Source: Minisyncoccia bacterium (GTDB lineage: Bacteria > Patescibacteriota > Minisyncoccia > Phycocordibacterales > Phycocordibacteraceae). From it: a stretch of DNA of 64,000 bases. A program made the translations under genes and the position numbers. Shown here one piece after another: positions 1 through 64,000 of the stretch (its first letter is position 1; every line of letters begins with the position of its first letter). Where the stretch lies: NCBI GenBank assembly GCA_038212075.1, contig JBBQUV010000002.1, positions 7,343 through 71,342 on the forward strand, given 5' to 3'. The notes beneath the pieces were generated by a model that made no database searches, had not been told where the DNA came from, and was given only the letters and a program-made list of their open reading frames with translations.

Positions 1-477
1 TTCTTTTACTTTCTCTCCAGTCTCCTCGCGCATCTGGCGTGTGGTTAAATTAAGAATTTCAAACTTTTGATTCACTAGTTCTTGATAAAATTTCTCTAGG
101 GTTTTAATATCTTCCAAAAGTTTTTTTGTTGTCAACCATCTAAAAAGAAGGGTGACAAAAATAGATACAGCGGAGATGGCAACCGCACATAAGGATATTT
201 TTCTTAGAAAATCTATGTCTATATTTTTTATCGTGTTGGAATCTACAGCAAGAGTAGTTACAAGTACCGTGGAGGAAACAATTAGAAAATTTTTTCCTGC
301 TTCTAGTAAAATATCTAAATGTTTTAGAAATAGATCAGCTGTGACCGGCGAAATTTGCATTCTTCTTTCAAAAAGCCTCTCGGCTATCTCGGTTTGTTTT
401 TGTAATAAATCCTGACCTTCTTCCAGCTCTTGTGATACCTTCTCTTCTATCATTTTTTCTATTTCTTTCTTTTCCAT
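1..477 (-). CDS. Partial hypothetical protein whose N-terminus starts at 477 and which runs off the window edge. It looks coiled-coil/charged at the N-terminus with a hydrophobic middle segment. It is AT-rich compared with its neighbours.
   Basis: I translated the minus strand by hand from the ATG at 475-477. The frame stays open for at least 159 codons down to position 1 (MEKKEIEKMIEEKVSQELEEGQDLLQKQTEIAERLF...). It is missing from the ORF track because there is no in-window stop. ORF 152..415 on the plus strand is its antisense shadow. Confidence 0.5.
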   Translation of the reverse strand, partial: MEKKEIEKMIEEKVSQELEEGQDLLQKQTEIAERLFERRMQISPVTADLFLKHLDILLEAGKNFLIVSSTVLVTTLAVDSNTIKNIDIDFLRKISLCAVAISAVSIFVTLLFRWLTTKKLLEDIKTLEKFYQELVNQKFEILNLTTRQMREETGEKVKE

Positions 478-503
478 AAGTTAATGAGATTCTTAAGTTA
501 AAA

Positions 504-1154
504 TTAGAGCCCGAGCGCCCACCGCTCAAGTGCCGTACCAAGGTCTACACCTTCTGAACGGGAGTCCGAAAGAAGTTCAATTAAATCAAGCGAGAGCTTC
601 CGTGATTCTTCGTTCGTCCACGCCCGACTTCCTTTCTGCATCACATCGCGTGCCTTCCAATGCAAAAGTCCATGAAGCATTTCAGGCGGATCTCCAGCTC
701 GTAATGCTTTTTCAATTTCCATCCATAATACTTTTCCATTTTTAGCTCCAAGCGCGTTCACGAGCCCTGAATTAAATCCCCTTCCCTCTTTTTTTATCGT
801 TACATCAACCTTGAATTCTTTTTCTGCTTTTGCTTCAAGCTTTTTTGTTTCGGCGGCTTTTAGTTTTGGCGCGAGTATGGCAATTGGGTTTGGCGACTCT
901 GCCAGAAGCATGAGTGAATCCATCACCGCCTCACCCGAAGCAGAAAGCGAAAACGGGTCATCTAAAAGCACGAGTGACTTTGTGAAGAAAAGCCCACTTG
1001 CGGTTGCCACCTGTTCAAGCGCTTCCGGTGTTGTGTCTTCAGCAGAAAGACGCACGTAGTGTGCTTCTGGTGCTTTTTTGCGTGAAGCCTCTACCCATTG
1101 GAACGCTTTTGCTCGCACCTTCCCTGTGTCTGAGCCGTGGAAAAGATAGATCAT
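504..1154 (-). CDS. holA: DNA polymerase III delta subunit (HolA-like).
   Basis: 216 aa. The N-terminus MIYLFHGSD is typical of HolA, the length fits, and it sits next to polA with a 4-nt overlap. Confidence 0.55.
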   Translation of the reverse strand: MIYLFHGSDTGKVRAKAFQWVEASRKKAPEAHYVRLSAEDTTPEALEQVATASGLFFTKSLVLLDDPFSLSASGEAVMDSLMLLAESPNPIAILAPKLKAAETKKLEAKAEKEFKVDVTIKKEGRGFNSGLVNALGAKNGKVLWMEIEKALRAGDPPEMLHGLLHWKARDVMQKGSRAWTNEESRKLSLDLIELLSDSRSEGVDLGTALERWALGL

Positions 1155-3547
1155 AGTGCCTGCATCTGCCCCCAGTTAGCGCCCGACTTTGCTTCGGCGA
1201 TAATCGGCACACCATTTGCTTCGGCTTTTGAAAGTACTGACTCCATGAGGAGTTTGATTTTTGCCGTAAGCTCTGCGACGCGCGCGGTACGAATCTCAAA
1301 CACTAATTCATCGTGCACTTGGAGTAGAAGAAACGCGTCGTTTTCAGCACCTTCTTTTTTCAACATGTTATCAATGTGCACCATCGCGAGCTTAATGATG
1401 TCTGCTTGGGTGCCTTGAATCGGTGCGTTAATAGCCATGCGTTCTGCTTGTGCGCGTACGTACGGAAGCGGTGACTTCATCCCAGCAAGTTCACGGCGGC
1501 GACCAAACAGTGTTTCGGTGTACCCGTGCTTCCGAGCGAAACCTTTTGTGGTTTCTAAATACTCCGCGAGTGTTTTAAACGTACTGAAATAGTCATCATA
1601 AAACGTGTGCGCCTCTGCAGTGGTGGTACCAAGCTGGGCGCGGAGTGAGTTCACTCCCATGCCATACAAAATGCCGAAGTTAATGATTTTTGCGCGTCGG
1701 CGCATTTCAGTATCCACATTTTCCGGAGCAACACTGAACACTTCTGCGGCAACTTCGCGGTGAACATCGCGACCGCTTTTGAAAATGTCGCGCAGTTTTT
1801 CATCACCAGAAAGCACCGCCGCAAGCCGCAGTTCAATCTGCGAGTAGTCGAGCGCAACAAGCGTGAAGCCCTTCGGGGCAATAAACGCGTTGCGAATGGC
1901 GCGACCACGTTCACTCCGAATAGGAATGTTCTGTAGGTTTGGATTTGCGGATGCCATGCGTCCTGTTGCGGCACCGGTTTGCAAATACTCGGCGTGAAGT
2001 CTTCCCTCTGCGTCTAGAGCAGGAGGAATGCTCTCTATATACGTGGAAAGAAGCTTTTGAATCTCACGGTATTCCAAAATATCTTCCACGATAGGATGTA
2101 GGTCGCGGATTTTTTCTAGCTCTGATTCACGAGTTGAACGCTGACCGCCAGCAGTCTTCTTTTGTCCTTTTGCCGTCAACTGCAATGTATCAAACAGAAT
2201 ATTTCCTAGTTGTTTTGGAGAATTGATATTGAAAACCACGCCAGCGGCCTTATGAATACGCTCTTCAACGGTGGCCAGTTCTTTTTTGTATCGCTTCGAA
2301 AGATCGGCAAGCACGTCCCTATCAACAAGCACGCCATGCGATTCCGACGCGCGCAATACCGGAATAAGCGGTTTTTCAATATGTTCGTATACATCAACAA
2401 CTCTGCCAGTCTCTTTTATTTTCTTATCAAGTTCAGCATATGCTTCATCAAAGGTTTTCTTTTTTGTGTATGCAAGCACATCGTCCACGCTTGGATTAGT
2501 GAAGTCGCTCGCAAGAAGCCACAGCATTACTTGTGCTTCAGAAAATCGTGTTGGGTCAATCGCTTCTTCCTCAACCACCTCTCCTTCCTCTATATCTTCT
2601 TCCTCGCCACCCGCGTTACCAGAAATCACACTGCGTGCACGGGTACGCAGTGAACGAAACCCAAGCTCGTCAAAGAGCGCAAGAATTTTATCTAAGCGGT
2701 CACTAATATCCCATCCTTCTTTCGGAAGTGAGAATGCGATAGGCGCATCGGTACGAATGGTTGCAAGCATTTTTGAAAACAAAGCATCTTCTTCGTGCTT
2801 TTTTAAAAGCTCCACCATGCGTGGTTTTACCTTTCCTTTTGCAGTAAATTTCGCTTCGTCTTTTTTAAGTTCCTTGTATATGTCTTCGATGGTCCCGAAA
2901 GTAGTGACCAGTTCAGTGGCTGTTTTGTCCCCCACACCCGGAATACCAATGATGTTGTCGGAAGGATCGCCGCGAAGACCTTTATAGTCAGGAACGAGCG
3001 CTGGAGAGAAGCCATAGCGTGTCATTACCGCCTTTTCGTCGTACATAATTATGTCGTTCAATCCTTTCTTGAGCGTGTATACCTGTACGCGCTTATCATG
3101 CACCAGCTGTAGGGTGTCCATATCACCGGAGGCAATCACAATGTCCACCAGTGGGTCATCCTTAAACAGATGAACGATGGTGCCTAAAATATCGTCAGCC
3201 TCGAATCCTTCACGTTCGTAAATCGGAATACAGAAAGCTTCAAATACCGACCGAGAACTTATAATTTGCGCCACGAGCGCATCATCACTTTTTTGTCGTG
3301 TTGCCTTGTACCCTTCGTATGCTTCATGACGAATCGTTGGTTTTGGAAGGTCGTAACACGCAACAAGATAATCGGGACGCAAATCCGCGATAATGCGAAG
3401 CAACATCGAGGACAGGCCGTACAGAGCGCCTGTCGGTTGACCGGAGGGACCGGTAAATTCTGGGAGCGCATGATACGCCCGATGAATAATCGCGTGCGAA
3501 TCAAGCAATACAAGCCGTTTCTTCCTTTGAATTCCTCCTTTAGGCAT
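1151..3547 (-). CDS. polA: DNA polymerase I: a 5'-3' exonuclease domain plus a family A polymerase domain. It is short at 798 aa.
   Basis: The N-terminus is 5'-3' exo/FEN-like (LLDSHAIIHRAYHALP). The C-terminal polymerase motifs are DYSQIELRLAAVLSGDEKL (motif A) and QVHDELVFE (motif C). Confidence 0.9.
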   Translation of the reverse strand: MPKGGIQRKKRLVLLDSHAIIHRAYHALPEFTGPSGQPTGALYGLSSMLLRIIADLRPDYLVACYDLPKPTIRHEAYEGYKATRQKSDDALVAQIISSRSVFEAFCIPIYEREGFEADDILGTIVHLFKDDPLVDIVIASGDMDTLQLVHDKRVQVYTLKKGLNDIIMYDEKAVMTRYGFSPALVPDYKGLRGDPSDNIIGIPGVGDKTATELVTTFGTIEDIYKELKKDEAKFTAKGKVKPRMVELLKKHEEDALFSKMLATIRTDAPIAFSLPKEGWDISDRLDKILALFDELGFRSLRTRARSVISGNAGGEEEDIEEGEVVEEEAIDPTRFSEAQVMLWLLASDFTNPSVDDVLAYTKKKTFDEAYAELDKKIKETGRVVDVYEHIEKPLIPVLRASESHGVLVDRDVLADLSKRYKKELATVEERIHKAAGVVFNINSPKQLGNILFDTLQLTAKGQKKTAGGQRSTRESELEKIRDLHPIVEDILEYREIQKLLSTYIESIPPALDAEGRLHAEYLQTGAATGRMASANPNLQNIPIRSERGRAIRNAFIAPKGFTLVALDYSQIELRLAAVLSGDEKLRDIFKSGRDVHREVAAEVFSVAPENVDTEMRRRAKIINFGILYGMGVNSLRAQLGTTTAEAHTFYDDYFSTFKTLAEYLETTKGFARKHGYTETLFGRRRELAGMKSPLPYVRAQAERMAINAPIQGTQADIIKLAMVHIDNMLKKEGAENDAFLLLQVHDELVFEIRTARVAELTAKIKLLMESVLSKAEANGVPIIAEAKSGANWGQMQAL

Positions 3548-3974
3548 AGGTTATTTTACGGGCACCTTCGGCAAGCGTTTCTATAGAAATATGCACTGAC
3601 GCACGAGGAAGCGTGTCATGCACCTTTTCCGGCCATTCAAGCATAACTAGATTGTCTGCTTGCTGAACCACTTCGTCAAAGTGAAGCGGAGCAAGCTCCG
3701 TACCCCCCTCTAACCGGTAGGCATCTATATGAATAAGTCGTTTCCACGGTCCTGCGGGCAGTTCATACGATTTCATCAAAACGAATGTGGGGCTGGTAAT
3801 GTCTCCTTCCACCCCCAGCGTGCGCGCAACTACCTTCACCAGGGCTGTTTTCCCTGCACCAAGGTCTCCGGAAAGGGTTATGAGTGTTGCTCCTGCCGGA
3901 TTTTTTGCGAGACTTTTCACAAATGCTTCTGCCACGGCAGTGAACTCTTCTAGGGAATGGGTGACTTTCTCCAT
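3540..3974 (-). CDS. tsaE: tRNA threonylcarbamoyladenosine biosynthesis protein TsaE (YjeE ATPase).
   Basis: 144 aa. P-loop GDLGAGKT and SPTF motif, both characteristic of TsaE. Confidence 0.8.
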   Translation of the reverse strand: MEKVTHSLEEFTAVAEAFVKSLAKNPAGATLITLSGDLGAGKTALVKVVARTLGVEGDITSPTFVLMKSYELPAGPWKRLIHIDAYRLEGGTELAPLHFDEVVQQADNLVMLEWPEKVHDTLPRASVHISIETLAEGARKITYA

Positions 3975-4018
3975 TTCTTCATTGTACCAAGCGAAGCCAG
4001 CGCGCTATCATTCATAGT

Positions 4019-5689
4019 ATGACGAGCCTTTTTGACAACGCAGCAGAAGATGCAAAGATACATCACCTTCACGAAGAAGAGGAAGAGGATGTTGCGCAAA
4101 TTCTTGCGAGTAAATATGGGATGACCTATACGGATCTTTCCGCAACCACCATTGATACCGATGCCCTGCGTCTTATTCCCGAAGAAAAATCACGGGCGGC
4201 AGAAACGCTCGCATTCAATAAAGAAGGAGTGAAGCTATCGCTTGCCATAAGGAATCCAAACAACGCTACCCTTCCCGCTCTTTTTACCGATCTTGAATCT
4301 CACGGGCACAAACTTGAAAAGTTTTTAGTTTCAACAAAAAGTTTTGAGTTGGCGTTCAAGCACTACAAAGAACTTTCTCTTGCTTCGGTGGTAAAACAGG
4401 GAGTATTAACTATTTCTCCCGATGAACTCGCGCGACTCTCAAAATCGCTTACCACGGTTACGGAACTGTCTTCGTATTTTGAAAACACACTGACCGATAA
4501 AAAAACGGGCGGCGTTTCGCGCATTTTTGAAGGAATGATGGAAGCGGCGTTTGCCATGAAGGTATCCGACATTCACTTGGAACCGGAAGAAACAAGTGTG
4601 CGCCTGCGTTTTCGTTTAGACGGTGTGCTTGAAGACGTGTTTGCCTTTACCCCCGAAACCTATCGTTCCCTGAACTCTCGTCTGAAGCTTTTGTCCGGCC
4701 TAAAGCTGAATGTGCATAACCGCGCACAGGACGGCAGGTTTAGTGTGGATATCGGCGGAACAGAGATTGAAATTCGTACGTCACTTATTCCGGGCAATTA
4801 CGGTGAGTCATTCGTGCTCCGTCTTCTTGATCCCGACAATATTCACATTGGATTTGAAAATCTTGGTATCCATCCCAAGCTCTTTGCGCGTTTGGAAAAA
4901 GAAATTCAACGTCCAAACGGCATGCTCCTTACCACCGGTCCAACGGGAAGCGGAAAAACCACAACGCTCTATGCCTTCCTTCAGAAAATTCATACATCCG
5001 ATATTAAAATTATTACCATCGAAGACCCGGTTGAATACCACTTGAACGGAATCGTGCAGACGCAAACAAACGGCAAAGACTACACCTTTGCATCAGGGCT
5101 CCGTTCTATTGTGCGCCAAGACCCGGACGTTATTATGGTGGGCGAAATCCGCGATGGTGAAACGGCTGATATCGCTATTCAAGCAGCGCTTACGGGACAC
5201 TTTGTGTTTTCCACTATTCACACCAACGATGCCGCTGGTACCTTCCCCCGTCTTGCCGACTTCGATATTGACCCAAAAGAATTTGCATCAGCAGTCACTG
5301 TCGCAATGGCACAGCGTCTGGTGCGCCGGCTCGACCAAAATGCGCGCAAACAAGTGCCGCTTGAAGGAGAAATGAAAGCGACGGTAGATAAAATTCTTGC
5401 GAGTGTGGTTGATAAGTCTTTGGTGCCACCAAAAGTGGACATGATGTGGGTGCCCGATCCAAAGGATGGTGGCACTGGCTACAAAGGGCGTGTGGGACTC
5501 TACGAAGCAATCTTTATGGACGACGAGCTCGGCACCTTCCTGCGTGATAACCCAAGCGCAAGCGATATACGAAAGCACGCGGCAAAGCAGGGCTATCTCA
5601 CTATGGTTCAAGATGGCATTATTAAAGCCTTGTCTGGCCTTACCTCTATTGAAGAAGTGCTTTCTGTTGCCGACATTCCCCGCGACTAG
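4019..5689 (+). CDS. pilB: GspE/PilB-family secretion ATPase (type II secretion / type IV pilus assembly ATPase paralog).
   Basis: 556 aa. It has an N-terminal GspE_N-like region, Walker A GPTGSGKTTTLYA, and VGEIRDGETA (Asp box/Walker B region). It is a second copy, distinct from the one at 54598..56349. Confidence 0.8.
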   Translation: MTSLFDNAAEDAKIHHLHEEEEEDVAQILASKYGMTYTDLSATTIDTDALRLIPEEKSRAAETLAFNKEGVKLSLAIRNPNNATLPALFTDLESHGHKLEKFLVSTKSFELAFKHYKELSLASVVKQGVLTISPDELARLSKSLTTVTELSSYFENTLTDKKTGGVSRIFEGMMEAAFAMKVSDIHLEPEETSVRLRFRLDGVLEDVFAFTPETYRSLNSRLKLLSGLKLNVHNRAQDGRFSVDIGGTEIEIRTSLIPGNYGESFVLRLLDPDNIHIGFENLGIHPKLFARLEKEIQRPNGMLLTTGPTGSGKTTTLYAFLQKIHTSDIKIITIEDPVEYHLNGIVQTQTNGKDYTFASGLRSIVRQDPDVIMVGEIRDGETADIAIQAALTGHFVFSTIHTNDAAGTFPRLADFDIDPKEFASAVTVAMAQRLVRRLDQNARKQVPLEGEMKATVDKILASVVDKSLVPPKVDMMWVPDPKDGGTGYKGRVGLYEAIFMDDELGTFLRDNPSASDIRKHAAKQGYLTMVQDGIIKALSGLTSIEEVLSVADIPRD

Positions 5690-5691
5690 TT

Positions 5692-6015
5692 ATGGGAAAA
5701 AATCTTTCAGACTTAATTGAATTTGTAGGGAAACATGTCGTGTTTAATGCTGAACACTATCCTGAACTAAAAGACGCTTCGGAAAAAGAAAAATTCATTT
5801 TTGCGATACGTCATTCTGCATTACACTTTTCAAAAACCGCAGGAAAAATTGCTGTGGTTGCAGAGGATGTAGATCATGGTTCCGAGCCTGATATTGCAAA
5901 GCTTAAAGAGCAGGTATGGAAATCATTGGTAAATGCATTTTGGCTTGCCGATAAAATTGATATGACGGAAGAAGAAATTATTTCTAGCATGGAGAAAAAG
6001 TATTCCGACAAATAA
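5692..6015 (+). CDS. MazG-like nucleotide pyrophosphohydrolase family protein (putative).
   Basis: 107 aa, all-helical small protein. The C-terminal half, KEQVWKSLVNAFWLADKIDMTEEEIISSMEKKYSDK, matches the MazG/dimeric-dUTPase pattern (L..V...l..LA..lgiD.ee.....eK...R). It lies next to rdgB, another NTP house-cleaning gene. Confidence 0.4.
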   Translation: MGKNLSDLIEFVGKHVVFNAEHYPELKDASEKEKFIFAIRHSALHFSKTAGKIAVVAEDVDHGSEPDIAKLKEQVWKSLVNAFWLADKIDMTEEEIISSMEKKYSDK

Positions 6016-6016
6016 T

Positions 6017-6568
6017 ATGCAGGATTTTGTTTTTATTACCGGTAACCAGAATAAAGCCGACTATCTGGCGCGGTTTCTTGGACGCCCTGTTGAGCACGTG
6101 AAAGTAGATTTAGATGAAATTCAATCTCTGAGCCTTGAAGAGATTGTTCGGCACAAACTACGGCAAGCGTACGACATCGTAAAACGCCCTGTCGTCGTTG
6201 AAGACGCAGGGCTTGAATTCACCTCCCTCGGGCGACTTCCCGGCCCACTCATTAAATGGTTCCTTGAAGAACTTGGCTATCCGGGAACCGCGGCGCTTTT
6301 GGATGGAAAAGACCGGAGTGCGATAGCGCGTTGCCGTATTGGTTACTACGATGGGACCGAAGAAGTGTATTTTGAAGGCAGTCTCACCGGACGTATAGCA
6401 GACGACCCGCAAGTAGGTGGAGGGTACGGGTTTGATCCCCTCTTTATTCAAGATGGCTATGATGTGACACGAGCATTTATGAACCAAGAAGATCACGACC
6501 GCACCTACTTTGAGCTCAAACCGTTCGGAAAGTTAAAAGAGTATTTGGAGAACAAGAATACTCACTAA
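6017..6568 (+). CDS. rdgB: Non-canonical purine NTP pyrophosphatase (dITP/XTP pyrophosphatase, HAM1/RdgB family).
   Basis: 183 aa with the TGNQNK motif near the N-terminus and GYGFDPLF. Confidence 0.85.
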   Translation: MQDFVFITGNQNKADYLARFLGRPVEHVKVDLDEIQSLSLEEIVRHKLRQAYDIVKRPVVVEDAGLEFTSLGRLPGPLIKWFLEELGYPGTAALLDGKDRSAIARCRIGYYDGTEEVYFEGSLTGRIADDPQVGGGYGFDPLFIQDGYDVTRAFMNQEDHDRTYFELKPFGKLKEYLENKNTH

Positions 6569-7554
6569 CTTCCCGTTGAAGACAGTTTCTTTTCTCCGAG
6601 CATTTTCAAATTCCCATCCAATACCTTCATTTCAGGTTCTTCTGCAAGAACGACACCAGGAGCTAGTTCTTTTGTTTTTTTCCAGGAAATGCGACTACGC
6701 TCTGCTTGCATACGTGCATACACTCCCACATCATTGGCAATCATTTCTGCAACAGCGGGCGATACATTTCTGTTAGCAAGCTTTGTTTCCAAAGATTTTT
6801 TAACCAGCGCTTTAGTTACTGCCTCAATAACAGGAGGTGGGTACATGAGTGTTGCGTCACCGGGATAAAAATCTTTCCACACCTCTTCAACACGTGGCTG
6901 ATATTCTGTGGATTTATTAACATAGGAAAGTCTCGACTCGGTACCCGGTATATTGGCTTCGTCTAGAAGATTGTAATTACGGAGAATGTCACCGACCATC
7001 TGTTCCTTTTCTCCGGGAATGGCAAGCTGTTCTTCTTTTATTTGATATTCAATCTCGCCCATTTTCGCTCTCACTTCCGCTTCTATTTTATTTGGTAGTC
7101 CCGTACCACTAATACCAAGATACCGTTCACCCTCGTGTTCAAGAGAAGAGTAGGACTCGAGAGGAATATCAAGCGCAGTGAGCTTATCTATAAGCGCCTT
7201 GTTGATTGGTTGTTCTAGAGCATGTTCTGGAACAGAGCGGTCGCTATACATTTCTACTTGTTCCTCGGCTTCTGCGCGCTCGCCGTGAGCGGCGCGGAGC
7301 TCCGATTTACTTTCATCACTCAGTGGACCTGTTACCGCTTCGCGCTGGAGAGACTGTGACTGCTTTTCAACACGAGCATCGGCATTTGCTAGTTCTCGAT
7401 TAGCGTCTCCACGCTGACTTTTTTCATCTTTGAGTGAATTAAAAACAAGCGCGAGCGCAGCATGTTTTTCTTCTAGGGCTGCAATTTTCTCTTTCGCGGC
7501 ACCTTCTTTTTTTGATACTCCTTTTACATCCAGCTTTCCAGATTCAAATCCCAT
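6565..7554 (-). CDS. Hypothetical protein with a charged, coiled-coil-like N-terminal half.
   Basis: 329-aa ORF with consistent codon usage. I recognise no family motif. Confidence 0.45.
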   Translation of the reverse strand: MGFESGKLDVKGVSKKEGAAKEKIAALEEKHAALALVFNSLKDEKSQRGDANRELANADARVEKQSQSLQREAVTGPLSDESKSELRAAHGERAEAEEQVEMYSDRSVPEHALEQPINKALIDKLTALDIPLESYSSLEHEGERYLGISGTGLPNKIEAEVRAKMGEIEYQIKEEQLAIPGEKEQMVGDILRNYNLLDEANIPGTESRLSYVNKSTEYQPRVEEVWKDFYPGDATLMYPPPVIEAVTKALVKKSLETKLANRNVSPAVAEMIANDVGVYARMQAERSRISWKKTKELAPGVVLAEEPEMKVLDGNLKMLGEKKLSSTGS

Positions 7555-7615
7555 AGGTAAAAATTACGGCTATCACCCAATAGTACCTCGTACGCCAACC
7601 CATCAGCGCGGCCGG

Positions 7616-7653
7616 CTGTGTATAGAAAAAGACCCCTTCAAGGGGTCTTTTTC
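7616..7653. terminator. Near-perfect hairpin with a 17-bp stem (ATAGAAAAAGACCCCTT/AAGGGGTCTTTTTCTAT) in the divergent intergenic region. The A-run on one side and T-run on the other make it read as an intrinsic terminator in both orientations.
   Basis: Read directly from the sequence. It lies between the divergent genes at 7554 (minus) and 7904 (plus). Confidence 0.5.
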
Positions 7654-7903
7654 TATCTATCCCGACCATAATCTTCGAGGCGATCGCATCGGTAAAGATG
7701 CGTGGACAAATCGCCTGAGGATGAGCCCAGTGTCCACTAATTAAAGTGGAGCCAGGAAGTCCTTGGGGAAGAGCCCGAAGCCGTCAAGCCTTGCCTCGAA
7801 GAGTATGTGCAGGATTTCGCGAATGAAACCGTGGGTATTTTAAATCCGGGCAAGCCAGTGGCCGTCCAGAATGTACTTTTGAGCCCCTCGCTCGTATGGT
7901 AGA

Positions 7904-8929
7904 ATGGTAGCATACGGTAATTTTATGTCAAGTACCCCTAACGATATTCCTGAGGTTCCTGAAGCACAATTAGACGCGGCACTGCGTCCTTCTTCGTGGG
8001 ACGAATACGCTGGGCAAGGGCACGTGAAGGCAAATGTGCGTGTGGTTATTGATGCGGCGAAGTTGCGCGGTGGCATGCCGGAGCACTTTCTGTTCTATGG
8101 CCCACCGGGAGTGGGTAAAACAACACTCGCCCACCTTGTTGCCGTCACTCTCGATGCGCCTCTTAAAACAACATCGGGGGTTGCTATCGAACGCGCCGGA
8201 GATCTTGCCGCCATCCTCACAAATCTTGAACCAAACACCGTGCTCTTCATCGATGAAATTCACCAACTGTCACGGAAAATTGAAGAACTTCTGTATCCCG
8301 CACTCGAATCAGGCACACTGGATATTGTTCTTGGAAAAGGTCCTTCAGCACGCACGGTTGAGCTTGCCCTTCCCCCCTTCACACTTATCGGTGCCACAAC
8401 AAAAGTTGCCTCCCTCTCAAGCCCTCTCCGTTCGCGTTTTGGTGGCGGTGTGTACCAGCTCGATTTTTATTCTGACCAAGACTTACGTACCATTATTGGG
8501 CGTTCAGCAAAGAAACTTGGGCTCACGCCAACTCCTGATGTCATTGAGCGGGTAGCGGCACGAAGTCGTGCGACACCGCGTGTGGCAAACTCCCTCTTGA
8601 AGCGCGTGCGCGACTATTCTGAAGTGCACCAGAAGGATTTAACGGGTGAGGTTTGCGATCTTGCCTGCGAATTGTTTGGTATCGACACACTGGGACTCAC
8701 CAAAGACGACCGCAGGTATCTTGAAACACTTGAGAAAGGATTTCGTGGTGGCCCTGCCGGAGTTCGCGCACTCGCAAGCGCCATGCATGAAGACGAAGAC
8801 ACTATTGAACAGGTGTATGAACCATACCTGTTGCGTCTTGGGTTTATTGAACGAAGTCTGCGCGGACGTATGCTCACTCAAAAAGGTCGTTCATACCTGC
8901 GCGGGGAGTCACTGGAGACTCTTTTATAA
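7904..8929 (+). CDS. ruvB: Holliday junction branch migration ATPase RuvB.
   Basis: 341 aa. Walker A GPPGVGKTTLA, Walker B LFIDEIH, and an AAA+ RuvB-like C-terminal winged helix. A TAGAAT-like -10 element lies just upstream. Confidence 0.9.
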   Translation: MVAYGNFMSSTPNDIPEVPEAQLDAALRPSSWDEYAGQGHVKANVRVVIDAAKLRGGMPEHFLFYGPPGVGKTTLAHLVAVTLDAPLKTTSGVAIERAGDLAAILTNLEPNTVLFIDEIHQLSRKIEELLYPALESGTLDIVLGKGPSARTVELALPPFTLIGATTKVASLSSPLRSRFGGGVYQLDFYSDQDLRTIIGRSAKKLGLTPTPDVIERVAARSRATPRVANSLLKRVRDYSEVHQKDLTGEVCDLACELFGIDTLGLTKDDRRYLETLEKGFRGGPAGVRALASAMHEDEDTIEQVYEPYLLRLGFIERSLRGRMLTQKGRSYLRGESLETLL

Positions 8930-8959
8930 TTCTTTTAGAAAATGTGATAGGTTTTTTGT

Positions 8960-9517
8960 ATGTCAGGACACAGCAAATGGTCACAGATTAAACGGGCAAA
9001 GGGGGTGACGGACGCGGCAAGAAGCCGAGTATTCTCGCGTTTTGCACGACTTATCACTCTTGAATCAAAAAAAGCTAGCGGAAATATCACGTCCCCCGCC
9101 CTTGCCGCGGTTATCACGCGCGCAAAAGCCGCAAATATGCCGAAGGATAATATTGAACGCGCCGTTGCTAAAGGCATGAGCAAAGATGGGGGCGACTTGG
9201 AACAGGTAGCGTATGAGGCATACGGGCCCGGTGGTGTTGCCATCATTATTGACGCACTCACTGACAGTCGAAATCGCACCACGCAAGAAATAAAACTCAT
9301 TATGACAAAAAATGAAATTGAACTTGCGGCTCCCGGAAGTGCGGCATGGGCGTTTACAAAGTCTGCAGACGGTTCTTACAGCGCAAATGAACCGCTTATG
9401 GATATTTCCGGCGATGACGAAACAAAGCTGGGAATGCTTTTAGAGTTGTTTGACGACCAAGAGGATGTACAGACGGTGTACACGAACGCGCGTGGGTACG
9501 AAACCACCCGCGAATAA
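8960..9517 (+). CDS. yebC: YebC/PmpR-family transcriptional regulator (short form).
   Basis: N-terminus MSGHSKWSQIKRAKG is the family hallmark. Its position between ruvB and ruvC fits. Confidence 0.8.
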   Translation: MSGHSKWSQIKRAKGVTDAARSRVFSRFARLITLESKKASGNITSPALAAVITRAKAANMPKDNIERAVAKGMSKDGGDLEQVAYEAYGPGGVAIIIDALTDSRNRTTQEIKLIMTKNEIELAAPGSAAWAFTKSADGSYSANEPLMDISGDDETKLGMLLELFDDQEDVQTVYTNARGYETTRE

Positions 9518-9518
9518 T

Positions 9519-9995
9519 ATGCGCATTCTTGCGGTAGACCCAGGATTTGATCGTTTGGGTCTCGCTGTACTTGAAGGCAATCCTTCAAAACCAACCGTGG
9601 TATGGAGTGACTGTGTACTCCCCGCCAAAGGACGTCCCGAAGAACGTCTGGCGACGGTACACGAAGCGATAACAAAAGCGATACGAAAGTACAAACCCGA
9701 CGCTATCGCGCTTGAATCGCTTTTTTTTAGTAAAAATGTAAAGACAGCACTTTCAGTTGCTGAAGCTCGCGGCGCCGTACTTGCGGCAAGTGGTGCGGCA
9801 AAATTACACGTGTTTGAATTTTCTCCACAACAAGTGAAGCTGGCCGTTACTGGCTACGGCGCCGCAGATAAAAAAGCAGTGGAGCGCATGATTCCCAAAC
9901 TTGTAGTTCTTTCAAAAAAGAAACGGTTAGACGACGAATTTGACGCCATCGCGCTTGGGATTGCCGCACTTCCCTCCCGCTATCCACAACCATGA
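9519..9995 (+). CDS. ruvC: Crossover junction endodeoxyribonuclease RuvC.
   Basis: MRILAVDPGFDRLGLAV... The track ORF 9450..9995 extends upstream into yebC. The real start is most likely the ATG at 9519, immediately after the yebC stop. Confidence 0.85.
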   Translation: MRILAVDPGFDRLGLAVLEGNPSKPTVVWSDCVLPAKGRPEERLATVHEAITKAIRKYKPDAIALESLFFSKNVKTALSVAEARGAVLAASGAAKLHVFEFSPQQVKLAVTGYGAADKKAVERMIPKLVVLSKKKRLDDEFDAIALGIAALPSRYPQP

Positions 9996-10070
9996 CTATC
10001 CCCACTTGCAAAGAGAGGGTGATTCCGAGAAACTAGAGGCACTCCAACGCGGAGCTAAGTAACTCATTGT

Positions 10071-10172
10071 ATGCAGGACGATGACATGAAAAAAGATGCG
10101 GAGCCTACCGACGACGAACTCGAGGAAGAGGACGATGCGGTAGAAACGGGTGAAGAAGAGGATGCAATATAA
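10071..10172 (+). CDS. Possible small, highly acidic peptide (33 aa: MQDDDMKKDAEPTDDELEEEDDAVETGEEEDAI).
   Basis: Short ORF in the ruvC-PBP intergenic region, followed by a strong hairpin terminator. It falls below the ORF-track length cutoff. There is no homology evidence. Confidence 0.2.
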   Translation: MQDDDMKKDAEPTDDELEEEDDAVETGEEEDAI

Positions 10173-10188
10173 ACGGCGTTTCTCGCTA

Positions 10189-10220
10189 ACACAAAAGCCC
10201 CAAAAGGGGCTTTTGTGTTA
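10189..10220 (+). terminator. Rho-independent terminator (AACACAAAAGCCCC-AAAA-GGGGCTTTTGTGTT).
   Basis: 14-bp perfect stem with a T-rich 3' arm, downstream of ruvC and of the small ORF. Confidence 0.6.
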
Positions 10221-10230
10221 GCATTCTTTC

Positions 10231-12321
10231 ATGCCACGACGGCACCATCCGATACATAACCCTCACCCGATACTCAAGTTGATATTTCTCCTTGCCGGGT
10301 TACTTCTTTTCCTTCTCGGGGGCATCTTTCTTTGGATTGCGCTCACTCCTACACCCGACCTTTCTTCGTTTGAAAACCGAAAGGTTACTCAATCCACAAA
10401 AATATACGACCGCACGGGCACCATTTTGCTTTACGACCTTGATACCGACTCAAAACGAAACACTGTTGCGTTGAACGAAATTTCGCCACAGATTAGAAAC
10501 GCGACAATCGCCATTGAAGACTCCGGATTTTACCAACACGGCGGCGTATCGGTTACTGGCATTTTGCGTTCCCTGTACACCGATGTCATCCGCGGATCAC
10601 TCGCACAAGGCGGTTCCACCCTCACCCAACAGGTAGTGAAAAACACGCTTCTTACAGGGGAGAAAAGTGTTGTACGAAAAGTACACGAGTGGATTCTTGC
10701 CATTCGTTTGGAACAGCTGTACACCAAAGACCAGATTCTTGAATTTTACTTAAACGAAACACCGTACGGTGGCACCTACTATGGTGTTGAGGCGGCGAGT
10801 GAGGCATTCTTCGGAAAAACAGCAAAAGATCTGGACACTGCAGAAGCGGCATACCTTGCCGCCCTTCCGCAAGCACCGACCTACTATTCCCCTTATGGAA
10901 ATAATCGCGCCGCACTTGATACGCGTAAAAACGTAGTGCTTGCTCGCATGAAAGAACTTGGATACATAGACCAAACACAGTACGACCATGCCAAAAGTGA
11001 AGTAATTACTTTCCACTCGCAACAATCCAGCTCTATAACCGCGCCGCATTTTGTGTTTTACATTCAGCAATACCTTGAAAATACCTATGGCCCGCAAGTA
11101 CTCAACAGTGGGCTAAAGGTAATCACTACACTTGATGCAGGGCTTCAGGCATCTGCGGAAAAAATTGTTACCGACTACACAAAAAATAACAAAGCAAAAT
11201 TTAATGCATCGAACGCATCACTTATCGCTATTGATCCAAGGACAGGGCAAATTCTCGTGATGGTGGGTTCTCGCGACTATTTTGATACTTCCATAGATGG
11301 CAACTACAACGACACACTTGCACTGCGCCAGCCAGGCTCTTCCTTTAAACCGTTTGTATACGCAAACGCGCTTAGTAAAGGTCTCACCCCGAACACCGTC
11401 ACGTTTGACCTTCCAACTCAGTTTTCTACTGCCTGTTCTCCAGCAGACACACGCAATGACACGCCACCCTGCTATGCTCCAAGCGATTATGATCGCCGAT
11501 GGCGTGGCCCCATAACGCTTACGAGCGCGCTTGGTCAGTCCATCAACATTCCTGCCGTGAAAATGCTGTATTTTGGAGGAATTCAAGACGTAATAAATCT
11601 TGCCACCGCCGCTGGTATCACTACTCTAAGCACTGCAAGCCACTACGGGCTCTCTTTGGCACTTGGCGCGGCGGAAGTTCGTCTTATAGACCTTACGAGC
11701 GCTTACGGTACATTCGCCAACGAGGGCGTGCATAACCCTGCAACAGGAATCCTTTCCATAACCGATGGCAGTGGAAACGTGCTTGAAGAGTTCACCCCTC
11801 AGCCGGTACAGGTAATAGACCCAGGAGTGACCCACGACATCTCAGCGATGCTTTCTGATAATGATGCCCGCCAGCCTGAATTCCCAGCAAATAGCCCACT
11901 CTACTTCCCCGGTTATGAGGTTGCTGTAAAAACAGGTACCACAAACGATTTCCGTGACGGTTGGACGGTTGGCTACACTCCTTCTATCGTGGTTGGCGCG
12001 TGGGCAGGTAACAACGACAACAGCCCGATGAAGCCCGAGATCGCGGGATTCATTATCGCTCCAATGTGGCACGCCTTTATGCAAAAAATGATTACGAGCC
12101 AGCCGCAAACCTATTTTGGGGAACCCCGCCCCCTTCCGGACAGCCCACGCCAAATACTCCTTGGAAACTATATGGTGGACGGGCAGGCCCACGACCTTCT
12201 CTATTTCTTTGATCGGCTCAATACTTCAGGACCTATGCCTGACCAGCCAGCCAATGACGCACAGTACGCACATTGGGAATATCCGGTACGCGTATGGCAA
12301 AGTAGCGGTGGTGGTGGGTAA
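10231..12321 (+). CDS. Class A penicillin-binding protein (bifunctional glycosyltransferase GT51 plus transpeptidase).
   Basis: N-terminal TM. GT51 motifs IAIEDSGFYQHGGV and RKxxE-like. Transpeptidase motifs SSFKPF (SxxK), SxN and KTG. Confidence 0.9.
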   Translation: MPRRHHPIHNPHPILKLIFLLAGLLLFLLGGIFLWIALTPTPDLSSFENRKVTQSTKIYDRTGTILLYDLDTDSKRNTVALNEISPQIRNATIAIEDSGFYQHGGVSVTGILRSLYTDVIRGSLAQGGSTLTQQVVKNTLLTGEKSVVRKVHEWILAIRLEQLYTKDQILEFYLNETPYGGTYYGVEAASEAFFGKTAKDLDTAEAAYLAALPQAPTYYSPYGNNRAALDTRKNVVLARMKELGYIDQTQYDHAKSEVITFHSQQSSSITAPHFVFYIQQYLENTYGPQVLNSGLKVITTLDAGLQASAEKIVTDYTKNNKAKFNASNASLIAIDPRTGQILVMVGSRDYFDTSIDGNYNDTLALRQPGSSFKPFVYANALSKGLTPNTVTFDLPTQFSTACSPADTRNDTPPCYAPSDYDRRWRGPITLTSALGQSINIPAVKMLYFGGIQDVINLATAAGITTLSTASHYGLSLALGAAEVRLIDLTSAYGTFANEGVHNPATGILSITDGSGNVLEEFTPQPVQVIDPGVTHDISAMLSDNDARQPEFPANSPLYFPGYEVAVKTGTTNDFRDGWTVGYTPSIVVGAWAGNNDNSPMKPEIAGFIIAPMWHAFMQKMITSQPQTYFGEPRPLPDSPRQILLGNYMVDGQAHDLLYFFDRLNTSGPMPDQPANDAQYAHWEYPVRVWQSSGGGG

Positions 12322-12326
12322 CGCCC

Positions 12327-13427
12327 CTACTGATTCATCGGCATCACCAAGTACAAGAATGAAGCCTCTCCTGTTCCGCGAATAACAAGAGGTCGCCCAA
12401 TACCGCCGGAAGAGAGCGTGAGGTTGTCTGCGGTAATAAGGGAAAGAGGCGCCGCAAGGTAGCGGTGGTTAAACGAAAGCTCAATACCTTCACCTGATAC
12501 AGCACCGAGCAACTCTTCATTAGACTCACCAATATCTGCATTTTTTGAAACGAAAGAAACCTTTTTATTTTTTACATCAAGCCCAAGACGCACTTTTTGG
12601 AAGGTGTCTGAAAACACCGATACGCGCCGTAGTGCCGCCTCAAAGTCCTTACGGAGTACTGTGGCCTCGGCATTGAATGTTTTTGGGATAATCTGCGTGT
12701 AGTCTGGATACTGAGCGGCAACAAGGCGTGTAGTGACAACACCGCCTTCCCAAGAAAAGGCACATTGGTGTTCATCAAGAGAGAGTTTTACCTCTCCGTC
12801 GGGAAGCGTCTGAAGAATATCAACTGCATTTTTTGCTGGAATAAGTACCGAAAATGGCTTCGTTGTTTTTTCTACTGGAATCTTTTTTTCAGCGAGACGG
12901 AAAGAATCGGACGCGACAGCTTTCAACATTCCACCCTCACCTGAAAGGTACACACTCGCGAGTTCGGGGCGTACTGTTGACGGAGAGGCACACGTAACAA
13001 CTGAACCAATAAGCTCTCGAAGAAGAGTTCCAGAAAGAGTAAGTGTTTTTTCCGGTGTGTCTGGAATAGGGATAATAGGAAAATCTTCTGCAGAAAGTGT
13101 TTTGATAGTACTTTTCCCTACTCCTGACGTCATGACAATTGTGTCCCCAGCATGCTCGAGAGTTACCGTACCAGAACCAAAAAGAGAACCGGCAACCTCT
13201 CGTAAGATATTCGCAGGAAGAACAGCGATTCCTGTTTTCTTTATAGATCCTTCAATACGAAGATCAATACCGGTTTCAAGATTCGTTGCTCTGAGTTTTA
13301 TTCCGTCGTCGCCTGCAACAATAGCAATTCCTGAAAGTGCGGCGAGTGTCGCAGATCGTCGTTCAGCAAATCGAGCGACCTGCTGAACAGCTTCCGTGAA
13401 TATCTTTTTTTCTATTGTAATAACCAT
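12327..13427 (-). CDS. dnaN: DNA polymerase III beta sliding clamp.
   Basis: 366 aa, N-terminus MVITIEKKIFTEAVQQV. Three-domain beta-clamp length. Directly downstream of dnaA. Confidence 0.85.
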   Translation of the reverse strand: MVITIEKKIFTEAVQQVARFAERRSATLAALSGIAIVAGDDGIKLRATNLETGIDLRIEGSIKKTGIAVLPANILREVAGSLFGSGTVTLEHAGDTIVMTSGVGKSTIKTLSAEDFPIIPIPDTPEKTLTLSGTLLRELIGSVVTCASPSTVRPELASVYLSGEGGMLKAVASDSFRLAEKKIPVEKTTKPFSVLIPAKNAVDILQTLPDGEVKLSLDEHQCAFSWEGGVVTTRLVAAQYPDYTQIIPKTFNAEATVLRKDFEAALRRVSVFSDTFQKVRLGLDVKNKKVSFVSKNADIGESNEELLGAVSGEGIELSFNHRYLAAPLSLITADNLTLSSGGIGRPLVIRGTGEASFLYLVMPMNQ

Positions 13428-13628
13428 ACCTATTATTATTAGGGGTGTTGATAGGTGGAGAACGTGAAATACTTCAGTGTCTGCAAGCTCAAATCACGAG
13501 CGAATTTTTTATAGTGTGAGGAAAAGGCAGGGAAGATTTTTTCCTCTTTTTTATATGTGGGGAAAACAGCAGACTTTTCCCCAGCGGCCACTACAGTTGT
13601 TAGAATGTTTTTCATAGCCTTATCCACA
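13428..13628. promoter_or_regulatory. Candidate oriC region. It holds a perfect DnaA box TTATCCACA (about 13620-13628), one-mismatch box-like elements (ATCAACA near 13440, TGTGGGGAA near 13545) and AT-rich tracts.
   Basis: Read from the sequence. The dnaA-dnaN intergenic position is the canonical origin location in many bacteria. Confidence 0.5.
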
Positions 13629-14975
13629 TCATACCAACAAGCTACGCACGTCTTGAATCTCTTTAGCGAGTACTGCGTCGTCACCTACTTCCCTTTTTAT
13701 TTTCTCGCACGAGTGAATGACGGTGGTGTGGTCGCGCCCACCAAGCTTGGTACCGATGGTTGGATACGAAACACTGAAGTCTTCACGGAGAATATACATA
13801 ATTACCTGGCGCGGCCGCACCACTTCCTTCCGACGCGTCTTTTCGTAGATGCTTTCTTCGTCGATACCGTAGAATTCTGCAACTTTTGAGACCACGTTCT
13901 TAATAGAAACCGTTTTTGTGGGGCGTGAGAACGAACGGAGAGACTGACGAATCTCGGCGAGGTCGGGCGGCGTACCCCGCACTTGTGCGTGGCACACCAC
14001 CGAATTGATAACCCCCTCAAGTTCACGGATAGACCCCGGTACCGAAGTAGCGATGTATTCAATGACCTCTTCACTGATAGCGATGCCGTGTGCGGCAATC
14101 TTTTTTCGCACAATCGCGATGCGTGATTCAGTATCCGGTTCTCCAATATCAATCGTCATCCCGCTTGCAAGGCGTCCACGTAACCGTTCGGCAATGTCAG
14201 GGATGGCGGCGGGTGCTCTATCCGAGGAGAAAATAATTTGTTTGTTGTTGTCGTAGAGCGCATTAAAGAGGTGGAAGAGCTCTTCCTGCATTTTTTCTTT
14301 TTTAGAAAGGAACTGAATGTCGTCCATAATCAACAAATCGAATTGGCGATACTTTTCTTTGAAGCGGTTTGCCGTGCCCGCACCAATAGAATCGGTGTAA
14401 TCAACACCGAATTTTTCCGAAGTAAGGTAAAAAACTTTTCGATTTGGGTAGAGTTTCTTAAATTGGTTACCAATAGCTTGGATAAGGTGGGTCTTTCCTC
14501 TTCCTGTGTCTCCATAGAGAAAGAGCGGGTTGTAGGTGATGCCGGGTCGAGCGATTGCCGCCTCTGCCGCTTTGTACGCGAGTTCATTGAACGCACCGAT
14601 GACAAAGGTATCAAAGGTGTAGCGTGGGTTCAGGTTGTCACTTTTATTTATGTAGAACTCATCAAGCGGTAAACGATTTTCTTCTCGCACTTGGCGGATT
14701 TCTTTTGGTTTACGGCGATCATCTTTCACAATAAGGTATTCAATGTTGCGATACTCGTACGAAACGGAACGAATGATTTTAAGAAGAAGCGAATTAAACT
14801 TCTTTAGATACCAGTCGCGAAAAAATTGGCTTGGAACACCCACATATACGATACCGTCTTCAATTTTTACGATAGAGCTATCGCGAAACCATGTGTTGAA
14901 GTTGGCAGGGCTCACTGAAAGTTCTACCTGGGTTAGGGCGTGTTCCCAAAGCTCTCGAGGATCGGAACGATTCAT
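13629..14975 (-). CDS. dnaA: Chromosomal replication initiator DnaA.
   Basis: 448 aa. AAA+ Walker A GDTGRGKTHL and the C-terminal DNA-binding signature (DHTTVIHSCEKI). Confidence 0.95.
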   Translation of the reverse strand: MNRSDPRELWEHALTQVELSVSPANFNTWFRDSSIVKIEDGIVYVGVPSQFFRDWYLKKFNSLLLKIIRSVSYEYRNIEYLIVKDDRRKPKEIRQVREENRLPLDEFYINKSDNLNPRYTFDTFVIGAFNELAYKAAEAAIARPGITYNPLFLYGDTGRGKTHLIQAIGNQFKKLYPNRKVFYLTSEKFGVDYTDSIGAGTANRFKEKYRQFDLLIMDDIQFLSKKEKMQEELFHLFNALYDNNKQIIFSSDRAPAAIPDIAERLRGRLASGMTIDIGEPDTESRIAIVRKKIAAHGIAISEEVIEYIATSVPGSIRELEGVINSVVCHAQVRGTPPDLAEIRQSLRSFSRPTKTVSIKNVVSKVAEFYGIDEESIYEKTRRKEVVRPRQVIMYILREDFSVSYPTIGTKLGGRDHTTVIHSCEKIKREVGDDAVLAKEIQDVRSLLV

Positions 14976-15063
14976 TGACCGTCATTATACGCGCCGATGC
15001 CAATCGGGGAAGCGTTGCGGCACAGGGGAGAACCTGTTAACATCATGTGTATAACGAGAACCT

Positions 15064-15201
15064 ATGGCAAAACGAACCTACCAACCAAAAAAGAGAAAAC
15101 GAGCAAAAACACACGGATTCCGTGTACGTATGAAAAGTCCGGGAGGCCGCCGTGTTATTACGCGTAGACGCCAAAAGGGTCGTCGCAAGCTCGCCGCCTA
15201 G
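15064..15201 (+). CDS. rpmH: 50S ribosomal protein L34.
   Basis: 45-aa [48 protein letters not shown]. Below the ORF-track cutoff. It sits in the canonical position upstream of rnpA. Confidence 0.85.
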
Positions 15202-15205
15202 CCTC

Positions 15206-15520
15206 ATGATGCCCCGCGGGCGCCGCCTTCCTCGCGCCGCCTTCCCTGCACTCCTGCGGGCAAAAAGGCTCTCTAGCCCTCATTTTGGGGTTTCTGTCGC
15301 TTCTGCCCCACGGGGTGGGTGTGCGGTGGTCATACCCAAAAAAGCCGTACCCCACTCGGTTGATCGGCATCTTTTGAAACGTCGAGTACTTTCCGTGCTT
15401 AAAAAGTGGTATGCCCCCCATATGGCACTTGTGGTGTATGCAAAGAATGGGAGCTCCACCCTTCCCTTCCGCATTATCCAGAGCGAACTTGAGGCACTTC
15501 TTGGTAAACTCACTGTATGA
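15206..15520 (+). CDS. rnpA: Ribonuclease P protein component.
   Basis: RnpA-like basic protein (RLSSPHFGVSVA..., KKAVPHSVDRHLLKRR). The likely start is MMPRGRR at about 15206, not the track start at 15152. Follows rpmH. Confidence 0.75.
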   Translation: MMPRGRRLPRAAFPALLRAKRLSSPHFGVSVASAPRGGCAVVIPKKAVPHSVDRHLLKRRVLSVLKKWYAPHMALVVYAKNGSSTLPFRIIQSELEALLGKLTV

Positions 15521-16254
15521 TTTCCTTTCTCTTCCACACTTATCTTTCCCTACCAATCTACAACCTTCTCATTTTTCTTGTTGGCATCATTCCAACAGGA
15601 GATGTGGGTGTCGCGGTTATTGTTGTGACGCTCGTGGTGAAGGCGGCAGTACTTCCCCTCTCTCTTTCAGCGGTTCGCACCCAGCGTTCGATGAAAGTTA
15701 TTGAACCTGAGTTGAAAGAAATAAAGGAAAAGTATAAAGACGACAAAGAAAAACAAGCAAAAGAAACGTTCGCCCTCTACAAAAAGTACAGCATCAACCC
15801 ATTTGCGAGCTTCGGTACACTTCTTATACAGCTTCCGATTCTACTCGCTCTCTACTGGGTATTTCGTGGAGAAGCACTTCCTACGATAGATGTAGCGTCG
15901 CTCTACCACTTCGTTGCTATCCCAACCGTCATATCCACGAACTTCCTCGGTATCTTTTCGGTAATACAAAAAAGTATTACTCTCGCTGTACTTGCGGCGA
16001 TAACGCAGTTTTTGCAGGCATATTTTGCTATCCCAACGCCGGCAAAAACCGAAAATGCAACCATGCAAGAAGATTTTGGCCGTGCCATGGCGATGCAAGC
16101 GCGGTTCGTCATCCCGCTTATTATTGGCCTTGTTGCCTATGAAACGTCAGGAGCCATCGCACTCTACTTCATAACGAGTAACGTCGTGATGCTTTTCCAG
16201 GAATTTTTAGTGCGTAGAACACCAGCAAAAATTTCCCCTCTAAAGACAGACTAG
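15517..16254 (+). CDS. yidC: Membrane protein insertase YidC/Oxa1 (short Gram-positive type).
   Basis: 245 aa and multi-TM. Conserved AVRTQRSMKVIEPELKEIKEKYKDD and the NP/FG region. Canonical rpmH-rnpA-yidC order. Confidence 0.85.
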   Translation: MISFLFHTYLSLPIYNLLIFLVGIIPTGDVGVAVIVVTLVVKAAVLPLSLSAVRTQRSMKVIEPELKEIKEKYKDDKEKQAKETFALYKKYSINPFASFGTLLIQLPILLALYWVFRGEALPTIDVASLYHFVAIPTVISTNFLGIFSVIQKSITLAVLAAITQFLQAYFAIPTPAKTENATMQEDFGRAMAMQARFVIPLIIGLVAYETSGAIALYFITSNVVMLFQEFLVRRTPAKISPLKTD

Positions 16255-17513
16255 AAACGATACGCCCAAAGTGAGTCGTCGCGTTTATTTACAAATGTCA
16301 GCGTGCTCTCGTTCGGGTCAACCGACAAAGAAATGGCGTCAATTGGTTCTTTGGTGAGTTCTGGCAGATTTGCTACGAGTGTCGCGGCGCGAGCGATAAG
16401 GTCAATTTTCCAAAGGCGATCGCTAAACGCGATTGTGCCCTGATACCACCCGTCGGGTAGTTTCCCCGAAGGGAGTGCTGTAGGCACGGCGCAGTATGCG
16501 CTTTGGTTGTCCGGAGACCACACACATTTTTCCGTAAGCGTTGCCACAGGAAGCGCTATGGTGGTGTGTGTTGCCGTATCGAACACACTAAGAGAAAGTG
16601 AACTGCCTGAAAGTGAACTTACAAGCACAAGTTTTCCAGAAGGACTTGGCAAGGCAGTAAGCCCCGGAAGAGGCCCCAGGATTTTGGTGAACGCCCCTGT
16701 TTTTCTATCAATCAAAAATGCGTATCCGTTTACAGAAGCCGAAGGTTTTGTATAGGCAAGAAGATTTGTTCCGGCAAATGAAACGTGGAGCGCTGAAAGA
16801 AGCGAGGTGAACACGGTTCCTCCGCCACTGCCGTCAGGTTTAGATATCGTCCCGACGGAACCGGAGGTGCTTGGCATAAAAGTGAACACTGTCTGTGTCC
16901 CCTGAGCAAGCACTTGCGAAAGGTCGCGCGCAAGGAACCTACCGTCCGTACCATCGGCCGGCAGTACATAGGTATCAATGTGCTCTGTTTTGTCCGGGTC
17001 AACCGTAAGGAAACGAATAAAAGCGTCGGATCCATCGGAGAGCCATGCTGTTTCCTGTACACCAGGCGCAGTGTGGTTAGTAAGGCGTACGCTCGTGCCC
17101 TGCATCACGTTATAGGTGTACATATTTCCACTCTGGCGATCTATGTAGCGTACTTCGGTGCGGAATGTCGGACCAGTATCAGTTGAAGTTGCATCAGTTG
17201 TTGAAGCAAGCGCGACCGGTGCCGTAGTGCTTGCGTTAATGATGAGCACTCCGTGAGCTACCGGTGACGACGTTATTTTAACTAAGTGAGGAGCAATAAG
17301 GGTGCCTGCAATGGGTGTGTCAGCAGTGTTCTGCGTTGTATCTGCTCCCTGTCCTCCTGAACTAGTGTCTTGGCTTGGTGTGCCAAACGGGTTAGCACCT
17401 GTGCCAGTCTGAGCAACGAGCCCACCACTTCCGTTAAAAAAGTAAAAGTACCCAACAACGATAAGGCCGAGAGCGACAATGGCGAGTGCGGCGATGGTAA
17501 GGGTGCGACGCAT
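16251..17513 (-). CDS. Secreted or membrane-anchored hypothetical protein, possibly a beta-propeller (TolB/PD40-like repeats).
   Basis: N-terminal TM/signal sequence, a Ser/Thr/Gly-rich linker, and repeats with WSPDN/DGSD-type motifs. It is the last gene of the minus-strand T4SS-like island. Confidence 0.4.
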   Translation of the reverse strand: MRRTLTIAALAIVALGLIVVGYFYFFNGSGGLVAQTGTGANPFGTPSQDTSSGGQGADTTQNTADTPIAGTLIAPHLVKITSSPVAHGVLIINASTTAPVALASTTDATSTDTGPTFRTEVRYIDRQSGNMYTYNVMQGTSVRLTNHTAPGVQETAWLSDGSDAFIRFLTVDPDKTEHIDTYVLPADGTDGRFLARDLSQVLAQGTQTVFTFMPSTSGSVGTISKPDGSGGGTVFTSLLSALHVSFAGTNLLAYTKPSASVNGYAFLIDRKTGAFTKILGPLPGLTALPSPSGKLVLVSSLSGSSLSLSVFDTATHTTIALPVATLTEKCVWSPDNQSAYCAVPTALPSGKLPDGWYQGTIAFSDRLWKIDLIARAATLVANLPELTKEPIDAISLSVDPNESTLTFVNKRDDSLWAYRF

Positions 17514-17520
17514 ATTTTTG

Positions 17521-18366
17521 TTATTGACACTCCGCGGTTAGCACGTACGTTGCCCCTGCACACGCTGGCGGTATGGCCAGCGGGCGTAGCGGCGAACTTG
17601 AGTTTTTATCGATACACCAATTTTGCTGTGAGGTTCCTGCTGGGCACTGAATCGTCGGGCAACTCTTGAGATCATTTGCAGGACACGCTTGGCTAGATTT
17701 TACTTTAGGTGTGCAGGAAATATAATTATACGTTCCATAACTACATTTATAGCCCCCAAGAAAATTTGTTTCGGTAACATTGTTTCCTTGAGCATCAGCA
17801 CATACATGGTTGGCGTCTGCACCGCCGGGGGTCTTTTCGCACTGAGCGATTTGTGGGTCACACGAAGCCGCATCGCATTTAAGCAATGTGTCGCCCTGTT
17901 TTAGGGGCGTTGATGACGCGAGCGCATCCGCATTTTGTTGCGACTGAGTCTGTGCAGGCTGGGTTCCTGTCGGTGTAAGGCCGCCGGCGTCGATATTCAG
18001 ATTCAATATGTTTGGGTTGATAACCGTAAAGACAATATACGGAGAAAGTACCAACAGAAGGCCAAGGAGTGCAGTAGTGATGATATGTTTTGCTTCTTCT
18101 ATTTTTGCAAAACCACTATCGCCCATGGTGTACATAACTCCCCCCCGCACAAGTTGTAGTACCGTTAGCACTACTGCTATCCCAATAGTAATTTTATAGA
18201 GTGCATTGAAGAAATTTGGGAGGCTCCCTGCCTTTGCCGCGTCTGAAAAAACAGGAATGTCAGTGAGCGGCACAAAAGCAGTTGGGGTAGAAGCAAGGGC
18301 AATTGATGGGATACCAATGAGTACCACTAAAAAGCCAATAAAGATGAAGCTAGAGCGATTGTTCAT
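17521..18366 (-). CDS. T4SS pilin-like protein (TrbC/VirB2-like topology) fused to a cysteine-rich C-terminal domain.
   Basis: A signal peptide, then two hydrophobic helices (LYKITIGIAVVLTVLQLV...ALLGLLLVLSPYIVF) as in VirB2/TrbC-like pilins, then a Thr/Gln-rich linker. The C-terminal domain of about 130 aa has roughly 14 Cys (CDAASCDPQIAQCEK...CADAQ...CSYGTYNYISC...CPANDLKSCPTIQCPAG...WC...ACAG...AECQ). Confidence 0.5.
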   Translation of the reverse strand: MNNRSSFIFIGFLVVLIGIPSIALASTPTAFVPLTDIPVFSDAAKAGSLPNFFNALYKITIGIAVVLTVLQLVRGGVMYTMGDSGFAKIEEAKHIITTALLGLLLVLSPYIVFTVINPNILNLNIDAGGLTPTGTQPAQTQSQQNADALASSTPLKQGDTLLKCDAASCDPQIAQCEKTPGGADANHVCADAQGNNVTETNFLGGYKCSYGTYNYISCTPKVKSSQACPANDLKSCPTIQCPAGTSQQNWCIDKNSSSPLRPLAIPPACAGATYVLTAECQ

Positions 18367-19343
18367 AGGCCAAAGAAGTTAGTGCCATTTGTTTGCCCAA
18401 AATGCACCGCAAGGGCAGCCTGCCCTGACTGATATGAACCATTTTGCGATGCCTGTGCGGAAAGTGCGGCGGTACCAGGGGTATCGCCTGTAGTTCGTAC
18501 GGTAATAATTGGATCGCTTCCGCTCACTTCCCCGTTCACGCTCCACGTAAATGCAGTCTCCCCTGAGAAGAAATAGGGAACGGCACGAAACGCATCTTCA
18601 CCGCCGTTCATTGAGAAAGAAGTTCCTATTGCCATATCGAAATTTGGTCCAGCAAGGGGGCTACTATGATAAATCACCATCAACGGGTCAACGGGCGCAA
18701 CGGTAATCGCAGTGTGTGCCGCCACACTACCATCTGGTGCTGAAACGGTGAGCGAAACATCGGTGTCGCGGTAGCGTATAGGTGCCGTTGCAGAAAGAAC
18801 CGAATGCCCAATACCTGACTGAGCGGTAAGTAGTTGATTACCTACTTTCCATGTATAGATGAGTGTTTCAGGTGCAAGTAATCCCTTGGCATTTCTAAGC
18901 TCTGGAAGTGCAATAAAACGGAGTCGACCCTCAGAAGCAATAAGATTTGCTCCTGCGTAAAAAGGATGGGTTGTCGACATCGGCTCCATCACAAGCGCCA
19001 CGCTCGCCGGACGGATGACTACTGTTTTTTGATACTTTCCTTGGAGCGATTCTATGGACACCACAATAGTGTCTACCGCTCCTCCCGCTCCAACTTGGAA
19101 CGCCGCTCCTTGTGAACCACTTCCCTTACTCAAGACCGTGCCATTTGCTGATATGGTGACAACAGCAGTTGCAAGGTCAACAAGGGTGCTTTGTGGAGTG
19201 ATCGTAACCGTTTCGTACGGTGCAGGGTACTGGGGAAAAATCCCAACCGTAAGCGGGTCGGCTCCGAGCATCTGAGCGTGCACTGGTATGGTGCAGGCAA
19301 GAATGGCAACACAGCTTCCTAAGAAAAATCCCCAATGTCGCAT
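18363..19343 (-). CDS. Secreted hypothetical protein in the T4SS-like island (signal peptide; probably beta-rich).
   Basis: N-terminus MRHWGFFLGSCVAILACTIPVHAQ looks like a signal peptide. No recognisable family motif. Confidence 0.4.
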   Translation of the reverse strand: MRHWGFFLGSCVAILACTIPVHAQMLGADPLTVGIFPQYPAPYETVTITPQSTLVDLATAVVTISANGTVLSKGSGSQGAAFQVGAGGAVDTIVVSIESLQGKYQKTVVIRPASVALVMEPMSTTHPFYAGANLIASEGRLRFIALPELRNAKGLLAPETLIYTWKVGNQLLTAQSGIGHSVLSATAPIRYRDTDVSLTVSAPDGSVAAHTAITVAPVDPLMVIYHSSPLAGPNFDMAIGTSFSMNGGEDAFRAVPYFFSGETAFTWSVNGEVSGSDPIITVRTTGDTPGTAALSAQASQNGSYQSGQAALAVHFGQTNGTNFFGL

Positions 19344-19392
19344 AGATAAAGTATACCGCCTCCATGCACATCATCGAAAAGTGCACTGGGTA

Positions 19393-20217
19393 CTAAACGA
19401 TGTACTTCATAATTCCGGAGGCATGCATTTTTTCAAGTGCTCCGTTGAATAGTTTGACGATTTTCTTTTCCTTATAGAACGCCATTAGTACGATAATGGT
19501 ATTTGCAGGGATAATTTGTAGAAACGGTATAATTTCAATAAGAATTGCAATAAAAAGGCGTTTCCAAAGCCACTTAATTACGGCTTTTTTCCACCAGCCG
19601 CCGCTAATTTTATTCCACGTCCACAACGTTAAGATGGCGCCGAGCACAATCCCTAAAAAAGAAGCAAGAATTACTCCAATACCTGTTAAATCTGCAGGTA
19701 GATCAAGAATATCTTTAGCAAGACCAACACTAAACATGAAAATAGGGAACGAAGGTTTGGCTGGCGGTGCCTCGGTCGCCAATTTTTGAGCATCAGTTGT
19801 ATGGAATTCCTCTCCTTTCTGTCTGAAGTCTTCCGCAATATCATCTAAGGTTTTGTGTATATGTGCACGTACGAGTTGAGGACTTACTCCATTTATGGAA
19901 TAGCGGGATCGCGAGGTAGTGACTTCGGACTCGCTTTCAGTTTCTTCTTCATATTCAGATTCTTCCTCTTCGGAATCTTGTGATTGTGTAGAAGAACGTA
20001 GTTGCTGGAACCGTCGTGTATTTCGTCCGTAGCGTGCAATTCCTGATTCAGTTTCAGCCGCACCAGCCGCCGCTCCCTCAGACGTTGCCGCACCCGCGGC
20101 TCCTTCAGCAGCGCCGGCTGCTCCAGTGGCAGCCAATCCTTCTGCGGCCGCTCCCCCTACAACCGCTCCTTCCGCCGCCCCACCAGCAACCGCTGCTGCA
20201 ACGATGAGTGGTGGCAT
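19393..20217 (-). CDS. Membrane protein with a low-complexity Ala/Gly-rich, acidic N-terminal region and C-terminal TM helices.
   Basis: N-terminus (GAAEGAx)n, then SEEEESEYEEETESESE, then a C-terminal hydrophobic segment with Trp-rich amphipathic stretches. T4SS island member. Confidence 0.4.
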   Translation of the reverse strand: MPPLIVAAAVAGGAAEGAVVGGAAAEGLAATGAAGAAEGAAGAATSEGAAAGAAETESGIARYGRNTRRFQQLRSSTQSQDSEEEESEYEEETESESEVTTSRSRYSINGVSPQLVRAHIHKTLDDIAEDFRQKGEEFHTTDAQKLATEAPPAKPSFPIFMFSVGLAKDILDLPADLTGIGVILASFLGIVLGAILTLWTWNKISGGWWKKAVIKWLWKRLFIAILIEIIPFLQIIPANTIIVLMAFYKEKKIVKLFNGALEKMHASGIMKYIV

Positions 20218-20220
20218 AGA

Positions 20221-22050
20221 TTATTGCGCTCCCCCGCCGCCTTCCGCGTCTAACCGATCTTTTTCACGCTTTATAGAAAGGAGTTGTGAAGGATCGGAAG
20301 TGATAATTTGGTCTTCGGTGTATGACGCCACTATTTTTATGGCAACGTGTTTAAGCCCTGCAAAAAAGAGCCCCTCCCCTACTCCGGATTCAAGAAGCAG
20401 ATATTTTTCCTCGTCGGTAAGATTGAACGTTTTCTGGAGCACATCAATAGTGGTCGGTGATTGTTTTAATAAAAGCTGGATAGAAGAGTTTGTCAGAATG
20501 GGGCGCCCGTATGGTGAGGTTAAGAAGTCTTCAACGTCTTGGGTGATAGTTGCAACACCAAGGAAGTATTTGCGTCCGCGTTTTGCAAGCGAATAGAGGA
20601 ATGATGCCGTATCTTCCGACTTCATCATCCACCACGCTTCGTCGATAACAAGCAGACGTTTTTTGAGCTCACGACGAATGGCATTCCAAATGAAGTGCGT
20701 GATGATATACATCGCCACCGGTTTTAGTTCGTCTTCCATATCTCGCACCGAGAACACAATGAATTGTTTGTTGATGTCGACGTTTGTTGGCTGGTTTAAG
20801 AAACCTGACCACGTACCATGGGTATATTTTGACAGACGTTGCACCAGCGACTCACTTCCTTCCATGCCAGAAAGCACGGCTTCAAAGTCGGAGAGGAGTG
20901 GTGGCTCTACACCGCTAAAGTCACGATCGCCTGAAATATCTTTTAAGGCATAGGTCTCACTAATGGCACGGTCAACAATAGCGTCTTCCTCTGGCGTGAG
21001 CCCGCCAAGCATAATGCGGAAGAGTCCAACAAGGGTGATGATGTTAGAGCGAAGAATATCGCCTGGTTCCTCCCCTTCTCGTACTACCGGAAGATCAAAG
21101 GGGTTGATGTGGTGTTCACTCGAAAGAGAAATATCGAACATGCGTCCACCAGCCGCTTCCGCAAGATATTCATACTCACGTTCTGGGTCAATCACAATCA
21201 CGTCGGTATCAAACATAAGCGAACGAAGAATTTCGAGTTTCACCGCAAATGACTTTCCGGAACCAGACTTTGCAAAGGTTACGGAGTTGTAGTTTTCAAG
21301 CGAGAATCGATCAAAAAGAATGAGCGAAGAGTTATGGCGGTTAATGCCAAAGAGAATGCCGTGGTCACTCGTAAGATCAAATGATACAAACGGAAAGATA
21401 GAAGAAAGTGGCGAAGAGTTGAGTTTTTGATGCACATTCAATTCATCAAGTTCCAGTGGAAGTGTGGAGCGGAAACCTTGTTCCTGTTGAAACAGTGCTG
21501 GCTTTGTATATACGAGCTTCGCATCCAAAATACCGCGAATTTCACCCTCAACCTTATCCAATTCTTCTTTTGAGTTTGCGTAAAGGGTCATATAGAGCCC
21601 AATCTCAAAGAGTTTTTCCTGCACTTGTTGGAGTTGATCGCGCAGATTTTCAATATCTTGGTATGCCGTATCAAGCATTGGGTCGCGTACCAATCCTTTT
21701 TGTTCGCGTTCTGCTATCTGGCTCTGCACTTCCGCGACTTTCTTTTGAAATTGACGAAGCACCTCACCTGTTTCAAGTGGGTGTATGAAAATACTGATAT
21801 CAAGTACTTGGTCGAGGTTAATGATGGGCGTAAACCAACTATCAGTCAAAAAGCGTGGATAGGAAATAGTGTAGTAGGAACGGGCAAATTTTTCGCCAAG
21901 TTCAAGTTCGCGAGCACTTACTTTGAGCGCCGCCGGCGCAATCATGTCGGCTAAATCAAGTGCGCCCTGCGCATAAATATCACGCGGCAAAATCGGCGTA
22001 ATTTTCGGGTCTTCTTTTTTCCCGCGATTAAGAAAATCAAGTAATGCCAT
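20221..22050 (-). CDS. virB4: VirB4/TrbE/PrgJ-family T4SS ATPase, C-terminal NTPase part.
   Basis: 609 aa. Walker A AKSGSGKSF and Walker B LLVIDEAWWMM, with VirB4-like length and arrangement. Confidence 0.75.
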   Translation of the reverse strand: MALLDFLNRGKKEDPKITPILPRDIYAQGALDLADMIAPAALKVSARELELGEKFARSYYTISYPRFLTDSWFTPIINLDQVLDISIFIHPLETGEVLRQFQKKVAEVQSQIAEREQKGLVRDPMLDTAYQDIENLRDQLQQVQEKLFEIGLYMTLYANSKEELDKVEGEIRGILDAKLVYTKPALFQQEQGFRSTLPLELDELNVHQKLNSSPLSSIFPFVSFDLTSDHGILFGINRHNSSLILFDRFSLENYNSVTFAKSGSGKSFAVKLEILRSLMFDTDVIVIDPEREYEYLAEAAGGRMFDISLSSEHHINPFDLPVVREGEEPGDILRSNIITLVGLFRIMLGGLTPEEDAIVDRAISETYALKDISGDRDFSGVEPPLLSDFEAVLSGMEGSESLVQRLSKYTHGTWSGFLNQPTNVDINKQFIVFSVRDMEDELKPVAMYIITHFIWNAIRRELKKRLLVIDEAWWMMKSEDTASFLYSLAKRGRKYFLGVATITQDVEDFLTSPYGRPILTNSSIQLLLKQSPTTIDVLQKTFNLTDEEKYLLLESGVGEGLFFAGLKHVAIKIVASYTEDQIITSDPSQLLSIKREKDRLDAEGGGGAQ

Positions 22051-22052
22051 AG

Positions 22053-22751
22053 CTACTGTGGTCGATCATACACTGCCGGACTCGCTCCTTGCTGGTGTAT
22101 CGGACTTTCAAGCTCACCCAAGTTGAACGAACGGTACAAAAGTTCAATTACTTCTTCGGTACCAAGTGCCGCGGCACGCACGCCTGAACCCGAGAGCCCA
22201 CCAGCAACAAGCGACATGCGTTGCTCAAGCTGTATGCGGTGTTCATCAAAGGATGTTGTAAATTCAGTCGCTCCTGACCCTGACGAGTGACCAAGAAATG
22301 GCAATGATGTCTTTATGGCACTGATACCGGGAGCACTGTATGGCACGATGACGTAGAACGTTTTTGCCATAATGTTTGCGGCATCGGAAAATCCGCGTAC
22401 AAATTGTATATACTCGCGTACCTGAATTTTCATTAGCTCTGTTCCCTGGAGCGGTTCGCGCTCAGCCAGAAGTGACAAGTACGGACGGATATCCATTTTG
22501 CGAGAGTGCACTACAATTTGGATTGAAAAATCAAGGGTATTTAAAAAGTTTTGGAATCCGCCAATAATTCCACGCTGTTCGTCTTCTGATTTCAGCGCGA
22601 AGTTGACTGACGAACACATAAGTACGCCGCGATAACCACCGTCTTTAAGGAGAATAACGCCGTTGCGTACTTCTTTCACAGGAACAAATGTTTGTGTGGC
22701 TTTTGTGTCAGGCATATTACTGATCGAGCTGTTCGTTACTGCGTATGTCAA
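22053..22751 (-). CDS. VirB4 N-terminal domain-like protein, encoded as a separate ORF directly upstream of the ATPase part.
   Basis: 232 aa. VPVKEVRNGVILLKDGGYRGVLMCSSVNFALKSEDE resembles the N-terminus of Gram-positive VirB4 homologs (PrgJ/TcpF: I.LKDGSY..V.E...INF.L). Its stop codon abuts the start codon of 20221..22050. Confidence 0.5.
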   Translation of the reverse strand: MTYAVTNSSISNMPDTKATQTFVPVKEVRNGVILLKDGGYRGVLMCSSVNFALKSEDEQRGIIGGFQNFLNTLDFSIQIVVHSRKMDIRPYLSLLAEREPLQGTELMKIQVREYIQFVRGFSDAANIMAKTFYVIVPYSAPGISAIKTSLPFLGHSSGSGATEFTTSFDEHRIQLEQRMSLVAGGLSGSGVRAAALGTEEVIELLYRSFNLGELESPIHQQGASPAVYDRPQ

Positions 22752-23145
22752 GCGACCACGCTAGGTCGTGAAGCTTCCCGCGAGTGAGTCCAAGTTTTGC
22801 ACGAGCGTTTTTATCTGTCTTCGGTGCCGCTTTCGGCGTCATTGCCTCAATCTCTTTGTCGGTTTTAGGTATTTTTTTCCATAAATACAGCCTCCCTCCC
22901 GTGAAGTATACAAACCCTGCTTCCAAAATATCTTCAAAAGGCTTGTTGTTGACGCGGTAGAACGCCAGTGCACCTGTAAGTCCAGCAACAGGAAGCGCAA
23001 CAAGGACAGCAAAAAGTAACGGAAGGTAGAAAAAAGCGATAGCGCATACGCCCGCACCGCCCGCAATATAAATAAATTGCTTCAGCGTGAATGGTCCGAA
23101 AATCTTATCTTCAATCTCAATGAATTGAGGAACTTGGTACTCCAT
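22717..23145 (-). CDS. PrgI/TcpE-family (VirB3-like) T4SS membrane protein.
   Basis: MEYQVPQFIEIEDKIFGPFTLKQFIYIAGGAG... followed by two TM helices. This matches the PrgI family consensus (VP..i..edkifG.lTlRQ). It sits immediately upstream of virB4, as in Gram-positive conjugation loci. Confidence 0.6.
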   Translation of the reverse strand: MEYQVPQFIEIEDKIFGPFTLKQFIYIAGGAGVCAIAFFYLPLLFAVLVALPVAGLTGALAFYRVNNKPFEDILEAGFVYFTGGRLYLWKKIPKTDKEIEAMTPKAAPKTDKNARAKLGLTRGKLHDLAWSLDIRSNEQLDQ

Positions 23146-23183
23146 TCCTTTAGTATATCAGCCCGCACACGCACATTGCGTCG

Positions 23184-23777
23184 TTAATGACTGCTAGAAG
23201 ACGCGGGCTTGCTTGAGCCACTTGCTGACTTACCCGCACCTCCACCACTGCCAGCAAATTTTCGAATTTGCACGCCAAGCCATCCTATAAGAAATGGAAA
23301 TCCAAACAACAACTCAAGAGCACCCATACTCATTCCAATTGAAGCACCAAACCCAACCGTGTGGCCAGTAAGTGCCGCCGCACCAGAATAAGAAGCTGCC
23401 CCAGCCCCCGCGATACCTGCCGCCGCCGCGCTCCCTGCCCCAGCGAGTGTCCAGAGAGCAACAGCTCCTGCCCCGCCAGTAAACGATGCCCCACTTGCGT
23501 ACCCACTTCGCATAAGGGAAAAGAGAGACTTTTTTTCAACAGAAGGTACCGCCGCGGTTTGCGGCGGTACAGTATTCGGCTGAACACCTACCGACTCATT
23601 TGGTTGCACTGCCCCTCGCTCACGTAATTGCTGGAGACGTTCCGCACGTACCGTTACCGTTTCGGGGTCTGGTGGAGACACAACGGGATTACTTTCAACC
23701 GTTACCGGTTGTTCTTGCGTTACTTCGTCTTGGTGAGGGTTCTGTTCTAGACCTCGTTCGGGGGTTGATTCAGCCAT
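23184..23777 (-). CDS. Small membrane protein with Gly/Ala-rich hydrophobic helices. A second pilin-like protein is possible.
   Basis: 197 aa. Polar Pro/Gln-rich N-terminus, then two Gly/Ala-rich hydrophobic segments and a Ser/Gly tail. Confidence 0.35.
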   Translation of the reverse strand: MAESTPERGLEQNPHQDEVTQEQPVTVESNPVVSPPDPETVTVRAERLQQLRERGAVQPNESVGVQPNTVPPQTAAVPSVEKKSLFSLMRSGYASGASFTGGAGAVALWTLAGAGSAAAAGIAGAGAASYSGAAALTGHTVGFGASIGMSMGALELLFGFPFLIGWLGVQIRKFAGSGGGAGKSASGSSKPASSSSH

Positions 23778-23799
23778 TACCCACTAGAATACCACTTCT

Positions 23800-24657
23800 C
23801 TATTCGGGTGTTTCGCGGTACGGATCAACACCATAGTTTTTAAGTACCGCATGGAGTGAATCTTTTGTTGTTGGCGCGGCGGTTGTTTGAGGGTCTTGTG
23901 CCGGCGTTCCAGCTGGCGTTGGTCGCCATTGCGGTTGTACAGGCGGCATCTGTGGAGGTTCAGGCAGTATTGGTGTTGGTAGCGGAACTGGAACAGAAAC
24001 GGGTTGTATGTAAGGAGCCATAGACGGCAGTTGTGCAGGAAGCGGTGTAGGTACGCTTGGCACAGACGGTATCGAAGAATATGACGCAGGTGGCATCGTT
24101 GGCATAGGAAGCCCTGTTTCTTTTGGAGCAAGGGGTTCATATCGCGGCATAGTTGGTGCGGATTCTTGGGGGATCTCCGGTTGTTTAATCGGGGCACTTG
24201 CTTGTGCAAAAATTGCAGGCGGTGGCGGTGGTTGCTTTACCGGCATGGGCGCTACATATAAAGGAGCGCTTTCTTCGGGGATAGGCGTTGCGACCGGCGT
24301 GGGTGCGGGTATGGGTTCCGGTGTTGGTTCTTCTTGAGGCTCCGCCGGTGGCGCATTACGTATTTCATCGCGAAGTACCTTGAAAACTCGCTCGTTCAAC
24401 GCACTAATGATTGCGTCTGCGCTTGCGTCCGGTACCCCCATTTGGGCAAGTTCAGACTGGAACTGCACGGGACTTGAAAGCCCAAGGAGCATATTTGTTG
24501 CCGCCTGCGCGATTAGTCCAACCGTGTCTACATGCAGTCCGTAGGTTCCTGCCAGTTCTTGTAATAATTCAAAGAGTTTTGTGCTCGCAATATACGCACG
24601 TACCGGTTCCGGTAGTTTTTTATATGCATCACCCATTTGTTCAGGAGTAGGATTCAT
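23800..24657 (-). CDS. Proline-rich hypothetical protein.
   Basis: 285 aa. Helical N-terminal domain of about 100 aa, then long PxP-rich low-complexity sequence. Confidence 0.4.
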   Translation of the reverse strand: MNPTPEQMGDAYKKLPEPVRAYIASTKLFELLQELAGTYGLHVDTVGLIAQAATNMLLGLSSPVQFQSELAQMGVPDASADAIISALNERVFKVLRDEIRNAPPAEPQEEPTPEPIPAPTPVATPIPEESAPLYVAPMPVKQPPPPPAIFAQASAPIKQPEIPQESAPTMPRYEPLAPKETGLPMPTMPPASYSSIPSVPSVPTPLPAQLPSMAPYIQPVSVPVPLPTPILPEPPQMPPVQPQWRPTPAGTPAQDPQTTAAPTTKDSLHAVLKNYGVDPYRETPE

Positions 24658-24662
24658 ACGTT

Positions 24663-26933
24663 TTATATTCTGCGTCCGCGATTACGCGTGTTATCTCCAG
24701 CCGCCCCTCCCGCACTGCGGTAGTTATTGGCATTACTCGACTGCGTTCCACCTCCGGCAGGCGCGGCGGGTGGTGCTTTTACCTTCCAGTTCATTTGACC
24801 GGCGGAGAATGGGTTTTTGGCAAAATATGCTTCGATATCTTCACGCTGCTTCCCTGTCGTCGTCAGAAGTTCAGTACGTAATTGCTCAAGCTGTTTCGGA
24901 TTGAATTTATTTTTTGTGAGTGCGGCTTGAATAGCAGATGCATCAAAGGCTTTCAGAAGTTGTTTGTTTTTAACAATAACCTCAGCCTCAACTTTCATTT
25001 TCGTTTCCGCATTCATGTTGTTCCAAATCTGGAGGGACTCAGGATGACCGCGCTCAATTCTTCCGGCAGGCGTGTTTTGTCGCGCCATTTTACGGAGCGA
25101 ATCTGACAAGTCGTCACTTTTATCCAATGCTTCCAATTGGGTCTCCTTAAGCGCACTCTTAAATTCCGTAGTGTCATGCTGGATAATTCTCTTGAATTTC
25201 TCGTTGTCTGCCTTTGCCAATTGAACCAAATCCTTAGTAGTGAGATCTTTCGCGTTTGATTCATCGTAGCGTGCAAAACGAGCTGTACCCATTTTATGTT
25301 GAACATCTTCAGGCACTTCCTTGCTATCCATCAGTTTTGCAAATTTCTCCGGACTCAATACCTCACCAAGTTTTTTAACTTGCTCGTCGCTCATAGTCTT
25401 AATAGCCTCCTCAAGACCGTGCAAGTTCATCTCACGAGCGCGACCCTCAGCTTCTTCCTTATCTGCTGGGTTACCGCTTTGTGCCTTATCGAGAGCATCT
25501 TTCAAATCCTGCCCCTCAAGTGCAAGGTGCAATTCTTTGCCGCGTTCTTTCAGTTCTTTCTCACGATCATCATGTGATTGGAAACCTCCAATTTTTGCGC
25601 CAGAGGCACCCTTTAGACCAGAATTGATACCATCATCAACGGCTGTGCCCGCAAACCCAACTGCCCACTTCCCCACTTTGCCACCAAGTGTTGTTGGCTT
25701 CCAGAGGGCGTGTTTCTGCGCACGTTGCCCCGCTTTTACGTTGTATGCCTTTCTGAGTGCCGCGGCACCACGGCCAACAGTTTCGCGACCAAGAACGGCA
25801 AAAGGATACGACACCGCTTTCGTAGCAATGTTTGTGGCAAACGCCGCTCCATAGGCACCCATCTCTTTTGCCACCGTAAGTGCGGTAATCAGAAAGCCAA
25901 TGACAAGAGCGAAAAGAAACAGTGTGGAGAATGTCCCTGGCCCGCTTGGGTTAAACATGTCGGTAAGAGGGGCGCTAAAAAGATCGGGATTAGACGCGGC
26001 AACACCTTCGCCTATTTTGAGACCGACAAACACTAAGAGAAGAAGCACGGGAGCAAAAAAGGACTGCGCAAGAAGCGTATCCCACCATTTTTTGGCATAG
26101 CCCTCAAGAAACGGCACGGCAAGACCCGCAAAACCGATAGGTGAAAGCACCATAAGAAATACCAGCACCACCGCGCGAGTCATAAGCATGATGGCCATCG
26201 CTATCAATACCATCATTAACACCAACTCAACGACAGAGAGGCCCAGATACCCTGTAAGTCCAAAGTCGTATTTAAACCCGGGGTGTATTACGGTATTTAC
26301 TTTACTGTCACCCATTATCATTCCTGCAACTCCATAGTTCGGATTTGCAGCACAGCTTGTATCTAAAAATGACTTTTTCAAACAACCACTCCCATCTTGG
26401 TTGATAGATTGGCTGTAAAGAGCCGCACTTAAAACGTTCGACACATCAATAATTGCTTGAGACGCGAGAAGACTGAAGTTTAAAAGCACGGCAAAAATGA
26501 TAAGGCGTGGGAGCGTTTTTTTCACTTCGTAGCCATGGATGTCAAGAATGGTTGCAACGCCCATAAAGACGAAACCAAATATGAGTCCGATGTTGGCTAC
26601 ATCGCGAAGTACACCCCAGCCCGCGTAGATACCTCCATTTTTCCCAAGGAAAGCGGCAAATCCAAAAACAGTTTCCGAAATAATAATATTAAAAAGAAAT
26701 GCGGTAATGGAAAGAAAAACACCAATAAGTTCATAAATGGCATACCCAATACCGCTAAACGCGCAGGTAATTGGGCTACCGACACAGCCGACAAAATTAA
26801 ATAAAGCATCCGTTGCTCCAGCATGAGCAACTATTGGTACTTCAAGAATCAATACCAGTACAAAGACAGATAAAATGCGCCAAGGCCCTTTACCGTAGGT
26901 GGCGAAGAGTTTTTTAAAGGTAGTCCTCACCAT
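24663..26933 (-). CDS. VirB6/TrbL-like polytopic membrane protein with a large C-terminal charged coiled-coil domain.
   Basis: 756 aa. At least six TM helices in the first 400 aa or so, then a hydrophilic Lys/Glu-rich region. Domain architecture and position within the T4SS island support the call. Confidence 0.5.
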   Translation of the reverse strand: MVRTTFKKLFATYGKGPWRILSVFVLVLILEVPIVAHAGATDALFNFVGCVGSPITCAFSGIGYAIYELIGVFLSITAFLFNIIISETVFGFAAFLGKNGGIYAGWGVLRDVANIGLIFGFVFMGVATILDIHGYEVKKTLPRLIIFAVLLNFSLLASQAIIDVSNVLSAALYSQSINQDGSGCLKKSFLDTSCAANPNYGVAGMIMGDSKVNTVIHPGFKYDFGLTGYLGLSVVELVLMMVLIAMAIMLMTRAVVLVFLMVLSPIGFAGLAVPFLEGYAKKWWDTLLAQSFFAPVLLLLVFVGLKIGEGVAASNPDLFSAPLTDMFNPSGPGTFSTLFLFALVIGFLITALTVAKEMGAYGAAFATNIATKAVSYPFAVLGRETVGRGAAALRKAYNVKAGQRAQKHALWKPTTLGGKVGKWAVGFAGTAVDDGINSGLKGASGAKIGGFQSHDDREKELKERGKELHLALEGQDLKDALDKAQSGNPADKEEAEGRAREMNLHGLEEAIKTMSDEQVKKLGEVLSPEKFAKLMDSKEVPEDVQHKMGTARFARYDESNAKDLTTKDLVQLAKADNEKFKRIIQHDTTEFKSALKETQLEALDKSDDLSDSLRKMARQNTPAGRIERGHPESLQIWNNMNAETKMKVEAEVIVKNKQLLKAFDASAIQAALTKNKFNPKQLEQLRTELLTTTGKQREDIEAYFAKNPFSAGQMNWKVKAPPAAPAGGGTQSSNANNYRSAGGAAGDNTRNRGRRI

Positions 26934-26936
26934 ACG

Positions 26937-28388
26937 TTAGTGCAGGATCGTACTGCACGATGTGGCAATGTTTTTCATTTGCGTATAGAGCGACGGGGCA
27001 GAATTGTCTTTGGTATCTTGGGACTCAGTCTCTGCATAAGCTAGGTCAGTAGCGGAAGGCATAGAAGGGTCATGGAGCGCATTTTGAAATTCTATTCCTA
27101 CATCCGCAGTTTTTGTAGCATCAGATCCGGCGGCAGTGGCGTCCGTCTGGACTTTTTGTAAAAGGCTAAGAGCAGTTGTTGCTTTAGTGAGCGCCGCGCC
27201 AGCATCGCTCAGTGTTTTTGTTACGAGCGCGGTATTTTGGTCATTTGCTCCAGTCACACAACTGGTAAGTGCTGTTTGTGCGGTCTTTGCTATCGACTGA
27301 ATCGTCTGCCAATTTGTTTGAAACTGCGTTATGTCTTTTGTTTGAGACGCAATAGCATCGCTTACATTTCCGGAAATATTTCCTGCGGCACCGTTGTACT
27401 GAGAGGGGTCGGTTGCCTTATCGATAAACCCGTTACCGCCCGAAGAAACGGAAGAAACACCAGAGAGCCCACTGCCACCAAGTACATTACTGGTAAGTTG
27501 AGACATAAGCGCACTTACTATTTCGTTAAATTCGTCTGCCGTCACAAGAGTGTCCCCTGTAAGACCAAGTGTTTTGTTTATCTGTGATTGAATCACGGAT
27601 CCGGGTGTTTGGACGGGGCCACATCCAGAGCCAGAGGTGTCACGTGCGCCGAGTTGTACTGTGGCCTCGGAACCCGAGGAACCGCCACTCGGGCAATTGC
27701 GCCACGAAAGGAATCCATTGCCCCAATCGAGCTCGGTCTTTTGAACGGTTTTTGCCGTTTCAGTTTGATTCGATAGCTCCTCCTGGCCAAGACGCTGAGC
27801 GCCCAACGGATTGTTTTCCGGATTTGCAACAGCAGAAAAGAATGCGCTAATACCACCCTTAGAAAAATCGCCACCAAGAAACGCCGTATCGTCAGGAGTT
27901 ACTTTATTTAATGTGTAGGGGTGTGATTGGGTAAACGAATCTTTACTGGTTGAAAGATAGTATTTGCTCCCTACGCTTTGGGCAATTTGGCTTTGAAATG
28001 GCGAACGAAGCGCGGGGTCGCTTGCGAGTTTGGCGAGGAAACTACCTGCAACACGGTCGCTCACTTGCTGAAGGGTGCTGGTAAGGTCGGTTACGAAGGC
28101 CGGCGAGCCTTGGAATCCAGAATTAATCCAATTCACCATACTTTTGGTCATCGTTTGGATAGCCATTTTGCTCACCATCCACGCAAGAGGGTCAAGGGCG
28201 AACTCTTTATTATTCGTCGCAAATTGGAGCGCCTTCGTGGCGATCGCGATGATATGGGTAGCCCCTGTTTGAATTTCGGTTACGATATCTTCAACCGGGT
28301 ACGCATATGCCGGTTTTGGGATGCTCCAGAATGAACCGCTAAGGAGCAAAAGTGCGATGAGCGCAGATGCGAGTGATCGTTTTTTCAT
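26937..28388 (-). CDS. Secreted hypothetical protein (signal peptide; Ser/Thr/Gly-rich).
   Basis: N-terminus MKKRSLASALIALLLLSGSFWSIPKPAYA. T4SS island member. Confidence 0.4.
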   Translation of the reverse strand: MKKRSLASALIALLLLSGSFWSIPKPAYAYPVEDIVTEIQTGATHIIAIATKALQFATNNKEFALDPLAWMVSKMAIQTMTKSMVNWINSGFQGSPAFVTDLTSTLQQVSDRVAGSFLAKLASDPALRSPFQSQIAQSVGSKYYLSTSKDSFTQSHPYTLNKVTPDDTAFLGGDFSKGGISAFFSAVANPENNPLGAQRLGQEELSNQTETAKTVQKTELDWGNGFLSWRNCPSGGSSGSEATVQLGARDTSGSGCGPVQTPGSVIQSQINKTLGLTGDTLVTADEFNEIVSALMSQLTSNVLGGSGLSGVSSVSSGGNGFIDKATDPSQYNGAAGNISGNVSDAIASQTKDITQFQTNWQTIQSIAKTAQTALTSCVTGANDQNTALVTKTLSDAGAALTKATTALSLLQKVQTDATAAGSDATKTADVGIEFQNALHDPSMPSATDLAYAETESQDTKDNSAPSLYTQMKNIATSCSTILH

Positions 28389-29401
28389 GGTGTTGTGGAA
28401 GTGGCTTCGGAGAGAGCTGTCGCTGTTTTATAGAAGCCGTAGCCAGGTTCGCTTGGCTGGAACATGACTCCCCCCTCGGTAAATAGATGGCCTACAGAGA
28501 TGATAGTTTTCGTAAAGTTTGCAGAGTCTTTGTCTGCAGAACCAAGTCCAAGCATCCCGCGGATAGGATCGGTATCGATTGACGCCAAGTCTCCCACTGT
28601 TGCACCAAAACGAGCCGTCGCATTCACCAGCGCAAGGTGAGCTTGTGCCATTTCTTGGGGAACGGAGACAGCAACAAGTGCCTTAGCAGTATCAAGGTAA
28701 GACGTTGAAATTGTCTTCAGGTGTGCGATCGCTGTTTTGTCATTTCGCTCTACCGCGTCGGCAAAATACACGTCTGCATGGTAAGGCACGTTTGCGCGGT
28801 GTTGTTTAAATGCCTGTTCTACTTGTATAGCGTATGACTTTAGTGCAGTACTTCCCGTACCCGATACCTTTATTTGTGATGCAGAAAACGCGTCTATTTG
28901 TGTACGTGTTTTAAGAAGGTCACCAATGGCTCCCTGCACAAAGGTTTGCATCTGGGCGGCAGTTGGTTTGGTATCGCCGCGACTCACAACGTAGTTGTTG
29001 AAGAAGAGTTTAGAAAACTGGTCGGTAAGTGAACCGGGCGTCGCGTTGTTTCCCGGAATGTCGCTTGCAACTATTCCCGGCGTTGTTGTCGCGGTCGTAG
29101 CGACCCCGCCGTAGTGAGCGGTGGCAAGCCCTTTAGCTACCGCGTCGCCATCGGTTAGGTCAGCACGAACGGAATGTGCATTGTTTGGGTCTGTCCCATA
29201 TAACGCTTCTTCCCAGTCAGGGAGCCCATCGCTGTCAGAGTCTTTGGCGGCATACGCTTTCAGAAGATTATCGGTAGAACCGGCGTTCACCAATGTCGTA
29301 CTACCTGTATGACCGGAAAGAATGTATGCACCAACGATGATTACTATCGCAATGAGTAGCGATGCAGAGAGAATCGTTTTTCGTGAGTCAAGAAAAGCCA
29401 C
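28385..29401 (-). CDS. Membrane-anchored hypothetical protein with an acidic Ca-binding-like motif (DSDSDGLPDWEE). It may be a VirB8-like bitopic protein.
   Basis: N-terminal TM helix plus an extracytoplasmic domain. First gene of the island. Confidence 0.35.
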   Translation of the reverse strand: MAFLDSRKTILSASLLIAIVIIVGAYILSGHTGSTTLVNAGSTDNLLKAYAAKDSDSDGLPDWEEALYGTDPNNAHSVRADLTDGDAVAKGLATAHYGGVATTATTTPGIVASDIPGNNATPGSLTDQFSKLFFNNYVVSRGDTKPTAAQMQTFVQGAIGDLLKTRTQIDAFSASQIKVSGTGSTALKSYAIQVEQAFKQHRANVPYHADVYFADAVERNDKTAIAHLKTISTSYLDTAKALVAVSVPQEMAQAHLALVNATARFGATVGDLASIDTDPIRGMLGLGSADKDSANFTKTIISVGHLFTEGGVMFQPSEPGYGFYKTATALSEATSTTP

Positions 29402-29467
29402 AGCAGTACATAAATAGTATCACGCACGCGTGCTTCCCCACCCACGTGGTATGCGCCAAGATGTGTA

Positions 29468-30256
29468 TTAATCGACCGCACTCAGGTTCTGCACCAGATT
29501 CTGCCAGACAGAGAGCGAAAGATCCTCCGCGCGCGCCTTTGGCGGTATGTTCGAAGCAGTATATGCCTTACTAATAGTCTCTTTTTTTGCCACCGCGGTT
29601 AGGTTTCCTGCAAGAAGCTTCCGTTTGTGAGCAAACCCAGCTCGTAGGATTTCAAAAAACCGCGTTTCTTCTTGTTCATTTTTAAACGGCATATGAATAC
29701 CCGTGATGGTGAGCACTGCAGAGTCAACAGAGGGCGCCGGCACAAACGCACCGCGCGGAACGGTGAAAAGATATGCGGGGACACCGTATGTTTTTACGGC
29801 GATGGAAAGCAAGCTTTCTTTTTTTGATCGCGCAATGCGCTCTGCAACTTCTTTTTGCACGAGTATGGTTATGGATGTCGGTTTGTTTTTTGTTGTCAAA
29901 AAGGTACGGATGATTTCACCCGTAATGTAATACGGAATGTTTGCAACAAGCGCATACGGGCGAGTGATTGATGCGGTATCAAATGTGCGAACGTCACCTA
30001 CAATAAGCGTTAATTTCTTTTCAGAAATGTCCGATGCAAATGTTTCGGTCAATTTTTCCGCTAATGCTTTGTCAGTTTCAATGGCAACCACATGCGTTGC
30101 ACGTGCAAGAAGTGGTTTCGTAAGCATGCCGGTGCCGGGACCAATCTCAAGTACGGTTTGGTTTTCAATGTGCGCGCCGTCCGCAATGCGTTCAGCGGTG
30201 CGCGCATGCATGAGAAAATTTTGCCCCAGTGATTTTTTTGCGCGGATATTAGACAT
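29468..30256 (-). CDS. rsmA: 16S rRNA (adenine1518/1519-N6)-dimethyltransferase RsmA/KsgA.
   Basis: SLGQNFLMHARTAERIADGA...VLEIGPGTGMLT is the KsgA SAM-binding signature. The start is most likely MSNIRAKK, which overlaps the helicase stop. Confidence 0.85.
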   Translation of the reverse strand: MSNIRAKKSLGQNFLMHARTAERIADGAHIENQTVLEIGPGTGMLTKPLLARATHVVAIETDKALAEKLTETFASDISEKKLTLIVGDVRTFDTASITRPYALVANIPYYITGEIIRTFLTTKNKPTSITILVQKEVAERIARSKKESLLSIAVKTYGVPAYLFTVPRGAFVPAPSVDSAVLTITGIHMPFKNEQEETRFFEILRAGFAHKRKLLAGNLTAVAKKETISKAYTASNIPPKARAEDLSLSVWQNLVQNLSAVD

Positions 30257-32174
30257 AAATTTCTGGAAGACCATCGGTCTCCCCTTCTGATAGTACGACA
30301 AGCCCAGCATCAATATCGCGAATGAATGAAGATGGTTCTGAAAAGAAATCAGTTCCGTAAATGCGTCGCACGCTCGCTAAGGTGAGAATAAGGTGTTTTT
30401 TTGCACGCGTAACAGCAACGTAAAATAGTCGGCGCTCTTCTTCTTCGTCACGCTTTTCGTCATTCATTCCCTGATGCGGAAACAATCCTTCTTCCATTCC
30501 CGAAACAAATACCGTATCAAATTCCAACCCTTTCGCCGCGTGCACCGTCATAAGGGTTACGCCGCGCGTTTCTTTTTTTCTATCAAGCTCATCTTGATCG
30601 CTCGCGAGTGCAACGTCTGCAAGAAACAGGGAAAGCCCTTCGTACCCCATTTGTTCATCGTAGCGCGAGGCGAATGTAGCAAGCTCCTTCACGTTCTCCA
30701 GACGTTCCGCGTCATCTTCGCCACCTTTCTTGAGGGCTTCAGCGAGGCCGCTTTTTTCAATAACAAGGCGTACAAACGCCGATGGCGCGAGTGTTGTGGC
30801 CGCTCCACCAAGTGAGGCGATAAGCGCTTCAAATGCTTCAACCTTTGCGTTCTCTCCGGCGCGCAACTCTTCACGTTTGCCGGCAACAAGTTTTCCAAGG
30901 GTGGTTTTTCCAATACCGCGTGGGGGTGCCATCACTGCGCGCATACGGTCGGCTTCGCGTGTCGGTTCAAGAGTAAGGCGTATCCACGCAAGCACATCCT
31001 TCACTTCTTTTCGGTCAAAAAAGCGTGTACCAAGCAAACGGTACGGAATGCCTTCACGTAAAAATCCTTCTTCAAGCGCGCGCGATTGAAAATTCGTGCG
31101 AAATAAAATGGCAATGCTTTCTGGCACTGTTCCTTGCGCAATACGTTTGCGGGCTTCACGTGCAATCCATCGCGCTTCGTCTTCTGCAGTACGCGCGATG
31201 TGCATATGAATGGGTTCACCTTCAGCGTTTTTTGTCGTAGAGCGTTTTTCTTTTCGGTTGCGATTTTTTTCAATGATTTGATTTCCTGCAGACACAATGG
31301 TTTGTGTGGAACGATAATTTTCTTCAAGCACCACTGTTTTTGCATTGGGATATGTGGTGTCAAAGGCAAGAAGGTTGTCAATCGTTGCGCCACGCCATGT
31401 GTAAATCGTTTGGTCGATATCGCCAACGACAAACAAATTTTTGTGACGTGCGGATAAAAGTGCCGCAAGTCTTCCCTGAAGTTCATTGGTGTCTTGGTAT
31501 TCATCAATGTGCACATATTCCCAACGTGCGGCCGCCGCGTCGCGTATCTCTGCATGTTCTTCAAGCAAGCGAACGGGAAGCGAAATCAAATCGTCAAAAT
31601 CAAGCGCTTTCTCTTTTTTTAAAGTTGCATCGTAGCGTACCCATGCGTCAGCGACTATCCGCGAACGAAAACTTTCACGTGAGTGTTTTTCAAAAAATTC
31701 TGCCGCAGTACTGCCGTCACCTTTTGCTTTTGAAATGCGCGCCAGAATAGCGCGTGGCGGTGTTTCTTTCGGGTCAACGTCAAGGGCTTTTAATGCTTCT
31801 TTTATTACCCGTTCAGAATCGTCGCGATCAAAAATAGTGAAGAACCGCGGTATGCCAATGACGTGTCCATAGGTTTGAAGCAGTTCTCGCCCCAGTCCGT
31901 GGAACGTGGCGACAAAAGGTAGTTCCCCGCTTGCTTGCCCCTCTCCCTTGGAAAGCATGGTTTCTATACGCTCACGCATTTCTCGCGCGGCTTTATTGGT
32001 GAAAGTAACCGCAAGAATACGGTGCGCGGGCGTCCCCTCTCTTATTAAGTGATAGATACGGGTAGTGAGTACTCTTGTTTTACCCGCACCTGCTCCAGCA
32101 AGAACCGAAATAGGACCTTGGGTGGTAAGGACGGCTTCTTTTTGTCGCTCGTTAAGGCCTTCCAAGTACTGCAT
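30249..32174 (-). CDS. UvrD/PcrA/Rep-family ATP-dependent DNA helicase.
   Basis: 641 aa. Motif I GAGAGKTRVLTTR, plus UvrD-like helicase motifs II-VI. Confidence 0.85.
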   Translation of the reverse strand: MQYLEGLNERQKEAVLTTQGPISVLAGAGAGKTRVLTTRIYHLIREGTPAHRILAVTFTNKAAREMRERIETMLSKGEGQASGELPFVATFHGLGRELLQTYGHVIGIPRFFTIFDRDDSERVIKEALKALDVDPKETPPRAILARISKAKGDGSTAAEFFEKHSRESFRSRIVADAWVRYDATLKKEKALDFDDLISLPVRLLEEHAEIRDAAAARWEYVHIDEYQDTNELQGRLAALLSARHKNLFVVGDIDQTIYTWRGATIDNLLAFDTTYPNAKTVVLEENYRSTQTIVSAGNQIIEKNRNRKEKRSTTKNAEGEPIHMHIARTAEDEARWIAREARKRIAQGTVPESIAILFRTNFQSRALEEGFLREGIPYRLLGTRFFDRKEVKDVLAWIRLTLEPTREADRMRAVMAPPRGIGKTTLGKLVAGKREELRAGENAKVEAFEALIASLGGAATTLAPSAFVRLVIEKSGLAEALKKGGEDDAERLENVKELATFASRYDEQMGYEGLSLFLADVALASDQDELDRKKETRGVTLMTVHAAKGLEFDTVFVSGMEEGLFPHQGMNDEKRDEEEERRLFYVAVTRAKKHLILTLASVRRIYGTDFFSEPSSFIRDIDAGLVVLSEGETDGLPEIYV

Positions 32175-32423
32175 ATACGTTACTATACTTCCTTAAGGCA
32201 CTAATTAAAAAAACCAAGTAAATACAGGGTATTTTTCATCCTTATTTGTTCTCCACAGCTTCATTTTCTCTTCATTGACCACGTTCTGGGTTCGGGATAG
32301 ACTGGGCGGACTGACTGAAATGAATGCATGAAAGAAATGGCTTAGGTAAGCCGTTTTTGTACCCTCTGACACGCTGAAAACCACCACCTACTTATCTTAT
32401 TTGAACCAAAAAAGACTGGCCTC

Positions 32424-33533
32424 GTGAATGTTCACCAGGGTCAAAAGAGATATGCCATCCTCGCGGCCGCGGTTGCCCTAGGCATCGTGGCTTTTGCCGT
32501 ACCTACCAAGGCTAAGGCGTTTTCCTTTTTTGATTGGCTCACTCCTTCTGCACAGGCAGGTTCGAATGCTGTAGTGCCTGACGCCACACTTCCTATACTC
32601 AATTCCGCGGTAAATACTGACCCGAACCCCAACAAGGGTCAGCGCGGTCTCGCCCTTACTGAAAGTTCCGCACTTATTTCTGAAGCGGGACCTAATGGAA
32701 CCCCGGTGGATGCAGACACTACACCAACCGGCAGTACTATTTCTTTGTATGTTGTACGTGCTGGAGATACTCTCTCTGAAATCGCCTCATTGTTTGGTAT
32801 TTCGGCAAGCACAGTGCTTTGGGCAAACAATTTGGCAAGCGCGAAAGATATTCATCCGGGCGACACCCTTCTCATTCTCCCTGTTTCCGGTATTCAACAC
32901 ACTATTAAAAAGGGAGAAACCATTGCGACCATTGCTACAACGTACGGCGGCGACGCATCCGACATCGCTTCTTTTAACGGCCTTGATTCTGCAAAAGGAC
33001 TCGCGGTTGGCACTACGATTATTATTCCGGGCGGTGAAGCAGTTTCCGCCCCGACAGTACAAACAAAACCAGTTCAAACTATTGCCTCGTCTGTTTCAAG
33101 TGTGGCAAGTTCTATTACACGGAGTCTTGCGCGTACGAGTGGTCCTGCGCTTTTTGGATACTACAGCAACCCTGTTCCAGGTGGCATTATCACGCAAGGT
33201 ATTCATCCAACAAATGGGGTTGATATTGGTGCTCGCTCCGGCGCACCTATTTATGCGGCCGCTGACGGAAAAATAATTGTATCGCGCACAAGCGGGTGGA
33301 ACGGTGGATACGGTAACTACGTGGTTATTAAGCACGCAAATGGTACGCAAACCCTCTATGCGCATATGAGCAAAAATGTTTCAGCGCTTGGTTCTATGGT
33401 GGAAAAAGGTGAGCTCATTGGATATGTTGGTGCAAGCGGAAATGCGACTGGCCCGCATCTTCACTTTGAAGTACGTGGTGCACAGAACCCTTTTGCACAC
33501 TGCGCTGTGCTTTCCATCTGTCGCCCCCAGTAG
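32424..33533 (+). CDS. LysM-domain M23-family peptidoglycan endopeptidase.
   Basis: Signal peptide, LysM (YVVRAGDTLSEIASLFGISASTVLWANNL), and an M23 domain with HxxxD and HLHFE motifs (GVDIGA...GPHLHFEV). Confidence 0.85.
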   Translation: MNVHQGQKRYAILAAAVALGIVAFAVPTKAKAFSFFDWLTPSAQAGSNAVVPDATLPILNSAVNTDPNPNKGQRGLALTESSALISEAGPNGTPVDADTTPTGSTISLYVVRAGDTLSEIASLFGISASTVLWANNLASAKDIHPGDTLLILPVSGIQHTIKKGETIATIATTYGGDASDIASFNGLDSAKGLAVGTTIIIPGGEAVSAPTVQTKPVQTIASSVSSVASSITRSLARTSGPALFGYYSNPVPGGIITQGIHPTNGVDIGARSGAPIYAAADGKIIVSRTSGWNGGYGNYVVIKHANGTQTLYAHMSKNVSALGSMVEKGELIGYVGASGNATGPHLHFEVRGAQNPFAHCAVLSICRPQ

Positions 33534-33605
33534 TTTGACGACCTAAGGTGCCTGTGGTAGTTTGATGAAACGCCGCGATGTCGCGGCGTTTGACGTGAAA
33601 AACCT

Positions 33606-33983
33606 TTGGAGGTTACCTTGAAACTTCATACCGTTCTTATGAGCAGCATCGCTGCCCTTACCTATCCGCCGTCCGAAGCCGTCGCCGCCAAGACGTTGAT
33701 CCAGGTCCAGACGCTCGAACCGTTCGCTCGCGCGACGCCGTTCAAGCACAAGACCGAAGTCACCGACGTTCTCGACACGGCGATCGGCGCGGCCACGCAG
33801 GGCTACGGCACCAAACGCAGCGACACCAAGTCTGGTGTGCTGAAGATGCTGAAGACCATGCGCGCCGACGTCCAGGCGGTGAAGGAAGACAACGACACGG
33901 TGGCCGCCCAAACCAACGGCGCCGGCGCGGCAATCGATCGTGCGCGGCACGCTGGCGACGACGGACGTCGCACGGCGCTCTAG
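33606..33983 (+). CDS. Hypothetical small protein inside a high-GC island whose codon usage looks foreign.
   Basis: The ORF begins with TTG, and a GGAGG motif precedes a second in-frame TTG at about 33618. GC3 is far above the rest of the window. A strong intrinsic terminator lies immediately downstream on the same strand. The overlapping minus-strand ORF 33543..33950 reads as a high-GC shadow. Confidence 0.4.
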   Translation: MEVTLKLHTVLMSSIAALTYPPSEAVAAKTLIQVQTLEPFARATPFKHKTEVTDVLDTAIGAATQGYGTKRSDTKSGVLKMLKTMRADVQAVKEDNDTVAAQTNGAGAAIDRARHAGDDGRRTAL

Positions 33984-34012
33984 CGCAAGAAGATCTCCAT
34001 TTGGAGACGACA

Positions 34013-34052
34013 GTGGCCGGAGGGATAAAATCCTCCGGCCACTTTTCTTTTT
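34013..34052 (+). terminator. Rho-independent terminator (GTGGCCGGAGG-GATAAAA-CCTCCGGCCAC plus TTTTCTTTTT).
   Basis: 11-bp GC-rich stem followed by a U-tract, directly after the high-GC ORF. Confidence 0.65.
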
Positions 34053-34054
34053 AT

Positions 34055-35617
34055 TTACTCAAATCCAAATAACCCGCGTGGGCGGTACTGAAGCGCTTCG
34101 TGAATGTGCGCGGGCAAGACCTTTTCACTATTTCCTAAATCAGCAATAGTTCGCGCAACGCGCATGACGCGATGATACGCACGTGGAGACAAATCCAAAC
34201 GGTTTGCGGCAGACAGGAGTGTCGTTTTTGCTTCATCGGTAAACTCTGCGCGTTCATCAAGTTCTTTTCCGGAAAGTCGTGCATTTACCGCGCCCTTCTT
34301 CCCTGCTCGTTTCTCTGCACGCCCTCGTGCACTAGTCACGCGTTCTCGAACACGTTCTGATTTTTCTCCCGTAGAAAGTTTTGCAAGCGATTCGTGTGGA
34401 ATGTGTGCAACCTCTACCCATAAATCTAAACGGTCAACGATAGGGCGTGAAATTTTTCGCGCTTGTTTAAGCGCCGCACGCACGGCGACTTCCGCGTCTG
34501 CGCTCAGTGTGTTTGCCGGGTTCATTGCGGCAACAATCATGCAGTCAGCAGGAAAGGTAATGGTTGCTTTGGCGCGAGATACGGTAACCGCACGGTCTTC
34601 AAGCGGTTGCCGCAGTGCCTCAAGCACCCTTGATTCAAATTCAACAAATTCATCAAGAAACAGCACTCCTTTATGTGCCAAGGTTACCTCACCCGCTTTT
34701 GGGTAGGCGCCACCACCCACAATCGCCGTGTGCGAAGTGGTGTGGTGCGGCGCACGAAACGGTGGCCAGAACACTGCCTCACCTTCTTGGAGCGTTCCAG
34801 CAGTTGAGTGAATGGCAGTAACCTCAAGTACTTCGTCCGGCGTGAGCGGCGGTAAAATACCAGAAAGCGCACGCGCAAGCATCGTTTTTCCTGTTCCAGG
34901 TGGGCCATAGAGCACTATGTTATGTCGTCCTGCCGCGGCAATTTCAAGCGCACGTTTCGCACTTTCCTGTCCTTTTACTTCACCCAGATCAATAGTGGGT
35001 ATCGGGATACTGGTGCGTTTTTGTGCAATGACTTTTGGTAACATTTTCTCACCCTTCAAATGAAGCGCAAGCTCTTCAAGTGTTTTTGGTGCGTACACGG
35101 TCATTCCTTCGGCAAGAAGCGCCTCGCGTGTATTTCCAAGTGGTACGTATACGGTGATGATGTTGGCACGCTTTGCGGCAAGTACTTGTGGAAGAATGCC
35201 ACGCACACTGCGTAGTGTCCCATCAAGAGCAAGCTCACCAGCAAAGAGCGCGGGTGTTTTTTGTTCGGGTAGGTCGCCTGCCGCAATTAAATAACACAAC
35301 GCGAGTGGAACATCGTAATGGGAACCCTCTTTTTTCAAATCTGCTGGCGACAGTGAAAGAATGATGCGTTTGTTTTGCGTCTTTGGCGATTTAAACCCCG
35401 AGTGACGAATGGCGGCGCTAATGCGGTCGCGCGATTCTTCAACCGCTTTATCTGGAAGTCCGACGACGGAAAAAGAGTGAAGTCCACGCGTGAGATCGGC
35501 CTCTATGGTAACGAGTTCAGCGTTTGCGCCGACCGGCTGAGCGGCGCTAAGTTTTGCATAGCCGCGACTTTCGTCTTTCTTTTTCTTCACTGGTGCAAGC
35601 GGTTTTTGTTCAGTCAC
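34055..35617 (-). CDS. comM: YifB/ComM-family Mg-chelatase-like AAA+ ATPase (competence protein ComM).
   Basis: 520 aa, with an N-terminal Lon-protease-like domain and an AAA+ module ([13 protein letters not shown]). Confidence 0.85.
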
Positions 35618-35635
35618 TCGGATATTCTACGGTAT

Positions 35636-35670
35636 AAAAATACGCACCCGCGCGAGCGGGTGCGTATTTT
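35636..35670 (-). terminator. Hairpin terminator (AAAATACGCACCCGC-GCGA-GCGGGTGCGTATTTT) downstream of the dksA-like gene.
   Basis: 15-bp stem flanked by A and T runs. Confidence 0.55.
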
Positions 35671-35680
35671 GGAACAGCGG

Positions 35681-36028
35681 TTACATATGTGCCTTACAGG
35701 TACGCGCGGCAGGATCAGCATTCAAACGATCAGTTTCAATTGCTTCACCCGATACTTCGCATGTGCCGTACGTTCCTTTTTCTATACGCGCGAGTGCAGA
35801 AAGCACATCGTTGTAGCGAATTTCCAAATCTTTAAGGATGGCAGTGTTTTCTTCGTACCCTTCAATTTTATCGGCAACATCGTTTGGGTCAGGTTCCGGT
35901 TCCGTTTCTTGCGGCACCGCTTCCCAATCGTTTGGATTAGAAGGATTACGTCGCCCAATACTACTGAGCTCACTTTCTAGTTTTATTTTTTCAGCTTCAA
36001 GCAGATGCTGATACGTATCGGTATTCAT
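35681..36028 (-). CDS. DksA/TraR-family C4 zinc-finger protein.
   Basis: C-terminal CEVSGEAIETDRLNADPAARTCKAH is the DksA/TraR Cys4 finger. The likely start is MNTDTYQ (ATG about 36028). Confidence 0.7.
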   Translation of the reverse strand: MNTDTYQHLLEAEKIKLESELSSIGRRNPSNPNDWEAVPQETEPEPDPNDVADKIEGYEENTAILKDLEIRYNDVLSALARIEKGTYGTCEVSGEAIETDRLNADPAARTCKAHM

Positions 36029-36064
36029 GCGCGCATCGTAGCACTCGCCGCCCAAAGGAAGCAA

Positions 36065-37747
36065 CTACTGTGTTCTTGTTGCGGAAAGACGGGCGAGAAG
36101 TACGGAGAATGCGGTTTCGTCGCGAGCAATGACCAACGTGTTTTGGTCGCGGTATCCGTACAGGAAGAGTGTTTTTCCATTTGCATCTTTGTATGCTCGC
36201 ACGTCGTGGCTGTCGACAACTTCGTCGACAAAGTGCGCGCGTCCAATGCCGGCAGGAACGAGTGGTGGAGGCAGTGGTTGTGTGGTGCTTGCTGTGGTTG
36301 TGCCGATTACCATCGCTGTTTGCGGATAGGGTGGGTAAAGTGGCGCGAAGTCGCTCCCCATAGTTGCTTCCCACGAAAGCATTCCCGCGAAGGTGCGTTC
36401 ATAGGATGTTGCGGCGAGTACAAAAAATACGCGCGTTTCATCGCCTGCGTGTACGACACCAACAGTGCTGTTATCACCGATATTGCGAAGCAAAATGTCT
36501 GGCGTGGAAAGGTTCAGTGCCTTTATGAGGGTGCCACCTCCAACGGTTGATGTTGCTGATACCGCAAGATACAACACACGCACTGTTCCAATTGGTGTTG
36601 CGGTGTTTTCTGCGTCACGAAGTGCAGTAACCAGTGAACCGCCCTGTCCGGAAATGGTCGCCGACTCATCTCCAGCAATAAGTGTTGGAGGAGCATTGGT
36701 AATGATGGAAATAGGCTGTGTTCCCGTAAAGAAGGTATAGCTGTAGTACAAAAGAAGTGACCCGCCAATAAAGAGCGCCGCTCCGCCAAGCATGTATGCA
36801 AGCCCAAGGTTTTGTTTTGGTGCTTCTACACTTTGCGGCTGTAGGGCTCCTCCCGCGTCTGCTTGCGCGGCGTACACAGAAAATCCCGATGACTGTTGCC
36901 GATTTAGTTTGTTAGAAAAATCATCGGTATAGGTTCGAAGGCGTTCTGGTTCTTGTACAGCAACTACCGGAGCGAGTTTTTGTATAGGGGCAGGCGGGGG
37001 TGTGTATACCGGCACCGCTTCTGGTTTTGGTGCGGGGAAGACTGGCGGCGGAGGGAGGTTCTGTTTTTTATATGTGTCCACTTTTGTGCGCAAGCGCGCC
37101 AACACCACTTCACGCTCCTCGACATCGTTTTTTGCTTCTTCGGGTGGTTTGAATGTCGGCGCAAACACTTCCACTGCTTCTGGTGCGCGCGGTTTTTGCC
37201 ACACGGGTGCGGTAACTGGTATATAACTTTGCTGTACCGGAGGTGTCGTCGTCGGCATGCCGAAAATAAACGCAAAGAGCTTTGACGTGAACGAAAGTTT
37301 TTTTCTTGTTGCTGGGCCTTCCCACTCTCTGGGTGTTGTTGCTTCTGTCGCGGCTAACTGTATTGGCGGTTTTGTTGGCACCGGCAAGTTTTTCTTTGTA
37401 AGTTGCGGTAGATGTGGCGCTTCAATGATTGGTTCAGAAGCGGACATCTTTGCTACGGTTTCAGATAGTGAAGGACGAAGCGGTTTAGGTGGTGGAGGCG
37501 CCGGCGCCGGTTGAATGGAAACCGGTGGTGGGGTTGGGGCAATAGGTTTTGGAGGAGCCTGTACGACAGTTTGAGGCACCGGCGCAACCACTGGTGCTGG
37601 AGCACCAGTGAGTGTTGCAACATCATCGGCGTAGGTGCGCACTACTCGTTTTGGGTTTGTGGGGAAGGTTCGTTCTTGTATTGTCACACCCACTTCACTT
37701 GCGAGTGTTTTTGGTTGGACGATGGGTTGAGTATCTGCCATGAGCAA
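36065..37747 (-). CDS. Proline-rich membrane-associated hypothetical protein.
   Basis: 560 aa. Long PxxP/AP-rich low-complexity N-terminal half, one TM segment (LGLAYMLGGAALFIGGSLLLYY) and a globular C-terminal domain. Confidence 0.45.
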   Translation of the reverse strand: MLMADTQPIVQPKTLASEVGVTIQERTFPTNPKRVVRTYADDVATLTGAPAPVVAPVPQTVVQAPPKPIAPTPPPVSIQPAPAPPPPKPLRPSLSETVAKMSASEPIIEAPHLPQLTKKNLPVPTKPPIQLAATEATTPREWEGPATRKKLSFTSKLFAFIFGMPTTTPPVQQSYIPVTAPVWQKPRAPEAVEVFAPTFKPPEEAKNDVEEREVVLARLRTKVDTYKKQNLPPPPVFPAPKPEAVPVYTPPPAPIQKLAPVVAVQEPERLRTYTDDFSNKLNRQQSSGFSVYAAQADAGGALQPQSVEAPKQNLGLAYMLGGAALFIGGSLLLYYSYTFFTGTQPISIITNAPPTLIAGDESATISGQGGSLVTALRDAENTATPIGTVRVLYLAVSATSTVGGGTLIKALNLSTPDILLRNIGDNSTVGVVHAGDETRVFFVLAATSYERTFAGMLSWEATMGSDFAPLYPPYPQTAMVIGTTTASTTQPLPPPLVPAGIGRAHFVDEVVDSHDVRAYKDANGKTLFLYGYRDQNTLVIARDETAFSVLLARLSATRTQ

Positions 37748-37799
37748 TTCCCTTTCATTCTACCCCACGAACTTACTGTTTTTTCTTTACTGCGAACAA

Positions 37800-39035
37800 T
37801 TAGGCCGTATGCGCGTGATGCGAGCGTTTCATAAAGACAAATAACACAGACCATCCAAAAATCATAAGCACTCCGGCAGTGAAAAATGGTGCAGAAAGTC
37901 CAATAATACCGGCGCCCACACCAGCCACGACGGGCACCACACCTTGGGATAATGCGAGGAGTGAGCTGTTTATACCAAGTGCCGCACCTTGGCGTTCAGG
38001 TGACACGCTTTTACTAATGAGCGCAGTGGTGTTTGCAGTGGTAAGACCGATAGGAATAGAGATAAGTGGTGCAAGCGCAAACAATATAAGCACGTTCGGC
38101 ACAAAGGGATAGGTGAGAATACCGGCCGCCGTGACAAGCATTGAATAACGAAGAATGGCGCGTTCACTAAAACGGTGCGCGAGTGCACGCAATATAAATA
38201 GTTGGGTCACGACAATACCTGCACCCACGACACCAAAGAATGAACCAACGCCACTTTCAGAGAGCGAAAATTTCCCAACCAAAAATATACCGATAAATGA
38301 AGTGAAGAAAGCAAATCCGCACATATACAGAAAATTCGCGAGATAGATGGGGCGTGCTTCCCTGTCACGGAATGCCGCTTGAATATTGTGAATGCCTTTC
38401 AAGATATGGAATTTGTGTTCGGAACGGCGGTGTTTATGTGTTTCGGGAAGAAAGAGTGATACCGAAAGCACATTCAGTGTGCCAAGCGCGGCAGCAAACC
38501 AAAATGGCGCGGCGGCACTTCCGGTGAATCCAGCAATCCAGCCAGAAAGAAGTGGCCCTAAAATAAAACCGATACCAAATGCCGCCCCAACAAGTCCGAA
38601 GTTTTTCGCACGATCCTTTGGCTCACTTACGTCTGCAATTGCTGCCTGCACGATAGCAAAGTTTGCCGCGGCAATACCGGCAACGGTGCGTGCGACAAAA
38701 AGAAGTAGTACCGAACCAATACTGATACCAAAACCGAAGGTAAGCTGGGAGAGCGCAAGTACGCCAACACCAAGCGTAAGAAGCTTCTTTCGTCCGTATA
38801 CGTCAGAAAGCTCACCAAGTATCGGTGACATCACAAATTGCATTAAACCGAAAAGTGCGGTTATAAGTCCAGCAAGGAAATACCACGTTGACGGTGGGTA
38901 GCCGGTAAGCAAGAAGTCGGGCGAAGCTGGGTTTGTGAAAATGGTTGGGATAATCGGGATCACCATACCGATACCAACAGTGTCGAGAAGAAGTGTCGCG
39001 AACAGTATAAAAAGAATGTATCTACCGCTACGCAT
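37800..39035 (-). CDS. MFS transporter (DHA/TetA-like).
   Basis: 411 aa with 12 predicted TM. MFS motif A GELSDVYGRKKLL. Confidence 0.85.
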   Translation of the reverse strand: MRSGRYILFILFATLLLDTVGIGMVIPIIPTIFTNPASPDFLLTGYPPSTWYFLAGLITALFGLMQFVMSPILGELSDVYGRKKLLTLGVGVLALSQLTFGFGISIGSVLLLFVARTVAGIAAANFAIVQAAIADVSEPKDRAKNFGLVGAAFGIGFILGPLLSGWIAGFTGSAAAPFWFAAALGTLNVLSVSLFLPETHKHRRSEHKFHILKGIHNIQAAFRDREARPIYLANFLYMCGFAFFTSFIGIFLVGKFSLSESGVGSFFGVVGAGIVVTQLFILRALAHRFSERAILRYSMLVTAAGILTYPFVPNVLILFALAPLISIPIGLTTANTTALISKSVSPERQGAALGINSSLLALSQGVVPVVAGVGAGIIGLSAPFFTAGVLMIFGWSVLFVFMKRSHHAHTA

Positions 39036-39068
39036 AGAAAACTATCCTAACACAAACGACCATAATCC

Positions 39069-39617
39069 TCAGTTAAGGATATATTCCCATCCCGGTTTCC
39101 ACGCTTTTGTTTTTCGCCAATCTTCCGCAAGCGCTTGTCTCCACGTTTTATGGTTCAGTAATACGTCGAGAGAAAGTTGGGGCGCCTTATGGCCAACTAT
39201 GGCCACATGCTTTTCGTTATACTTTTTTCTCAAAAACAGTAGGAAATCAGAAACACGAACCTTAACATCATCGTAGCTCTCCCCTCCGGGGAACGCCTTG
39301 GTAATACACTCCTCTTCCTGCATAGGCTCTACTATTGTAGACAGAGCACCATTTAGCTCGCCATAGTTACACTCTCGCAATCGAGCATCAGGAATAATGG
39401 GATACACTCCATCCCACGCCAACTTCGCGGATGTGAAAGCACGCTGTAAATCGGAACAAAAAACGACATCGAATTTCAAATTCCTAGTCTGTTCTCTCAG
39501 ACCGACGGATTGTTTTATTCCAAGTTCGGAAAGCGCAACATCTTTCCACCCTGAAGATACACCCTGCTCGTTATCGATTGTTGTTCCGTGTACAAAATAC
39601 GTTATGTGTACCGACAT
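39069..39617 (-). CDS. Histidine phosphatase superfamily protein (phosphoglycerate-mutase-like).
   Basis: YFVHGTTIDNEQG in place of the RHGxTxxN motif, CSDLQRAFTSA, and a C-terminal GHKAP in the catalytic His region. Confidence 0.6.
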   Translation of the reverse strand: MSVHITYFVHGTTIDNEQGVSSGWKDVALSELGIKQSVGLREQTRNLKFDVVFCSDLQRAFTSAKLAWDGVYPIIPDARLRECNYGELNGALSTIVEPMQEEECITKAFPGGESYDDVKVRVSDFLLFLRKKYNEKHVAIVGHKAPQLSLDVLLNHKTWRQALAEDWRKTKAWKPGWEYILN

Positions 39618-39620
39618 AGG

Positions 39621-40226
39621 CTATGCAAAGTATGCTCTCAATTTCTGGTAATCGCTGAATACTTCGTTTTGAAGCTTCGGGTACGCGATTTTATTTTGGA
39701 AATCCCTATCAATTTTTGGCAGTGCCCAAGCGGAAATTTCTTCTCGCGTCTGGGATGCTTTCCTCCTTGTTTCTGCGTGTTGATAAAAATCAGTTTGCAA
39801 ATGCATTACCGCGTCTCCTGCCGCCATAGCTTTCCCTTCTAGAGTTTCAGGACGTACATCCCCACGACAGCTGTGTTTTGCGATAGCATCATCCACAACG
39901 ATCGCTATTTCTTCATCGGTAAAATGTGATGCCCGTAAAAAGTCGCGCGCGATTTCAAAACTTTTTTGTACATGTTCTGGATTTTCTCGTTTCATCACTG
40001 CATCTGCAACGTCGTGTAAAAGACCGGCTGCGGCGGCAAGTTCTGGATTGCCTCCGTATTCTTGCGCGATTTTCTTCGCAGATTCTGCGACAGGTAATAC
40101 ATGTCCTTCATATATCCAGTCTGCCCATTCAGCACGATCCGGATGTTTTGCTTGGTAGAGTTCTTCCACTCGAGGTTTCAACTGGTTAAATTTTTCCATT
40201 GATACTGTTTTCTCGTATTTTTCCAT
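39621..40226 (-). CDS. HD-domain phosphohydrolase.
   Basis: H...HD motif (GLLHDVAD) in a helical protein. Confidence 0.65.
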   Translation of the reverse strand: MEKYEKTVSMEKFNQLKPRVEELYQAKHPDRAEWADWIYEGHVLPVAESAKKIAQEYGGNPELAAAAGLLHDVADAVMKRENPEHVQKSFEIARDFLRASHFTDEEIAIVVDDAIAKHSCRGDVRPETLEGKAMAAGDAVMHLQTDFYQHAETRRKASQTREEISAWALPKIDRDFQNKIAYPKLQNEVFSDYQKLRAYFA

Positions 40227-40232
40227 AGATGG

Positions 40233-40871
40233 TTACCCAACAAGGAGGTGAAATACGTAATTCACCAGAAGTGAAAATGGACCGACAAAGAAAATGGAAA
40301 AGACGACGAGAACGAGAATTAGTCCAACAATGCCGCCTTGTTTAATACGGTCGTCAAAGTCGCGCAGGTAGGTTGCAAAACGGTACGGAAGAATACCGCG
40401 AAGGGTTGTGTACCCGTCAAGTGGTGGAAGTGGAATGAGATTAAACAAACCAAGGAATAGATTCACAAATGCCGCTACTGCGGCGATTTGAATAAACGGA
40501 TCAGGAAGCGTTCCGGCTCCAAAGCGCACCGCAAGGCCAAGCACGAGCGCAAGAAAAAGATTGGTTGCAGGACCAGCCGCGGCTACCATAGCCTCACCCC
40601 ATCGTTGATTTTTTAAATTGTAGGGGTTATAGGGCACTGGTTTTGCCCACCCGAAGAGAATCCCTGCGTTACTAAACACCAGAAATGCAGGTACAAGAAT
40701 AGAGCCGACAGGGTCAATATGCTTTAGTGGGTTTAAAGTCAGACGTCCTTCAAGTCGGGCGGTCGGGTCGCCAAGTGAATGCGCGGCGTATCCGTGGGCA
40801 ACTTCGTGAATAACAATAGAGAAAATAAGGATGGCGAGCTCGAAGGCGATCATGAGTGGGTCGGTTTGCAT
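40233..40871 (-). CDS. M50-family (site-2 protease-like) membrane zinc metalloprotease.
   Basis: HEVAHGYAAH (HExxH) lies within a TM helix. Multi-TM, 212 aa. Confidence 0.75.
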   Translation of the reverse strand: MQTDPLMIAFELAILIFSIVIHEVAHGYAAHSLGDPTARLEGRLTLNPLKHIDPVGSILVPAFLVFSNAGILFGWAKPVPYNPYNLKNQRWGEAMVAAAGPATNLFLALVLGLAVRFGAGTLPDPFIQIAAVAAFVNLFLGLFNLIPLPPLDGYTTLRGILPYRFATYLRDFDDRIKQGGIVGLILVLVVFSIFFVGPFSLLVNYVFHLLVG

Positions 40872-40904
40872 GGCTAGAGGTTATTGTGCTAGCATGCGGG
40901 AACT

Positions 40905-41147
40905 ATGGCAAGGGAATGCGCAATCACAGGCAAAACGACTCAGATAGGTGGGCGGTACTCCAACCGTACCCGTGCAACCCAATTTAATCCAACAGGAAAG
41001 GTTCGCCGTAAGGCAAATCTTCAGAAACGCCGTATTTTCGTTCCAGAAATCAACAAGACTATTATCGTTGACCTTTCGGTAAAGGGACTTCGCGAAATCA
41101 AGAAGAACGGCGCCTTCGCCACCCTAAAGAAAGCAGGCGTTATTTAA
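40905..41147 (+). CDS. rpmB: 50S ribosomal protein L28.
   Basis: 80 aa, MARECAITGKTTQIGGRYSNRTRATQ... Confidence 0.8.
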   Translation: MARECAITGKTTQIGGRYSNRTRATQFNPTGKVRRKANLQKRRIFVPEINKTIIVDLSVKGLREIKKNGAFATLKKAGVI

Positions 41148-41155
41148 GGCTTATG

Positions 41156-41182
41156 AAAAACCCCGCGAAAGCGGGGTTTTTC
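41156..41182. terminator. Bidirectional hairpin terminator (AAAAACCCCGC-GAAA-GCGGGGTTTTT) between rpmB and the convergent ComEC-MBL gene.
   Basis: Read from the sequence. Confidence 0.65.
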
Positions 41183-42056
41183 ATTTGAGTACCACGCTCG
41201 TACCGTCGCTCACAAAATCCAGTGTGCCGCGGTCTATTGTGGAGTAGATGGTCGCTCCTTCGTTTTTAATACGAGAGATGGCTTCTGGAGCAGGATGCCC
41301 GTAGGAGTTATGGGCTCCCGCTGAAATAGCGACAACTGATGGGTGTACTGCAGAAAGCCACGCGTCACTACTTGAGTTCTTGGAACCGTGATGCCCTGCT
41401 TTCAACACGTCACTTTGTAAATTGCCGTCCTTACCATCTAAACGCACAAGCCAACCCTCCTGTTCGGAAGGTAAGTCACCCGTGAGCATAAAAGACGTAG
41501 ACCCGTACACCACATGAAGAACCACAGAGCCGCTGTTTGTTTCCATTTTTGAAACATCGCGATCCGGGTAGAGCACATCGGCATACGCTCCCCCACCCAA
41601 ATTGAGCCGCATACCACGTCGCGCTATAACACGCGTAATACCTGGCTCTGCTTTAGCCGCCGCAAGTACCGCAGTAGTTGCCGCGGTGGTGTTTGGAATA
41701 CCAGGCTCCATAAAGTACGAAACGGCATAGCGGCTAAATACCGAAGGTAGCCCGCCAATGTGGTCTTTATCAGGATGTGTTTCAACCAGCATATCTATAG
41801 AGTGGTCAAAAAGACCAAGTTCCCTTCCAAGCGGCGTGAGCACCACACTACTTGGTCCGCCATCCACGAGTACCTGCACGCCTGTCGGGCTTTCTATCAA
41901 AATGGAATCCCCTTGCCCAATATCAAGTATGGAAACATGCAGTTCGTGGGGGTGGGCAGAAAAAAGTGCCGAAAACACCGCAATATTCAGCCATACCAAA
42001 AATGCAAAAATAAGATGGGGTATGTACGGGCGCATAGACTCTATAGTACTTGGCAC
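41181..42056 (-). CDS. ComEC/Rec2-type metallo-beta-lactamase domain protein, encoded apart from the ComEC channel gene.
   Basis: N-terminal TM, ILDIGQGDSILIE and HPDKDH (the HxHxDH-like MBL motif). The domain is typical of ComEC C-termini. Confidence 0.7.
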   Translation of the reverse strand: MPSTIESMRPYIPHLIFAFLVWLNIAVFSALFSAHPHELHVSILDIGQGDSILIESPTGVQVLVDGGPSSVVLTPLGRELGLFDHSIDMLVETHPDKDHIGGLPSVFSRYAVSYFMEPGIPNTTAATTAVLAAAKAEPGITRVIARRGMRLNLGGGAYADVLYPDRDVSKMETNSGSVVLHVVYGSTSFMLTGDLPSEQEGWLVRLDGKDGNLQSDVLKAGHHGSKNSSSDAWLSAVHPSVVAISAGAHNSYGHPAPEAISRIKNEGATIYSTIDRGTLDFVSDGTSVVLK

Positions 42057-42126
42057 ATAGGGGATATTTGCCTTTATATAATCTATATGTTATAATCATG
42101 TGGGGTAATACGCCGCGCGTGCGGTA

Positions 42127-42339
42127 ATGGCGGAGACCAACATGGAGTTTGCAAGAAGAATTGATGTCCTCCGGCGAGGACGAAGACCTAGAGGTAGGCC
42201 TTTGTTGTGGATAGACGCAAAAACGCGCACCGCAATGAAGGTCTTGTCCCCTCGGGAACAAGGTCTCGCCGAAGCACTTATACTCGTGACGGCGCAAACA
42301 CGCGCCGAACACGAGAAACCGACTTCGCTCGTCAATTAA
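42127..42339 (+). CDS. Possible small arginine-rich protein, or part of an ncRNA, in a 355-nt intergenic region.
   Basis: Upstream lie a TATAAT-like element and an AT-rich tract. A GGAG precedes an internal ATG (MEFARR...). The bidirectional terminator at about 42358-42388 follows. No homology evidence. Confidence 0.25.
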   Translation: MAETNMEFARRIDVLRRGRRPRGRPLLWIDAKTRTAMKVLSPREQGLAEALILVTAQTRAEHEKPTSLVN

Positions 42340-42357
42340 GTCGACGAGCAGAAATCG

Positions 42358-42388
42358 GAAAAGGGTATCCTCGCGGATACCCTTTTTC
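42358..42388. terminator. Bidirectional hairpin terminator (AAAAGGGTATCC-TCGC-GGATACCCTTTTT).
   Basis: Read from the sequence. It serves the convergent minus-strand gene 42413..42901. Confidence 0.6.
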
Positions 42389-42412
42389 GCATTTCACTAC
42401 CGTGTGCGTCGT

Positions 42413-42901
42413 TTACATTGAAACGTGCGCTTCCCCACCAGCTCCCTTCTCTTTTCCGATAGCGTCGCGTGCCTCAACGCTGTTGCCAGCATTGGCTATA
42501 AGGGCACCGCTTGCGTCAACAATAGGTACTTTCTCCCGTACGCTCTCGGTAAACCCGAGTGCATTTTTGATATTGGTATCAAATTCAGGAGAAGCGACCA
42601 TTTCCATCGTAAGCGGCTGACCTTTCAATTCTGCATCCTTTATGACAAAGGCAACGGCACGAGTAACCTCACTCTCGGTGAACTTGCCACCTGCCGCTTC
42701 GTGAACCTTTTCTGCTACGGCGTTTGAAACCGCGCTTGGCTCTACGTCATCTGACTCCGCCCGAGCTCCTCCTGTAAACATTTTGTTGAGATTGAACATA
42801 TTTTTATAGTTGAGGTGTACAGGGGTAGTATCGCACGAGGCATACCACCTGCAAGTCGGGTTTTGCATAGGTGCTGTGGTAGAGTTCTGGACATATGACA
42901 T
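42413..42901 (-). CDS. Hypothetical protein, possibly Asp23/Gls24-like.
   Basis: The 162-aa ORF overlaps the sodA start by a few nt. The resemblance to the Asp23 family is weak, and the true start may be internal (MFNLNKMF...). Confidence 0.3.
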   Translation of the reverse strand: MSYVQNSTTAPMQNPTCRWYASCDTTPVHLNYKNMFNLNKMFTGGARAESDDVEPSAVSNAVAEKVHEAAGGKFTESEVTRAVAFVIKDAELKGQPLTMEMVASPEFDTNIKNALGFTESVREKVPIVDASGALIANAGNSVEARDAIGKEKGAGGEAHVSM

Positions 42902-43488
42902 ATGAAAAACGAACGTTTACCCTTCCGGAATTGAAGGGCATCTCAAAGAAGCAGATAGACGTGCATCTTGCGCTATACGAAGGCTACGTGAAGCATGTGA
43001 ATTTGATTATGGAGAAAATTGCCGCGATGAAAGAAACAGATGCCGAAGGTAATGCGTACGCTATTGCTGAAGTGCGTCGTCGTCTTGGATTTGAGTTCAA
43101 TGGCATGCGTATGCATGAATATTACTTTGAACAATTTGAGGGTGAAAAAAGTGGAAACCCAGAATCGGGGTTGGCAAAAGCGGCTACAGAAAAATATGGA
43201 AGTGGTGAAAACTTTTTGAAGCACATTCGCGAAGTTTCTGGTTCTCGCGGTATCGGCTGGGTGGTGGTGTATTACGACAGTGTTGGGAAACAGCTTCATA
43301 CGGCGTTTGTGAATGATCACGAACTTGGCACGCTCGCCACGCTTCCCGTTATTCTCGCGCTCGATTTGTGGGAGCATGCGTATATGGTTGATTACGTTCC
43401 TGCAGAAAAAAAGAATTACATTGATGCATTTTTTGAAAATCTTAATTGGAGCGTGTGCGAAGCACGCTTTGAAAAAGCAGTTGCATAA
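42895..43488 (+). CDS. sodA: Fe/Mn superoxide dismutase.
   Basis: Metal ligands and DLWEHAYMVDY (the DxWEHAYY signature), 197 aa. Confidence 0.9.
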   Translation: MTYEKRTFTLPELKGISKKQIDVHLALYEGYVKHVNLIMEKIAAMKETDAEGNAYAIAEVRRRLGFEFNGMRMHEYYFEQFEGEKSGNPESGLAKAATEKYGSGENFLKHIREVSGSRGIGWVVVYYDSVGKQLHTAFVNDHELGTLATLPVILALDLWEHAYMVDYVPAEKKNYIDAFFENLNWSVCEARFEKAVA

Positions 43489-43500
43489 CGAATAAAAAGT

Positions 43501-43544
43501 CAGAACATAAAAAGAGTCGCTCACGCGACTCTTTTTATGTTCTG
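43501..43544. terminator. Bidirectional terminator hairpin (CAGAACATAAAAAGAGTCGC-TCAC-GCGACTCTTTTTATGTTCTG). Its right arm overlaps the comEC stop codon.
   Basis: 20-bp stem read from the sequence. Confidence 0.65.
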
Positions 43545-45013
43545 ATTCTCAACGTGCGTGGTTTTGGCAGTCTCTGCAACCGTACGACCCATCGCCACAG
43601 TAGTGCATACATAAGTACGACAAAGAAAAATGAAAACGCGGGGATGATGACGTGTGCAAACGGTAACTGTGCTGAATATATCCCAACCGAAATGATGTAC
43701 GAAAGAAACATAAACGCAGGTATACCGATAAACGGTGCAATCCATGGAATCACCATGCCAACAATCCCAGCGATACATGACAAGAGCATCGTGAAAGGAA
43801 TGACCGGGAGCACCAAAATATTTGCCGGAAGTGAAACGAGTGAAAAATTTCCCGTAAGGTATACGAGAAATGGAAGTACCGCAATTTGTGCGGCAAGGGT
43901 GGTGGCGACGATTTCACGCAGGAACATATTTTTTATAAACAACAAACGCACTTCAACAAGCGGCGTGCCAATGATAAGTCCGAGCGTCGCAAGAAATGAT
44001 AGCTCAAACCCGGGGTCATATACTAGCGAAAACGGATTCCACATAAGCATAACCAACAGCACAAAAAAGAGCGCACGCAGTGCGTTGTACGTGCGGCCAC
44101 TTGCGCGTGCGTAAAGCGCCAGACACGCCATAAGTCCTGCGCGCAGTGCAGATGTTCCGGAACCGGCCGCAACAACAAAGAGCAAGATACTTATTCCTGC
44201 AGATGAAAGTGCGATACGTTTTGGCAAAAATGACAATCCGCGAAGTACTGCTTCGGCGATAATCATGACGTTGTATCCGGAAAGCACCACAATTTGTATG
44301 AGACCGGAAATAGTAAAGGCGTTCACGAGTTCTTTTCCGAGCCCTTGTTTGCCGCCAGTAAGAAGTCCTTCAGCAAGTGCGGCGGAAGGTTCTGGTAACG
44401 CGTTTTCAATACCGTTTGTGAATATATGTTTCGCACGATAGAGCATACCGATGGCACGCGTAAAAAAACCGGACGGTGGCGCAGTGCTTTGTATGTGCGC
44501 GTCTTTAATAAGCGCGAACACGCCGTCTTTCGCCAAAAAGGTATCGTAGGCAAAGGTTCGTCCACCATCGGTTGCAAACGGTTCCGGTTTTAAAAAGGTG
44601 CCCGACACCGTTATAGCTTCGCCATACGATACGCTTGGATAGAGTGGTGCCACGGCAAGAATGAGAGACGTGGCGTCGCCGTACGTAACCATTACTGTGA
44701 CACGTTGGCTCGTCTCACGAATGTCGGGATCAACGGCTATGGTGCCGTGAAGTAGTACGTTGGCACCAACAAGTGGTAGGAATGGGCGAGGCATTGTTTT
44801 TTGCGCAAGCTCCGTGCGAGCAAGTCCAAGACTGAATGCAATGAGAGCGAGCGCGCAGGTTGCAAAGAGTTTTTCTGGGTGTGCGTACCAAAGAATAAAA
44901 AAAGTTCCTGATAACACTGCCACAAACAGAACGCTTCCCCACCCAAGAGCGAGTGTGGAACACGCAATAATACCAAGCGCAAAACCAAGTACAGAAATAA
45001 AGAAGTAGTCCAT
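43535..45013 (-). CDS. comEC: ComEC/Rec2 DNA internalization channel (DUF4131 plus competence domain). It has no attached MBL domain.
   Basis: 492 aa and multi-TM. Competence-domain features (GLLTGGKQGL, SGLIQIVVLSGYNVMII). Confidence 0.75.
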   Translation of the reverse strand: MDYFFISVLGFALGIIACSTLALGWGSVLFVAVLSGTFFILWYAHPEKLFATCALALIAFSLGLARTELAQKTMPRPFLPLVGANVLLHGTIAVDPDIRETSQRVTVMVTYGDATSLILAVAPLYPSVSYGEAITVSGTFLKPEPFATDGGRTFAYDTFLAKDGVFALIKDAHIQSTAPPSGFFTRAIGMLYRAKHIFTNGIENALPEPSAALAEGLLTGGKQGLGKELVNAFTISGLIQIVVLSGYNVMIIAEAVLRGLSFLPKRIALSSAGISILLFVVAAGSGTSALRAGLMACLALYARASGRTYNALRALFFVLLVMLMWNPFSLVYDPGFELSFLATLGLIIGTPLVEVRLLFIKNMFLREIVATTLAAQIAVLPFLVYLTGNFSLVSLPANILVLPVIPFTMLLSCIAGIVGMVIPWIAPFIGIPAFMFLSYIISVGIYSAQLPFAHVIIPAFSFFFVVLMYALLWRWVVRLQRLPKPRTLRIRT

Positions 45014-45039
45014 GCAAGCGAACTACCATTCAGTATAAA

Positions 45040-45456
45040 TTATGTTCCTCGGTCCATTGCTTTGTTTGCAAGCGCGTCGGCGTCTTTATTTTTTTCGCGA
45101 GGAATGTGTGTGAAGGTTACCTTTTGGAAACAAGGAATCATTTCTTTTACGCGTGCGGCAAGCGGCTTCAGGTTTGGATGTTTTATTTTATAGTTGCCTT
45201 TCATTTGTTCCACAACCAGTTTGCTATCCATTTCCACATCCACCGTCGCTGTTTTTGCTTCAACGCCAAGACGCAAAAGTAACAGCTCAATCCCCCGCAC
45301 AATCGCGGTATACTCGGCGACGTTGTTGGTTGTGTGTCCCAAAAAATCCGCCACTTCGCCAATAACAGTGCCGTCGTTGTCGCGAATGACCGCGCCAGCA
45401 CCGGCTGGCCCCGGGTTTCCGCGTGAACCACCGTCAGCATGAATAGTAAATCTCAT
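45040..45456 (-). CDS. rnhA: Ribonuclease HI-like protein.
   Basis: MRFTIHADGGSRGNPGPAGAGAVIRD... The RNase H fold keeps its catalytic D/E/D residues. The likely start is the internal Met at about 45456. Confidence 0.65.
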   Translation of the reverse strand: MRFTIHADGGSRGNPGPAGAGAVIRDNDGTVIGEVADFLGHTTNNVAEYTAIVRGIELLLLRLGVEAKTATVDVEMDSKLVVEQMKGNYKIKHPNLKPLAARVKEMIPCFQKVTFTHIPREKNKDADALANKAMDRGT

Positions 45457-45478
45457 AGAGTAATCATACGCGCAGTTC

Positions 45479-47188
45479 CTAGCGAACGGAAATGAGACGC
45501 AGACGCGGTCGGTTTTTTCGTGAAAATTGATCACGTTCAATATTCGCCAACACACTTACCTTCCTTCCCTTTTCAAAGAGGTGCAATTTTTTTCCAAGCT
45601 CGCGTTTTGCATAAAACGAAATTGCCTCAATATCACTGAATTCACCAGCAATTAACAATTTCAAATGTTCATTTGTTTTTCCAAACCACGAAACATCAGC
45701 GAGCGTAACATCACGAAATAAAAACACCGGTTTAGGGTTTCCTTCACCATACGGCGCAAGCCGCTCAACGCGTGAAAGTAAGGTGAATGTTGCTTCGTCC
45801 GGAGTAATCGCGATGTCGGCGCGAGCAAGTTCATCTTCAGTTGCTTTCGGAAGGCTCGCCAAACCTTTTACTAAGTGTTCTTCAAGAAAAAACACCGTAT
45901 CGTCTTTCACACTGAATCCGCCGGAGTAGGCGTGTCCGCCAAATTCTGCGAACGCCTCTTTTGCGGCAGTCATTAGTTTCACCAAATGTATGTTTCCATA
46001 GGAACGACACGAACCTTTCAGTGTTTGATTTGCTTCGCGTCCCCATAAAAATACTGGTCGTTCGTATTCTTCAGAAATACCACTAGCAACAAGCCCAAGG
46101 AGTGCTGGCTTCCACTCAGGGTCGCCAAGCGCGATGACTGAAGGTAGTTCGCCTTTTTCTTTTCGTTCGGCAAGTTTTTCATGCACGCCACGCGTAATCG
46201 CGGCCGCCGCAGAGCGGCGGCCGCGATTTGCCGCCTCAAGTTTTTTCGCGAGCGTTTCTGCGAGAACTTCGTCGTCTGTTGTAAAAAGTGTAAACGCATC
46301 GCGGGGATCGCCCATACGGCTTGCCGCATTCACCCGTGGCGCGAGCATAAATCCAACATCGTCTTCCGCGATGGTGCGCTGATTGGTACGCATTACTTTG
46401 CATAGTTTTTGTAGACCAATGCGCGGTGATTTTCGTAATACCAAAAGGCCATATTTTGCGAGCACGCGATTTTCTCCGGTAAGGGACACCATATCGGCGA
46501 TGGTCGCGAGCCCCACCATATCAAGAAGCCACTTTTCCCACCCGACAGGAACTTTTTCACGAAGTGTCGGTTCTACAGCGAGTGTCGCGCACACGAGTTT
46601 CCATGCCATAGCCGCGCCGCACAATTCGCGAAACGGATACGTCTCTCCCTCTTGCTTGTGATCTACCACAATAGCGTTTGGAAGTTCTGCCTGCGGCAAA
46701 TGGTGATCGGTGACAATCACATCCATCCCGAGTTCGCGTGCCCGTGCAATCGCTTCGTTGTCGGTGATGCCGGAGTCCACCGTAATAACGAGTGTTGCTC
46801 CGTTCTTCGCAAGTTTTTCAATGCCCATTTCGTTCACGCCATACCCTTCTTCATGGCGGTGTGGAATATAATTTTCAAAATTCGCTTCGGCTTTTTTCAA
46901 AAAATCGTGAAGCACCACTCCACCGGGGATGCCGTCGCAATCGTAGTCGCTCCATACCGCAATGTGCTCGTTTGTGGTGATCGCTCGTGCAAGCCGTGCG
47001 GCCGCTTCCGGCATATTTTTTAGCAACAACGGATCGTGGATATGTTCGTCATAGGACGGACTTAAAAACACCAACGCTTCTTCTTTAGTAGTAACACCAC
47101 GCCGAGCAAGAAGCGCCGCAATAAAGTCATCATATTCAGAAAGTTCAGTCCGGAGCGTGTCCGGAAGCGTGTCGTGGAGGTCGAACAT
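45479..47188 (-). CDS. recJ: Single-stranded-DNA-specific exonuclease RecJ.
   Basis: DHH motifs (SDYDCDGI, VTDHH) and a DHHA1 domain. 569 aa. Confidence 0.85.
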   Translation of the reverse strand: MFDLHDTLPDTLRTELSEYDDFIAALLARRGVTTKEEALVFLSPSYDEHIHDPLLLKNMPEAAARLARAITTNEHIAVWSDYDCDGIPGGVVLHDFLKKAEANFENYIPHRHEEGYGVNEMGIEKLAKNGATLVITVDSGITDNEAIARARELGMDVIVTDHHLPQAELPNAIVVDHKQEGETYPFRELCGAAMAWKLVCATLAVEPTLREKVPVGWEKWLLDMVGLATIADMVSLTGENRVLAKYGLLVLRKSPRIGLQKLCKVMRTNQRTIAEDDVGFMLAPRVNAASRMGDPRDAFTLFTTDDEVLAETLAKKLEAANRGRRSAAAAITRGVHEKLAERKEKGELPSVIALGDPEWKPALLGLVASGISEEYERPVFLWGREANQTLKGSCRSYGNIHLVKLMTAAKEAFAEFGGHAYSGGFSVKDDTVFFLEEHLVKGLASLPKATEDELARADIAITPDEATFTLLSRVERLAPYGEGNPKPVFLFRDVTLADVSWFGKTNEHLKLLIAGEFSDIEAISFYAKRELGKKLHLFEKGRKVSVLANIERDQFSRKNRPRLRLISVR

Positions 47189-47231
47189 TGGGTGATTGTA
47201 TCAAACAACCTCCCTGCGGTATGCTTTCTCC

Positions 47232-47639
47232 ATGGAAGAGACTATATTTGCGAAAATTATTAAACGAGAAATACCTGCGGAAATTATCTACGAAGATGCT
47301 GAAACGCTCGCATTTCTTGATATTGCACCCGTGGCGGAAGGTCATACGCTCGTTATTCCTAAAAACCCTGCACGCAACGTTTTTGATATAGAGCCGGAAT
47401 CATTTGCGGCCATGGCAAAAACGGCAAAGAAAGTTGCTATCGCACTGAAGACAGCACTCGGTGCAGATGGAGTGAGTATTGCCATGAACAACGAACCCGC
47501 AAGCGGGCAAGTAGTTTTTCACGCACACTTCCACATTATTCCTCGTTTTGATAACGACAAACTGGTGCAGTGGCCACAGCGACCATATCCAACAGGCGAA
47601 GCGAGTGTTGTAGCTGAAAAGATACGCGCCGCGTTTTAA
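47232..47639 (+). CDS. HIT-family nucleotide hydrolase.
   Basis: Histidine triad HAHFHIIPR. The likely start is MEETIFAKII. Confidence 0.8.
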   Translation: MEETIFAKIIKREIPAEIIYEDAETLAFLDIAPVAEGHTLVIPKNPARNVFDIEPESFAAMAKTAKKVAIALKTALGADGVSIAMNNEPASGQVVFHAHFHIIPRFDNDKLVQWPQRPYPTGEASVVAEKIRAAF

Positions 47640-47688
47640 CTATGGCGACTCCTGTCGGTTAAACACTCGATCCAGTGGAACAGTATAG

Positions 47689-48840
47689 CTACCCGAGTGC
47701 CGCGATTCCGGGAAGCGTACCTTCTGCAAGAAAATCAAGCATGGCGCCACCACCGGTTGAAATAAAGGAAAAGCGATCATTTAACTGAAGTTTTTCTATT
47801 GCCGCCACTGTGTCACCGCCACCCACAATGGAGTAAGCGTTACTTCTTGCGATATGTGCGGCGAGCGCCTCAGTCGCATCTACAAAACCATGCTCGTACT
47901 GCCCCAAGGGACCGTTCCAAAGTATGGCATTTGCGCCTGCAATGTCGTTAGCCAGCATTGCGACTGTTTGGGGGCCTTCGTCCAGAATTGCTTCCCCATC
48001 TTGTACGTCGTCGACAGTGGCAACGCGTCCAGCGTCATGACTGCTTCCGGGTGGCGCAATAACATAATCGCTTGGTAGTACCAGCCGTGGATTTTTCAAA
48101 AGTTCTGCAAGACGTGCCGGATCGCCATGAGAGGTAAGCGATGAACCAACAGAATGCCCCTTTGCTTGCATAAAGTCATTTGCGAGTGCCCCACCCACAA
48201 ACACACGGTCGTACAATGCAAGTAATCGCGTCACCACGGGTTCTTTTGTAGAAAATTTTGCGCCGCAAATAAGAGCAAGTGAAGGCTTTTTTGGCGTGAG
48301 TGCTTTGGTGAGTTCACGTACTTCTTCTTCAAGTAACAGCCCCGCGTAGGACGGTAGGAGTTTTGGGACGCTCACCATAGAGGCGTGTTCGCGATGACAA
48401 TTATCAAAAGAATCTTGCACAAAGATATCAGCAAGTGCCGCGAGCTCTATCGCAAACGTCTTGTCATTTTTCATCTCACCTGGGTTACGCCGCAGATTTT
48501 CAAGCATCAATACCTCACCCGACGGAATTGCATGTACGGCATTTCGGGCTTCAGAACCCACGGATGTTTCGCAGAACGCAATGCGAGGAATAAATGTTTT
48601 CATTGCTTCCCACATGGGGCGGAGTGTTTCGGTGCCTACGCCGGACGTGTGGCTCTCTCCGGTAATATGACTTATTAACACAACGCGTGCGCTTTTTTTC
48701 CGAAGATACTCAATCGTCGCGAGTGATTTACGCAACCGAAATGTATCGGTCACTTTCCCGTTTTCAACCGGCACATTCAGTGATACGCGCGCAAGCACCG
48801 TAACGTTCTCAAGCGTCGGTATGTCGCGTACTGTTTTCAT
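47689..48840 (-). CDS. pgk: Phosphoglycerate kinase.
   Basis: 383 aa. The N-terminal substrate-binding region and C-terminal GGGA/GGGD motifs are characteristic of PGK. Confidence 0.85.
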   Translation of the reverse strand: MKTVRDIPTLENVTVLARVSLNVPVENGKVTDTFRLRKSLATIEYLRKKSARVVLISHITGESHTSGVGTETLRPMWEAMKTFIPRIAFCETSVGSEARNAVHAIPSGEVLMLENLRRNPGEMKNDKTFAIELAALADIFVQDSFDNCHREHASMVSVPKLLPSYAGLLLEEEVRELTKALTPKKPSLALICGAKFSTKEPVVTRLLALYDRVFVGGALANDFMQAKGHSVGSSLTSHGDPARLAELLKNPRLVLPSDYVIAPPGSSHDAGRVATVDDVQDGEAILDEGPQTVAMLANDIAGANAILWNGPLGQYEHGFVDATEALAAHIARSNAYSIVGGGDTVAAIEKLQLNDRFSFISTGGGAMLDFLAEGTLPGIAALG

Positions 48841-48843
48841 GTT

Positions 48844-49587
48844 CTACGAAACTGTTTTAACGAGTGCAGAGTACATCGCCGGGTCAACCGAGGCATGGCC
48901 AACTAAAAACCCGTCCACACCGCTTCCTGCCGCAAGCTCGCGTGCATTTTCTGGTTCTGCTGAACCGCCATAGAGCACGCGTATTTTTGCGGGTGCTTTC
49001 CCCGGCAAATACTCACCGAGTACTTTGCGAATGTACAAAATCATTTCAGCAAGTTCGTGGGCAGGAAGTGCATCCGCGGCGCTCTTCCCTATCGCCCATA
49101 TTGGTTCGTATGCAATTACCACCGCCATGCGTTCTTTCTGTGAGAGTGGCGCAAACGCACTTGCAATTTGTGCACGTACAAATGAAAGATATTCCGCGTT
49201 AGTGTCACGGGTATGTTCACCAACACACAAAATAGGCGCAAGGCCGTGCGCGAGCGCGTGGCGCATTTTTTCCGCAATTACTGCATCCGATTCCCCCATC
49301 GCTCGACGTTCAGAGTGCCCGATAATCACATAGGAAATTTCAAGCGCGGCGAGCGTCTGCGCAGTCATTTCTCCTGTTTTTGCACCGCCGGTCGTTGCCG
49401 ATACGTCTTGTGCGGCAAACTGTACTCGCGATTTGTTTTTTGCGGCTAGAAGTGCAAGATACGGTGCGGCAGGAGCGAGCACGAGTTCGTGTTTTTTTTC
49501 TTTGGAAAGACGTTTTGCAAGCGCAACAAGCTTTTTCGCTTTCGCACTATCCTCAACATACGCTTTCCAATTGGAAACAATGAGCAT
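48844..49587 (-). CDS. tpiA: Triosephosphate isomerase.
   Basis: SNWK near the N-terminus, AYEPIWAIG (catalytic Glu loop), and GGS in the phosphate-binding region. 247 aa. Confidence 0.85.
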   Translation of the reverse strand: MLIVSNWKAYVEDSAKAKKLVALAKRLSKEKKHELVLAPAAPYLALLAAKNKSRVQFAAQDVSATTGGAKTGEMTAQTLAALEISYVIIGHSERRAMGESDAVIAEKMRHALAHGLAPILCVGEHTRDTNAEYLSFVRAQIASAFAPLSQKERMAVVIAYEPIWAIGKSAADALPAHELAEMILYIRKVLGEYLPGKAPAKIRVLYGGSAEPENARELAAGSGVDGFLVGHASVDPAMYSALVKTVS

Positions 49588-49612
49588 GTCCCTATTTTAC
49601 CACCCATAAGTA

Positions 49613-51022
49613 CTATTTTTGGTGCCAGTCCATAAGCTCGTAATCGCTTGCAACAGCAGGAGTAAAAGCAGGCGGATTGCTTGCCATGTTGCGATCAAAG
49701 GAATCTATACGGGTTTGGTATCCCCCATCACTTCCCCCACACCCGTTTATCCATCTGGTACCAGTGCGTTTATTTGAAACGGTTGTGCCAAGAATAGTGA
49801 GCGTTCCTCGCGGTTCGTAGGTTCCAGGACAAGAATAGAGGTTTCGACCAAAAGCACCGCTTTGCGCGATGAAAATACCGTCCAAGGTCGTATTATTTGG
49901 GGCGTTCGGTCCGACAAGTACATCATCTTGTGTGATAAGTGTAAGGCCGGCAGTACCGTCATACGCACTGTAAACAATGTTGTTTGGGATAATAGTGTCC
50001 GCGGAACCGCTTGCGCTGGTTACGTCCGCAACTACAACAGTTATTTTTTTGGTGATAGTGCCTTCAATCCACGCACGGTTTTGAACGAAAATAAGACCGC
50101 AATTAGATGGAAGCGCATACGTTCCCACTAAGGACTCGGTCTTGATTATAGAATTATCGGTTCCACCTCCCGCAGTTCCGTCTACAAAGGCAACCACCGT
50201 CGGTGCAGTAATTTTTGTAACGTGCTTTACCGTCACCGTACCGTCTGCGTTGAAGATGAGATGGTATCCGCCTTGCGTGTTTGAGGGGTTTCCATCGCCC
50301 CAATACTTTCCGCTTGCTTGGGCAGTTGTCTTTAGATTCGTAAAGTCTGCAGATATCGCACTAAAGTCTACTTGCGGTGTCGGGAAATCCCATAGGTTGG
50401 CGTTACTCCCTGTGCCAAACACGCCGTTTTTTGTCGCTGTCGGGGAACAGCCGAATGACGATGTGCATGACCACGTTGCAAGCGAGCTTGAAACCGGTGA
50501 ATTAGCAGTGCCGTCCATACGCACTCCGCCGTTTGAATGATACGGTCCTTGAATTACACGATCTGCGCCTGCCCAGACGCTGTCATTTAATATATAGGAA
50601 TAGGTTCCGACCGAAGGGCGTGCATAGCGTGCGTAAACTGTTTTTGATGCGAGTGAGTTATCTGACGGCGTGCCCACTGACGTAATGTCTATGGACGTGG
50701 TTTGACCACATGAAGTATTGCCGGCCACCGTAAGCGAAATGGTTCCGGCGGTGCCACCCTCTGGATCGGCATAAGGAAGTGAATAGGGTCCCGCGTGCCC
50801 AGTACCGTTTGTGGTATCGCCCGGATAGTGTCCGAGAAACCACTTGTAGTACTCAATACCTGCCTCAGCGATGGTAAAGCCTTCACTTTGTGCATATTTC
50901 ACTGCCTGCAGACGATTCTGAATCAGTACATAGCTACAGAGTGCGCCGATAAGGCCAACAAAGATGGCACCAAACACAAGAGCGAGCAACATAATAAATC
51001 CTTTGCGGGGGTGACGCTTCAT
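49613..51022 (-). CDS. Large pilin-like or pseudopilin-like protein with a prepilin-type hydrophobic N-terminus but no Glu at +5.
   Basis: The likely start is MKRHPRKGFIMLLALVFGAIFVGL (a KGF cleavage-like site). About 470 aa. It is Thr/Ser/Gly-rich and probably beta-rich. Confidence 0.45.
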   Translation of the reverse strand: MKRHPRKGFIMLLALVFGAIFVGLIGALCSYVLIQNRLQAVKYAQSEGFTIAEAGIEYYKWFLGHYPGDTTNGTGHAGPYSLPYADPEGGTAGTISLTVAGNTSCGQTTSIDITSVGTPSDNSLASKTVYARYARPSVGTYSYILNDSVWAGADRVIQGPYHSNGGVRMDGTANSPVSSSLATWSCTSSFGCSPTATKNGVFGTGSNANLWDFPTPQVDFSAISADFTNLKTTAQASGKYWGDGNPSNTQGGYHLIFNADGTVTVKHVTKITAPTVVAFVDGTAGGGTDNSIIKTESLVGTYALPSNCGLIFVQNRAWIEGTITKKITVVVADVTSASGSADTIIPNNIVYSAYDGTAGLTLITQDDVLVGPNAPNNTTLDGIFIAQSGAFGRNLYSCPGTYEPRGTLTILGTTVSNKRTGTRWINGCGGSDGGYQTRIDSFDRNMASNPPAFTPAVASDYELMDWHQK

Positions 51023-51023
51023 A

Positions 51024-51629
51024 CTAGTTGGTGCGCAGATTGCGGAGTGTTGCGGTGCCAATAAGGGTGAACGTGAGAGGTGCACGACGAGTGTCTACGT
51101 CTACACCAATCACCACAGACACGGACGCTATTTTGCTTATGTCTACAGGGACTGGCAATTCTGTCCCGGTGTTGTCGTAGTAATGGAAGAGTGGTGTTGA
51201 AGTGCCGTTTTGCACATACGATGCAATTGTAGTGAGTACTTCGGTTTGCCCGCCGTAGCTTGGTGGGTTGCCTCCCGGGTTTGTGACACCGCGTGTCAGG
51301 GTTGTTGAGGCAAGATAGTAATGAATTTGTTCCACTACTCCGTCATTGTCGACATCAGCATAAAACGTAATAGTGGACGTTGCGGCAGTATGTATAGGAT
51401 ACGAGCCGTCGGCGCCATACGTTGATTCGCGCAAGTTTTCAAGCGCAAATTCAACACCGCGTCGCGCGTTGTCGGTCGCAGTGGATTGTTGGAAGATAAA
51501 CGTGTTTGATTTGTACACAAACGTAATCATACTGGTGAGTGCAATGCTCACAACAGCAACAAGAGAGATGACAACCATCATCTCAACGAGCGTCATGCCT
51601 TTTTTGGATTTAGTTGAGTACTGTTGCAT
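51024..51629 (-). CDS. Type IV pilin or pseudopilin (class III signal peptide).
   Basis: SKKG|MTLVEMMVVISLVAVV has Glu at +5 after the Gly cleavage site. The likely start is MQQYSTKSKKG at about 51629. Confidence 0.7.
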   Translation of the reverse strand: MQQYSTKSKKGMTLVEMMVVISLVAVVSIALTSMITFVYKSNTFIFQQSTATDNARRGVEFALENLRESTYGADGSYPIHTAATSTITFYADVDNDGVVEQIHYYLASTTLTRGVTNPGGNPPSYGGQTEVLTTIASYVQNGTSTPLFHYYDNTGTELPVPVDISKIASVSVVIGVDVDTRRAPLTFTLIGTATLRNLRTN

Positions 51630-53310
51630 AGGTAGTGAATCCGGACACTGATACACCACTATACGAAGCGGTGAGTGCTCCAGATGTGGCAGAAATGGTA
51701 TATGCCGCACTTGCGGTGAGACTTCCGAAATACGCATTTCCACAACTCGTTGTTGTTACGGTTTGTGAAAATCCGGTACGAGACAGGGTGACCGAAGCTC
51801 CTGCAAGTGGTTGACCCGCGGCATTTTTTGCGGAAACGAGTAATGCGTTCGTGCTTGAAGGCCCTAGAATAAGCCGGTTGTCGTTACTCGAGCCGGCAAG
51901 GATGTTGTACGGCGCCGTTCCGCACGCATCGGTAATATCGTATCCGGAAACAGACACCGCATAACTATCCCACTCAAGCGTTTGTGTTGTTGACGCCGCC
52001 GCACCCGTTGTGGAATTAACGGTGGTTTTATAGATAGGGGCGCCCGCACCGGTAGAACCGATAGTTTTCGCGCCTTGGAGAGTGAACGAAACATTCGCAA
52101 GGGGGAGAGGGCCATGGGTATAAGCAATCCCCCAGTCGAGCACCGAGGGTGCTGATACCGCCGCCGCGGTTACTTCCGCCTTAAGAGCAAGCGCCGGATA
52201 GGTTGACGTAGAAATTCCTGAAAGATCTACAGGGAATGAGCTAAAGCCAGTACTGTTACCAGAAAGTGCAGAATCAGGAATGAGTGTTCCATTCCCGTCA
52301 GTAATATGAACCACGGCACTTGTGCCGGCAGGTGTTGATAGTGTTGAAGACGCATTCACCCACGTCGCAATATAAGAAGGTGCAACCGCAGTGGAGCGCC
52401 CGCTCCCAGGAGAAAGAAAACCACCAGCCCCATCTGAAGTATTGGTCAGCGCACCGCCCGACACGTTCGTATTAATTAGCGCAGTAGTGTTTGATGCGTC
52501 GGTGAAGGTATCCGTAAATGCATTGGACGCAATAGGAGAAAACGTGCGAAGGATAAGTGTGGCGAGCGCGTCTATGGCAAAGGTAGATGACGTGGTTACA
52601 TTTTGTACCACCGTGAGGTGTCCGGGGCTTGGATTTTGGTTGTTTGAATCGCGGTCGTAGGTTTGTGCAGTGGAATATCCGGACTTAGTCACACTTACGT
52701 GGTAATTCGTCGATGTCGCCGCTCCCGGTAAATACACCGTTCCTAAAGCATCTGAAAAAGTCGTGAGGTTTACACTCGGTGTTGTACTTGGATTGGTGAA
52801 CGTAACTGATGCACCTGCTACCGCCGCACCAACTGCGTTCACAATAATCGCCTTGAGTGTTCCCCCACCAGTAGTGGTTTCAATAGAAGGGGGCGTAATG
52901 TTTGAAATGATAGAAAACTGATGCGTCATGTTGTGCGCCGTAAACCCCACACTCACCTTTGCCCGTTTGTAGTCGGTGGTAATGCCGTTTGAGTCTGCTC
53001 CCCCTGTTCCGTCTGCGGGGTCGTCGTAGTAATCAATAAAAGTACGCATGGTGTAATTTATGGAGTCTTCAGTTGTCGTTGCGTTTTGTACGATGGTGCC
53101 GGCAGGAATACCACCCAGCGTACCGACTGAGTCATAGGGAAGCGAACGAATATACTCCATCTGGCTATTTGCTATTGCGGTTGCCGCCGCCGTTTCGGTG
53201 GCGAGAGTAGAAATTTGTTCCGAAGCACGCAGGAGTCCAAAAATGGCGGTAAATATCGTGGCGGCAATAGCTGAACCGACGAGTACGTCGATGAGAGTCA
53301 TACCGCGCAT
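51610..53310 (-). CDS. Large minor-pilin-like protein (prepilin N-terminus plus a Thr/Ser-rich domain of about 530 aa).
   Basis: MRG|MTLIDVLVGSAIAATIF has Asp at +5. The likely start is near 53310. Thr/Ser/Ala-rich and probably beta-rich. Confidence 0.55.
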   Translation of the reverse strand: MRGMTLIDVLVGSAIAATIFTAIFGLLRASEQISTLATETAAATAIANSQMEYIRSLPYDSVGTLGGIPAGTIVQNATTTEDSINYTMRTFIDYYDDPADGTGGADSNGITTDYKRAKVSVGFTAHNMTHQFSIISNITPPSIETTTGGGTLKAIIVNAVGAAVAGASVTFTNPSTTPSVNLTTFSDALGTVYLPGAATSTNYHVSVTKSGYSTAQTYDRDSNNQNPSPGHLTVVQNVTTSSTFAIDALATLILRTFSPIASNAFTDTFTDASNTTALINTNVSGGALTNTSDGAGGFLSPGSGRSTAVAPSYIATWVNASSTLSTPAGTSAVVHITDGNGTLIPDSALSGNSTGFSSFPVDLSGISTSTYPALALKAEVTAAAVSAPSVLDWGIAYTHGPLPLANVSFTLQGAKTIGSTGAGAPIYKTTVNSTTGAAASTTQTLEWDSYAVSVSGYDITDACGTAPYNILAGSSNDNRLILGPSSTNALLVSAKNAAGQPLAGASVTLSRTGFSQTVTTTSCGNAYFGSLTASAAYTISATSGALTASYSGVSVSGFTTYATVLN

Positions 53311-53380
53311 CGTCGGCGCCGGAAGGTGCATACCAAAATAATAACGCACGTGCGCCAAGAATGTATCGCGAGCCGTGCGT

Positions 53381-54595
53381 CTAACCGATTTTACTTGTGA
53401 GTGAATAGATAGGACCAATCATAGAAATCGCAAAGACACCGACAGCAAGACCGATGATGAGCATCAATACCGGTTCAATGATAGTAGAAAGGTCCTTTGT
53501 TCGATCTTCCACATCGTTTTCATAGTATTCCGCAACCTGCCCGAGCATTTCTGCAACCTTTCCTGTTTCTTCACCCACAGCAATCATATCGGAAAACAAA
53601 ATTGGATAGAGTTTTGGCTTCTCGGCAAACGCGGCAGACAAAGGATCACCCTTCCTGACACGATTTTCTGCGTCGGAAATAACGGCTGCAAAGGTGCCGT
53701 TACCCACCACTTCCCCAGCAATGCTGAGCGTAGTGAGCATTTCAACACCCGAAGAAAGAAGCGACGCCATGGTGCGTGCGGCACGCGCGCTATACGTTTC
53801 TTTCATAAGCGCTCCAATGACCGGCAAATGGAGAGCGATCTTCATAAAAATAAGGTTACCGGTGTTGGAACGAACGGCTGAGTAGACGGCACCCACAAAT
53901 GCAAGAAGGCCGATGATAACAATAAGTATGTTATTCACCATAAAGTTCGACATCCCAAGAATGATGCGTGTAGAAAGTGGAAGCTGTACGCCAAGCGCCG
54001 TAAATGTGCTTGCGAGTGTCGGCACTACGTAAATAAGCATTAATATGCCGATGACCACAATGGCAAACAGAATGATTGCGGGATAAATCATGGCACCACG
54101 TACTTTTTTAGTGAGGGCACTTGAGCGTTCCATTTGTTTTGCCACTACCTTGAGTGCGTCAGCAAGTGTTCCGGACTCTTCGCCAGATTTTGTCATTGCG
54201 ATAAACAGCTTTGAAAATACTTTTTTGTGTGCCGCAAGCGCTTCGTGGAAAGATGCTCCGCCTTTAATTTTGTTTCCAAGATCAATAACGATATTTTTCA
54301 ACACTTTGTTTCCTGATTGTCGTTCAGTTACCGAAAGTGCACGAGAGAGGGTGAGGCCCGCTGAAAGCATCGCCGAGAGATTTTTGGTGAACGTAATCAT
54401 CTCGTCGAGTTTTACGCCGGTGCCAATAGTAATGTTGGCGAGCTTTCCAAGAGAAAACGTTGACTGCTCTTCAATTGCCGATACTGTCTCCCCTCCTTTT
54501 TCTGCCTCGGCATATACCGCAAACCGCGATGGTGCATCCACAACACGCTTTTCTTCACTACCGTCTTCTTTTCTGAAGGTAACGCGAAAGTGCAT
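53381..54595 (-). CDS. pilC: Type IV pilus assembly platform protein PilC (GspF family).
   Basis: 404 aa with two GspF repeats and three TM segments. Confidence 0.85.
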   Translation of the reverse strand: MHFRVTFRKEDGSEEKRVVDAPSRFAVYAEAEKGGETVSAIEEQSTFSLGKLANITIGTGVKLDEMITFTKNLSAMLSAGLTLSRALSVTERQSGNKVLKNIVIDLGNKIKGGASFHEALAAHKKVFSKLFIAMTKSGEESGTLADALKVVAKQMERSSALTKKVRGAMIYPAIILFAIVVIGILMLIYVVPTLASTFTALGVQLPLSTRIILGMSNFMVNNILIVIIGLLAFVGAVYSAVRSNTGNLIFMKIALHLPVIGALMKETYSARAARTMASLLSSGVEMLTTLSIAGEVVGNGTFAAVISDAENRVRKGDPLSAAFAEKPKLYPILFSDMIAVGEETGKVAEMLGQVAEYYENDVEDRTKDLSTIIEPVLMLIIGLAVGVFAISMIGPIYSLTSKIG

Positions 54596-54597
54596 AC

Positions 54598-56349
54598 TTA
54601 TTCAGTTACTGCGCGAAGCACTTCCTCAATGGAGGTTGTGCCGCGTGCCGCTTTGTACAGCCCATCTTCAAGCATGGTGAGCATCCCCTCCTTTCGTGCT
54701 TGTGCTTCGACCGCTTCACTCGACGCTCCCTTCAAAATGAGATCGCGAATGGTTGAAGTGACCTTTAACACTTCGTGGATACCAAGACGACCAGAGTACC
54801 CTTCTTCGCATTCTGGTGATGGTTTTGGACGATAAAACGGAATAGCATCAATTTTTGTGCTTGCTTTAGCAAGTTTTTCGTCCACAAGTGCTTTCATTAC
54901 TGAATCAAAGCGGTCAGCAGATGCAATTTTATCCCGCGCGGCTTTAGTGAGTTCATATTTCTCTTTTTCATTGCAAAGCACGCGTACCAAACGCTGACCC
55001 ACAATTACTTTCAAGGTGGAAACAAGCAGAAACGGCTCCACGCCCATATCAATAAGACGCGGAATGGCACCGGCGGCGCTGTTGGTGTGAATAGTAGAAA
55101 GCACCAAGTGGCCGGTGAGTGCGGCGTTGATGGCAAGCGCCGCCGTTTCGCCGTCACGAATCTCTCCCACCATCACCACGTTCGGGTCTTGGCGCAAAAG
55201 TGAACGCAATCCGTTTGCAAACGTAAATCCAATTGCCGGGTTCACTTGTGTTTGGTTCACTCGTTTCATTTGGTATTCGATCGGATCTTCTACAGTTGAA
55301 ATGTTTACATCTGGCGTATTCAAAATATCGAGCACGGTGTACAGGGTGGTTGTTTTTCCGGAACCGGTTGGTCCGGAAATCAAAATCAGTCCCGTCGTTT
55401 GTTTGGTTGCTTCATGGATACGCTCTGCAGATTCGCCGTGAAGCCCAAGAGCATCAAGCGTGAATCCTTCTCCTGTCTCGCGCAACAAACGCATCACGAT
55501 TTTTTCTCCGTAATAGGTTGGCAGAAGCGAAACACGGAATGACACCTTGTCACTTTCCGTTTCCATTTTGAAACGACCGTCTTGCGGCAACCGTTTTTCA
55601 TCCAGTTTCAAATTGGCGAGCACTTTGATGCGCGCAACAATACCGCCCGCCGCCGCCCGCGGCAGAGTCATTGCGTCATGGAGAATGCCGTCAATGCGGT
55701 AGCGCACGAGCACTTGGTCTTCTAGAGCTTCAATATGAATATCGGACGCTTTTTGTATGATGGCGTGGCGCAGAAGGGTGTCCACAATGCGAACAATCGG
55801 CAAATCTTCCGCCATTTTCTTAAGTTCCTCCCCTGTCACTTCTTTGTCGCCCGACTCTTTCACCACCGTGAGTTTACCGGCTTCAGTGGTGATAAGGTCG
55901 CCAAACTCTTCTTTCAGTGATTTTTGGTATTGAATGAGTCCGTCTTTAACAGAATCTTCGTCAGTAAGGCGGGGGAGAATTTTCAATCCCGTTTTTTTGC
56001 GTACTGAATCGATAGCGGGTAAATCTTCCGTATCAAGCATGGCAACCTCAACCTCCGTCTCGGTTTTTTTATACGCAATAATGGAGTGGACGCGCGCAAT
56101 CGGTTCCGGAATGAGCGATAGTACGTCAAACGGAATTTTTTTATCTTTCAGGTTTACGTACGGAATACCAAGCACATAGGCTTTAATACGCCGCAAGGCA
56201 TCGGTTGAAAGCGCACCTGAAGATACGAGAATGTCGCCCACCGATTGTTTTCGGGTTTTGGCAACGTCGACCGCCGCGTCAACGTCTTTACGTGACACGA
56301 GTCCGGAATCAAGGATGAATTCCTTCAGTTCTGATTCTGAAACCTTCAT
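54598..56349 (-). CDS. pilB: Type IV pilus assembly ATPase PilB (GspE family).
   Basis: 583 aa. N-terminal T2SSE_N domain, Walker A GPTGSGKTTTLYT and VGEIRDGETA. Confidence 0.9.
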   Translation of the reverse strand: MKVSESELKEFILDSGLVSRKDVDAAVDVAKTRKQSVGDILVSSGALSTDALRRIKAYVLGIPYVNLKDKKIPFDVLSLIPEPIARVHSIIAYKKTETEVEVAMLDTEDLPAIDSVRKKTGLKILPRLTDEDSVKDGLIQYQKSLKEEFGDLITTEAGKLTVVKESGDKEVTGEELKKMAEDLPIVRIVDTLLRHAIIQKASDIHIEALEDQVLVRYRIDGILHDAMTLPRAAAGGIVARIKVLANLKLDEKRLPQDGRFKMETESDKVSFRVSLLPTYYGEKIVMRLLRETGEGFTLDALGLHGESAERIHEATKQTTGLILISGPTGSGKTTTLYTVLDILNTPDVNISTVEDPIEYQMKRVNQTQVNPAIGFTFANGLRSLLRQDPNVVMVGEIRDGETAALAINAALTGHLVLSTIHTNSAAGAIPRLIDMGVEPFLLVSTLKVIVGQRLVRVLCNEKEKYELTKAARDKIASADRFDSVMKALVDEKLAKASTKIDAIPFYRPKPSPECEEGYSGRLGIHEVLKVTSTIRDLILKGASSEAVEAQARKEGMLTMLEDGLYKAARGTTSIEEVLRAVTE

Positions 56350-56426
56350 GACTAATCAAAGTATAGCGTGTCCCTGCAGTACTCTGACGTATTTCTCGTG
56401 AAAACAGGGGAAAGAAACAAGCGGTC

Positions 56427-56455
56427 TTGACGCAAAACGCCGAAAACGGTATCAT
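56427..56455 (+). promoter_or_regulatory. Sigma70-like promoter upstream of nusA (TTGACG, a 17-nt spacer, TATCAT).
   Basis: Read from the sequence. The spacing is optimal. Confidence 0.5.
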
Positions 56456-56467
56456 TCTTGTACCTGA

Positions 56468-56494
56468 AATGTCCGCGCCGCGGGCATTTTATTT
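56468..56494 (+). promoter_or_regulatory. Leader hairpin (ATGTCCGCG-CCG-CGGGCAT) followed by TTTTATTTT in the nusA 5' UTR. It is a possible attenuator.
   Basis: Read from the sequence. It lies between the predicted promoter and the nusA start. Confidence 0.35.
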
Positions 56495-56560
56495 TAGGGA
56501 AGTGGGCGGCGGCGTGTGTGCACCAATTTAATATGTGCGAACAACTAAATATATAGAGGT

Positions 56561-57982
56561 ATGTTGGATCTCAAAACAATTAACTCAGTGCTCGGAGAGT
56601 TCCAGGATCGTGGAATCACCAAGGAAGTAATGGTGGATGCTATCGAATCTGCGATGGCAACCGCGTATAAGAAGGAATACGGTAAACGCGGACAAGTTAT
56701 CCGTGCAAAACTCGACATGGATACGGGCACGGTTTCCTTTGAACAGGTAAAGACAGTGATTGATGAAACGCTCGTTCGTTTTCCTGAAGAAGGAGAAGAA
56801 TTTATCCCAGAGCCAGAGCATTCGCACCGTCATGACACCGAAACACCTCTTGCTGAAGGGGAACTTCCACGTTTTGACGAAGAAAAACACATGCTTCTTA
56901 AGAACGCGCGCATGATTAAACGCGGCGCGGCGTTGGGTGAAGAAATCGTCTTCCCACTTGAGCCTCAGGAGGATTTTGGCCGTATTGCCGCACAAACCGC
57001 TAAGCAGGTGGTTATTCAGAAAATTCGTGAAGCGGAAAAGCTTTCGATTTTGGAAGAATTCGGTCACAAGAAAGGCGAAATTGTCTCCGGTCTTGTTCAG
57101 CGTATGGAACGCGGTGCCCTTTTCATCGATCTTGGTCGTGCAACAGGCATCATTCCGTACGAAGAACAGATCCCGGGTGAGCGCTATCGCCCCGGCGAAC
57201 GTATTCGCGCCTACCTCTATGCGGTAGATGAAGGGTTCCGTGGTGTGTATCTCCGTCTGTCCCGTTCGCACCCACGTTTCCTCATCCAGCTTTTTGAAAT
57301 GGAAGTGCCAGAGCTTGCTTCAGGTGCTATTGAAGTGAAAGGCGTTGCTCGTGAACCCGGTAGTCGTACCAAAATTGCAGTCGCATCGGTTGACTCTCAC
57401 GTAGATCCTGTCGGCTCGCTCGTTGGTCAGCGTGGCGTTCGTGTTTCAACCGTCATGGCGTCACTCGGTGGCGAACGCATCGACATCATTGAATGGTCGG
57501 AAGACGTTAAATCCTTTATCAAGGAAGCACTCTCCCCTGCTACCGTGCTTGATATCGAGCTGGACGAAGAGAATCACCGCGCAAAAGTATCGGTTTCTGA
57601 CGACCAGCAATCGCTCGCGATTGGCCGTGGTGGACAGAATGTGCGCCTCGCCGCAAAACTTACCGGCTGGAATATCGATATCGCTTCAACCGGCGGCACC
57701 GACGTCGCCGAGTCCGATGGTGAACAGATTAAAATTGCTGGTAGCGAAGAGCGCGTTAAGGCAGGAGCGGAGAGTATTAAGGAAGCAGAGAAGGAAATTG
57801 AATCCGCAGAAGAAGCGGTTGAAGATACTGCCGCAATCATCCCAACAGAAAGTGAAGAAATTATCACCGAAGATACGGTAGAGAAAAATACCCTTCCTGC
57901 AGAAGAAGAGCTCACGGCAAATGAAGACAATTCAATTGTGGATACACAGGAATCTCGCGACAAAGTCGCGGATGACGAGTAA
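56561..57982 (+). CDS. nusA: Transcription termination/antitermination factor NusA.
   Basis: N-terminal domain, S1 and KH1/KH2 (GRGGQNVRLAAKLTGWNIDI), and an acidic C-terminal tail. Confidence 0.9.
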   Translation: MLDLKTINSVLGEFQDRGITKEVMVDAIESAMATAYKKEYGKRGQVIRAKLDMDTGTVSFEQVKTVIDETLVRFPEEGEEFIPEPEHSHRHDTETPLAEGELPRFDEEKHMLLKNARMIKRGAALGEEIVFPLEPQEDFGRIAAQTAKQVVIQKIREAEKLSILEEFGHKKGEIVSGLVQRMERGALFIDLGRATGIIPYEEQIPGERYRPGERIRAYLYAVDEGFRGVYLRLSRSHPRFLIQLFEMEVPELASGAIEVKGVAREPGSRTKIAVASVDSHVDPVGSLVGQRGVRVSTVMASLGGERIDIIEWSEDVKSFIKEALSPATVLDIELDEENHRAKVSVSDDQQSLAIGRGGQNVRLAAKLTGWNIDIASTGGTDVAESDGEQIKIAGSEERVKAGAESIKEAEKEIESAEEAVEDTAAIIPTESEEIITEDTVEKNTLPAEEELTANEDNSIVDTQESRDKVADDE

Positions 57983-57994
57983 CATTGAACATAT

Positions 57995-58516
57995 ATGAAT
58001 CTTCTTCACGATGTTGCACCGGGTTCGAAAAATGAAATAAACGTTATTGTTGAAATCAACAAAGGTTCTCACAACAAGTACGAAATTGATAAGGAAACAG
58101 GCCTTATCGCACTTGATCGTGTGGCACACACAGGCCAAGACTTCCCGTTTGATTATGGCTTTGTACCTCAAACACTTTGGGATGACGGGGATGCACTCGA
58201 CGTAATACTTCTTACGACCTATCCTCTCTTTCCCGGGCTTCTCGTGCGCGCCCGACCGGTCGCCCTCATGAAAATGATCGATGGCGGTGACGTCGATGAT
58301 AAAGTCATTGCCGTTCCTCTTGAAGATCCTCGATGGTCAGAAACGAAAGACTTGCAGGATCTTAATAAGCACACCCTTAAGGAAATTCAACACTTCTATT
58401 CAACGTATAAAAACCTGCAAAACAAAGTAGTTGAAGTAACGGGGTTTGAAGATAAAAATGCGGCAGAAGCGGCATTTGAAAAAGGACGAAAAATGTACGA
58501 GGATAGTAAGAAATAA
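57995..58516 (+). CDS. ppa: Inorganic pyrophosphatase (family I).
   Basis: 173 aa with the DGDALDVIL family I signature. Confidence 0.85.
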   Translation: MNLLHDVAPGSKNEINVIVEINKGSHNKYEIDKETGLIALDRVAHTGQDFPFDYGFVPQTLWDDGDALDVILLTTYPLFPGLLVRARPVALMKMIDGGDVDDKVIAVPLEDPRWSETKDLQDLNKHTLKEIQHFYSTYKNLQNKVVEVTGFEDKNAAEAAFEKGRKMYEDSKK

Positions 58517-58531
58517 GGCAGTCTTTAGAAG

Positions 58532-58563
58532 AAGCAAACGCGCGCCCATGGGCGCGCGTTTGC
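58532..58563. repeat. Perfect 32-nt palindrome centred on CCATGG (AGCAAACGCGCGCCCATGGGCGCGCGTTTGCT). It has no flanking U-tract.
   Basis: Checked by reverse-complementing by hand. It lies between ppa and the small ORF. Confidence 0.6.
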
Positions 58564-58575
58564 TATACTCTCCCT

Positions 58576-58776
58576 ATGGAAACGCAGAACACTGAATCAA
58601 ATCCGCTCATTAGCCCCCCATCGTCCCCACGTAAAAAAGAAAACGCCTCCTATGGCGCACTCATCTCTATCGTCATCATTCTCGCTCTTGTCGTCGTTGG
58701 CGCCTTTTATTCATGGGGGAAGCGCATAGAGCAAAACCAACCAAAACAACCGGCACAAACAGGTGTGGCGAAATAA
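58576..58776 (+). CDS. Small membrane protein (66 aa, one TM helix).
   Basis: Hydrophobic segment ALISIVIILALVVVGAFY. Flanked upstream by the palindrome and downstream by a terminator (58784-58815). Confidence 0.35.
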   Translation: METQNTESNPLISPPSSPRKKENASYGALISIVIILALVVVGAFYSWGKRIEQNQPKQPAQTGVAK

Positions 58777-58783
58777 TATGCAA

Positions 58784-58815
58784 AAAGAGGCGCCTTGCGG
58801 TGCCTCTTTCGCTTT
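58784..58815 (+). terminator. Intrinsic terminator (AAAGAGGCGCC-TTGC-GGTGCCTCTTT plus a T-run).
   Basis: Read from the sequence. Confidence 0.55.
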
Positions 58816-58827
58816 TTGTGTAACCGG

Positions 58828-59727
58828 TTAAAGCGAAACCGGCATTCCAATCGAAAGTGTTCCCGAACCCTTCGGCACTGCATTCACGCCGAAGTAGATT
58901 TTGCCGTCGCGTTCCGCGCTACGTACGCGACGGTACGTTGCCAAGGTTCGCATAGGCTCGTTGTTCGGGTCGTGGTTCGCAAAGTGCGATGAACCACGAT
59001 CAGTGTGCACTTCAATCGCGCGACAACGCGAACAAAGTTTAACCCGATCAAAGACGTTACTGTCACCGAAGGTAATCGGTGCAAGCGTGTCTTCTTCGTG
59101 TGCTTCGGTGCCGCCGATGACGATGTTTGGCCGAAACCGCTCCATTGATGCAGGCGACTGATCATGCGCAATCAAACGATGCGTGAGTTGGTCGTGCGAT
59201 GCTTGCGACAGTATCATGGCGGGGTAGCCGTCTTGAGCATGAAGCGGAATTGCGCACCCCATTTGCGTTGAGTGGCGTGTCCGCTCGTGCCACGGGATTG
59301 ATCGCATCAACCGTACCTTCATTCCGAGACATTCGGAAAAAAACTTGTCGTAGGCGATGCCCATTTCGAGCATCCACGAGGTCTCGCGATGAATGATGAC
59401 CACCGCTTCGGGCAGTTCACCTGGTTCTGGTTGTTGAAGCGATATCACCATAGCGCCGACGCCATGTCGGGTTACGGTGACGCCGATTCCGCGCCTACTC
59501 ACGCTGAAGTCGGCGAGGTTCGGGAAGTCACGAAGGGTGACCATGTTCCCTTTTTCGTCGACCAGCATGAACATGCGGTCGTGTTCGAACCCTTTCGGGG
59601 TGTAGAGAGCTTCACTCACGGAGATGCCGGGGAGACTTTTGATTGGATAGATGGAAAGACCTGTAATTGATACGCCTGTCTTTGTCATGTCGTGCCCTCG
59701 CGTTTGGTTTGTGTGCACCATGCACAC
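58828..59727 (-). CDS. MOSC-domain protein (YcbX-like; N-terminal MOSC beta-barrel plus MOSC domain).
   Basis: LSIYPIKS near the N-terminus, RFRPNIVIGG, and the C-terminal conserved Cys region (KLCSRCRAIEV). The start may be the internal MTKTG at about 59688. Confidence 0.7.
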   Translation of the reverse strand: MCMVHTNQTRGHDMTKTGVSITGLSIYPIKSLPGISVSEALYTPKGFEHDRMFMLVDEKGNMVTLRDFPNLADFSVSRRGIGVTVTRHGVGAMVISLQQPEPGELPEAVVIIHRETSWMLEMGIAYDKFFSECLGMKVRLMRSIPWHERTRHSTQMGCAIPLHAQDGYPAMILSQASHDQLTHRLIAHDQSPASMERFRPNIVIGGTEAHEEDTLAPITFGDSNVFDRVKLCSRCRAIEVHTDRGSSHFANHDPNNEPMRTLATYRRVRSAERDGKIYFGVNAVPKGSGTLSIGMPVSL

Positions 59728-59837
59728 AAAAAGATGGGTATCGTCCCGCGTGATACCTTACCGCTCACACACGAAAGCGCAAGATTTACGCACTGCGCAC
59801 AGTTTGTTACCATGCACTCACGCTTAACAAAGACACT

Positions 59838-60443
59838 ATGCAACACATGACACCGCGCTCCTCAATGCTTGTTCCAATGGTGATTGAAAAATCACAATTT
59901 GGTGAACGTGCCTACGATATCTACTCTCGTCTTTTGCGCGAACGGATTATTTTTCTTGGTGGCGGCATTGACGACGACACTGCAAACCTGATCATCGCGC
60001 AACTTCTCTTTTTGGAAGCAGAAGACCCAAAAAAAGATGTATCGCTTTATGTAAACTCGCCAGGCGGTTCGGTTACCGCAGGGCTTGCGATTCTTGACGC
60101 GATGAACCATATCAAACCCGATGTTTCTACGGTGTGTGTCGGTATGGCCGCATCAGCCGCCGCGGTCATTCTTGCCGCTGGCGCAAAAGGAAAACGCTAC
60201 GCTCTTCCAAACGCCGAAGTTATGATTCACCAGCCATGGGGTGGTGCGCAGGGGCAAGCAACGGATATTGAAATCACCGCAAAGCATATTCTTGCAACAC
60301 GCGACCGTTTGAACAAAATTCTCTCCAAGGCTACCGGTCAACCGCTCGCAAAAATTGAAAAGGATGTGGAGCGCGATTACTTTATGACATCCGACGAAGC
60401 AAAAAAGTACGGGTTGGTAGATCAGGTATACAAAACGAAATAA
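59838..60443 (+). CDS. clpP: ATP-dependent Clp protease proteolytic subunit.
   Basis: Catalytic Ser region [11 protein letters not shown], then MIHQP. The start may be the internal MLVPMVIE at about 59865. Confidence 0.9.
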
Positions 60444-60460
60444 AAAATATTGGAATTAAG

Positions 60461-60490
60461 AAAGGGCCCGGAACGTCGTCCGGGCCCTTT
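60461..60490. terminator. Bidirectional terminator hairpin (AAAGGGCCCGG-AACGTCGT-CCGGGCCCTTT).
   Basis: Read from the sequence, between convergent genes. Confidence 0.65.
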
Positions 60491-60509
60491 CGATAGGCAG
60501 CGTGCGCCG

Positions 60510-60824
60510 TTAGTAGGCGTACTCGAGTTTGAACGCCACAACATCGAGGTGTGCGCTATTGCGCAAGAATCCAATGATGTTGCGGTACAGCGTGCTGACG
60601 GGGCTGTTGATGAGGCCAGGTGATTCACCCGGTTTCCGCTCATCGTCCTTCGTCAGTTCAACAATGCCGTGCACGACGACTGGTGGTGTTCCGCCACCTC
60701 TCGCCGAAGTGATGACGTAGGAGAGTTCGCCCGTGTCGATTTCCGGGACACAATCCAGCGCCATTCTGACGGCTTTTTCTATATTGTAGCCGCCCGGTAC
60801 GGCAAGCTCAAGGTTCAACTTCAT
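60510..60824 (-). CDS. Hypothetical small protein, possibly of the MTH1187/YkoF-like (DUF77) fold.
   Basis: 104 aa. The N-terminal pattern MKLNLELAVPGGYNIEKAV gives only a weak family resemblance. Confidence 0.3.
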   Translation of the reverse strand: MKLNLELAVPGGYNIEKAVRMALDCVPEIDTGELSYVITSARGGGTPPVVVHGIVELTKDDERKPGESPGLINSPVSTLYRNIIGFLRNSAHLDVVAFKLEYAY

Positions 60825-60905
60825 GTCTTCCTCCCAAGGCTGGACAATACGAGTATACTATTTTTTTACCACAAGTCAATTCACTCTGATGGCGACACCT
60901 AATAG

Positions 60906-60935
60906 AAAAAACCCGGGCGCAGTGTCCGGGTTTTT
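60906..60935. terminator. Hairpin terminator (AAAAACCCGG-GCGCAGTGT-CCGGGTTTTT).
   Basis: Read from the sequence. It lies downstream of the minus-strand gene 60960..61247. Confidence 0.6.
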
Positions 60936-60959
60936 CCTTTACAGCGCACAGAGAAGCCC

Positions 60960-61247
60960 TTACTTCCCTGCTTGGTGAAAGGTGAGATGGGTGAGAAAGG
61001 ACGCGAGTGTGAAGATGCACGCAATGGTGAACCAGATCACGACCTGCGCCGCTTCGCTCTGGATTTTGAATGAATGAACCGTCTCCACACCGACCACTGC
61101 AGTGGCGAGAAAGCCAACGGCGAACACCAGAGCAGTGAAGACCACGTGAGGCCGATTCTGAATGAGTGGCGCCTCGGTATAGGTCATGGTGAGCGTGAAG
61201 AGTGCGCCAAAGAGTGCTGGCACAAGCACGACGAGAAGGAACGACAT
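60960..61247 (-). CDS. Small integral membrane protein (three TM).
   Basis: 95 aa with hydrophobic segments and a terminator downstream. Confidence 0.4.
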   Translation of the reverse strand: MSFLLVVLVPALFGALFTLTMTYTEAPLIQNRPHVVFTALVFAVGFLATAVVGVETVHSFKIQSEAAQVVIWFTIACIFTLASFLTHLTFHQAGK

Positions 61248-61434
61248 AGGACAATTCCGCTTAGAGTTGCCCGTGCATTTTGCATTTTTTATTTAAACAT
61301 GTCAACTGCTCTCCTACGATTTTCGTGGTACCATTTTTAGGTACTGAAACGGCTGAACGAAAGAAACGACCGACCGCCTGGATTCCTTTATTTGTCTTTG
61401 AGCTCCCGCCAAGCGGGTAGTAACTGAAAGGGCT

Positions 61435-62964
61435 ATGTCTATAAATCTTGTGCTTATTTTGCTCGCGATTTCCGGCCTTGCCGGCATCGCGCTTGGGTAC
61501 GTGCTTCGCTTTTTGATATCGCTTGGACAGCGTGGGTCTTTGGAAATTGAAATCAAGCAGAAAATGCTTGAAGCAAAAGAACGCGCGAATCATCTTATAA
61601 AAGAAGCAGAGGAGCGGGCAGACGAAGTAGAGAAAGAACAGCTTGCGCCACTCGTTGAACGTGAAGAAAAATTAAACAAAACCGAAGAACGGCTTGCAAA
61701 AAAAGAAGAATTTCTTGATGACCGTGAACGGGGGTTTGTGGATCGTTCTGAAGAATTGAAGGCACGTGAAAATGACGTGGTACGCGCAAAGCGTGAAGCG
61801 GAAGCACTTTCACAAGAACGTCGCGCCGAGCTTTCTAAAATCGCACGACTGTCTGAAAACGCCGCACGCGACTTGTTGATGAAAGATATCGAAGATTCAC
61901 ACGAAGACGCGGTACTCACGCGTCTGCAAAAACTGGAAGCCAATGGTCGCGAACGTCTTGAAGCAAAGGCACGCAATATTCTCACCGCGGTTATTCATCG
62001 CCTTTCAAGTCCGGTGAATGCAGAAGTCACTACCCTCTCAGTACAGATTCCTTCTGAAGAAGTAAAAGGAAAAATTATCGGCAAAGAAGGGAGGAATATT
62101 AAAGCGTTTGAGCGTGCGACAGGTGTCGATGTGCTTATTGATGACGCACCAGACAAAATTACTCTTTCGTCGTTTGACCCACTTCGTCGGCATATCGCGA
62201 AGGCGGCGCTTGAAAAACTGATTAGTGATGGACGTATTCAGCCGGCAAAAATTGAAGAGGTGGTTGAAAATACCAAGAAAGAAATGAACGACCTTATTAA
62301 ACAAAAAGGCGAACAAGCGGCGTATGAAGCTGGCGTCGTTGGCTTTGATCCGAAACTCATTGCCCTTCTCGGTCGCCTTCATTTCCGTACGAGTTACGGA
62401 CAGAATGTCCTTCAGCACTCGGTTGAAATGGCGCACATTGCAGGAATGCTTGCTACAGAACTTGGCGCTAATGCTGACGTCGCACGTGCCGGTGCACTCA
62501 TTCATGACATTGGGAAAGCAGTAGATCACGAAGTGTCAGGCACGCATGTGGAAATTGGGCGCAGAATTCTGGAAAAGTTTGGCGTAGATAAGTCCATCAT
62601 TCAAGCAATGCAGTCGCACCACGAAGAGTATCCGTATGAAACACCAGAATCAGTAATTGTGCAGGCGGCAGACGCTATTTCTGGCGGGCGCCCTGGTGCT
62701 CGTCGCGACACGGTGGAACGATACCTTGAGCGTTTGGGTGACTTGGAACGCATCGCATCGTCGTTTGAGGGTGTGGAAAAGGTATATGCGATTCAAGCAG
62801 GTCGCGAAATTCGAGTGTTTGTAAATCCGGGGAAGGTTTCTGACATCGCAATGCATAAAATGGCGCGCGATATCGTGGAACGTATTCAAGACGAACTTAA
62901 ATATCCGGGGGAAATCAAAGTGAACATGATTCGCGAGAATCGCGTCGTTGAATTCGCACGTTAA
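61435..62964 (+). CDS. rny: Ribonuclease Y.
   Basis: N-terminal TM, a coiled coil, a KH domain (GKIIGKEGRNIKAFE) and an HD domain (HDIGKA). 509 aa. Confidence 0.9.
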   Translation: MSINLVLILLAISGLAGIALGYVLRFLISLGQRGSLEIEIKQKMLEAKERANHLIKEAEERADEVEKEQLAPLVEREEKLNKTEERLAKKEEFLDDRERGFVDRSEELKARENDVVRAKREAEALSQERRAELSKIARLSENAARDLLMKDIEDSHEDAVLTRLQKLEANGRERLEAKARNILTAVIHRLSSPVNAEVTTLSVQIPSEEVKGKIIGKEGRNIKAFERATGVDVLIDDAPDKITLSSFDPLRRHIAKAALEKLISDGRIQPAKIEEVVENTKKEMNDLIKQKGEQAAYEAGVVGFDPKLIALLGRLHFRTSYGQNVLQHSVEMAHIAGMLATELGANADVARAGALIHDIGKAVDHEVSGTHVEIGRRILEKFGVDKSIIQAMQSHHEEYPYETPESVIVQAADAISGGRPGARRDTVERYLERLGDLERIASSFEGVEKVYAIQAGREIRVFVNPGKVSDIAMHKMARDIVERIQDELKYPGEIKVNMIRENRVVEFAR

Positions 62965-62973
62965 AGAAATACA

Positions 62974-63014
62974 AAAATGTAAATCCCACACCTCTGGTGC
63001 GGGATTTACATTTT
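62974..63014. terminator. Bidirectional terminator hairpin (AAATGTAAATCCC-N13-GGGATTTACATTT). It overlaps the stop codon of the convergent pheA-like gene.
   Basis: Read from the sequence. Confidence 0.6.
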
Positions 63015-63566
63015 CTTCGCAACGACAAACGACGTGTAGTTGAATTTCAAATCTTGGATGCTCTCTTCAAGAATATCGAGTTTGTAGAGTTCAGCGGCGC
63101 GTTTTGAGGCAATGGCGGCAGTGTCTTTAGAAAGTGTTCCGTTCGCAAGGTCTTCTGCCGCTTTTGCTGTGTCTGGGTATGGAACTAAATCAACACCTGG
63201 CCACTTTCGCTTCAAATACATACGGCACTGCTTCAGCGCTTGGTCATGGGAAGCGATTTTAGTGATTTGTTCTGGGTTAGTACCCGGAAGCACCAGCAAA
63301 TTTTGATGTACATCAATCTCAAACATCTTTTCTACCGAAAAAAGGTGTTTTGCCATGGCATACACCGCCTCAATCACAATGCCACCATTACTGTTTTCTA
63401 CCGGGAAGATGCCAGTATCAATAGAACCGGCTTCAAGTGCGGAAAGTACCCCCTCCACACTTACCAACGGGACAATTTCTGCGCCTTCAATTTTCTCATT
63501 TCGTACATAGGTTGCCGCCGCTTCTTCCGAAAAGCTTCCGTGAGCTCCTGAAATACCGATTTTCAT
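63006..63566 (-). CDS. pheA: Prephenate dehydratase catalytic (PDT) domain protein, with no ACT domain.
   Basis: MKIGISGAHGSFSEEAA and ENSNGGIV are PDT signatures. 186 aa. Confidence 0.65.
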   Translation of the reverse strand: MKIGISGAHGSFSEEAAATYVRNEKIEGAEIVPLVSVEGVLSALEAGSIDTGIFPVENSNGGIVIEAVYAMAKHLFSVEKMFEIDVHQNLLVLPGTNPEQITKIASHDQALKQCRMYLKRKWPGVDLVPYPDTAKAAEDLANGTLSKDTAAIASKRAAELYKLDILEESIQDLKFNYTSFVVAKKM

Positions 63567-63680
63567 TTAAAGCACTGTACCACACTACCCTGTTTTGGTG
63601 CCTATTGCGTAAAACGGCGTATTTCCTATACTTCCGCCATACCCTGCCTAGGGCAGGAATTAGCCCTTAATCCAATCCCT

Positions 63681-63953
63681 ATGAATAAAGCGGACATCAT
63701 AGATAAAGTGCATGGCGTTCTCGGCGGCACGAAAGCAGATGCTGAGCGTGCAGTGGAGTGCATGATTCAAAGCGTTCACGACGGGCTTAAAAAGGGTGAC
63801 GAAGTATCTGTTGCTGGTCTTGGTATCTTTGTTACCAAAGCACGTCCAGCTCGCGATGGTCGTAACCCACGCACGGGTGAATCCATCCGCATTGCGGCAA
63901 CTCGCACGCCAAAGTTTCGCCCTGCAAAGGCACTCAAAGACGCGGTTAAGTAA
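63681..63953 (+). CDS. hup: DNA-binding protein HU.
   Basis: 90 aa with the arm region GRNPRTGESIRI. Confidence 0.9.
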   Translation: MNKADIIDKVHGVLGGTKADAERAVECMIQSVHDGLKKGDEVSVAGLGIFVTKARPARDGRNPRTGESIRIAATRTPKFRPAKALKDAVK

Positions 63954-63966
63954 GGTTGTATGTTCC

Positions 63967-64000
63967 AAAACGAAAACCCGCTTCAGGCGGGTTTTCGTTT
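63967..64000 (+). terminator. Intrinsic terminator (AAAACGAAAACCCGC-TTCAG-GCGGGTTTTCGTTT).
   Basis: Read from the sequence. Confidence 0.6.

Follow-up and report, generated by a model that had tools for sequence, protein, structure and literature searches.

Twelve genes in the window (the whole 64 kb stretch of DNA analysed here, from a contig of 133 kb) very probably encode a chromosomal, vertically inherited type IV secretion system (T4SS) of a patescibacterium of the Paceibacteria (Parcubacteria). Judged by its nearest VirB4 neighbours, this system would fall in the ‘Patescibacteria clade’ of MPF-FATA-derived systems; most likely, it works through VirB4-driven assembly of a pilus or conduit of the VirB2 type that contacts the host. 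An earlier note had proposed a Gram-positive-type T4SS core with a secretion, adhesion or exchange function, and both the profile matches reported below (MPF-FATA-like) and the published reading of related systems (Quinonero-Coronel et al., 2025, Microb Genom, PMC12102498; Wang et al., 2023, Cell, PMC10633639; PMC12857230) agree with that proposal.

Gene content and the VirB4-centred core

The open reading frame (ORF) list confirms exactly the twelve consecutive minus-strand genes at 16251-29401 described previously. Each of these ORFs is intact, and they lie close together, with neighbours spaced or overlapping by no more than 49 nt, which gives the cluster an operon-like layout. Its core consists of a VirB4 ATPase, a TrsD-like VirB4 N-terminal domain protein and PrgI/VirB3, VirB6/TrbL-like and VirB2/T4SS_pilin-like proteins; the other seven genes encode poorly annotated envelope proteins. 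The features are as follows:

g1, 28385-29401, minus strand: 338 aa; first gene of the cluster; N-terminal membrane anchor, thrombospondin-type-3 (TSP3) Ca-binding repeat and all-helical (four-helix-bundle) ectodomain
g2, 26937-28388, minus strand: 483 aa; secreted and mostly helical, with a signal peptide
g3, 24663-26933, minus strand: 756 aa; polytopic membrane protein of the VirB6/TrbL-like kind, its long C-terminal tail charged and coiled-coil-like (‘extended VirB6’)
g4, 23800-24657, minus strand: 285 aa; no membrane segment; conserved N-terminal ~100 aa, then a proline-rich region
g5, 23184-23777, minus strand: 197 aa; low-complexity, with a Gly/Ala-rich hydrophobic C-terminal region
g6, 22717-23145, minus strand: 142 aa; PrgI family, the VirB3 equivalent; two-helix membrane hairpin
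g7, 22053-22751, minus strand: 232 aa as the longest ORF; TrsD-like, a detached VirB4 N-terminal domain
g8, 20221-22050, minus strand: 609 aa; VirB4 ATPase of the monoderm CD1110/MPF-FATA type
g9, 19393-20217, minus strand: 274 aa; N-terminal half Gly/Ala-rich and then acidic low-complexity, hydrophobic stretches in the C-terminal half
g10, 18363-19343, minus strand: 326 aa; secreted and beta-rich, with a signal peptide and three repeats that each contain W-x-x-(N)G
g11, 17521-18366, minus strand: 281 aa; signal peptide, VirB2/T4SS_pilin-like two-helix core (~residues 27-125) and a 156-aa C-terminal extension with 12 Cys
g12, 16251-17513, minus strand: 420 aa; last gene of the cluster, convergent with yidC; N-terminal membrane anchor and TolB-like beta-propeller ectodomain
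LysM and peptidase M23 protein, 32424-33533, plus strand: candidate associated wall hydrolase, 3 kb upstream on the opposite strand

The VirB4 call made in the earlier note is borne out over 20221-22050 by matches to NCBIfam conju_CD1110 (3.2e-114; 382.8 bits against a cutoff of 325; profile positions 183-733), Pfam P-loop_TraG (2.2e-25) and PDB entry 4ag5 (1.4e-43). BLASTP aligned g8 with residues 215-772 of pCF10 PrgJ (27% identity, E 7e-43), and TrsE as a phmmer query reached it at 1.3e-38. Walker A (SGSGKS) and Walker B (LLVIDEA) are intact in the translation, and from these motifs the ATPase is predicted to be catalytically intact. Absent from g8 are the first ~180 positions of the CD1110 family profile. 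Among NCBIfam profiles, g7 matched VirB4_plasma (5.6e-7; profile 92-233), conju_CD1110 (3.7e-5; profile 4-149) and TrsD (0.066), so that g7 and g8 jointly tile the CD1110 profile (positions 4-149 and 183-733, respectively); VirB4 is split between a gene for its N-terminal domain (g7) and one for the ATPase (g8). The g7 orthologue in a related locus (L001) carries PF26593 TraC-like, and hhalign placed g7 weakly against pGO1 TrsD (E 0.009). A g7 homologue occurs in all but two of the 81 loci (79; median identity 55%). The true start of g7 is probably the ATG at 22715, orthologue alignments beginning near residue 13 of the longest ORF. The earlier note had overlooked the TrsD-like character of 22053-22751. 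The PrgI (VirB3)-like assignment of 22717-23145 stands above the Pfam cutoff (PF12666, 5.3e-11, 43.3 bits, cutoff 27); the hydrophobic stretch of g6 covers residues 23-65 and the gene occurs in 76 of the 81 loci.

The VirB6-like and VirB2/TrbC-like calls hold at the level of the protein family and not for the window proteins by themselves: g3 and g11 alone had no Pfam match. A hydropathy scan of g3 revealed several hydrophobic stretches within residues 16-360. Eight of its 39 positional orthologues match Pfam TrbL/VirB6 (best 4.6e-6), one matches TrbL_4 and that in L001 gives a ‘faint’ TrbL match; hhalign aligned common conserved helices, weakly, with pGO1 TrsL (E 2.2e-4) and pCF10 PrgH (E 1.5e-3), comparisons with pCF10 and pGO1 prototypes being weak overall (E 1e-2 to 2e-4). 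Family HMMs built with the window left out recovered g3 at E=3e-129 and g11 at E 1.2e-47. Among g11 orthologues, 35 of 42 match PF18895 T4SS_pilin (best 3e-11) and 16 match TrbC/VirB2. The family alignment has a conserved core and an unalignable tail of 2-210 aa, with mostly even Cys counts, and the predicted pilin thus carries a hypervariable, Cys-rich C-terminal extension. We know of no structural precedent for a pilin with a 156-aa tail, nor, to our knowledge, has a pilus been seen in any Paceibacterium.

Accessory envelope proteins

Signal-peptide, proline-rich, acidic low-complexity and beta-propeller-like features, all listed in the earlier note, can be seen in the translations, with TolB matches for the propeller. 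Against the PDB, the g12 family profile matched only TolB proteins (E about 1e-3), and hhalign paired g12 with Escherichia coli TolB over 133 propeller columns (probability 64%, E 6.7e-5); the gene occurs in 69 of the 81 loci. The most widely retained accessory gene is g10 (80 of 81 loci), which lacks a Pfam match and whose family profile gave weak matches to Ig-like proteins only (Hoc, 1.9e-4; antigen receptor, 0.019); we tentatively regard its repeats as Ig-like. Strongly conserved motifs (WINSGFxGxPxF and TPGSVI) mark g2, which has 384 homologues, all unnamed or from Patescibacteria, some with a precomputed PF13605 match; its AF2 model has a pLDDT of 69 (C-terminal bundle >90) and found no significant PDB match by fold, nor did the protein by sequence.

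No Pfam or NCBIfam match was obtained for g4, which is found in 36 related loci and recovered by its leave-window-out HMM at E 1e-27. BLAST matched g5 in none of the 81 loci, and only a few close relatives have a Gly/Ala-rich ORF at its position; this gene is lineage-specific and not necessarily a core component. Similarly, g9 varies between species, with two BLAST matches among the loci; in about half of the related loci its position holds an ORF with 2-4 predicted membrane segments, and elsewhere VirB4 abuts g10.

Profile searches recognised no VirB8-like or VirB1-like protein inside the cluster. The nearby plus-strand protein matches Pfam Peptidase_M23 (5e-31) and LysM (7e-24), and its gene adjoins uvrD in five related loci (L001, L004, L068, L070 and L079). 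Quinonero-Coronel et al. (2025; PMC12102498) count M23/LysM-containing proteins as VirB1 candidates and note that in Paceibacteria VirB1 homologues go together with virB4; a link between this protein and the T4SS, as its wall hydrolase, is possible.

Genomic setting and likely function

The gene order uvrD-ksgA-[12 genes]-yidC-rnpA-rpmH-dnaA-dnaN is kept in L001 and, in the synteny check that the earlier note had suggested, was retained whole or in part across 80 related Paceibacteria species loci. The cluster lies 1-3 kb from dnaA/rpmH, and a dnaA/dnaN/ksgA/rnpA/rpmH neighbourhood is given as typical of Paceibacteria T4SSs in PMC12102498. We found no tRNA in the 64 kb window and neither a flanking repeat nor a GC shift at the cluster. 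Because of these features, together with the housekeeping flanks and conserved gene order, we interpret the cluster as chromosomal and vertically inherited; the earlier term ‘island’ suits twelve co-oriented genes and does not apply in the mobile-element sense. VirB4 exceeds DnaA in conservation at 55 of 58 loci, with 74-87% identity across species in which DnaA is only about 51-56% identical; this does not fit a mobile element and points to an important system. The best 120 VirB4 homologues listed are 84-93% identical, their named sources being nearly all Patescibacteria, Paceibacterota or Parcubacteria, with one from Bacillota.

Profile searches with the ORFs of at least 150 aa in the window yielded no match to relaxase, VirD4/TraG coupling protein or integrase families. 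Two ATPases belong to T2SSE, a Pfam family that also includes VirB11, and both are PilB-type, having an MshEN N-terminal domain and, in one case, lying beside PilC and pilin-like genes. The earlier observation that relaxase, VirD4 and VirB11 are missing from the window is therefore upheld. The contrast drawn from it with canonical conjugative T4SSs survives for relaxase and coupling protein and lapses for VirB11, the lack of which is usual in monoderm T4SSs. With neither relaxase nor coupling protein nearby, the apparatus is probably a secretion, adhesion or exchange device rather than a conjugation machine, and conjugative DNA export through it is unlikely.

That the cluster is nevertheless part of an ordinary conjugative element (an ICE or integrated plasmid remnant), with relaxase and coupling protein beyond the window, seems highly improbable. 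The window covers only about half of the contig, the CD1110 family of VirB4 is typical of Firmicutes ICEs and plasmids, and coupling protein genes are often distant from virB4; according to PMC12102498, VirD4 homologues occur in 2,918 Patescibacteria genomes, most of those examined, mostly distant from virB4. However, that survey counted relaxases in no more than 103 of its 3,035 Patescibacteria genomes (only 15 near virB4), the same flanks (ksgA/uvrD and yidC/rnpA/rpmH/dnaA) recur in the related loci reaching that far, and the lack of integrase, tRNA, repeat or compositional shift and the slow evolution of VirB4 also speak against such an element. A slimmer chance still attaches to a conjugation system acquired long ago that no longer functions and is now decaying, which would account for the unrecognisable coupling protein, relaxase, VirB1 and VirB8 and for the low-complexity, poorly conserved g5 and g9; set against this are the intact ORFs and Walker motifs, the conservation of VirB4 beyond that of DnaA, a reduced genome, in which dispensable genes tend to disappear, and the essentiality of a homologous system in Southlakia (PMC10633639).

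In Gram-negative T4SSs, VirB4, VirB3 and VirB6 are enough to pull VirB2 out of the membrane and polymerise it, and VirD4 is not needed. By analogy, g6 and g3 would provide the docking site of the g7/g8 ATPase at the cytoplasmic membrane, and the ATPase would power the building of a pilus or short wall-crossing conduit from g11, with the variable, disulfide-rich C-terminal domain of the pilin displayed on the filament surface. Anchored or secreted g1, g2, g10 and g12 may form or stabilise the wall-spanning part, and through the assembled structure these bacteria, with their reduced genomes, would make contact with the host cell that they depend on. Its cargo may be effectors sent out or host macromolecules brought in.

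A variant of this proposal, differing in cargo and direction and not in the identity of the machine, has it working inwards like Helicobacter pylori ComB or Sulfolobus Ced, importing host DNA or nucleotides and possibly passing the DNA to ComEC, ComM and RecJ; we consider it rather unlikely, if well ahead of the two readings above. PMC12102498 favours the hypothesis that DNA or further macromolecules of the host are taken up, relaxase and coupling protein are missing nearby, and the window holds ComEC (43535-45013), ComM-like (34055-35617) and RecJ (45479-47188) genes, to which the earlier note had tied the apparatus. That tie is not supported: the competence genes lie 5-26 kb off with unrelated housekeeping genes between, and a type IV pilus cluster (49.6-56.3 kb) is only a few kb from RecJ and ComEC. 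Moreover, deletion of comEC in Southlakia abolishes transformation and leaves cells viable while the T4SS is essential (PMC10633639; PMC12857230), so that the essential role is not exerted via ComEC. A weak, partial match of VirB4 to CedB (35 bits; cutoff 700) is confined to the generic ATPase core.

Comparison with known systems

Bordetella Ptl, Brucella VirB, H. pylori ComB and Sulfolobus Ced are, like the system described here, VirB4 machines without a relaxase. Several also lack a coupling protein, and they offer precedents for non-conjugative use. All are diderm or archaeal, with other accessory sets; no ComB- or Ptl-specific component was found in the window, and the CedB match is marginal. 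Closer are the Firmicutes MPF-FATA systems (pGO1 trs, pIP501 tra, pCF10 prg/pcf), which share a CD1110-family VirB4 and a monoderm architecture (VirB7/9/10 were not detected in the window); the pGO1 order trsC-trsD-trsE equals the window order VirB3-like, TrsD, VirB4. Unlike them, the window cluster has no relaxase, VirD4/TcpA, in-cluster CHAP/SLT hydrolase, LPXTG adhesin or plasmid/ICE context, possesses a VirB2-type pilin with the PF18895 signature, and has accessory proteins without significant similarity to Prg or Trs proteins.

In the saccharibacterium Southlakia epibionticum (Saccharimonadia), epibiotic growth requires the counterpart T4SS genes and a pilin array (Wang et al., 2023; PMC10633639). 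SEML1_0006-0019 have the same core order (VirB6-like ... PrgI, TrsD-like of 293 aa, VirB4 of ~612 aa), likewise with PF18895-type pilins inside and no relaxase or T4CP. That cluster encodes six pilins, all short, besides two VirB6-like proteins of very large size and a protein that is NTF2-like (VirB8-like), whereas ours has one long-tailed pilin, a single VirB6-like protein and nothing recognised as NTF2-like; only in Southlakia was essentiality tested.

The nearest counterpart is the Patescibacteria-clade T4SS, described as MPF-FATA-derived with VirB4, TrsD, PrgI, VirB6 and VirB2-like components and no relaxase (Quinonero-Coronel et al., 2025; PMC12102498). The window shares its component set, relaxase-less virB4 vicinity and chromosomal position, its closest VirB4 homologues come from Patescibacteria MAGs, and we see no essential difference. 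The cluster is thus of the relaxase-less chromosomal type found in most ultra-small Patescibacteria and already known from papers of 2023-2025, so that the high novelty implied by the earlier note does not hold. Minor additions, not spelled out in the available sections of PMC12102498, are the split VirB4, with g7 and g8 tiling its profile; one pilin, in place of a pilin array, whose long tail is hypervariable and rich in Cys; and accessory proteins with TolB-like propeller, TSP3/four-helix-bundle and repeat-containing architectures.

Chromosomal setting of the T4SS cluster

ORF calling confirmed the twelve co-oriented minus-strand genes described in the earlier note (16251-29401; here g12 to g1 in order of coordinate), which are separated by gaps of no more than 49 nt or overlap by a few bases. 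Scanning 15000-33000 for promoters and terminators yielded counts that did not exceed those of shuffled sequences, so the operon structure is read from gene spacing only.

Genes of the T4SS cluster and its flanks (window coordinates)
12327-13427, dnaN, low-coordinate flank
13629-14975, dnaA, low-coordinate flank
15064-15201, rpmH, low-coordinate flank
15152-15520, rnpA, low-coordinate flank
15517-16254, yidC, low-coordinate flank
16251-17513, minus, g12, membrane-anchored protein with similarity to TolB propellers
17521-18366, minus, g11, VirB2-like pilin at family level
18363-19343, minus, g10, signal-peptide protein
19393-20217, minus, g9, low-complexity membrane protein
20221-22050, minus, g8, VirB4-type ATPase
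22053-22751, minus, g7, TrsD-like protein
22717-23145, minus, g6, PrgI family (VirB3-like)
23184-23777, minus, g5, low-complexity membrane protein
23800-24657, minus, g4, proline-rich protein
24663-26933, minus, g3, polytopic protein, plausibly VirB6-like
26937-28388, minus, g2, signal-peptide protein
28385-29401, minus, g1, membrane-anchored protein
29468-30313, ksgA, high-coordinate flank
30249-32174, uvrD, high-coordinate flank
32424-33533, plus, LysM and peptidase M23 protein, divergent from uvrD and 3 kb from the cluster

The label of ‘island’ applied to these genes in the earlier note is too strong. GC content does not shift across the cluster, there are no tRNA genes in the window, no direct repeats were found flanking the cluster and its housekeeping synteny is conserved in related loci; on these grounds the idea of a mobile island was rejected. 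The T4SS cluster occupies a housekeeping chromosomal site beside the replication genes.

Between 13428 and 15201, dnaA leads into dnaN on one side and rpmH into rnpA and yidC on the other, with just 88 bp between dnaA and rpmH. The dnaA-dnaN spacer contains one perfect DnaA box (13620-13628), the cumulative GC-skew minimum falls near 15-17 kb and DnaA boxes are not significantly enriched (17 matches vs 11.8 expected). If the origin lies near 13428-15201, the T4SS operon is transcribed towards it and so head-on to replication, as are many of the genes on its right.

Elsewhere in the window, a type IV pilus cluster (49613-56349) holds PilB (54598-56349), PilC (53381-54595), an N-methyl pilin-like gene (51024-51743) and large unannotated ORFs (49613-51085 and 51610-53418), while a second, solitary PilB lies at 4019-5689. 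ComEC (43535-45013), RecJ (45479-47188) and a ComM-like Mg-chelatase-family ATPase (34055-35617) are also encoded, and these competence genes and the type IV pilus are the usual Patescibacteria competence/adhesion kit, separate from the T4SS. Between ComEC and RecJ lies a small RNase H/RVT_3-domain protein (45040-45555, minus), whose longest ORF overlaps the end of the RecJ ORF by ~75 nt. A YebC/TACO1-family ORF of only 185 aa (8960-9995 region) runs into the start of the RuvC ORF. It covers no more than the initial third (positions 2-56 of 160) of the second-plus-third-domain profile and could be truncated, frameshifted or a short form peculiar to the lineage. No Pfam match of note was returned for the minus-strand ORFs at 36065-37747 (560 aa), 6565-7554 (329 aa) and 42413-42901 (162 aa), nor, for the first two, any NCBIfam match even at permissive thresholds.

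Core components of the apparatus

The sequence of g8 (609 aa) marks it as a monoderm VirB4 ATPase of the MPF-FATA/CD1110 type. It matched Pfam P-loop_TraG (2.2e-25), exceeded the curated cutoff of the NCBIfam model ‘VirB4-like conjugal transfer ATPase, CD1110 family’ (conju_CD1110; 382.8 bits vs 325) and aligned with the VirB4 of the monoderm Thermoanaerobacter (PDB 4ag5; 1.4e-43) and with PrgJ from the prg system of pCF10 (27% identity, E 7e-43); Walker A (SGSGKS) and Walker B (LLVIDEA) motifs are legible in its translation. The alignment is confined to PrgJ residues 215-772 and CD1110 profile positions 183-733. Directly upstream, g7 matched N-terminal regions of VirB4 (NCBIfam VirB4_plasma positions 92-233, 5.6e-7; CD1110 positions 4-149, 3.7e-5), for which reason we regard it as a TrsD-like protein, a detached VirB4 N-terminal domain. 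Its similarity to the TrsD family itself is weak (NCBIfam 0.066; hhalign against TrsD of the pGO1 trs system, E 0.009), and its orthologue in the related locus L001 matched PF26593 TraC-like. Since g7 (4-149) and g8 (183-733) tile the CD1110 profile, VirB4 is in effect encoded as two polypeptides, arranged like trsD-trsE of pGO1. The longest g7 ORF overlaps the PrgI gene by 35 nt, and translation probably begins at the ATG at 22715.

The PrgI assignment of g6 comes from PF12666 (43.3 bits vs cutoff 27). On their own, the g3 and g11 proteins of the window matched no Pfam or NCBIfam model, so we examined their orthologue families, collected by gene position from 80 related genome loci. Among the g11 orthologues, 35 of 42 matched T4SS_pilin (PF18895; best 3e-11) and 16 matched TrbC/VirB2 (PF04956); TrbL/VirB6 was matched by 8 of 39 g3 orthologues (best 4.6e-6) and TrbL_4 by one. 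Family HMMs built without the window sequences recovered both window proteins (g11, 1.2e-47; g3, 2.9e-129). The g11 profile was negative against pGO1 TrsB, and the family-level matches argue solidly for a VirB2-like pilin. The g3 family profile aligned with pGO1 TrsL (hhalign E 2.2e-4, probability 45%) and, over the same conserved helices, with pCF10 PrgH (E 1.5e-3); searched against PDB sequences, it found only coiled-coil proteins, through the C-terminal tail, and no VirB6 chain. Polytopic topology and position also fit, and g3 is plausibly VirB6-like, a weaker call than that of the pilin. The T4SS-like core of the earlier note therefore stands, VirB4 and PrgI above cutoffs, the pilin by way of its orthologue family and VirB6, more tentatively, in the same way.

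Accessory proteins, conservation and the pilin tail

The translations agree with the protein features listed in the earlier note: g2, g10 and g11 carry signal peptides, g1 and g12 are anchored in the membrane at the N-terminus, g3 is polytopic, g4 is proline-rich, and g5 and g9 have Gly/Ala-rich and acidic low-complexity sequence. The protein previously called beta-propeller-like is g12, and the description fits: the PDB matches of its family profile were all TolB beta-propellers (about 1e-3) and hhalign paired it with E. coli TolB over 133 propeller columns (probability 64%, E 6.7e-5). The g10 family showed only weak Ig-like similarities (Hoc, 1.9e-4). The helical model of g2, of moderate confidence (pLDDT 69), had no significant structural or sequence relative in the PDB; some g2 homologues carry PF13605, and as a VirB5-like or hydrolase candidate g2 drew only generic helical Foldseek matches (E > 0.2). 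A VirB8 identity for g1 was rejected, hhalign against PrgL and PrgD being negative and the confident model being a four-helix bundle rather than NTF2. No Pfam or NCBIfam match to a VirB1-like hydrolase (CHAP/SLT) or VirB8-like (NTF2) domain was found in g1-g12, and against the T4SS proteins of pCF10 and pGO1 the family HMMs gave marginal scores only, except for VirB4, with no convincing similarity between accessory families and Prg or Trs proteins. The TrsD-like nature of g7 had been missed in the earlier note. The M23/LysM wall hydrolase at 32424-33533 may take the functional place of VirB1; the gene occupies the same place in the related loci L001, L004, L068, L070 and L079.

The best 120 VirB4 homologues listed were 84-93% identical to g8, and their named sources were almost all Patescibacteria, Paceibacterota, Parcubacteria or Minisyncoccia, with one Bacillota. 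A locus scan of a single genome for each GTDB species turned up at least 561 loci that encode relatives; in the best 80 of these, VirB4 identity was 74-87% and the labels were Paceibacterota, Kaiser-, Nomura-, Taylor-, Zambryski- and Campbellbacteria, with some Saccharibacteria. Synteny, which the earlier note had marked out for comparison, proved to be conserved: the order uvrD-ksgA-g1-g2-g3-g4-g6-g7-g8-g10-g11-g12-yidC-(rnpA-rpmH)-dnaA-dnaN is kept, wholly or partly, in related loci.

Sequence matches among the 81 loci (L001-L081)
g6, g7, g8, g10: matched in 76-81 of 81
g11, g12: matched in 60-69 of 81
g1-g4: matched in 31-47 of 81
g5, g9: essentially no match

In one sublineage (L012-L014, L017-L027 and L031-L034) the g1-g4 genes, including the VirB6-like gene, are absent upstream of PrgI and unrelated ORFs stand there, from which we conclude that the cluster consists of two separable modules. 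The low-complexity membrane proteins g5 and g9 have no detectable sequence conservation: at the g9 position an ORF with 2-4 predicted membrane segments occurs in about half of the related loci and VirB4 abuts g10 elsewhere, and at the g5 position a Gly/Ala-rich ORF occurs only in a few close relatives. In a comparison of loci picked by VirB4 similarity, and so somewhat biased, VirB4 was more conserved than DnaA in 55 of 58 (median identity 76% vs 55%), staying 74-78% identical where DnaA was only 51-56% identical, which points to vertical inheritance and strong purifying selection on VirB4.

The VirB2-like core of the g11 family is conserved (median pairwise identity 35%), in contrast to a C-terminal extension that is essentially unalignable, ranges from 2 to 210 aa across species and mostly has an even number of Cys residues (0-16). 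In the window this tail (17521-17990) comprises 156 aa, 12 of them Cys, and it may act as a specificity domain exposed at the surface; no description of such a variable tail was found in the Patescibacteria T4SS literature examined.

Function and relation to known systems

In Gram-negative T4SSs, VirB2 is pulled out of the membrane and polymerised by an inner-membrane platform made of VirB4, VirB3 and VirB6, and pili can be produced without VirD4. The cluster holds exactly the VirB4/VirB3/VirB6/VirB2 subset and, from this conserved set of parts, we infer that the machine probably assembles a VirB2-type filament or a short conduit through the monoderm wall, the reading we consider most likely. 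Under this scheme g1, g2, g10 and g12 would span the wall or stabilise the structure, and the pilin would expose its variable tail. Rather doubtful is a fuller version, in which a single VirB2-like pilin forms the filament, its hypervariable disulfide-rich tail coats the pilus and sets host specificity, taking over the role of the pilin array of Saccharibacteria, and the TolB-like g12, the repeat-containing g10 and the helical g1 and g2, conserved to the same degree, make up a new, lineage-specific wall-spanning module in place of VirB8/VirB1 and Gram-positive adhesins.

Conjugation, the function of the Firmicutes prototypes, is highly improbable here. Every window ORF of at least 150 aa was scanned against Pfam, and several also against NCBIfam, with no match to a relaxase (MOB) family or an integrase, and within the window there was no T4SS-DNA_transf, TraG-D_C or FtsK-like match that would mark a VirD4/TraG/TcpA coupling protein, a result that holds for the window only; absence of tRNA genes, flanking repeats and a GC shift, together with the conserved housekeeping synteny, likewise argues against it. 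The two T2SSE-family ATPases (4019-5689 and 54598-56349) both have MshEN N-terminal domains and the second stands beside PilC and pilin-like genes, so we read them as PilB of type IV pili, not VirB11. The reported lack of relaxase, coupling ATPase and VirB11 was accordingly upheld, and the non-conjugative reading drawn from it is essentially right and matches the published view (PMC12102498). Less should have been made of the missing VirB11, which monoderm T4SSs are not known to have anyway.

Import of host macromolecules, raised as a possible role by others (PMC12102498), is as a distinct claim rather unlikely, and effector export is possible. The link once drawn to ComEC, ComM and RecJ finds no backing: a 2025 review that lists these T4SSs stresses that Southlakia survives deletion of comEC, which means that the T4SS does not exercise its essential role through ComEC (PMC12857230). 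That the locus is a decayed remnant is the least credible reading of all. The Patescibacteria T4SS persists in about 80% of the genomes of a phylum whose gene content has shrunk drastically and is essential in the one species tested, Southlakia epibionticum, a member of the Saccharibacteria with a homologous T4SS. It seems to derive from a Gram-positive conjugation machine that was given a new role in an obligate host-attached lifestyle. The window locus adds little to this except one more well-preserved example. It does show a VirB4 constraint, striking in its strength, that exceeds that on DnaA and, for the Paceibacteria version, a definite complement of envelope proteins that are conserved yet unannotated, and a variable-tail pilin; these, with the split VirB4, hold the residual interest, and the Paceibacteria envelope proteins and pilin tail could guide structural and host-range studies.

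The T4SS of the window is an already described system. Quinonero-Coronel et al. (2025) found VirB4 in 2,417 of 3,035 Patescibacteria genomes, nearly all in a monophyletic clade nested in MPF-FATA, with TrsD, PrgI/VirB3, VirB6 and VirB2-like pilins near virB4, relaxases in only 103 genomes and VirD4 homologues in 2,918 genomes yet almost never near virB4; typical Paceibacteria virB4 neighbours were dnaA, dnaN, ksgA, rnpA and rpmH, and the authors concluded that the T4SS had been co-opted for a non-conjugation role, possibly host-macromolecule import (PMC12102498). Conjugative MPF-FATA systems, by comparison, have a relaxase and oriT, a coupling protein, carriage on a mobile element and VirB1/VirB8 in the cluster; no relaxase, coupling protein or sign of a mobile element was found in the window, and no VirB1-like CHAP/SLT or VirB8-like match in g1-g12. 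Ced and ComB DNA-import systems have a specific ATPase and partners, neither of which was detected: g8 scored 35 bits against the CedB cutoff of 700, over ~70 residues of the ATPase core, and none of CedA/A1/A2, ComB2-3 or ComB6-10 was found among the cluster proteins. To judge from protein similarities, with indirect support for VirB6, the locus has the features of the Patescibacteria clade that were tested, namely a CD1110-type VirB4, an adjacent TrsD-like protein, PrgI/VirB3 and a VirB2-like pilin, and like other Paceibacteria it has no relaxase and lies near dnaA/dnaN/ksgA/rnpA/rpmH. In Southlakia epibionticum, whose T4SS genes and pilin array were essential for epibiotic growth by Tn-seq (Wang et al., 2023; PMC10633639), the core of the cluster runs from a VirB6-like gene to PrgI, a TrsD-like protein and VirB4, the same order as in the window.

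Follow-up and report, generated by a model that had tools for sequence, protein, structure and literature searches.

The gene described here encodes a pilin of VirB2-like type which is continued, within the same reading frame, by a C-terminal domain with 12 cysteines, and it is the only pilin gene found in an origin-proximal T4SS operon of monoderm type in a Paceibacteria-like Patescibacterium, a member of the ultrasmall CPR bacteria. With a probability of roughly one half, the exchangeable outer domain of this pilin is the adhesion or host-recognition part of the system. The functions proposed for the gene in the following were all derived computationally. The window, i.e., the whole stretch of DNA that was analysed, has a length of 64 kb, and within it the gene and its parts are arranged as follows:

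17521..18366, minus strand: the complete gene, whose 281-aa product is a VirB2-like pilin (T4SS_pilin type) ending in a 12-Cys domain (from the ORF and its homologs)
18292..18366, minus strand: residues 1-25, a signal peptide for which SPase I cleavage is predicted at ALA↓S (from the hydropathy profile)
17992..18291, minus strand: pilin core, residues 26-125, comprising FVPLT, a helix at 49-81, a loop, a helix at 86-116 and INPNILNLNI (from AF2 and the PF18895 alignment)
17896..17991, minus strand: flexible linker of about 32 aa, residues 126-157, in which T, Q, P, G, S and A are frequent (from composition)
17704..17895, minus strand: Cys module A, residues 158-221, with six Cys at 164, 169, 176, 189, 208 and 218 (from sequence comparison)
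17524..17703, minus strand: Cys module B, residues 222-281, with six Cys at 228, 236, 241, 251, 269 and 280 (from sequence comparison)

The ORF extends from an ATG start to a TAA stop in a single unbroken frame, and its position agrees with that given in the first-pass annotation. With its first 4 nt (ATGA) the gene overlaps the end of its upstream neighbour, an arrangement that is also present in the related loci L002, L004, L005 and L006. According to hydropathy, a hydrophobic, signal-like segment comprises residues 6-25 and ends in SIALA↓STP, where the predicted cleavage site was read by eye; downstream of this site the FVPLT motif is conserved in family alignments. Two helices, both hydrophobic, were modelled by AlphaFold2 (AF2) at residues 49-81 and 86-116 with pLDDT values of 80-90. 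Hydropathy and AF2 hence agree with the signal and two-helix architecture first proposed for the N-terminal third of the protein, except that this part makes up about 44% of it. The C-terminal extension of 156 aa starts with the linker, in which residues 135-152 have a pLDDT below 50, and continues with a Cys-rich span of 117 aa. Relatives possess low-complexity tails or linkers in the position equivalent to residues 126-157.

That the genes of a pilin and of a Cys-rich secreted protein were merely joined by a frameshift or by mis-assembly is scarcely credible, and this reading was rejected: the frame is uninterrupted, a Logan assembly independent of this one contains the gene for the identical protein, and the fusion of core and Cys domain recurs with conserved cysteines in the proteins P0003, P0005, P0035, P0151 and P0153 from other samples. 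The fusion of both parts in one ORF, as claimed at the outset together with the suggestion to look for it in related genomes, is therefore confirmed.

Identification as a pilin was approached by profile searches and by homologs. The profile PF18895 (T4SS_pilin) scored the full-length protein with 8 bits (E 4) and the core alone with 16-17.4 bits (E 0.005-0.013), in both cases below the gathering threshold of 26.6 bits; the alignment of the core spans profile positions 4-70 of 71. The same profile matched 20 of 25 homologous cores, which are 40-72% identical to that of the query (best E 1.7e-9), and PF04956 (TrbC/VirB2) matched eight of these 25 weakly (best E 2.5e-4) and gave no match to the protein of the window. 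With the protein as query 34 homologs were retrieved, whose cores are 40-74% identical, and a profile of the homologous cores retrieved 587 proteins, many of them already annotated as PF18895; the homolog P0003 is named 'pilin [Candidatus Paceibacterota bacterium]' by NCBI. Compared with its syntenic orthologs the core displays 57-58% identity, and it retains the family motifs N54, G76, G102-L103-L105 and INP at 116-118. Relatives of solved structure were found by sequence neither with the core profile nor with the single protein, and a Foldseek search of the full-length model against the PDB yielded helical-hairpin noise only (best E 0.5). Judged from homology, the link of the gene product to the T4SS pilins can be called firm at the family level. 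The VirB2/T4SS pilin type given in the first-pass annotation thus holds with respect to the family and to the operon context, and does not hold for the protein itself at the Pfam cut-off; the lack of any pilin-profile match had been named there as something that would refute the assignment, and what was found is a full-length alignment to PF18895 below the threshold and robust matches of the homologs. As they fall below the Pfam threshold, extended pilins are probably undercounted in surveys of Patescibacteria T4SS pilins that rely on HMMs.

In the family as a whole bare pilins dominate, and the best 120 of the 587 matches to the core profile all have a length of 115-170 aa. Among the nearest homologs 24 of 34 are longer than 185 aa, the long ones possessing C-terminal extensions of 70-246 aa and several of them also about 30-180 aa between signal peptide and core. 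A scan of GTDB with a narrow core alignment resulted in five loci, and three further GTDB species representatives encode proteins of 339-350 aa with other Cys-containing C-terminal domains. The fusion was initially regarded as unusual, which is true in comparison with canonical VirB2, TrbC and TraA and with most members of PF18895, but not within its own lineage.

The C-terminal domain contains 12 cysteines rather than the approximately 14 first reported, all of them in residues 164-280 and separated by x4, x6, x12, x18, x9, x9, x7, x4, x9, x17 and x10. Of the spacings described earlier, CPxxxC was found again (CPTIQC), whereas C-x3-C and C-x5-C were each off by one, since CDAASC represents C-x4-C and is followed by C-x6-C. 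All 12 cysteines (12/12) are kept in P0151 and P0153 at a domain identity of 40% and 37%, respectively. Module A shares 42% identity with P0003 over 69 aa (pairwise E 8e-12), and ten pilin fusions have its six Cys columns in common, with the exception of the first Cys of P0006, which is unaligned. Module B is common to P0151, P0153, P0003 and P0005 and is probably a diverged duplicate of module A; hhalign aligned both modules with a probability of 78% (E 1.8e-5, 44 columns), and a shuffle test on the single sequences gave no significance (the score was reached in 34 of 500 shuffles). The number of cysteines in the C-terminal extensions of 40 family members is even in 32 of the 35 non-zero cases (binomial p = 2e-7, a value that ignores the relatedness among the members). 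Because 12 cysteines are kept at an identity of 37-40% and even numbers are in excess, the pattern goes, on these comparisons, beyond chance.

The domain is almost certainly extracytoplasmic; the even Cys numbers of the extensions, the invariance of all 12 cysteines at 37-40% identity and the FN3 domain that relatives have in its place speak for its exposure. An ORF with a CxxC motif of the DsbA-like or thioredoxin-like (thiol-oxidoreductase) kind was not present in the 64-kb window. The model of the domain is of moderate confidence (pLDDT 73, pTM 0.52), and residues 140-281 matched the described Cys-rich and adhesin families neither in sequence nor in fold (Pfam, NCBIfam and PDB folds). The structural comparison of the C-terminal domain that had been proposed at the beginning hence returned no known fold, and with it no direct sign of a binding function; a 'disulfide-knotted' and 'receptor-binding' character, as the domain was first described, is what we infer for it. 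When the domain alone was compared with an index of 5.8 billion proteins, nothing was retrieved up to an E of 1. As a profile, the domain was searched against 1.84 billion cluster representatives and matched nine proteins at E up to 1e-3, 9/9 of which have it C-terminal to a pilin core. Among these 1.84 billion representatives the Cys domain is exclusive to pilin cores.

In relatives other domains were found at the same place. An FN3 domain takes the position of the Cys domain in P0009 (E 4e-13) and, just under the cut-off, in P0014, and a Cys module of the form GGPF..AC...CSC..EQG..C precedes the core in P0035 and follows it in P0009 and P0010 (E 1e-10 and 7e-8). Since one Cys module occurs at either terminus, both termini must be in the same compartment, and this fits a two-helix hairpin with both ends outside.

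The position of these modules also bears on the reading that the C-terminal region is a pro-domain or released cargo, which is cleaved in maturation and leaves a small pilin, the Cys piece being discarded or secreted. C-terminal trimming is known from RP4 TrbC, which loses 27 residues, and from R27 TrhA, which loses 5 (PMC12037004), and a flexible linker between core and domain would suit such a cleavage. However, similar Cys modules are also present N-terminally, after the signal peptide, where processing of this kind is unknown, no match to a TraF-like or S26-like peptidase was obtained among the operon genes scanned, and a folded 12-Cys or FN3 domain would be a costly leader for a reduced genome, which together make this reading very improbable.

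How far the outer domain is exchanged can be seen in the closest relatives. In the nearest genome (L004) DnaA is 96.7%, VirB4 93% and the pilin core 58% identical, and the C-terminus of its pilin consists of FN3 and a different Cys module, which has no homology to the domain of the window. The more distant L002 (DnaA 92%, VirB4 85%) has module A in common at 42% identity, and in L007 the pilin slot is occupied by a bare pilin of 154 aa. From the comparison of these three loci it follows that the outer domain has been swapped while the operon has remained fixed; in terms of sequence the pilin slot is modular, harbouring a bare pilin, the 12-Cys form or FN3 with another Cys module. The nearest orthologs of the Cys domain are only 37-42% identical, so that its synonymous sites are saturated. 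Diversification driven by a DGR was considered as well and is not supported, as no template repeat for the pilin gene was detected by blastn in the 64-kb window; gene against window gave no second copy of more than 23 nt, with the exception of a 42-nt match of 71% identity inside the gene itself.

The genes accompanying the pilin in the operon are the following:

22717..23145, minus strand: PrgI/VirB3-like membrane protein, 142 aa (70-73% identical to orthologs annotated PF12666 PrgI)
22053..22751, minus strand: TrsD/TraC-like relative of the VirB4 N-terminal domain, with a gene of its own (weak NCBIfam matches)
20221..22050, minus strand: VirB4-like ATPase of the monoderm (CD1110) type (NCBIfam NF045971)
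19393..20217, minus strand: highly variable membrane protein, 274 aa, between VirB4 and the 326-aa gene (ORF)
18363..19343, minus strand: upstream secreted protein, 326 aa, translationally coupled to the pilin by the 4-nt overlap (ORF)
16251..17513, minus strand: downstream membrane-anchored protein, 420 aa, last gene of the operon (ORF)

The VirB4 gene, located three genes upstream of the pilin, matched NF045971 above the cut-off (E 3.2e-114) as well as the P-loop_TraG family of Pfam (E 2e-25), and its product is 85-93% identical to its orthologs. The weak NCBIfam matches of the 22053..22751 product are to VirB4 N-terminal regions and to TrsD, and its orthologs belong to PF26593 (TraC-like). 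The 274-aa membrane protein, with a faint hint of TrbL, shares 24-29% identity with orthologs of 142-278 aa. The slot of the 326-aa gene encodes 326-331 aa in L002, L004, L005 and L006 and 254 aa in L007; with its orthologs in L002 and L004 the 326-aa protein shares 50-56% identity, and it had no match in Pfam, NCBIfam or PDB. The 420-aa protein is conserved in 5/5 related loci (411-419 aa) and shows a weak hint of an eIF2A beta-propeller. By sequence, relatives of solved structure were not found for the genes neighbouring the pilin. The operon is convergent with yidC and adjoins rnpA, dnaA and dnaN, and five related loci (L002, L004, L005, L006 and L007) share this gene order. The operon genes scanned include no recognised relaxase or coupling protein and gave no matches to VirB5/7/9/10. 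The T4SS of Patescibacteria was reported to be located near dnaA, dnaN, rnpA, rpmH and ksgA, mostly without a relaxase, and to include TrsD, PrgI and VirB2-like pilins (PMC12102498); the layout found here matches the published one (PMC12102498). In Southlakia epibionticum, T4SS genes and pilins were found to be essential for epibiotic growth (PMC10633639).

Only one pilin-core gene is contained in the 64-kb window, and one is contained in each related T4SS operon (five loci over 16-21 kb each); beyond these 64 kb, further pilin genes may exist. A filament, if there is one, would therefore be decorated on each of its subunits, and with one pilin-core gene in the window and one per related operon the 'tip domain' of the first-pass annotation is not favoured. 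A minor or tip pilin, or an initiator subunit, with a bare major pilin from elsewhere building the shaft and the Cys-rich adhesin at the tip, would be in accordance with the several pilin genes of many Patescibacteria (PMC12102498), with the bareness of most PF18895 members (115-170 aa in the best 120 matches) and with the 64 kb that represent the examined part of this genome. We regard it as unlikely, because no second pilin-core ORF was found in the 64-kb window or in the five 16-21-kb loci, the bare pilin of L007 in the same slot makes this slot look like a regular pilin position, and conservation of the core is no lower than in bare relatives. A further point in its favour is that large domains are hard to fit into a VirB2-type lattice, where a sheath radius of about 75-80 Å is needed. 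Estimated by volume for the lattice of the H-pilus (C5 symmetry, rise 12.14 Å, outer diameter about 90 Å), 16 kDa per subunit fit if the sheath has this radius, and a 16-kDa decoration of every subunit is, on this model, dense but feasible.

The reading preferred here, a pilin with an exchangeable outer domain for adhesion or host recognition, supposes the following steps. The protein would be exported via Sec and its signal peptide cleaved, after which the modelled hairpin would reside in the membrane, its two termini facing outward. The 156-aa extension would then fold extracytoplasmically into a two-module, beta-rich structure with probably six disulfides. VirB4 and its partners would extract and polymerise the pilin, with the C-terminus, by analogy with solved conjugative pili, on the outer face of a filament or of a cell-wall-spanning conduit, and every subunit would display its Cys-rich domain on a flexible linker. 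To our knowledge no solved conjugative pilin has a globular domain, and polymerisation of a pilin bearing a 16-kDa appendage would have no precedent among them. In solved conjugative pili the termini are exposed outward and the loop between the two main helices faces the lumen; for H-pili (TrhA), a surface position of the joined termini and a lumenal position of the alpha2-alpha3 loop are described in PMC13031515 and PMC12037004. This analogy to a solved pilus and the same-compartment termini argue for an exterior display of the C-terminal domain, which most likely would be an exchangeable adhesin spread over the exterior of pilus or channel and not confined to the tip.

The same features could be explained by a surface protein that does not polymerise, the hairpin being a membrane anchor or a channel subunit of the translocon and the Cys domain a static adhesin or a wall-spanning spacer. 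Gram-positive-type T4SSs are generally without pili (PMC10633639, PMC12857230), linker and domain could span a monoderm wall, and although a 'potential to elaborate conjugative pili' was ascribed to the T4SS of Patescibacteria (PMC12857230), no T4SS pilus has been observed in them so far. However, the conserved core motifs argue for a function in assembly beyond anchoring, and the pilin array of S. epibionticum is essential (PMC10633639), so that we consider a non-polymerising surface protein unlikely.

If the exchangeable, polymerising pilin is accepted, the conserved core would be responsible for structure and the outer domain for adhesion or recognition of the host surface. The latter would stand in for the separate adhesins of Gram-positive T4SSs and also for the multi-pilin arrays of other Patescibacteria classes. 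PrgB-like adhesins are undetected in Patescibacteria (PMC12102498), and because of this and of the domain exchange between close relatives we infer, as the most economical reading, that the fused domain is the adhesin or host-recognition module of the system.

Publications already cover the T4SS of Patescibacteria, where it lies on the chromosome and the VirB2-like pilins belonging to it. In the literature on these pilins no description of folded Cys-rich or FN3 extensions was found, and such extensions on Patescibacteria T4SS pilins are apparently undescribed. We know of no VirB2-type pilin with a globular domain; the present one would be the first with a folded domain and would test what the lattice of a conjugative pilus accommodates. 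It is possible, if doubtful, that in this Paceibacteria lineage a filament of a single pilin, in which each subunit carries an exchangeable disulfide-bonded domain (12-Cys, FN3 or other Cys modules), forms a sheathed 'adhesin pilus' that sets the host range. If true, this pilus would be unlike any solved conjugative pilus, and the swapped outer domain would decide which host cells the epibiont attaches to and exploits. Patescibacteria represent a large share of uncultivated bacteria, and a modular, rapidly exchanged, disulfide-rich outer domain would be a testable candidate for their host-recognition element. For the one genetically tractable member, T4SS and pilins were found to be essential for life on the host (PMC10633639).

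The closest known counterparts are the PF18895 pilins of Patescibacteria, for example the array of S. epibionticum ML1 and the pilin of Nanosynbacter lyticus TM7x, which possess a homologous signal peptide and two-helix core (PMC10633639, PMC12102498) and are likewise encoded in a chromosomal, dnaA-proximal T4SS cluster of monoderm type with VirB4, TrsD and PrgI/VirB3. They differ in having about 115-170 aa and often occurring as arrays of 2-11 divergent paralogs, whereas here one gene is present per operon read, with an extension of 156 aa composed of linker and 12-Cys domain. With VirB2 (T-pilus), TrbC (RP4), TraA (F) and TrhA (R27) the protein has the helical hairpin after a signal peptide in common, and by analogy the termini are expected on the exterior of the filament and the loop toward the lumen here too. 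Those pilins are mature peptides of about 70 aa, some of them cyclised or C-terminally trimmed, and originate from diderm systems with VirB5, VirB7, VirB9 and VirB10; in contrast to this canonical TrbC/VirB2 context, the pilin studied here is accompanied by a monoderm VirB4 of the CD1110 type, PrgI and TrsD.

Pilins and minor pilins of the type IV pilus (T4P) resemble it in combining a helical assembly module with an exposed, disulfide-stabilised, variable and adhesive C-terminal domain, but belong to an unrelated superfamily and machine. The protein of the window has neither the class III signal (G↓F/M-x-x-x-E) nor the single long N-terminal helix of T4P pilins, and instead displays a signal of SPase I type (ALA↓S) and a two-helix hairpin. 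PrgB of pCF10, the adhesin of a Gram-positive T4SS, is comparable in the proposed role, attachment to the target cell in a monoderm FATA-type T4SS; it is a separate, large and wall-anchored protein, whereas in the present case the pilin itself bears the putative adhesive module. The VirB2 paralogs of Bartonella and Anaplasma, finally, offer another case of an exposed T4SS pilin that has diversified, presumably in matching host surfaces (PMC12102498), but there by duplication of small pilins and here by the swapping of whole domains on the termini of one pilin.

When compared over its full length with PF18895, the Pfam family of Patescibacteria VirB2-like pilins (T4SS_pilin), the window pilin (17521-18366, minus strand) reached only an E-value of 4. 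The extended pilins of its clade scored under the Pfam gathering threshold, and five further homologs (P0003, P0008, P0012, P0017 and P0022) gave no match whatever to this profile. Extended pilins were thus probably missed in published HMM-based counts of Patescibacteria pilins. Among the homologs, a second type of Cys module and an extension of another kind were located as follows:

P0035 residues 24-100, P0009 residues 251-335 and P0010 residues 208-246: second type of Cys module
L011, a separate locus, 2767-3999 (+): 350-aa pilin, MAG labelled Saccharibacteria

The second module, with the motif GGPF[ST]..AC.A.Y...CSC...EQG..C, lies N-terminally, before the pilin core, in P0035 and C-terminally, after it, in P0009 and P0010, which points to shuffling of modules between both termini. 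The C-terminal extension of the L011 pilin contains an internal repeat (...DACAKII....KV.GGGCSG.K...) unrelated to the Cys domain of the window pilin. Elsewhere in the window, the Cys-rich ORF 36005-36550 (+), an ATG ORF of 181 aa whose stop-to-stop frame (35981-36547, 189 codons) holds 17 Cys, is probably no gene, as almost its whole length is covered by a 560-aa ORF on the opposite strand.

The operon features considered here are:

12327-29401: entire T4SS operon with flanking genes
19393-20217 (-): variable 274-aa protein
20221-22751 (-): VirB4 function as two neighbouring genes in different frames
24663-28388 (-): large proteins of 483 aa and 756 aa, conserved and encoded after operon gene 1
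28385-29401 (-): operon gene 1, bacterial TSP3 (calcium-binding) repeat just below the Pfam cut-off

Most divergent in the whole operon was the 274-aa protein (24-29% identity with its orthologs, which range from 142 to 278 aa), with an N-terminal half rich in Ala, Gly and Glu, C-terminal transmembrane segments and only a faint hint of TrbL. Family and PDB matches were sought for the 483-aa and 756-aa proteins and none were found; together with the product of operon gene 1 they are candidate wall-spanning or VirB6-like components.

VirB4 is divided into a TrsD/TraC-like N-domain of 232 aa and a P-loop VirB4 of 609 aa. Each of the five related loci shows the same split (208-211 aa and 604-607 aa), which rules out a frameshift as the cause, and the two-gene VirB4 is therefore a natural arrangement. 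Its N-domain gene corresponds to TrsD, as described for Patescibacteria T4SS (PMC12102498). The operon is flanked on one side by the adjoining yidC, rnpA, dnaA and dnaN and on the other by ksgA (RrnaAD, 29468-30313) and a UvrD helicase, and its position is the origin-proximal one reported for T4SS clusters of Paceibacteria.

Follow-up and report, generated by a model that had tools for sequence, protein, structure and literature searches.

Known type IV secretion systems and TrsD

The closest described relatives of the genes presented here are found in the type IV secretion systems (T4SSs) of Patescibacteria, whose loci are chromosomal and often lie near dnaA (Quinonero-Coronel et al., 2025, PMC12102498). 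TrsD was reported as the most abundant T4SS component in Patescibacteria, with 2,272 homologues, of which 1,664 adjoin virB4. It was treated as a separate component that is a remote homologue of the VirB4 N-terminus, and it was given no function. The TrsD homologue of Southlakia epibionticum was listed as essential. In Gracilibacteria, TrsD is not encoded beside virB4. PMC12102498 does not state that the neighbouring VirB4 is without the region equivalent to TrsD, nor does it mention a clade in which the two are fused.

For the T4SS of R388, a structure has been described in which VirB3 wraps round the N-terminal domain of VirB4, and the same domain mediates the contacts of the VirB4 dimer (PMC9259494). 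The N-terminal domain of TrwK, the VirB4 of R388, comprises residues 15-400 (PMC9259494).

The window analysed is a stretch of 64,000 nucleotides from a Minisyncoccia bacterium (GCA_038212075.1, JBBQUV010000002.1:7343-71342). It contains two adjacent genes that very probably form a genuine and evolutionarily stable two-cistron VirB4, with a TrsD-like protein encoded by one and the remainder, including the ATPase, by the other, in a chromosomal T4SS locus of a Paceibacteria-type Patescibacterium.

The gene pair and its junction

Both genes are on the minus strand. The upstream gene (22053..22715) encodes a TrsD/TraD-like protein (N piece) of 220 aa from its likely ATG and corresponds to the start of a full-length VirB4, up to about residue 170-200. 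The downstream gene (20221..22050) encodes an N-terminally truncated, TrsE-like VirB4 ATPase of 609 aa from its ATG. Residues 1-228 of this protein (21367..22050, minus strand) consist of a short N-terminal tail (residues 1-28) followed by the second half of the VirB4 N-terminal domain. A Walker A motif, SGSGKS (residues 262-267; 21250..21267, minus strand), and a Walker B motif, LLVIDE (residues 466-471; 20638..20655, minus strand), are present in the translation.

The coordinates proposed for the two ORFs in an earlier sequence-only reading were retained, but the length of 232 aa given there for the N piece was not. The longer version would start with a TTG at 22751, which lies inside the upstream PrgI gene and makes the two genes overlap. 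The ATG at 22715 is found 1 nt past the PrgI stop. This ATG appears to be the likelier start, since the database protein that is 100% identical to the N piece is 220 aa long and M1 of the 220-aa version hardly varies among the aligned homologues.

The junction (22050..22055, minus strand) is composed of a TAG at 22055-22053, a 2-nt spacer, ct, at 22052-22051, and an ATG with its first base at 22050. On the minus strand it reads ...CAG TAG ct ATG GCA.... The stop, which the earlier description had directly preceding the ATG, thus does not literally abut it; the two codons are separated by the spacer, and the ATPase ORF is in a different frame from the N piece, offset by 2. No Shine-Dalgarno-like sequence was found within 20 nt upstream of the ATG of the 609-aa ORF, and the junction (cga cca cag TAG ct ATG) contains no slippery heptamer. 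Stop-to-ATG gaps between the examined genes of the operon are 1-8 nt and are without clear Shine-Dalgarno sequences. Because such gaps are usual among these genes, a point missed in the sequence-only reading, the junction between the TrsD-like gene and the ATPase gene carries no special signal.

What the two pieces match

The two pieces were compared with the NCBIfam CD1110 VirB4 model, which has 752 positions and a curated cutoff of 325 bits. The N piece (residues 22-166 of the 232-aa ORF) matched positions 4-149 (E 3.7e-5), and the ATPase piece (residues 29-570) matched positions 183-733 with 382.8 bits. The pieces are therefore complementary and not duplicates of each other. Judged by these alignments, the two ORFs together read as one full-length, colinear VirB4. 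The N piece also matched positions 92-233 of the NCBIfam model VirB4_plasma.

Residues 229-585 of the ATPase ORF matched the solved VirB4 C-terminal domain (PDB 4AG5, E 1.4e-43), and the ORF also matched TrwK residues 445-741 in a search of PDB sequences (E 1e-6) and the Pfam family P-loop_TraG (E 2e-25). Its first approximately 228 residues gave weak Pfam matches to CagE_TrbE_VirB (residues 127-198) and TraC_F_IV (residues 118-199). The ATPase polypeptide does not carry a complete VirB4 N-terminal domain; positions 4-149 of the CD1110 model sit on the separate ORF. Since 228 residues of the ATPase ORF precede the match to the C-terminal domain, and the N-terminal domain of TrwK extends over residues 15-400, the break falls inside the VirB4 N-terminal domain, approximately one quarter of the way along the protein, and not at the border with the ATPase domain. 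The sequence-only reading had placed the break at that border, with an N-terminal-domain ORF followed by an ATPase ORF. The Walker motifs that it assigned to the 609-aa ORF are indeed there, but the ORF is not an ATPase domain only.

The N piece had no match in a local copy of Pfam; its precomputed Pfam annotation is PF26593, TraC-like, and TraC_F_IV was weakly matched by 21 of 58 N-piece homologues. A profile built from the homologues found nothing meaningful among PDB sequences, and VirB4 was recovered from the PDB by fold comparison only. The AlphaFold2 model of the N piece has a pLDDT of 84.7, and its top 14 fold matches in the PDB were all TrwK/VirB4 of R388 (probability 0.98-1.0; the next match had 0.16). 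The match is moderate, with a TM-score of about 0.46 and E of about 2e-3, and the aligned TrwK residues are not given by the fold search.

Homologues of both pieces are abundant, with 7,349 found in the database for the N piece and at least 8,000 for the ATPase piece. With thousands of homologues each, these are therefore real genes and not chance ORFs. The best 120 of the 7,349 N-piece homologues are all stand-alone proteins of 203-225 aa, and the best 120 of the at least 8,000 ATPase homologues are all stand-alone proteins of 595-617 aa with 84-93% identity. The source names among the latter 120 are nearly all Patescibacteria/Paceibacteria, with one Bacillota. By these nearest homologues, the VirB4 of the window groups with Patescibacteria VirB4 proteins.

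Conservation of the split in orthologous loci

Orthologous loci were scanned with one genome per species. This gave 80 loci, all in Patescibacteria genomes assembled from metagenomes, and the 79 that hold both pieces were used for the junction statistics. A stop codon separates the pieces in 79/79 loci, each from a different Patescibacteria species. The stop of the N piece is TAA in 55 of them. The gap from stop to ATG is between -4 and +10 nt in 61/79 loci, and spacers of 52-468 nt are present in about 10. The pieces stand in relative frames 0, 1, and 2 in 30, 19, and 30 loci, respectively. Two loci, L051 and L037, have long spacers of 456 and 468 nt. The spacer of L051 contains an unrelated gene in full, 23S_rRNA_IVP (Pfam E 1e-27), and a similar insert is present in L037. 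The ATPase orthologues possess a conserved N-terminus, MALLDF..., directly at the ATG.

The sequence-only reading had left three explanations for the split: that VirB4 is genuinely encoded by two genes, that there is a frameshift, or that the sequence is in error. The last would mean that an indel from sequencing or assembly has artificially cut a single VirB4 gene of approximately 830 aa. In its favour, a mere 2 nt and a change of frame lie between the ORFs, and fused relatives of 775-807 aa are known in a sister clade. However, the stop is found in all 79 orthologous loci, from independent assemblies and with each of the three frame relations represented; for either piece, the 120 nearest homologues all stand alone; and the conserved MALLDF... 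of the ATPase orthologues begins right at the ATG. In addition, over 21826-23325 (1,500 nt), including the junction, the window does not differ from Logan contig L081 (run SRR19962015), although this contig may derive from the reads that also gave the window. Because the split is universally conserved among the orthologues, an assembly error can be discarded, and the chance that an indel created the pair is negligible.

Programmed frameshifting or stop readthrough, which would yield a fused VirB4 besides or instead of the two products, is hardly more credible. The pieces share a frame in 30/79 loci, often only one stop and one codon apart, so that readthrough there would fuse them, and fused forms work in the related clade. 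Recoding would need both the frame and the sequence to be conserved, which is the case for neither: the frame relation varies (30/19/30), no slippery heptamer is found at the junction, the dominant stop is TAA, and the spacers range from -4 to 468 nt, with room for another gene inside. Programmed recoding is ruled out by the variable frame, the variable spacer, and the missing slippery site. The genuine two-gene VirB4 is thus the option that stands, and the same split does recur in related genomes.

Five orthologues appeared to be fused, but the tblastn alignments had run through an in-frame stop, and direct translation gave a stop in every case. A split intein, with protein splicing, was also weighed and rejected; the junction tails are short and are without an extra domain.

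The TrsD/TraD family and fused relatives

The N piece itself matched the NCBIfam TrsD/TraD model (NF041427) only weakly, with E 0.066 and 13 bits against a curated cutoff of 200. Among its 58 aligned homologues, 53 matched this model at E<=0.01 (best E 1.4e-11), and all 58 matched the VirB4 N-terminus. In the reciprocal direction, the profile of N-piece homologues found a 222-codon frame directly upstream of TrsE, with the VirB3-like trsC on its other side, in Staphylococcus aureus pSR01 (E 1.4e-9). On the basis of its homologues and of this reciprocal profile match, the N piece can probably be placed in the TrsD/TraD family. Its context is also that of TrsD, as it is a 220-aa homologue of the VirB4 N-terminus, encoded with a VirB3-like gene before it and an N-truncated VirB4 after it. 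The suggestion that the upstream ORF resembles a VirB4 N-terminus was therefore sound, although its membership in a known family had been missed.

The TrsE of pSR01, which is of the pGO1/pSK41 type, has 672 aa, and its alignment with the 609-aa ORF begins at about residue 31. Its N-terminus is MAILKK, compared with MALLDF in the ATPase of the window. In pIP501, the pair TraD-TraE is probably equivalent to TrsD-TrsE. Text searches of Guglielmini et al. (2014) for TrsD, and for papers on TrsD/TrsE, gave nothing useful.

A sister clade possesses a fused, full-length VirB4 of 775-807 aa (118 of the best 120 clusters), and several of its members are named Candidatus Colwellbacteria. In the fused relative P0320 (797 aa), residues 1-213 align with the N piece (40% identity) and residues 226-796 with the ATPase piece from residue 29 (56% identity), leaving a linker of about 12 residues between the modules. 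The two ORFs thus lie in the same order on a natural full-length VirB4 as on the CD1110 model. The AlphaFold2 model of P0320 is moderate (pLDDT 68, pTM 0.48), with a pLDDT of 53-60 in the junction region, and for that reason it gives only a slight indication that the split point may fall in a flexible linker.

A further arrangement is present in Streptomyces sp. BHT-5-2 (L084), in which one open frame contains PrgI-like and TrsD-like regions. Its VirB4 piece has the same starting point as the ATPase of the window and overlaps the PrgI-TrsD frame by 4 nt. Across the window, the Colwellbacteria-type clade, Streptomyces, and the staphylococcal plasmid, the order VirB3, N-module, ATPase is therefore constant, and either boundary can be fused or split. 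In a rough neighbour-joining tree, the split and fused Paceibacteria forms are sister clades. The outgroups, S. aureus TrsE and Streptomyces, were chosen by the authors and are both split, so the tree gives no direction of change (fission or fusion).

Operon and chromosomal setting

The gene directly upstream of the pair (22717..23145, minus strand) encodes a PrgI-family, VirB3-like membrane protein of 142 aa (Pfam PF12666 PrgI, E 5.3e-11) with predicted transmembrane helices at residues 23 and 42. A small membrane protein of the VirB3 type thus adjoins the VirB4 genes. This VirB3-TrsD-VirB4 core is surrounded by a tightly packed operon (16251..29401, minus strand) in which the ORF map and hydropathy indicate mostly membrane or secreted proteins. 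Among them is a protein of 756 aa with eight predicted transmembrane segments, which may be VirB6-like. The operon is taken to be a chromosomal T4SS-like locus; the T4SS role of the flanking genes is putative, since most members of the operon had no Pfam match.

The genes dnaA (13629-14975, minus strand; Pfam Bac_DnaA, E 1e-61), dnaN (12327-13427, minus strand; Pfam DNA_pol3_beta domains), and yidC (15517-16254, plus strand; Pfam 60KD_IMP, E 1e-39) are all within 3 kb of the operon. With these neighbours, the locus therefore lies beside the replication origin region. No relaxase domain was found among the ORFs of the window that were scanned, which were a part of its ORFs.

A possible mechanism

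The two-cistron VirB4 could work as follows. The first cistron, of the TrsD/TraD family (220 aa), encodes the equivalent of a canonical VirB4 up to about residue 170-200, and the second (609 aa) encodes the later half of the N-terminal domain together with the Walker A/B ATPase domain. The two products would then reassemble non-covalently into a VirB4-like protomer and so complete the N-terminal domain, most likely in association with the VirB3-like PrgI at the membrane. A large part of the surface for docking onto the membrane-embedded VirB3/PrgI is probably provided by the TrsD-like module. Such docking is proposed because VirB3 wraps round the N-terminal domain in the R388 structure, because the module order is constant, and because VirB3 and TrsD are fused in Streptomyces.

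The 2-nt spacer without a Shine-Dalgarno sequence suggests that the ATPase may be translated by termination-reinitiation, which would favour roughly equal amounts of both products. Strict translational coupling does not appear to be obligatory, because about 10/79 loci have spacers of 52-468 nt.

It is also conceivable, though unlikely, that the TrsD-like protein is an independent accessory factor, such as an assembly chaperone or a regulator, that shares ancestry with the VirB4 N-terminus but is not the missing part of the protomer. The published treatment of TrsD as a component in its own right, without an assigned function, and its location away from virB4 in Gracilibacteria, would be in keeping with such a role (PMC12102498). 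So would its rate of change: within the same genomes, identity is 62-71% for the N piece and 81-89% for the ATPase piece, so that the N piece is the faster to evolve. Against this, the adjacent VirB4 is without exactly the region that is equivalent to TrsD, the fused relatives link the two by only about 12 residues, and the order VirB3-TrsD-VirB4 is kept with its boundaries fused or split. Reassembly of the two products into one VirB4 is thus preferred.

A more speculative extension, held to be rather improbable, is that the break point is a mobile module boundary with a function of its own. The N-module of approximately 200 aa is free here, but it is joined to VirB4 in the Colwellbacteria-type clade and to VirB3 in Streptomyces, which is the reason for this proposal. 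A free N-module might be loaded on only some of the VirB4 protomers, such as the VirB3-bound "central" ones, or might serve as a regulated switch in the assembly of a T4SS on which epibiotic growth depends. If true, this would go beyond the published view of TrsD as a component without a known function.

Meaning of the two-cistron VirB4

In annotation, neither gene should be labelled as frameshifted or as a pseudogene, and "TrsD-like VirB4 N-terminal module" is a suitable name for the upstream "hypothetical protein". The T4SS to which the locus belongs is chromosomal, and Patescibacteria reportedly depend on it for their epibiotic lifestyle. If TrsD and the short VirB4 together correspond to one canonical VirB4, TrsD would gain a concrete structural role, and none has been assigned to it in published work. 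The naturally split, fused, and VirB3-fused variants are ready-made constructs for structural work. Current understanding of the T4SS is not changed by these findings.

Comparison with known systems

Canonical VirB4 proteins are single chains, as in TrwK of R388, the CD1110-family or PrgJ-type proteins of Firmicutes, and the Colwellbacteria-type proteins. The two ORFs of the window together cover the whole of such a protein in order. With TrwK, the window shares homology in the ATPase domain and a fold match of the N piece, and the Walker motifs are present in the window. The difference is that the chain of the window is broken about one quarter of the way along, within the N-terminal domain.

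Fusions of VirB3 with VirB4 (PMC12102498) and of VirB3 with TrsD (Streptomyces, L084) have the same order as the window, VirB3, N-module, ATPase. In these fusions modules are joined, whereas the window has three separate genes.

Staphylococcal plasmids of the pGO1/pSK41 type (MPF_FATA, pGO1 subclass) encode a VirB3-like transmembrane protein, a TrsD of about 220 aa, and a VirB4 of about 610-670 aa (TrsC-TrsD-TrsE, L082), and their VirB4 is split at the same point. However, this system is plasmid-borne and conjugative, whereas the locus of the window is chromosomal, lies beside the origin, and has no relaxase nearby among the ORFs scanned. The spacer in these plasmids is 14-20 nt with a Shine-Dalgarno sequence, compared with 2 nt without one in the window, and the identity of TrsE to the ATPase of the window is low, at about 24%.

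The closest agreement is with the T4SS of the Patescibacteria clade (PMC12102498). It is of the same lineage, with a TrsD-like gene directly upstream of virB4, an adjoining PrgI/VirB3, and a chromosomal position near dnaA, and no substantive difference from it was seen in the window. The sequence-only reading was right to list a two-gene VirB4 among its options, but it missed that the arrangement had been published for Patescibacteria. Because both the adjacency of TrsD and virB4 and the chromosomal setting near dnaA match those published, the two-gene VirB4 of the window is a typical member of an arrangement that is already known.

Genomic setting of the T4SS-like operon

The T4SS-like operon (window 16251-29401, minus strand) is directly adjoined by dnaN and dnaA on the minus strand and yidC on the plus strand (window 12327-16254). 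Therefore, the locus lies at the replication-origin region. There is precedent for a replication-origin setting of such loci in some Patescibacteria, according to PMC12102498.

For the majority of the proteins encoded by this operon, neither Pfam nor NCBIfam gives a match. Among them are a 756-aa protein with eight predicted transmembrane segments (window 24663-26933, minus strand) and a 483-aa protein (window 26937-28388, minus strand) whose N-terminus bears a hydrophobic segment, possibly a signal peptide. Several further unmatched proteins, also on the minus strand, each have one or a few transmembrane segments. The unmatched proteins could represent T4SS components, VirB6-like or otherwise, that have diverged. 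Elsewhere in the window, the minus strand carries type IV pilus genes (53381-56349). One codes for an ATPase of the PilB type (T2SSE, E 8e-126), another for a platform protein of the PilC type (T2SSF, E 9e-58).

The TrsD-like gene and virB4 in related loci

The two pieces of VirB4 were compared with the window proteins (20221-22715) in orthologous Patescibacteria loci (L001-L036). Identity to the window counterpart is 81-89% for the ATPase piece but, in the same genomes, just 62-71% for the TrsD-like piece. Such conservation of the ATPase piece is unusually high for a cross-species comparison, and the TrsD-like and ATPase halves evolve at different rates. In L051, a gene for a 119-aa 23S_rRNA_IVP/four-helix-bundle protein (4684-5043; Pfam E 1e-27) is inserted at precisely the inter-cistronic junction, with the TrsD-like gene on one side and virB4 on the other. 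The 468-nt spacer at the same junction in L037 probably holds the same type of insert.

Among the database matches to P0320, a fused VirB4, two proteins of about 600 aa, P0409 (88% identity to P0320) and P0505 (77%), are ATPase-only. In a rough tree, both are nested within the Colwellbacteria-type clade, whose other members are fused. Recent secondary fission could explain them, as could artefacts of gene calling or assembly.

Comparison with known plasmids

The gene table of Staphylococcus aureus pSR01 (NZ_CP048644.1; L082) contains no trsD. A trsD reading frame is nevertheless present at L082 2222-2887 (within 2190-2890), with no ATG, GTG, or TTG upstream of 2486. It shares the frame of trsC, from which one stop separates it. 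An ATG at 2214 lies in a different frame and is followed by a seven-A run (2220-2226). Slippage or a non-canonical start could account for the missing early start, or the gene could carry an indel or be a pseudogene.

In Streptomyces sp. BHT-5-2 plasmid p1 (NZ_CP081497.1), a region that has no annotation in the plasmid table (L084 3009-5830) contains a single open frame in which a PrgI/VirB3-like region (aa 19-96) is fused to a TrsD-like region (aa 146-311). An N-truncated VirB4, which shares 35% identity with the window ATPase, follows with a 4-nt overlap. The window PrgI and ATPase ORFs, as well as some homologues of the N-terminal piece, give related NCBIfam SCO6880_fam matches.

Follow-up and report, generated by a model that had tools for sequence, protein, structure and literature searches.

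Horizontally acquired ORFan genes are classically recognised by a deviating GC content, by GC at third codon positions (GC3) and by codon usage, marks that later fade through amelioration. At the level of the transcript, stem-loops at the 5′ terminus are known to stabilise bacterial mRNAs, the ompA 5′ UTR being one example. In other aquatic prokaryotes homologous recombination is documented as a means by which flexible islands are replaced (Lopez-Perez et al. 2014, PMC4033161). Genes of the com type are conserved across CPR bacteria, and in Saccharibacteria DNA is taken up and cassettes become integrated through homologous recombination (Wang et al. 2023, PMC10633639); in those experiments, cassette insertion works even between two convergent ORFs.

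We analysed a 64,000-nt stretch of a contig assigned to a Minisyncoccia bacterium (GenBank assembly GCA_038212075.1; hereafter, the window), in which a short GC-rich segment with a single small gene lies between an M23 peptidase gene and comM. The segment resembles acquired ORFans in its sharp rise of GC and GC3, in host-incompatible codons that fit another genome, in its patchy distribution and in the small size of the encoded protein. Unlike acquired ORFans, it has its likely donor in the same clade and at the same chromosomal position, and it comes without a mobility gene, a tRNA or a repeat. It also shares with flexible islands (PMC4033161) conserved flanks, here M23 and comM, that enclose variable content of 7 nt to 4.2 kb, and recombination acting through these flanks would be the simplest account of exchange at such a place. 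The differences are that a single 0.5-kb gene is concerned and that deeply diverged lineages (71–81% ComM), not strains, are compared. The Saccharibacteria system (PMC10633639) likewise concerns Patescibacteria and a cassette placed between convergent genes, and Com-dependent uptake plus homologous recombination were demonstrated there at a neutral site; unlike our locus, it was engineered in the laboratory and belongs to another class, and competence of the present lineage is only presumed by analogy.

The composition of the segment is clearly set apart from its surroundings. The preliminary description had singled out 33540–34052 as a stretch of over 60% GC within roughly 50% GC DNA, with extremely GC-biased third positions in its ORF and with codon usage unlike that of every other gene in the window, and all three statements were borne out. 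GC of 33540–34052 is 0.602 vs 0.486 for the window overall, while the 5-kb flanks on either side have 0.487 and 0.503. In a sliding profile of 380-nt windows (mean GC 0.487, sd 0.036) the highest value anywhere in the window, 0.653, falls at 33641–34020, about 4.6 sd above the mean. Maximum-scoring-segment analysis placed the anomaly at 33643/33666–33986 with GC 0.67, and its log-likelihood score (22.5) exceeded the top score of 200 shuffles (14.0). The core of the anomaly (33666–33986, plus strand) is confined to the body of the ORF.

The small ORF itself has a GC of 0.639, and its three codon positions (33606–33983) have values of 0.63, 0.48 and 0.80, respectively. Among the 57 other window ORFs of at least 100 aa, GC3 averages 0.447 (sd 0.064) and reaches 0.657 at most. 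The leader (33534–33617, GC 0.51) and the trailer (33984–34054, GC 0.48) are unremarkable. Flanking genes are host-typical up to their ends: GC3 of the M23 gene is 0.41 overall and 0.30–0.53 in its last 150 codons, and the corresponding values for comM are 0.42 and 0.23–0.47. By this measure (GC3 of the last 150 codons of each gene) no foreign tract reaches into M23 or comM. Thus, the foreign composition is limited to the ORF body.

The same ORF stands out by its choice of codons. We scored synonymous usage with a codon table of the window and, alternatively, with that of a GC-rich relative that carries the same small gene (locus L082, see below). All 40 window genes gave positive values, from +0.11 to +0.51 per codon, that is, they favour the window table. 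The small ORF gave a log-likelihood ratio of –0.27 per codon (–32 nats over its whole length), which falls in the middle of the distribution of genes from L082 (mean –0.28 per codon). Synonymous codons in the body of the ORF are thus used as in a relative with about 60–65% GC, such as the L082 lineage; GC3 of the host is about 0.42.

The location of the segment between an M23 peptidase gene and comM, also noted in the preliminary description, was confirmed for both neighbours by Pfam. On the left, a LysM-LysM-Peptidase_M23 gene (32424–33533, plus strand; Peptidase_M23 E = 5e-31, LysM E = 7e-24) ends with a TAG stop at 33531–33533. On the right, comM (ChlI / Mg_chelatase / Mg_chelatase_C, 34055–35617, minus strand; E = 2e-78) converges on it, leaving a gap of 521 nt. 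Both genes run uninterrupted as far as their conserved C-termini. We collected 80 comM relatives from GTDB species representatives (ComM 71–81% identical at the amino acid level), and on ComM sequence these relatives place the host in the Kaiserbacteria/Paceibacteria group.

The 521-nt gap is organised as what appears to be a complete, monocistronic transcription unit. A promoter-like block (33535–33563, plus strand) lies directly after the M23 stop and consists of TTGACG (33535–33540), a 17-nt spacer ending in TGg, and TAGTTT (33558–33563). Position and spacing are kept in two other carriers of the gene, as TTGACG-17-TAATTT in L082 and TTGACT-17-TAGGTT in L084, and the pattern TTGAC-N15-TGN-TANNNT has a single match in the window vs 0.1 expected. 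A scan for consensus sigma-70 promoters did not pick up the conserved block because of its weak –10 element. We infer that this block is the promoter of the small gene.

Starting 5–7 nt downstream of the promoter-like block there is a perfect hairpin, AAACGCCGCGA-TG-TCGCGGCGTTT (33568–33591, plus strand), which would form the predicted 5′ end of the small-gene transcript. The folding energy of the 75-nt leader around this hairpin is –22.2 kcal/mol (z –2.6). In L084 the hairpin is identical at 23 of 24 positions, while in L082 the stem is retained but differs in sequence and is longer by one pair (CGCCACGG/CCGTGGCG); comparison of the three sequences gave no clean compensatory substitutions. 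The 3′ arm of the hairpin together with its tail makes up a conserved leader motif, GGCGTTTGACGT (33585–33596, plus strand). Its GGCGTTTRACGT portion is present once in the window and is confined to small-gene loci (L001, L082, L083, L084/L085), being found in 0 of 80 other relatives. As in the ompA 5′ UTR, a stable hairpin is positioned about 0–2 nt from the predicted transcription start and is conserved with its gene. Unlike in ompA, the start is a predicted one and the hairpin could equally well be a weak terminator of the M23 gene or a candidate protein-binding site. Probably, it stabilises the mRNA and/or (weakly) terminates M23 transcription.

Downstream of the leader motif, a Shine-Dalgarno sequence GGAGG (33608–33612, plus strand) can be read 5 nt upstream of a TTG codon at 33618, and its place is taken by GGAGAAG in L082 and by GAGGGA in L084. 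Alignments with homologues begin at TTG 33618. The small gene thus delimited (33618–33983, plus strand) has 121 codons plus a stop, a GC of 0.64 and a GC3 of 0.80. In the preliminary description the GGAGG preceded a TTG start of a 125-aa ORF; both elements are real, but that TTG (33606) overlaps GGAGG, and the start which the Shine-Dalgarno sequence serves is TTG 33618, giving a product of 121 aa. The database gene call for the same ORF starts at ATG 33639 and predicts 114 aa.

The ORF is followed by a short hairpin and then by an intrinsic terminator (34012–34053, plus strand), whose 13-bp stem AGTGGCCGGAGGG/(T)CCTCCGGCCACT is succeeded by TTTCTTTTTA; the T run abuts the comM stop. The stem-loop (34012–34043) has nine G-C pairs and a 6-nt loop and folds at –34.4 kcal/mol (z = –7.4), so that the preliminary description was right in calling it strong. 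Hairpin-plus-T-run terminators of different sequence occupy the same place in L082 and L084.

We conclude that the small ORF is a genuine protein gene. In a codon-aligned comparison of the window with L082, identity at codon positions 1, 2 and 3 was 65, 61 and 47%, respectively; the first two positions are the most conserved and the third the least, indicating that the listed frame is the coding frame and that constraint acts at the protein level. An antisense ORF of 135 aa was rejected, as both its codon-position GC and its conservation pattern were wrong for that frame. The product is small, basic (pI 9.3) and all-alpha. An alignment of four sequences reveals the conserved motifs QVQTL, P-[FY]-KHK-x-EV, L-x-MLKTM-x-x-DV and TNGAGAAI-[DE]-R. 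Family members do not consistently carry a Sec signal peptide, and the hydrophobicity of their N-termini varies between 0.38 and 2.15.

Relatives of this protein are extremely rare. A word-indexed search with the 125-aa ORF matched nothing beyond the gene itself, and relatives surfaced only when HMMER was run exhaustively over 1.84 billion representative proteins. This search yielded just three credible relatives: P0002 (120 aa, 50% identity, E 5e-20), P0003 (125 aa, E 4e-9) and P0005 (142 aa, E 7e-4). A further candidate, P0004 (4,884 aa, E 6e-5 summed over five repeats), was discarded as a compositional or repeat artefact and did not come back in the profile search. When a profile of the four sequences was run against 5.8 billion clusters, it retrieved those four alone, and the family thus amounts to four sequence clusters within about 15 billion proteins. 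Sequence searches of Pfam, NCBIfam, PHROGs, PADLOC and the PDB gave no significant match for the small protein, and a scan of metagenome contigs with the family alignment returned solely the known L084 contig (as L085).

Wherever genomic context is available, the gene occupies the same position. The locus of P0002 (L082) lies on a 33-kb JGI contig with 60% GC and has the order KsgA(–), UvrD(–), LysM-M23(+), small gene(+), comM(–), DksA(–). P0005 is encoded on two contigs, L083 and L084, with the order UvrD(–), LysM-M23(+), small gene(+), a 129-aa gene, comM(–), DksA(–). The 1.6-kb contig of P0003 carries its gene between partial genes on the plus and minus strands, a matching three-gene pattern. 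Gene order in the window is the same as in these carriers. The family is therefore known from the M23/comM slot only, in a few related Kaiserbacteria-like lineages, and this fixed position beside a cell-wall hydrolase is the sole clue to its function. Its distribution is patchy: there are four clusters overall, and no homologue was found among six-frame ORFs of the 80 comM relatives.

The slot itself is variable. M23 and comM are convergent neighbours in 71 of the 80 loci, and across these 71 the distance between them ranges from 7 to 4,176 nt (up to 110 nt in 29 loci, 111–300 nt in 9, 301–1000 nt in 16 and more than 1000 nt in 17). Short junctions are empty or hold one bidirectional hairpin terminator. 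Long junctions carry unrelated cargo, which includes 23S_rRNA_IVP four-helix-bundle proteins, an NYN nuclease, Fic/DOC, an IS200 Y1 transposase (Y1_Tnp), an Fe/Mn superoxide dismutase and small putative lipoproteins. The M23/comM junction is thus a hotspot where gene content varies from one member of the clade to the next.

We then considered the origin of the high-GC allele by comparing the window with L082 and L084. The GC3 of the small gene relative to its neighbours is 0.80 vs 0.39–0.42 in the window, 0.84 vs 0.68–0.80 in L082, and 0.64 vs 0.48–0.55 in L084 (a locus with 52% GC). In L082 the gene is compositionally native. GC of the locus among relatives of the clade spans 0.43–0.68, and potential donors of high GC are therefore present inside the clade. 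Flanking proteins of the window are closer to those of L084 than to those of L082 (78 vs 69% identity for UvrD, 61 vs 51% for M23 and 83 vs 65% for the C-terminus of ComM). The leader follows the flanks, with nucleotide identities of 70% (59 of 84 matches) to L084 and 56% (46 of 82) to L082. For the small protein the order is reversed, 36% to L084 vs 52% to L082, a reversal that rests on three taxa with genomic context, unrooted and without a clock. With leader and flanks nearest to L084 and the ORF nearest to L082, the pattern suggests a resident cassette whose coding part may have been replaced; over the 84 nt available, the discordance between leader and ORF is statistically weak. Neither a donor nor a near-identical copy was found, the best relative being 50–52% identical, and transfer is accordingly deduced from composition and from the unrooted three-taxon comparison.

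The same data can be read as vertical descent of a cassette that was ancestral to the window, L084 and L082 and was lost elsewhere, with a gene-specific pressure towards G/C-ending codons. Such pressure could be selective, acting for example on the structure or stability of the mRNA, or could stem from a local mutational or gene-conversion bias. All carriers indeed share the slot and the conserved leader. The small gene has a GC3 at or above that of its neighbours in all three loci, markedly so in L084 and slightly in L082, and a gene-specific bias could therefore contribute. From the window to L082 the small protein has diverged about as far (~50%) as the adjacent M23 (51%), which, taken alone, would fit vertical descent. 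Yet the GC3 excess over the host in the window (+0.39, z ~5.5) far exceeds the corresponding offsets in L084 and L082, no other window gene has such a bias, and codon usage of the ORF coincides with the genome-wide usage of L082. Nor does vertical descent explain the reversed order of similarity, in which the small protein is least alike (36%) between the two closest hosts. On balance we consider this explanation unlikely, though it has to be taken seriously.

The explanation that we favour, and hold to be reasonably probable, is that the small gene is an accessory cassette in a variable junction and that its ORF was recombined in from a clade member of high GC. Since its codons are used as in a much GC-richer relative, exchange within the clade is the most likely source, without a distant import. 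The arrival of the ORF would be fairly recent, its source being a lineage of high GC on the L082 side of the clade. The likely and most economical route would be uptake of DNA and then recombination, homologous or homology-facilitated, via the conserved flanks and leader, and a cassette already present may have had its coding part exchanged for the incoming ORF. Competence and recombination in the host lineage are assumed here from other CPR bacteria. The preliminary description had proposed a recent horizontal acquisition, and the strong compositional and codon signal agrees with it; what finds no support is a source outside the lineage, as each of the three relatives from the HMMER search sits in the same Patescibacteria slot.

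A more far-reaching version would make the M23/comM junction a dedicated exchange slot instead of a passive, neutral site, with the leader (promoter block, hairpin and GGCGTTTRACGT, seen only with this gene) as a recombination or regulatory handle for swapping alleles of a fast-evolving, small, basic protein among Kaiserbacteria lineages. We regard this as distinctly improbable. If it were true, the protein would modulate the LysM-M23 hydrolase or work with ComM in DNA uptake and recombination, and the high GC3 in each host would itself have a biological role.

An import from outside the clade, with the gene arriving from a high-GC proteobacterial or actinobacterial host or neighbour as cargo of a small mobile element, fares worse still and is in our view very unlikely. 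Codon usage and terminator style do resemble those of typical high-GC bacteria, and Rfam returned a non-significant match to the alphaproteobacterial sRNA ar35 (E = 3, 15 bits vs a cut-off of 45); nothing reached gathering scores in Rfam, with only noise at E of at least 2. Against such an import, 1.84e9 representatives and 5.8e9 clusters contain no homologue beyond the Patescibacteria M23/comM slot, blastn of the island against plasmid and phage collections gave no match, and the product matches neither PHROGs nor PADLOC. A repeat search of 33350–34250 detected no bracketing direct or inverted repeats and no target-site duplication; the lone 12-nt direct repeat has both of its copies (33530 and 33557) on the left side. 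There is no tRNA within the window, and the segment holds no transposase, integrase or recombinase, its single ORF being devoid of Pfam domains. As a candidate for an attC-like recombination site, the conserved hairpin with GGCGTTTRACGT does travel with the gene; it is located 5′ of the ORF, with no integron integrase nearby and no recombination junctions seen. The suggestion in the preliminary description that this might be a small mobile cargo gene is not supported, given that mobility genes, tRNA and flanking repeats are all missing.

Its other suggestion was an assembly chimera, in which assembly or binning would have joined a high-GC fragment from another organism to the host sequence. 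The sharp switch in composition at both ends of a short segment, and the metagenomic derivation of the assembly, where chimeras do occur, would be in keeping with this. However, an independent Logan assembly of SRR19962015 contains a 3,291-nt contig that matches 32372–35662 with 100% identity and spans both junctions, and the M23/small gene/comM order recurs in at least three other metagenomes. The segment is, moreover, an exact and complete intergenic unit (promoter, Shine-Dalgarno sequence, ORF and terminator), its leader is most like that of L084, the closest carrier, and neither flanking gene is cut short before its stop codon. We find a chimera scarcely credible, and the MAG contig is most probably not chimeric at the small-gene locus.

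That the segment specifies a structured non-coding RNA, or that the ORF is a spurious one in GC-rich DNA, hardly merits consideration: the antisense strand too has stop-free stretches of 96–169 codons and the product has no known protein domain, but the GC3 > GC1 > GC2 pattern is found in the small-gene frame only, amino acid motifs (P-[FY]-KHK-x-EV, LKTM and TNGAGAAI-[DE]-R) are kept while third positions diverge, the Shine-Dalgarno sequence and start codon are conserved in place, and no Rfam family matches.

The previously unnamed protein family of four clusters, with its conserved leader element, is new. Exchange of the kind that we favour is a known phenomenon of which this locus would be a new example, and it would not surprise a specialist. 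As such, it would provide a small, clean case of gene flow between Patescibacteria lineages of very different GC (43–68% within the clade). In these uncultured organisms with reduced genomes and conserved competence genes, it would be indirect evidence that DNA uptake and recombination shape the accessory genome.

In the Kaiserbacteria-like clade, the junction between the convergent LysM-M23 peptidase and comM genes (window 33534-34054) is hypervariable, extending over anything from 7 nt to 4.2 kb 3′ of comM among the comM-bearing relatives (L002-L081); loci L005, L009, L021, L034, and L050 provide examples. Cargo differs from locus to locus in these relatives, without relationship. Several carry 23S_rRNA_IVP proteins there, and the other junction cargo comprises NYN, Fic/DOC, an IS200 Y1 transposase, an Fe/Mn SOD, and small putative lipoproteins.

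Short junctions of 47-62 nt (L063, L051, L049, L015, L028, and L010) hold a single hairpin between the M23 and comM stop codons, with a run of A at one flank and of T at the opposite flank. This hairpin is probably a bidirectional terminator common to both convergent genes. Gaps of 7-20 nt, also found among the relatives, are too small to hold a hairpin terminator.

In two of the metagenome contigs carrying homologues of the island's small gene, L083 and L084, a second small gene lies between that homologue and comM (L084 5346-5735, + strand). Its 129-aa product has a signal peptide-like N-terminus. The M23/comM slot of relative L003 is filled by a 121-aa secreted-looking ORF, to which the L084 protein shows a weak likeness (24% identity, E = 0.04 in a single BLASTP comparison).

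At the left edge of the island there is a 12-nt direct repeat with a spacing of 27 nt, GTAGTTTGACGA at 33530-33541, spanning the M23 stop codon and the -35-like hexamer, and GTAGTTTGATGA at 33557-33568, spanning the -10-like hexamer. Since both copies are on one side of the island, the repeat is probably due to chance.

Elsewhere in the window, a DksA/TraR-type zinc-finger gene (35681-36064) has downstream of it the gene for a 560-aa proline-rich protein without a Pfam domain (36065-37747, - strand); the counterpart position in metagenome contig L082 is occupied by a 387-aa protein, likewise without domains.

The window's second-ranking high-GC segment (20057-20248, GC 0.70) falls in the gene for a 274-aa membrane protein (19393-20217, - strand), where it codes for an N-terminus of low complexity rich in Ala and Gly. 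The segment's GC content results from this amino-acid composition, not from GC3. The adjacent gene (20221-22050, - strand) specifies a TraG/VirB4-like P-loop ATPase. Three short ORFs without a Pfam match (15158-15556, 60510-60824, and 63660-63968) have GC3 of 0.62-0.66 and may not be real genes. A MOSC-domain gene (MOSC_N + MOSC; 58828-59727, - strand) could also be of atypical origin, though it is a milder candidate: its GC3 is 0.61, clearly higher than the mean of 0.45 for the window.
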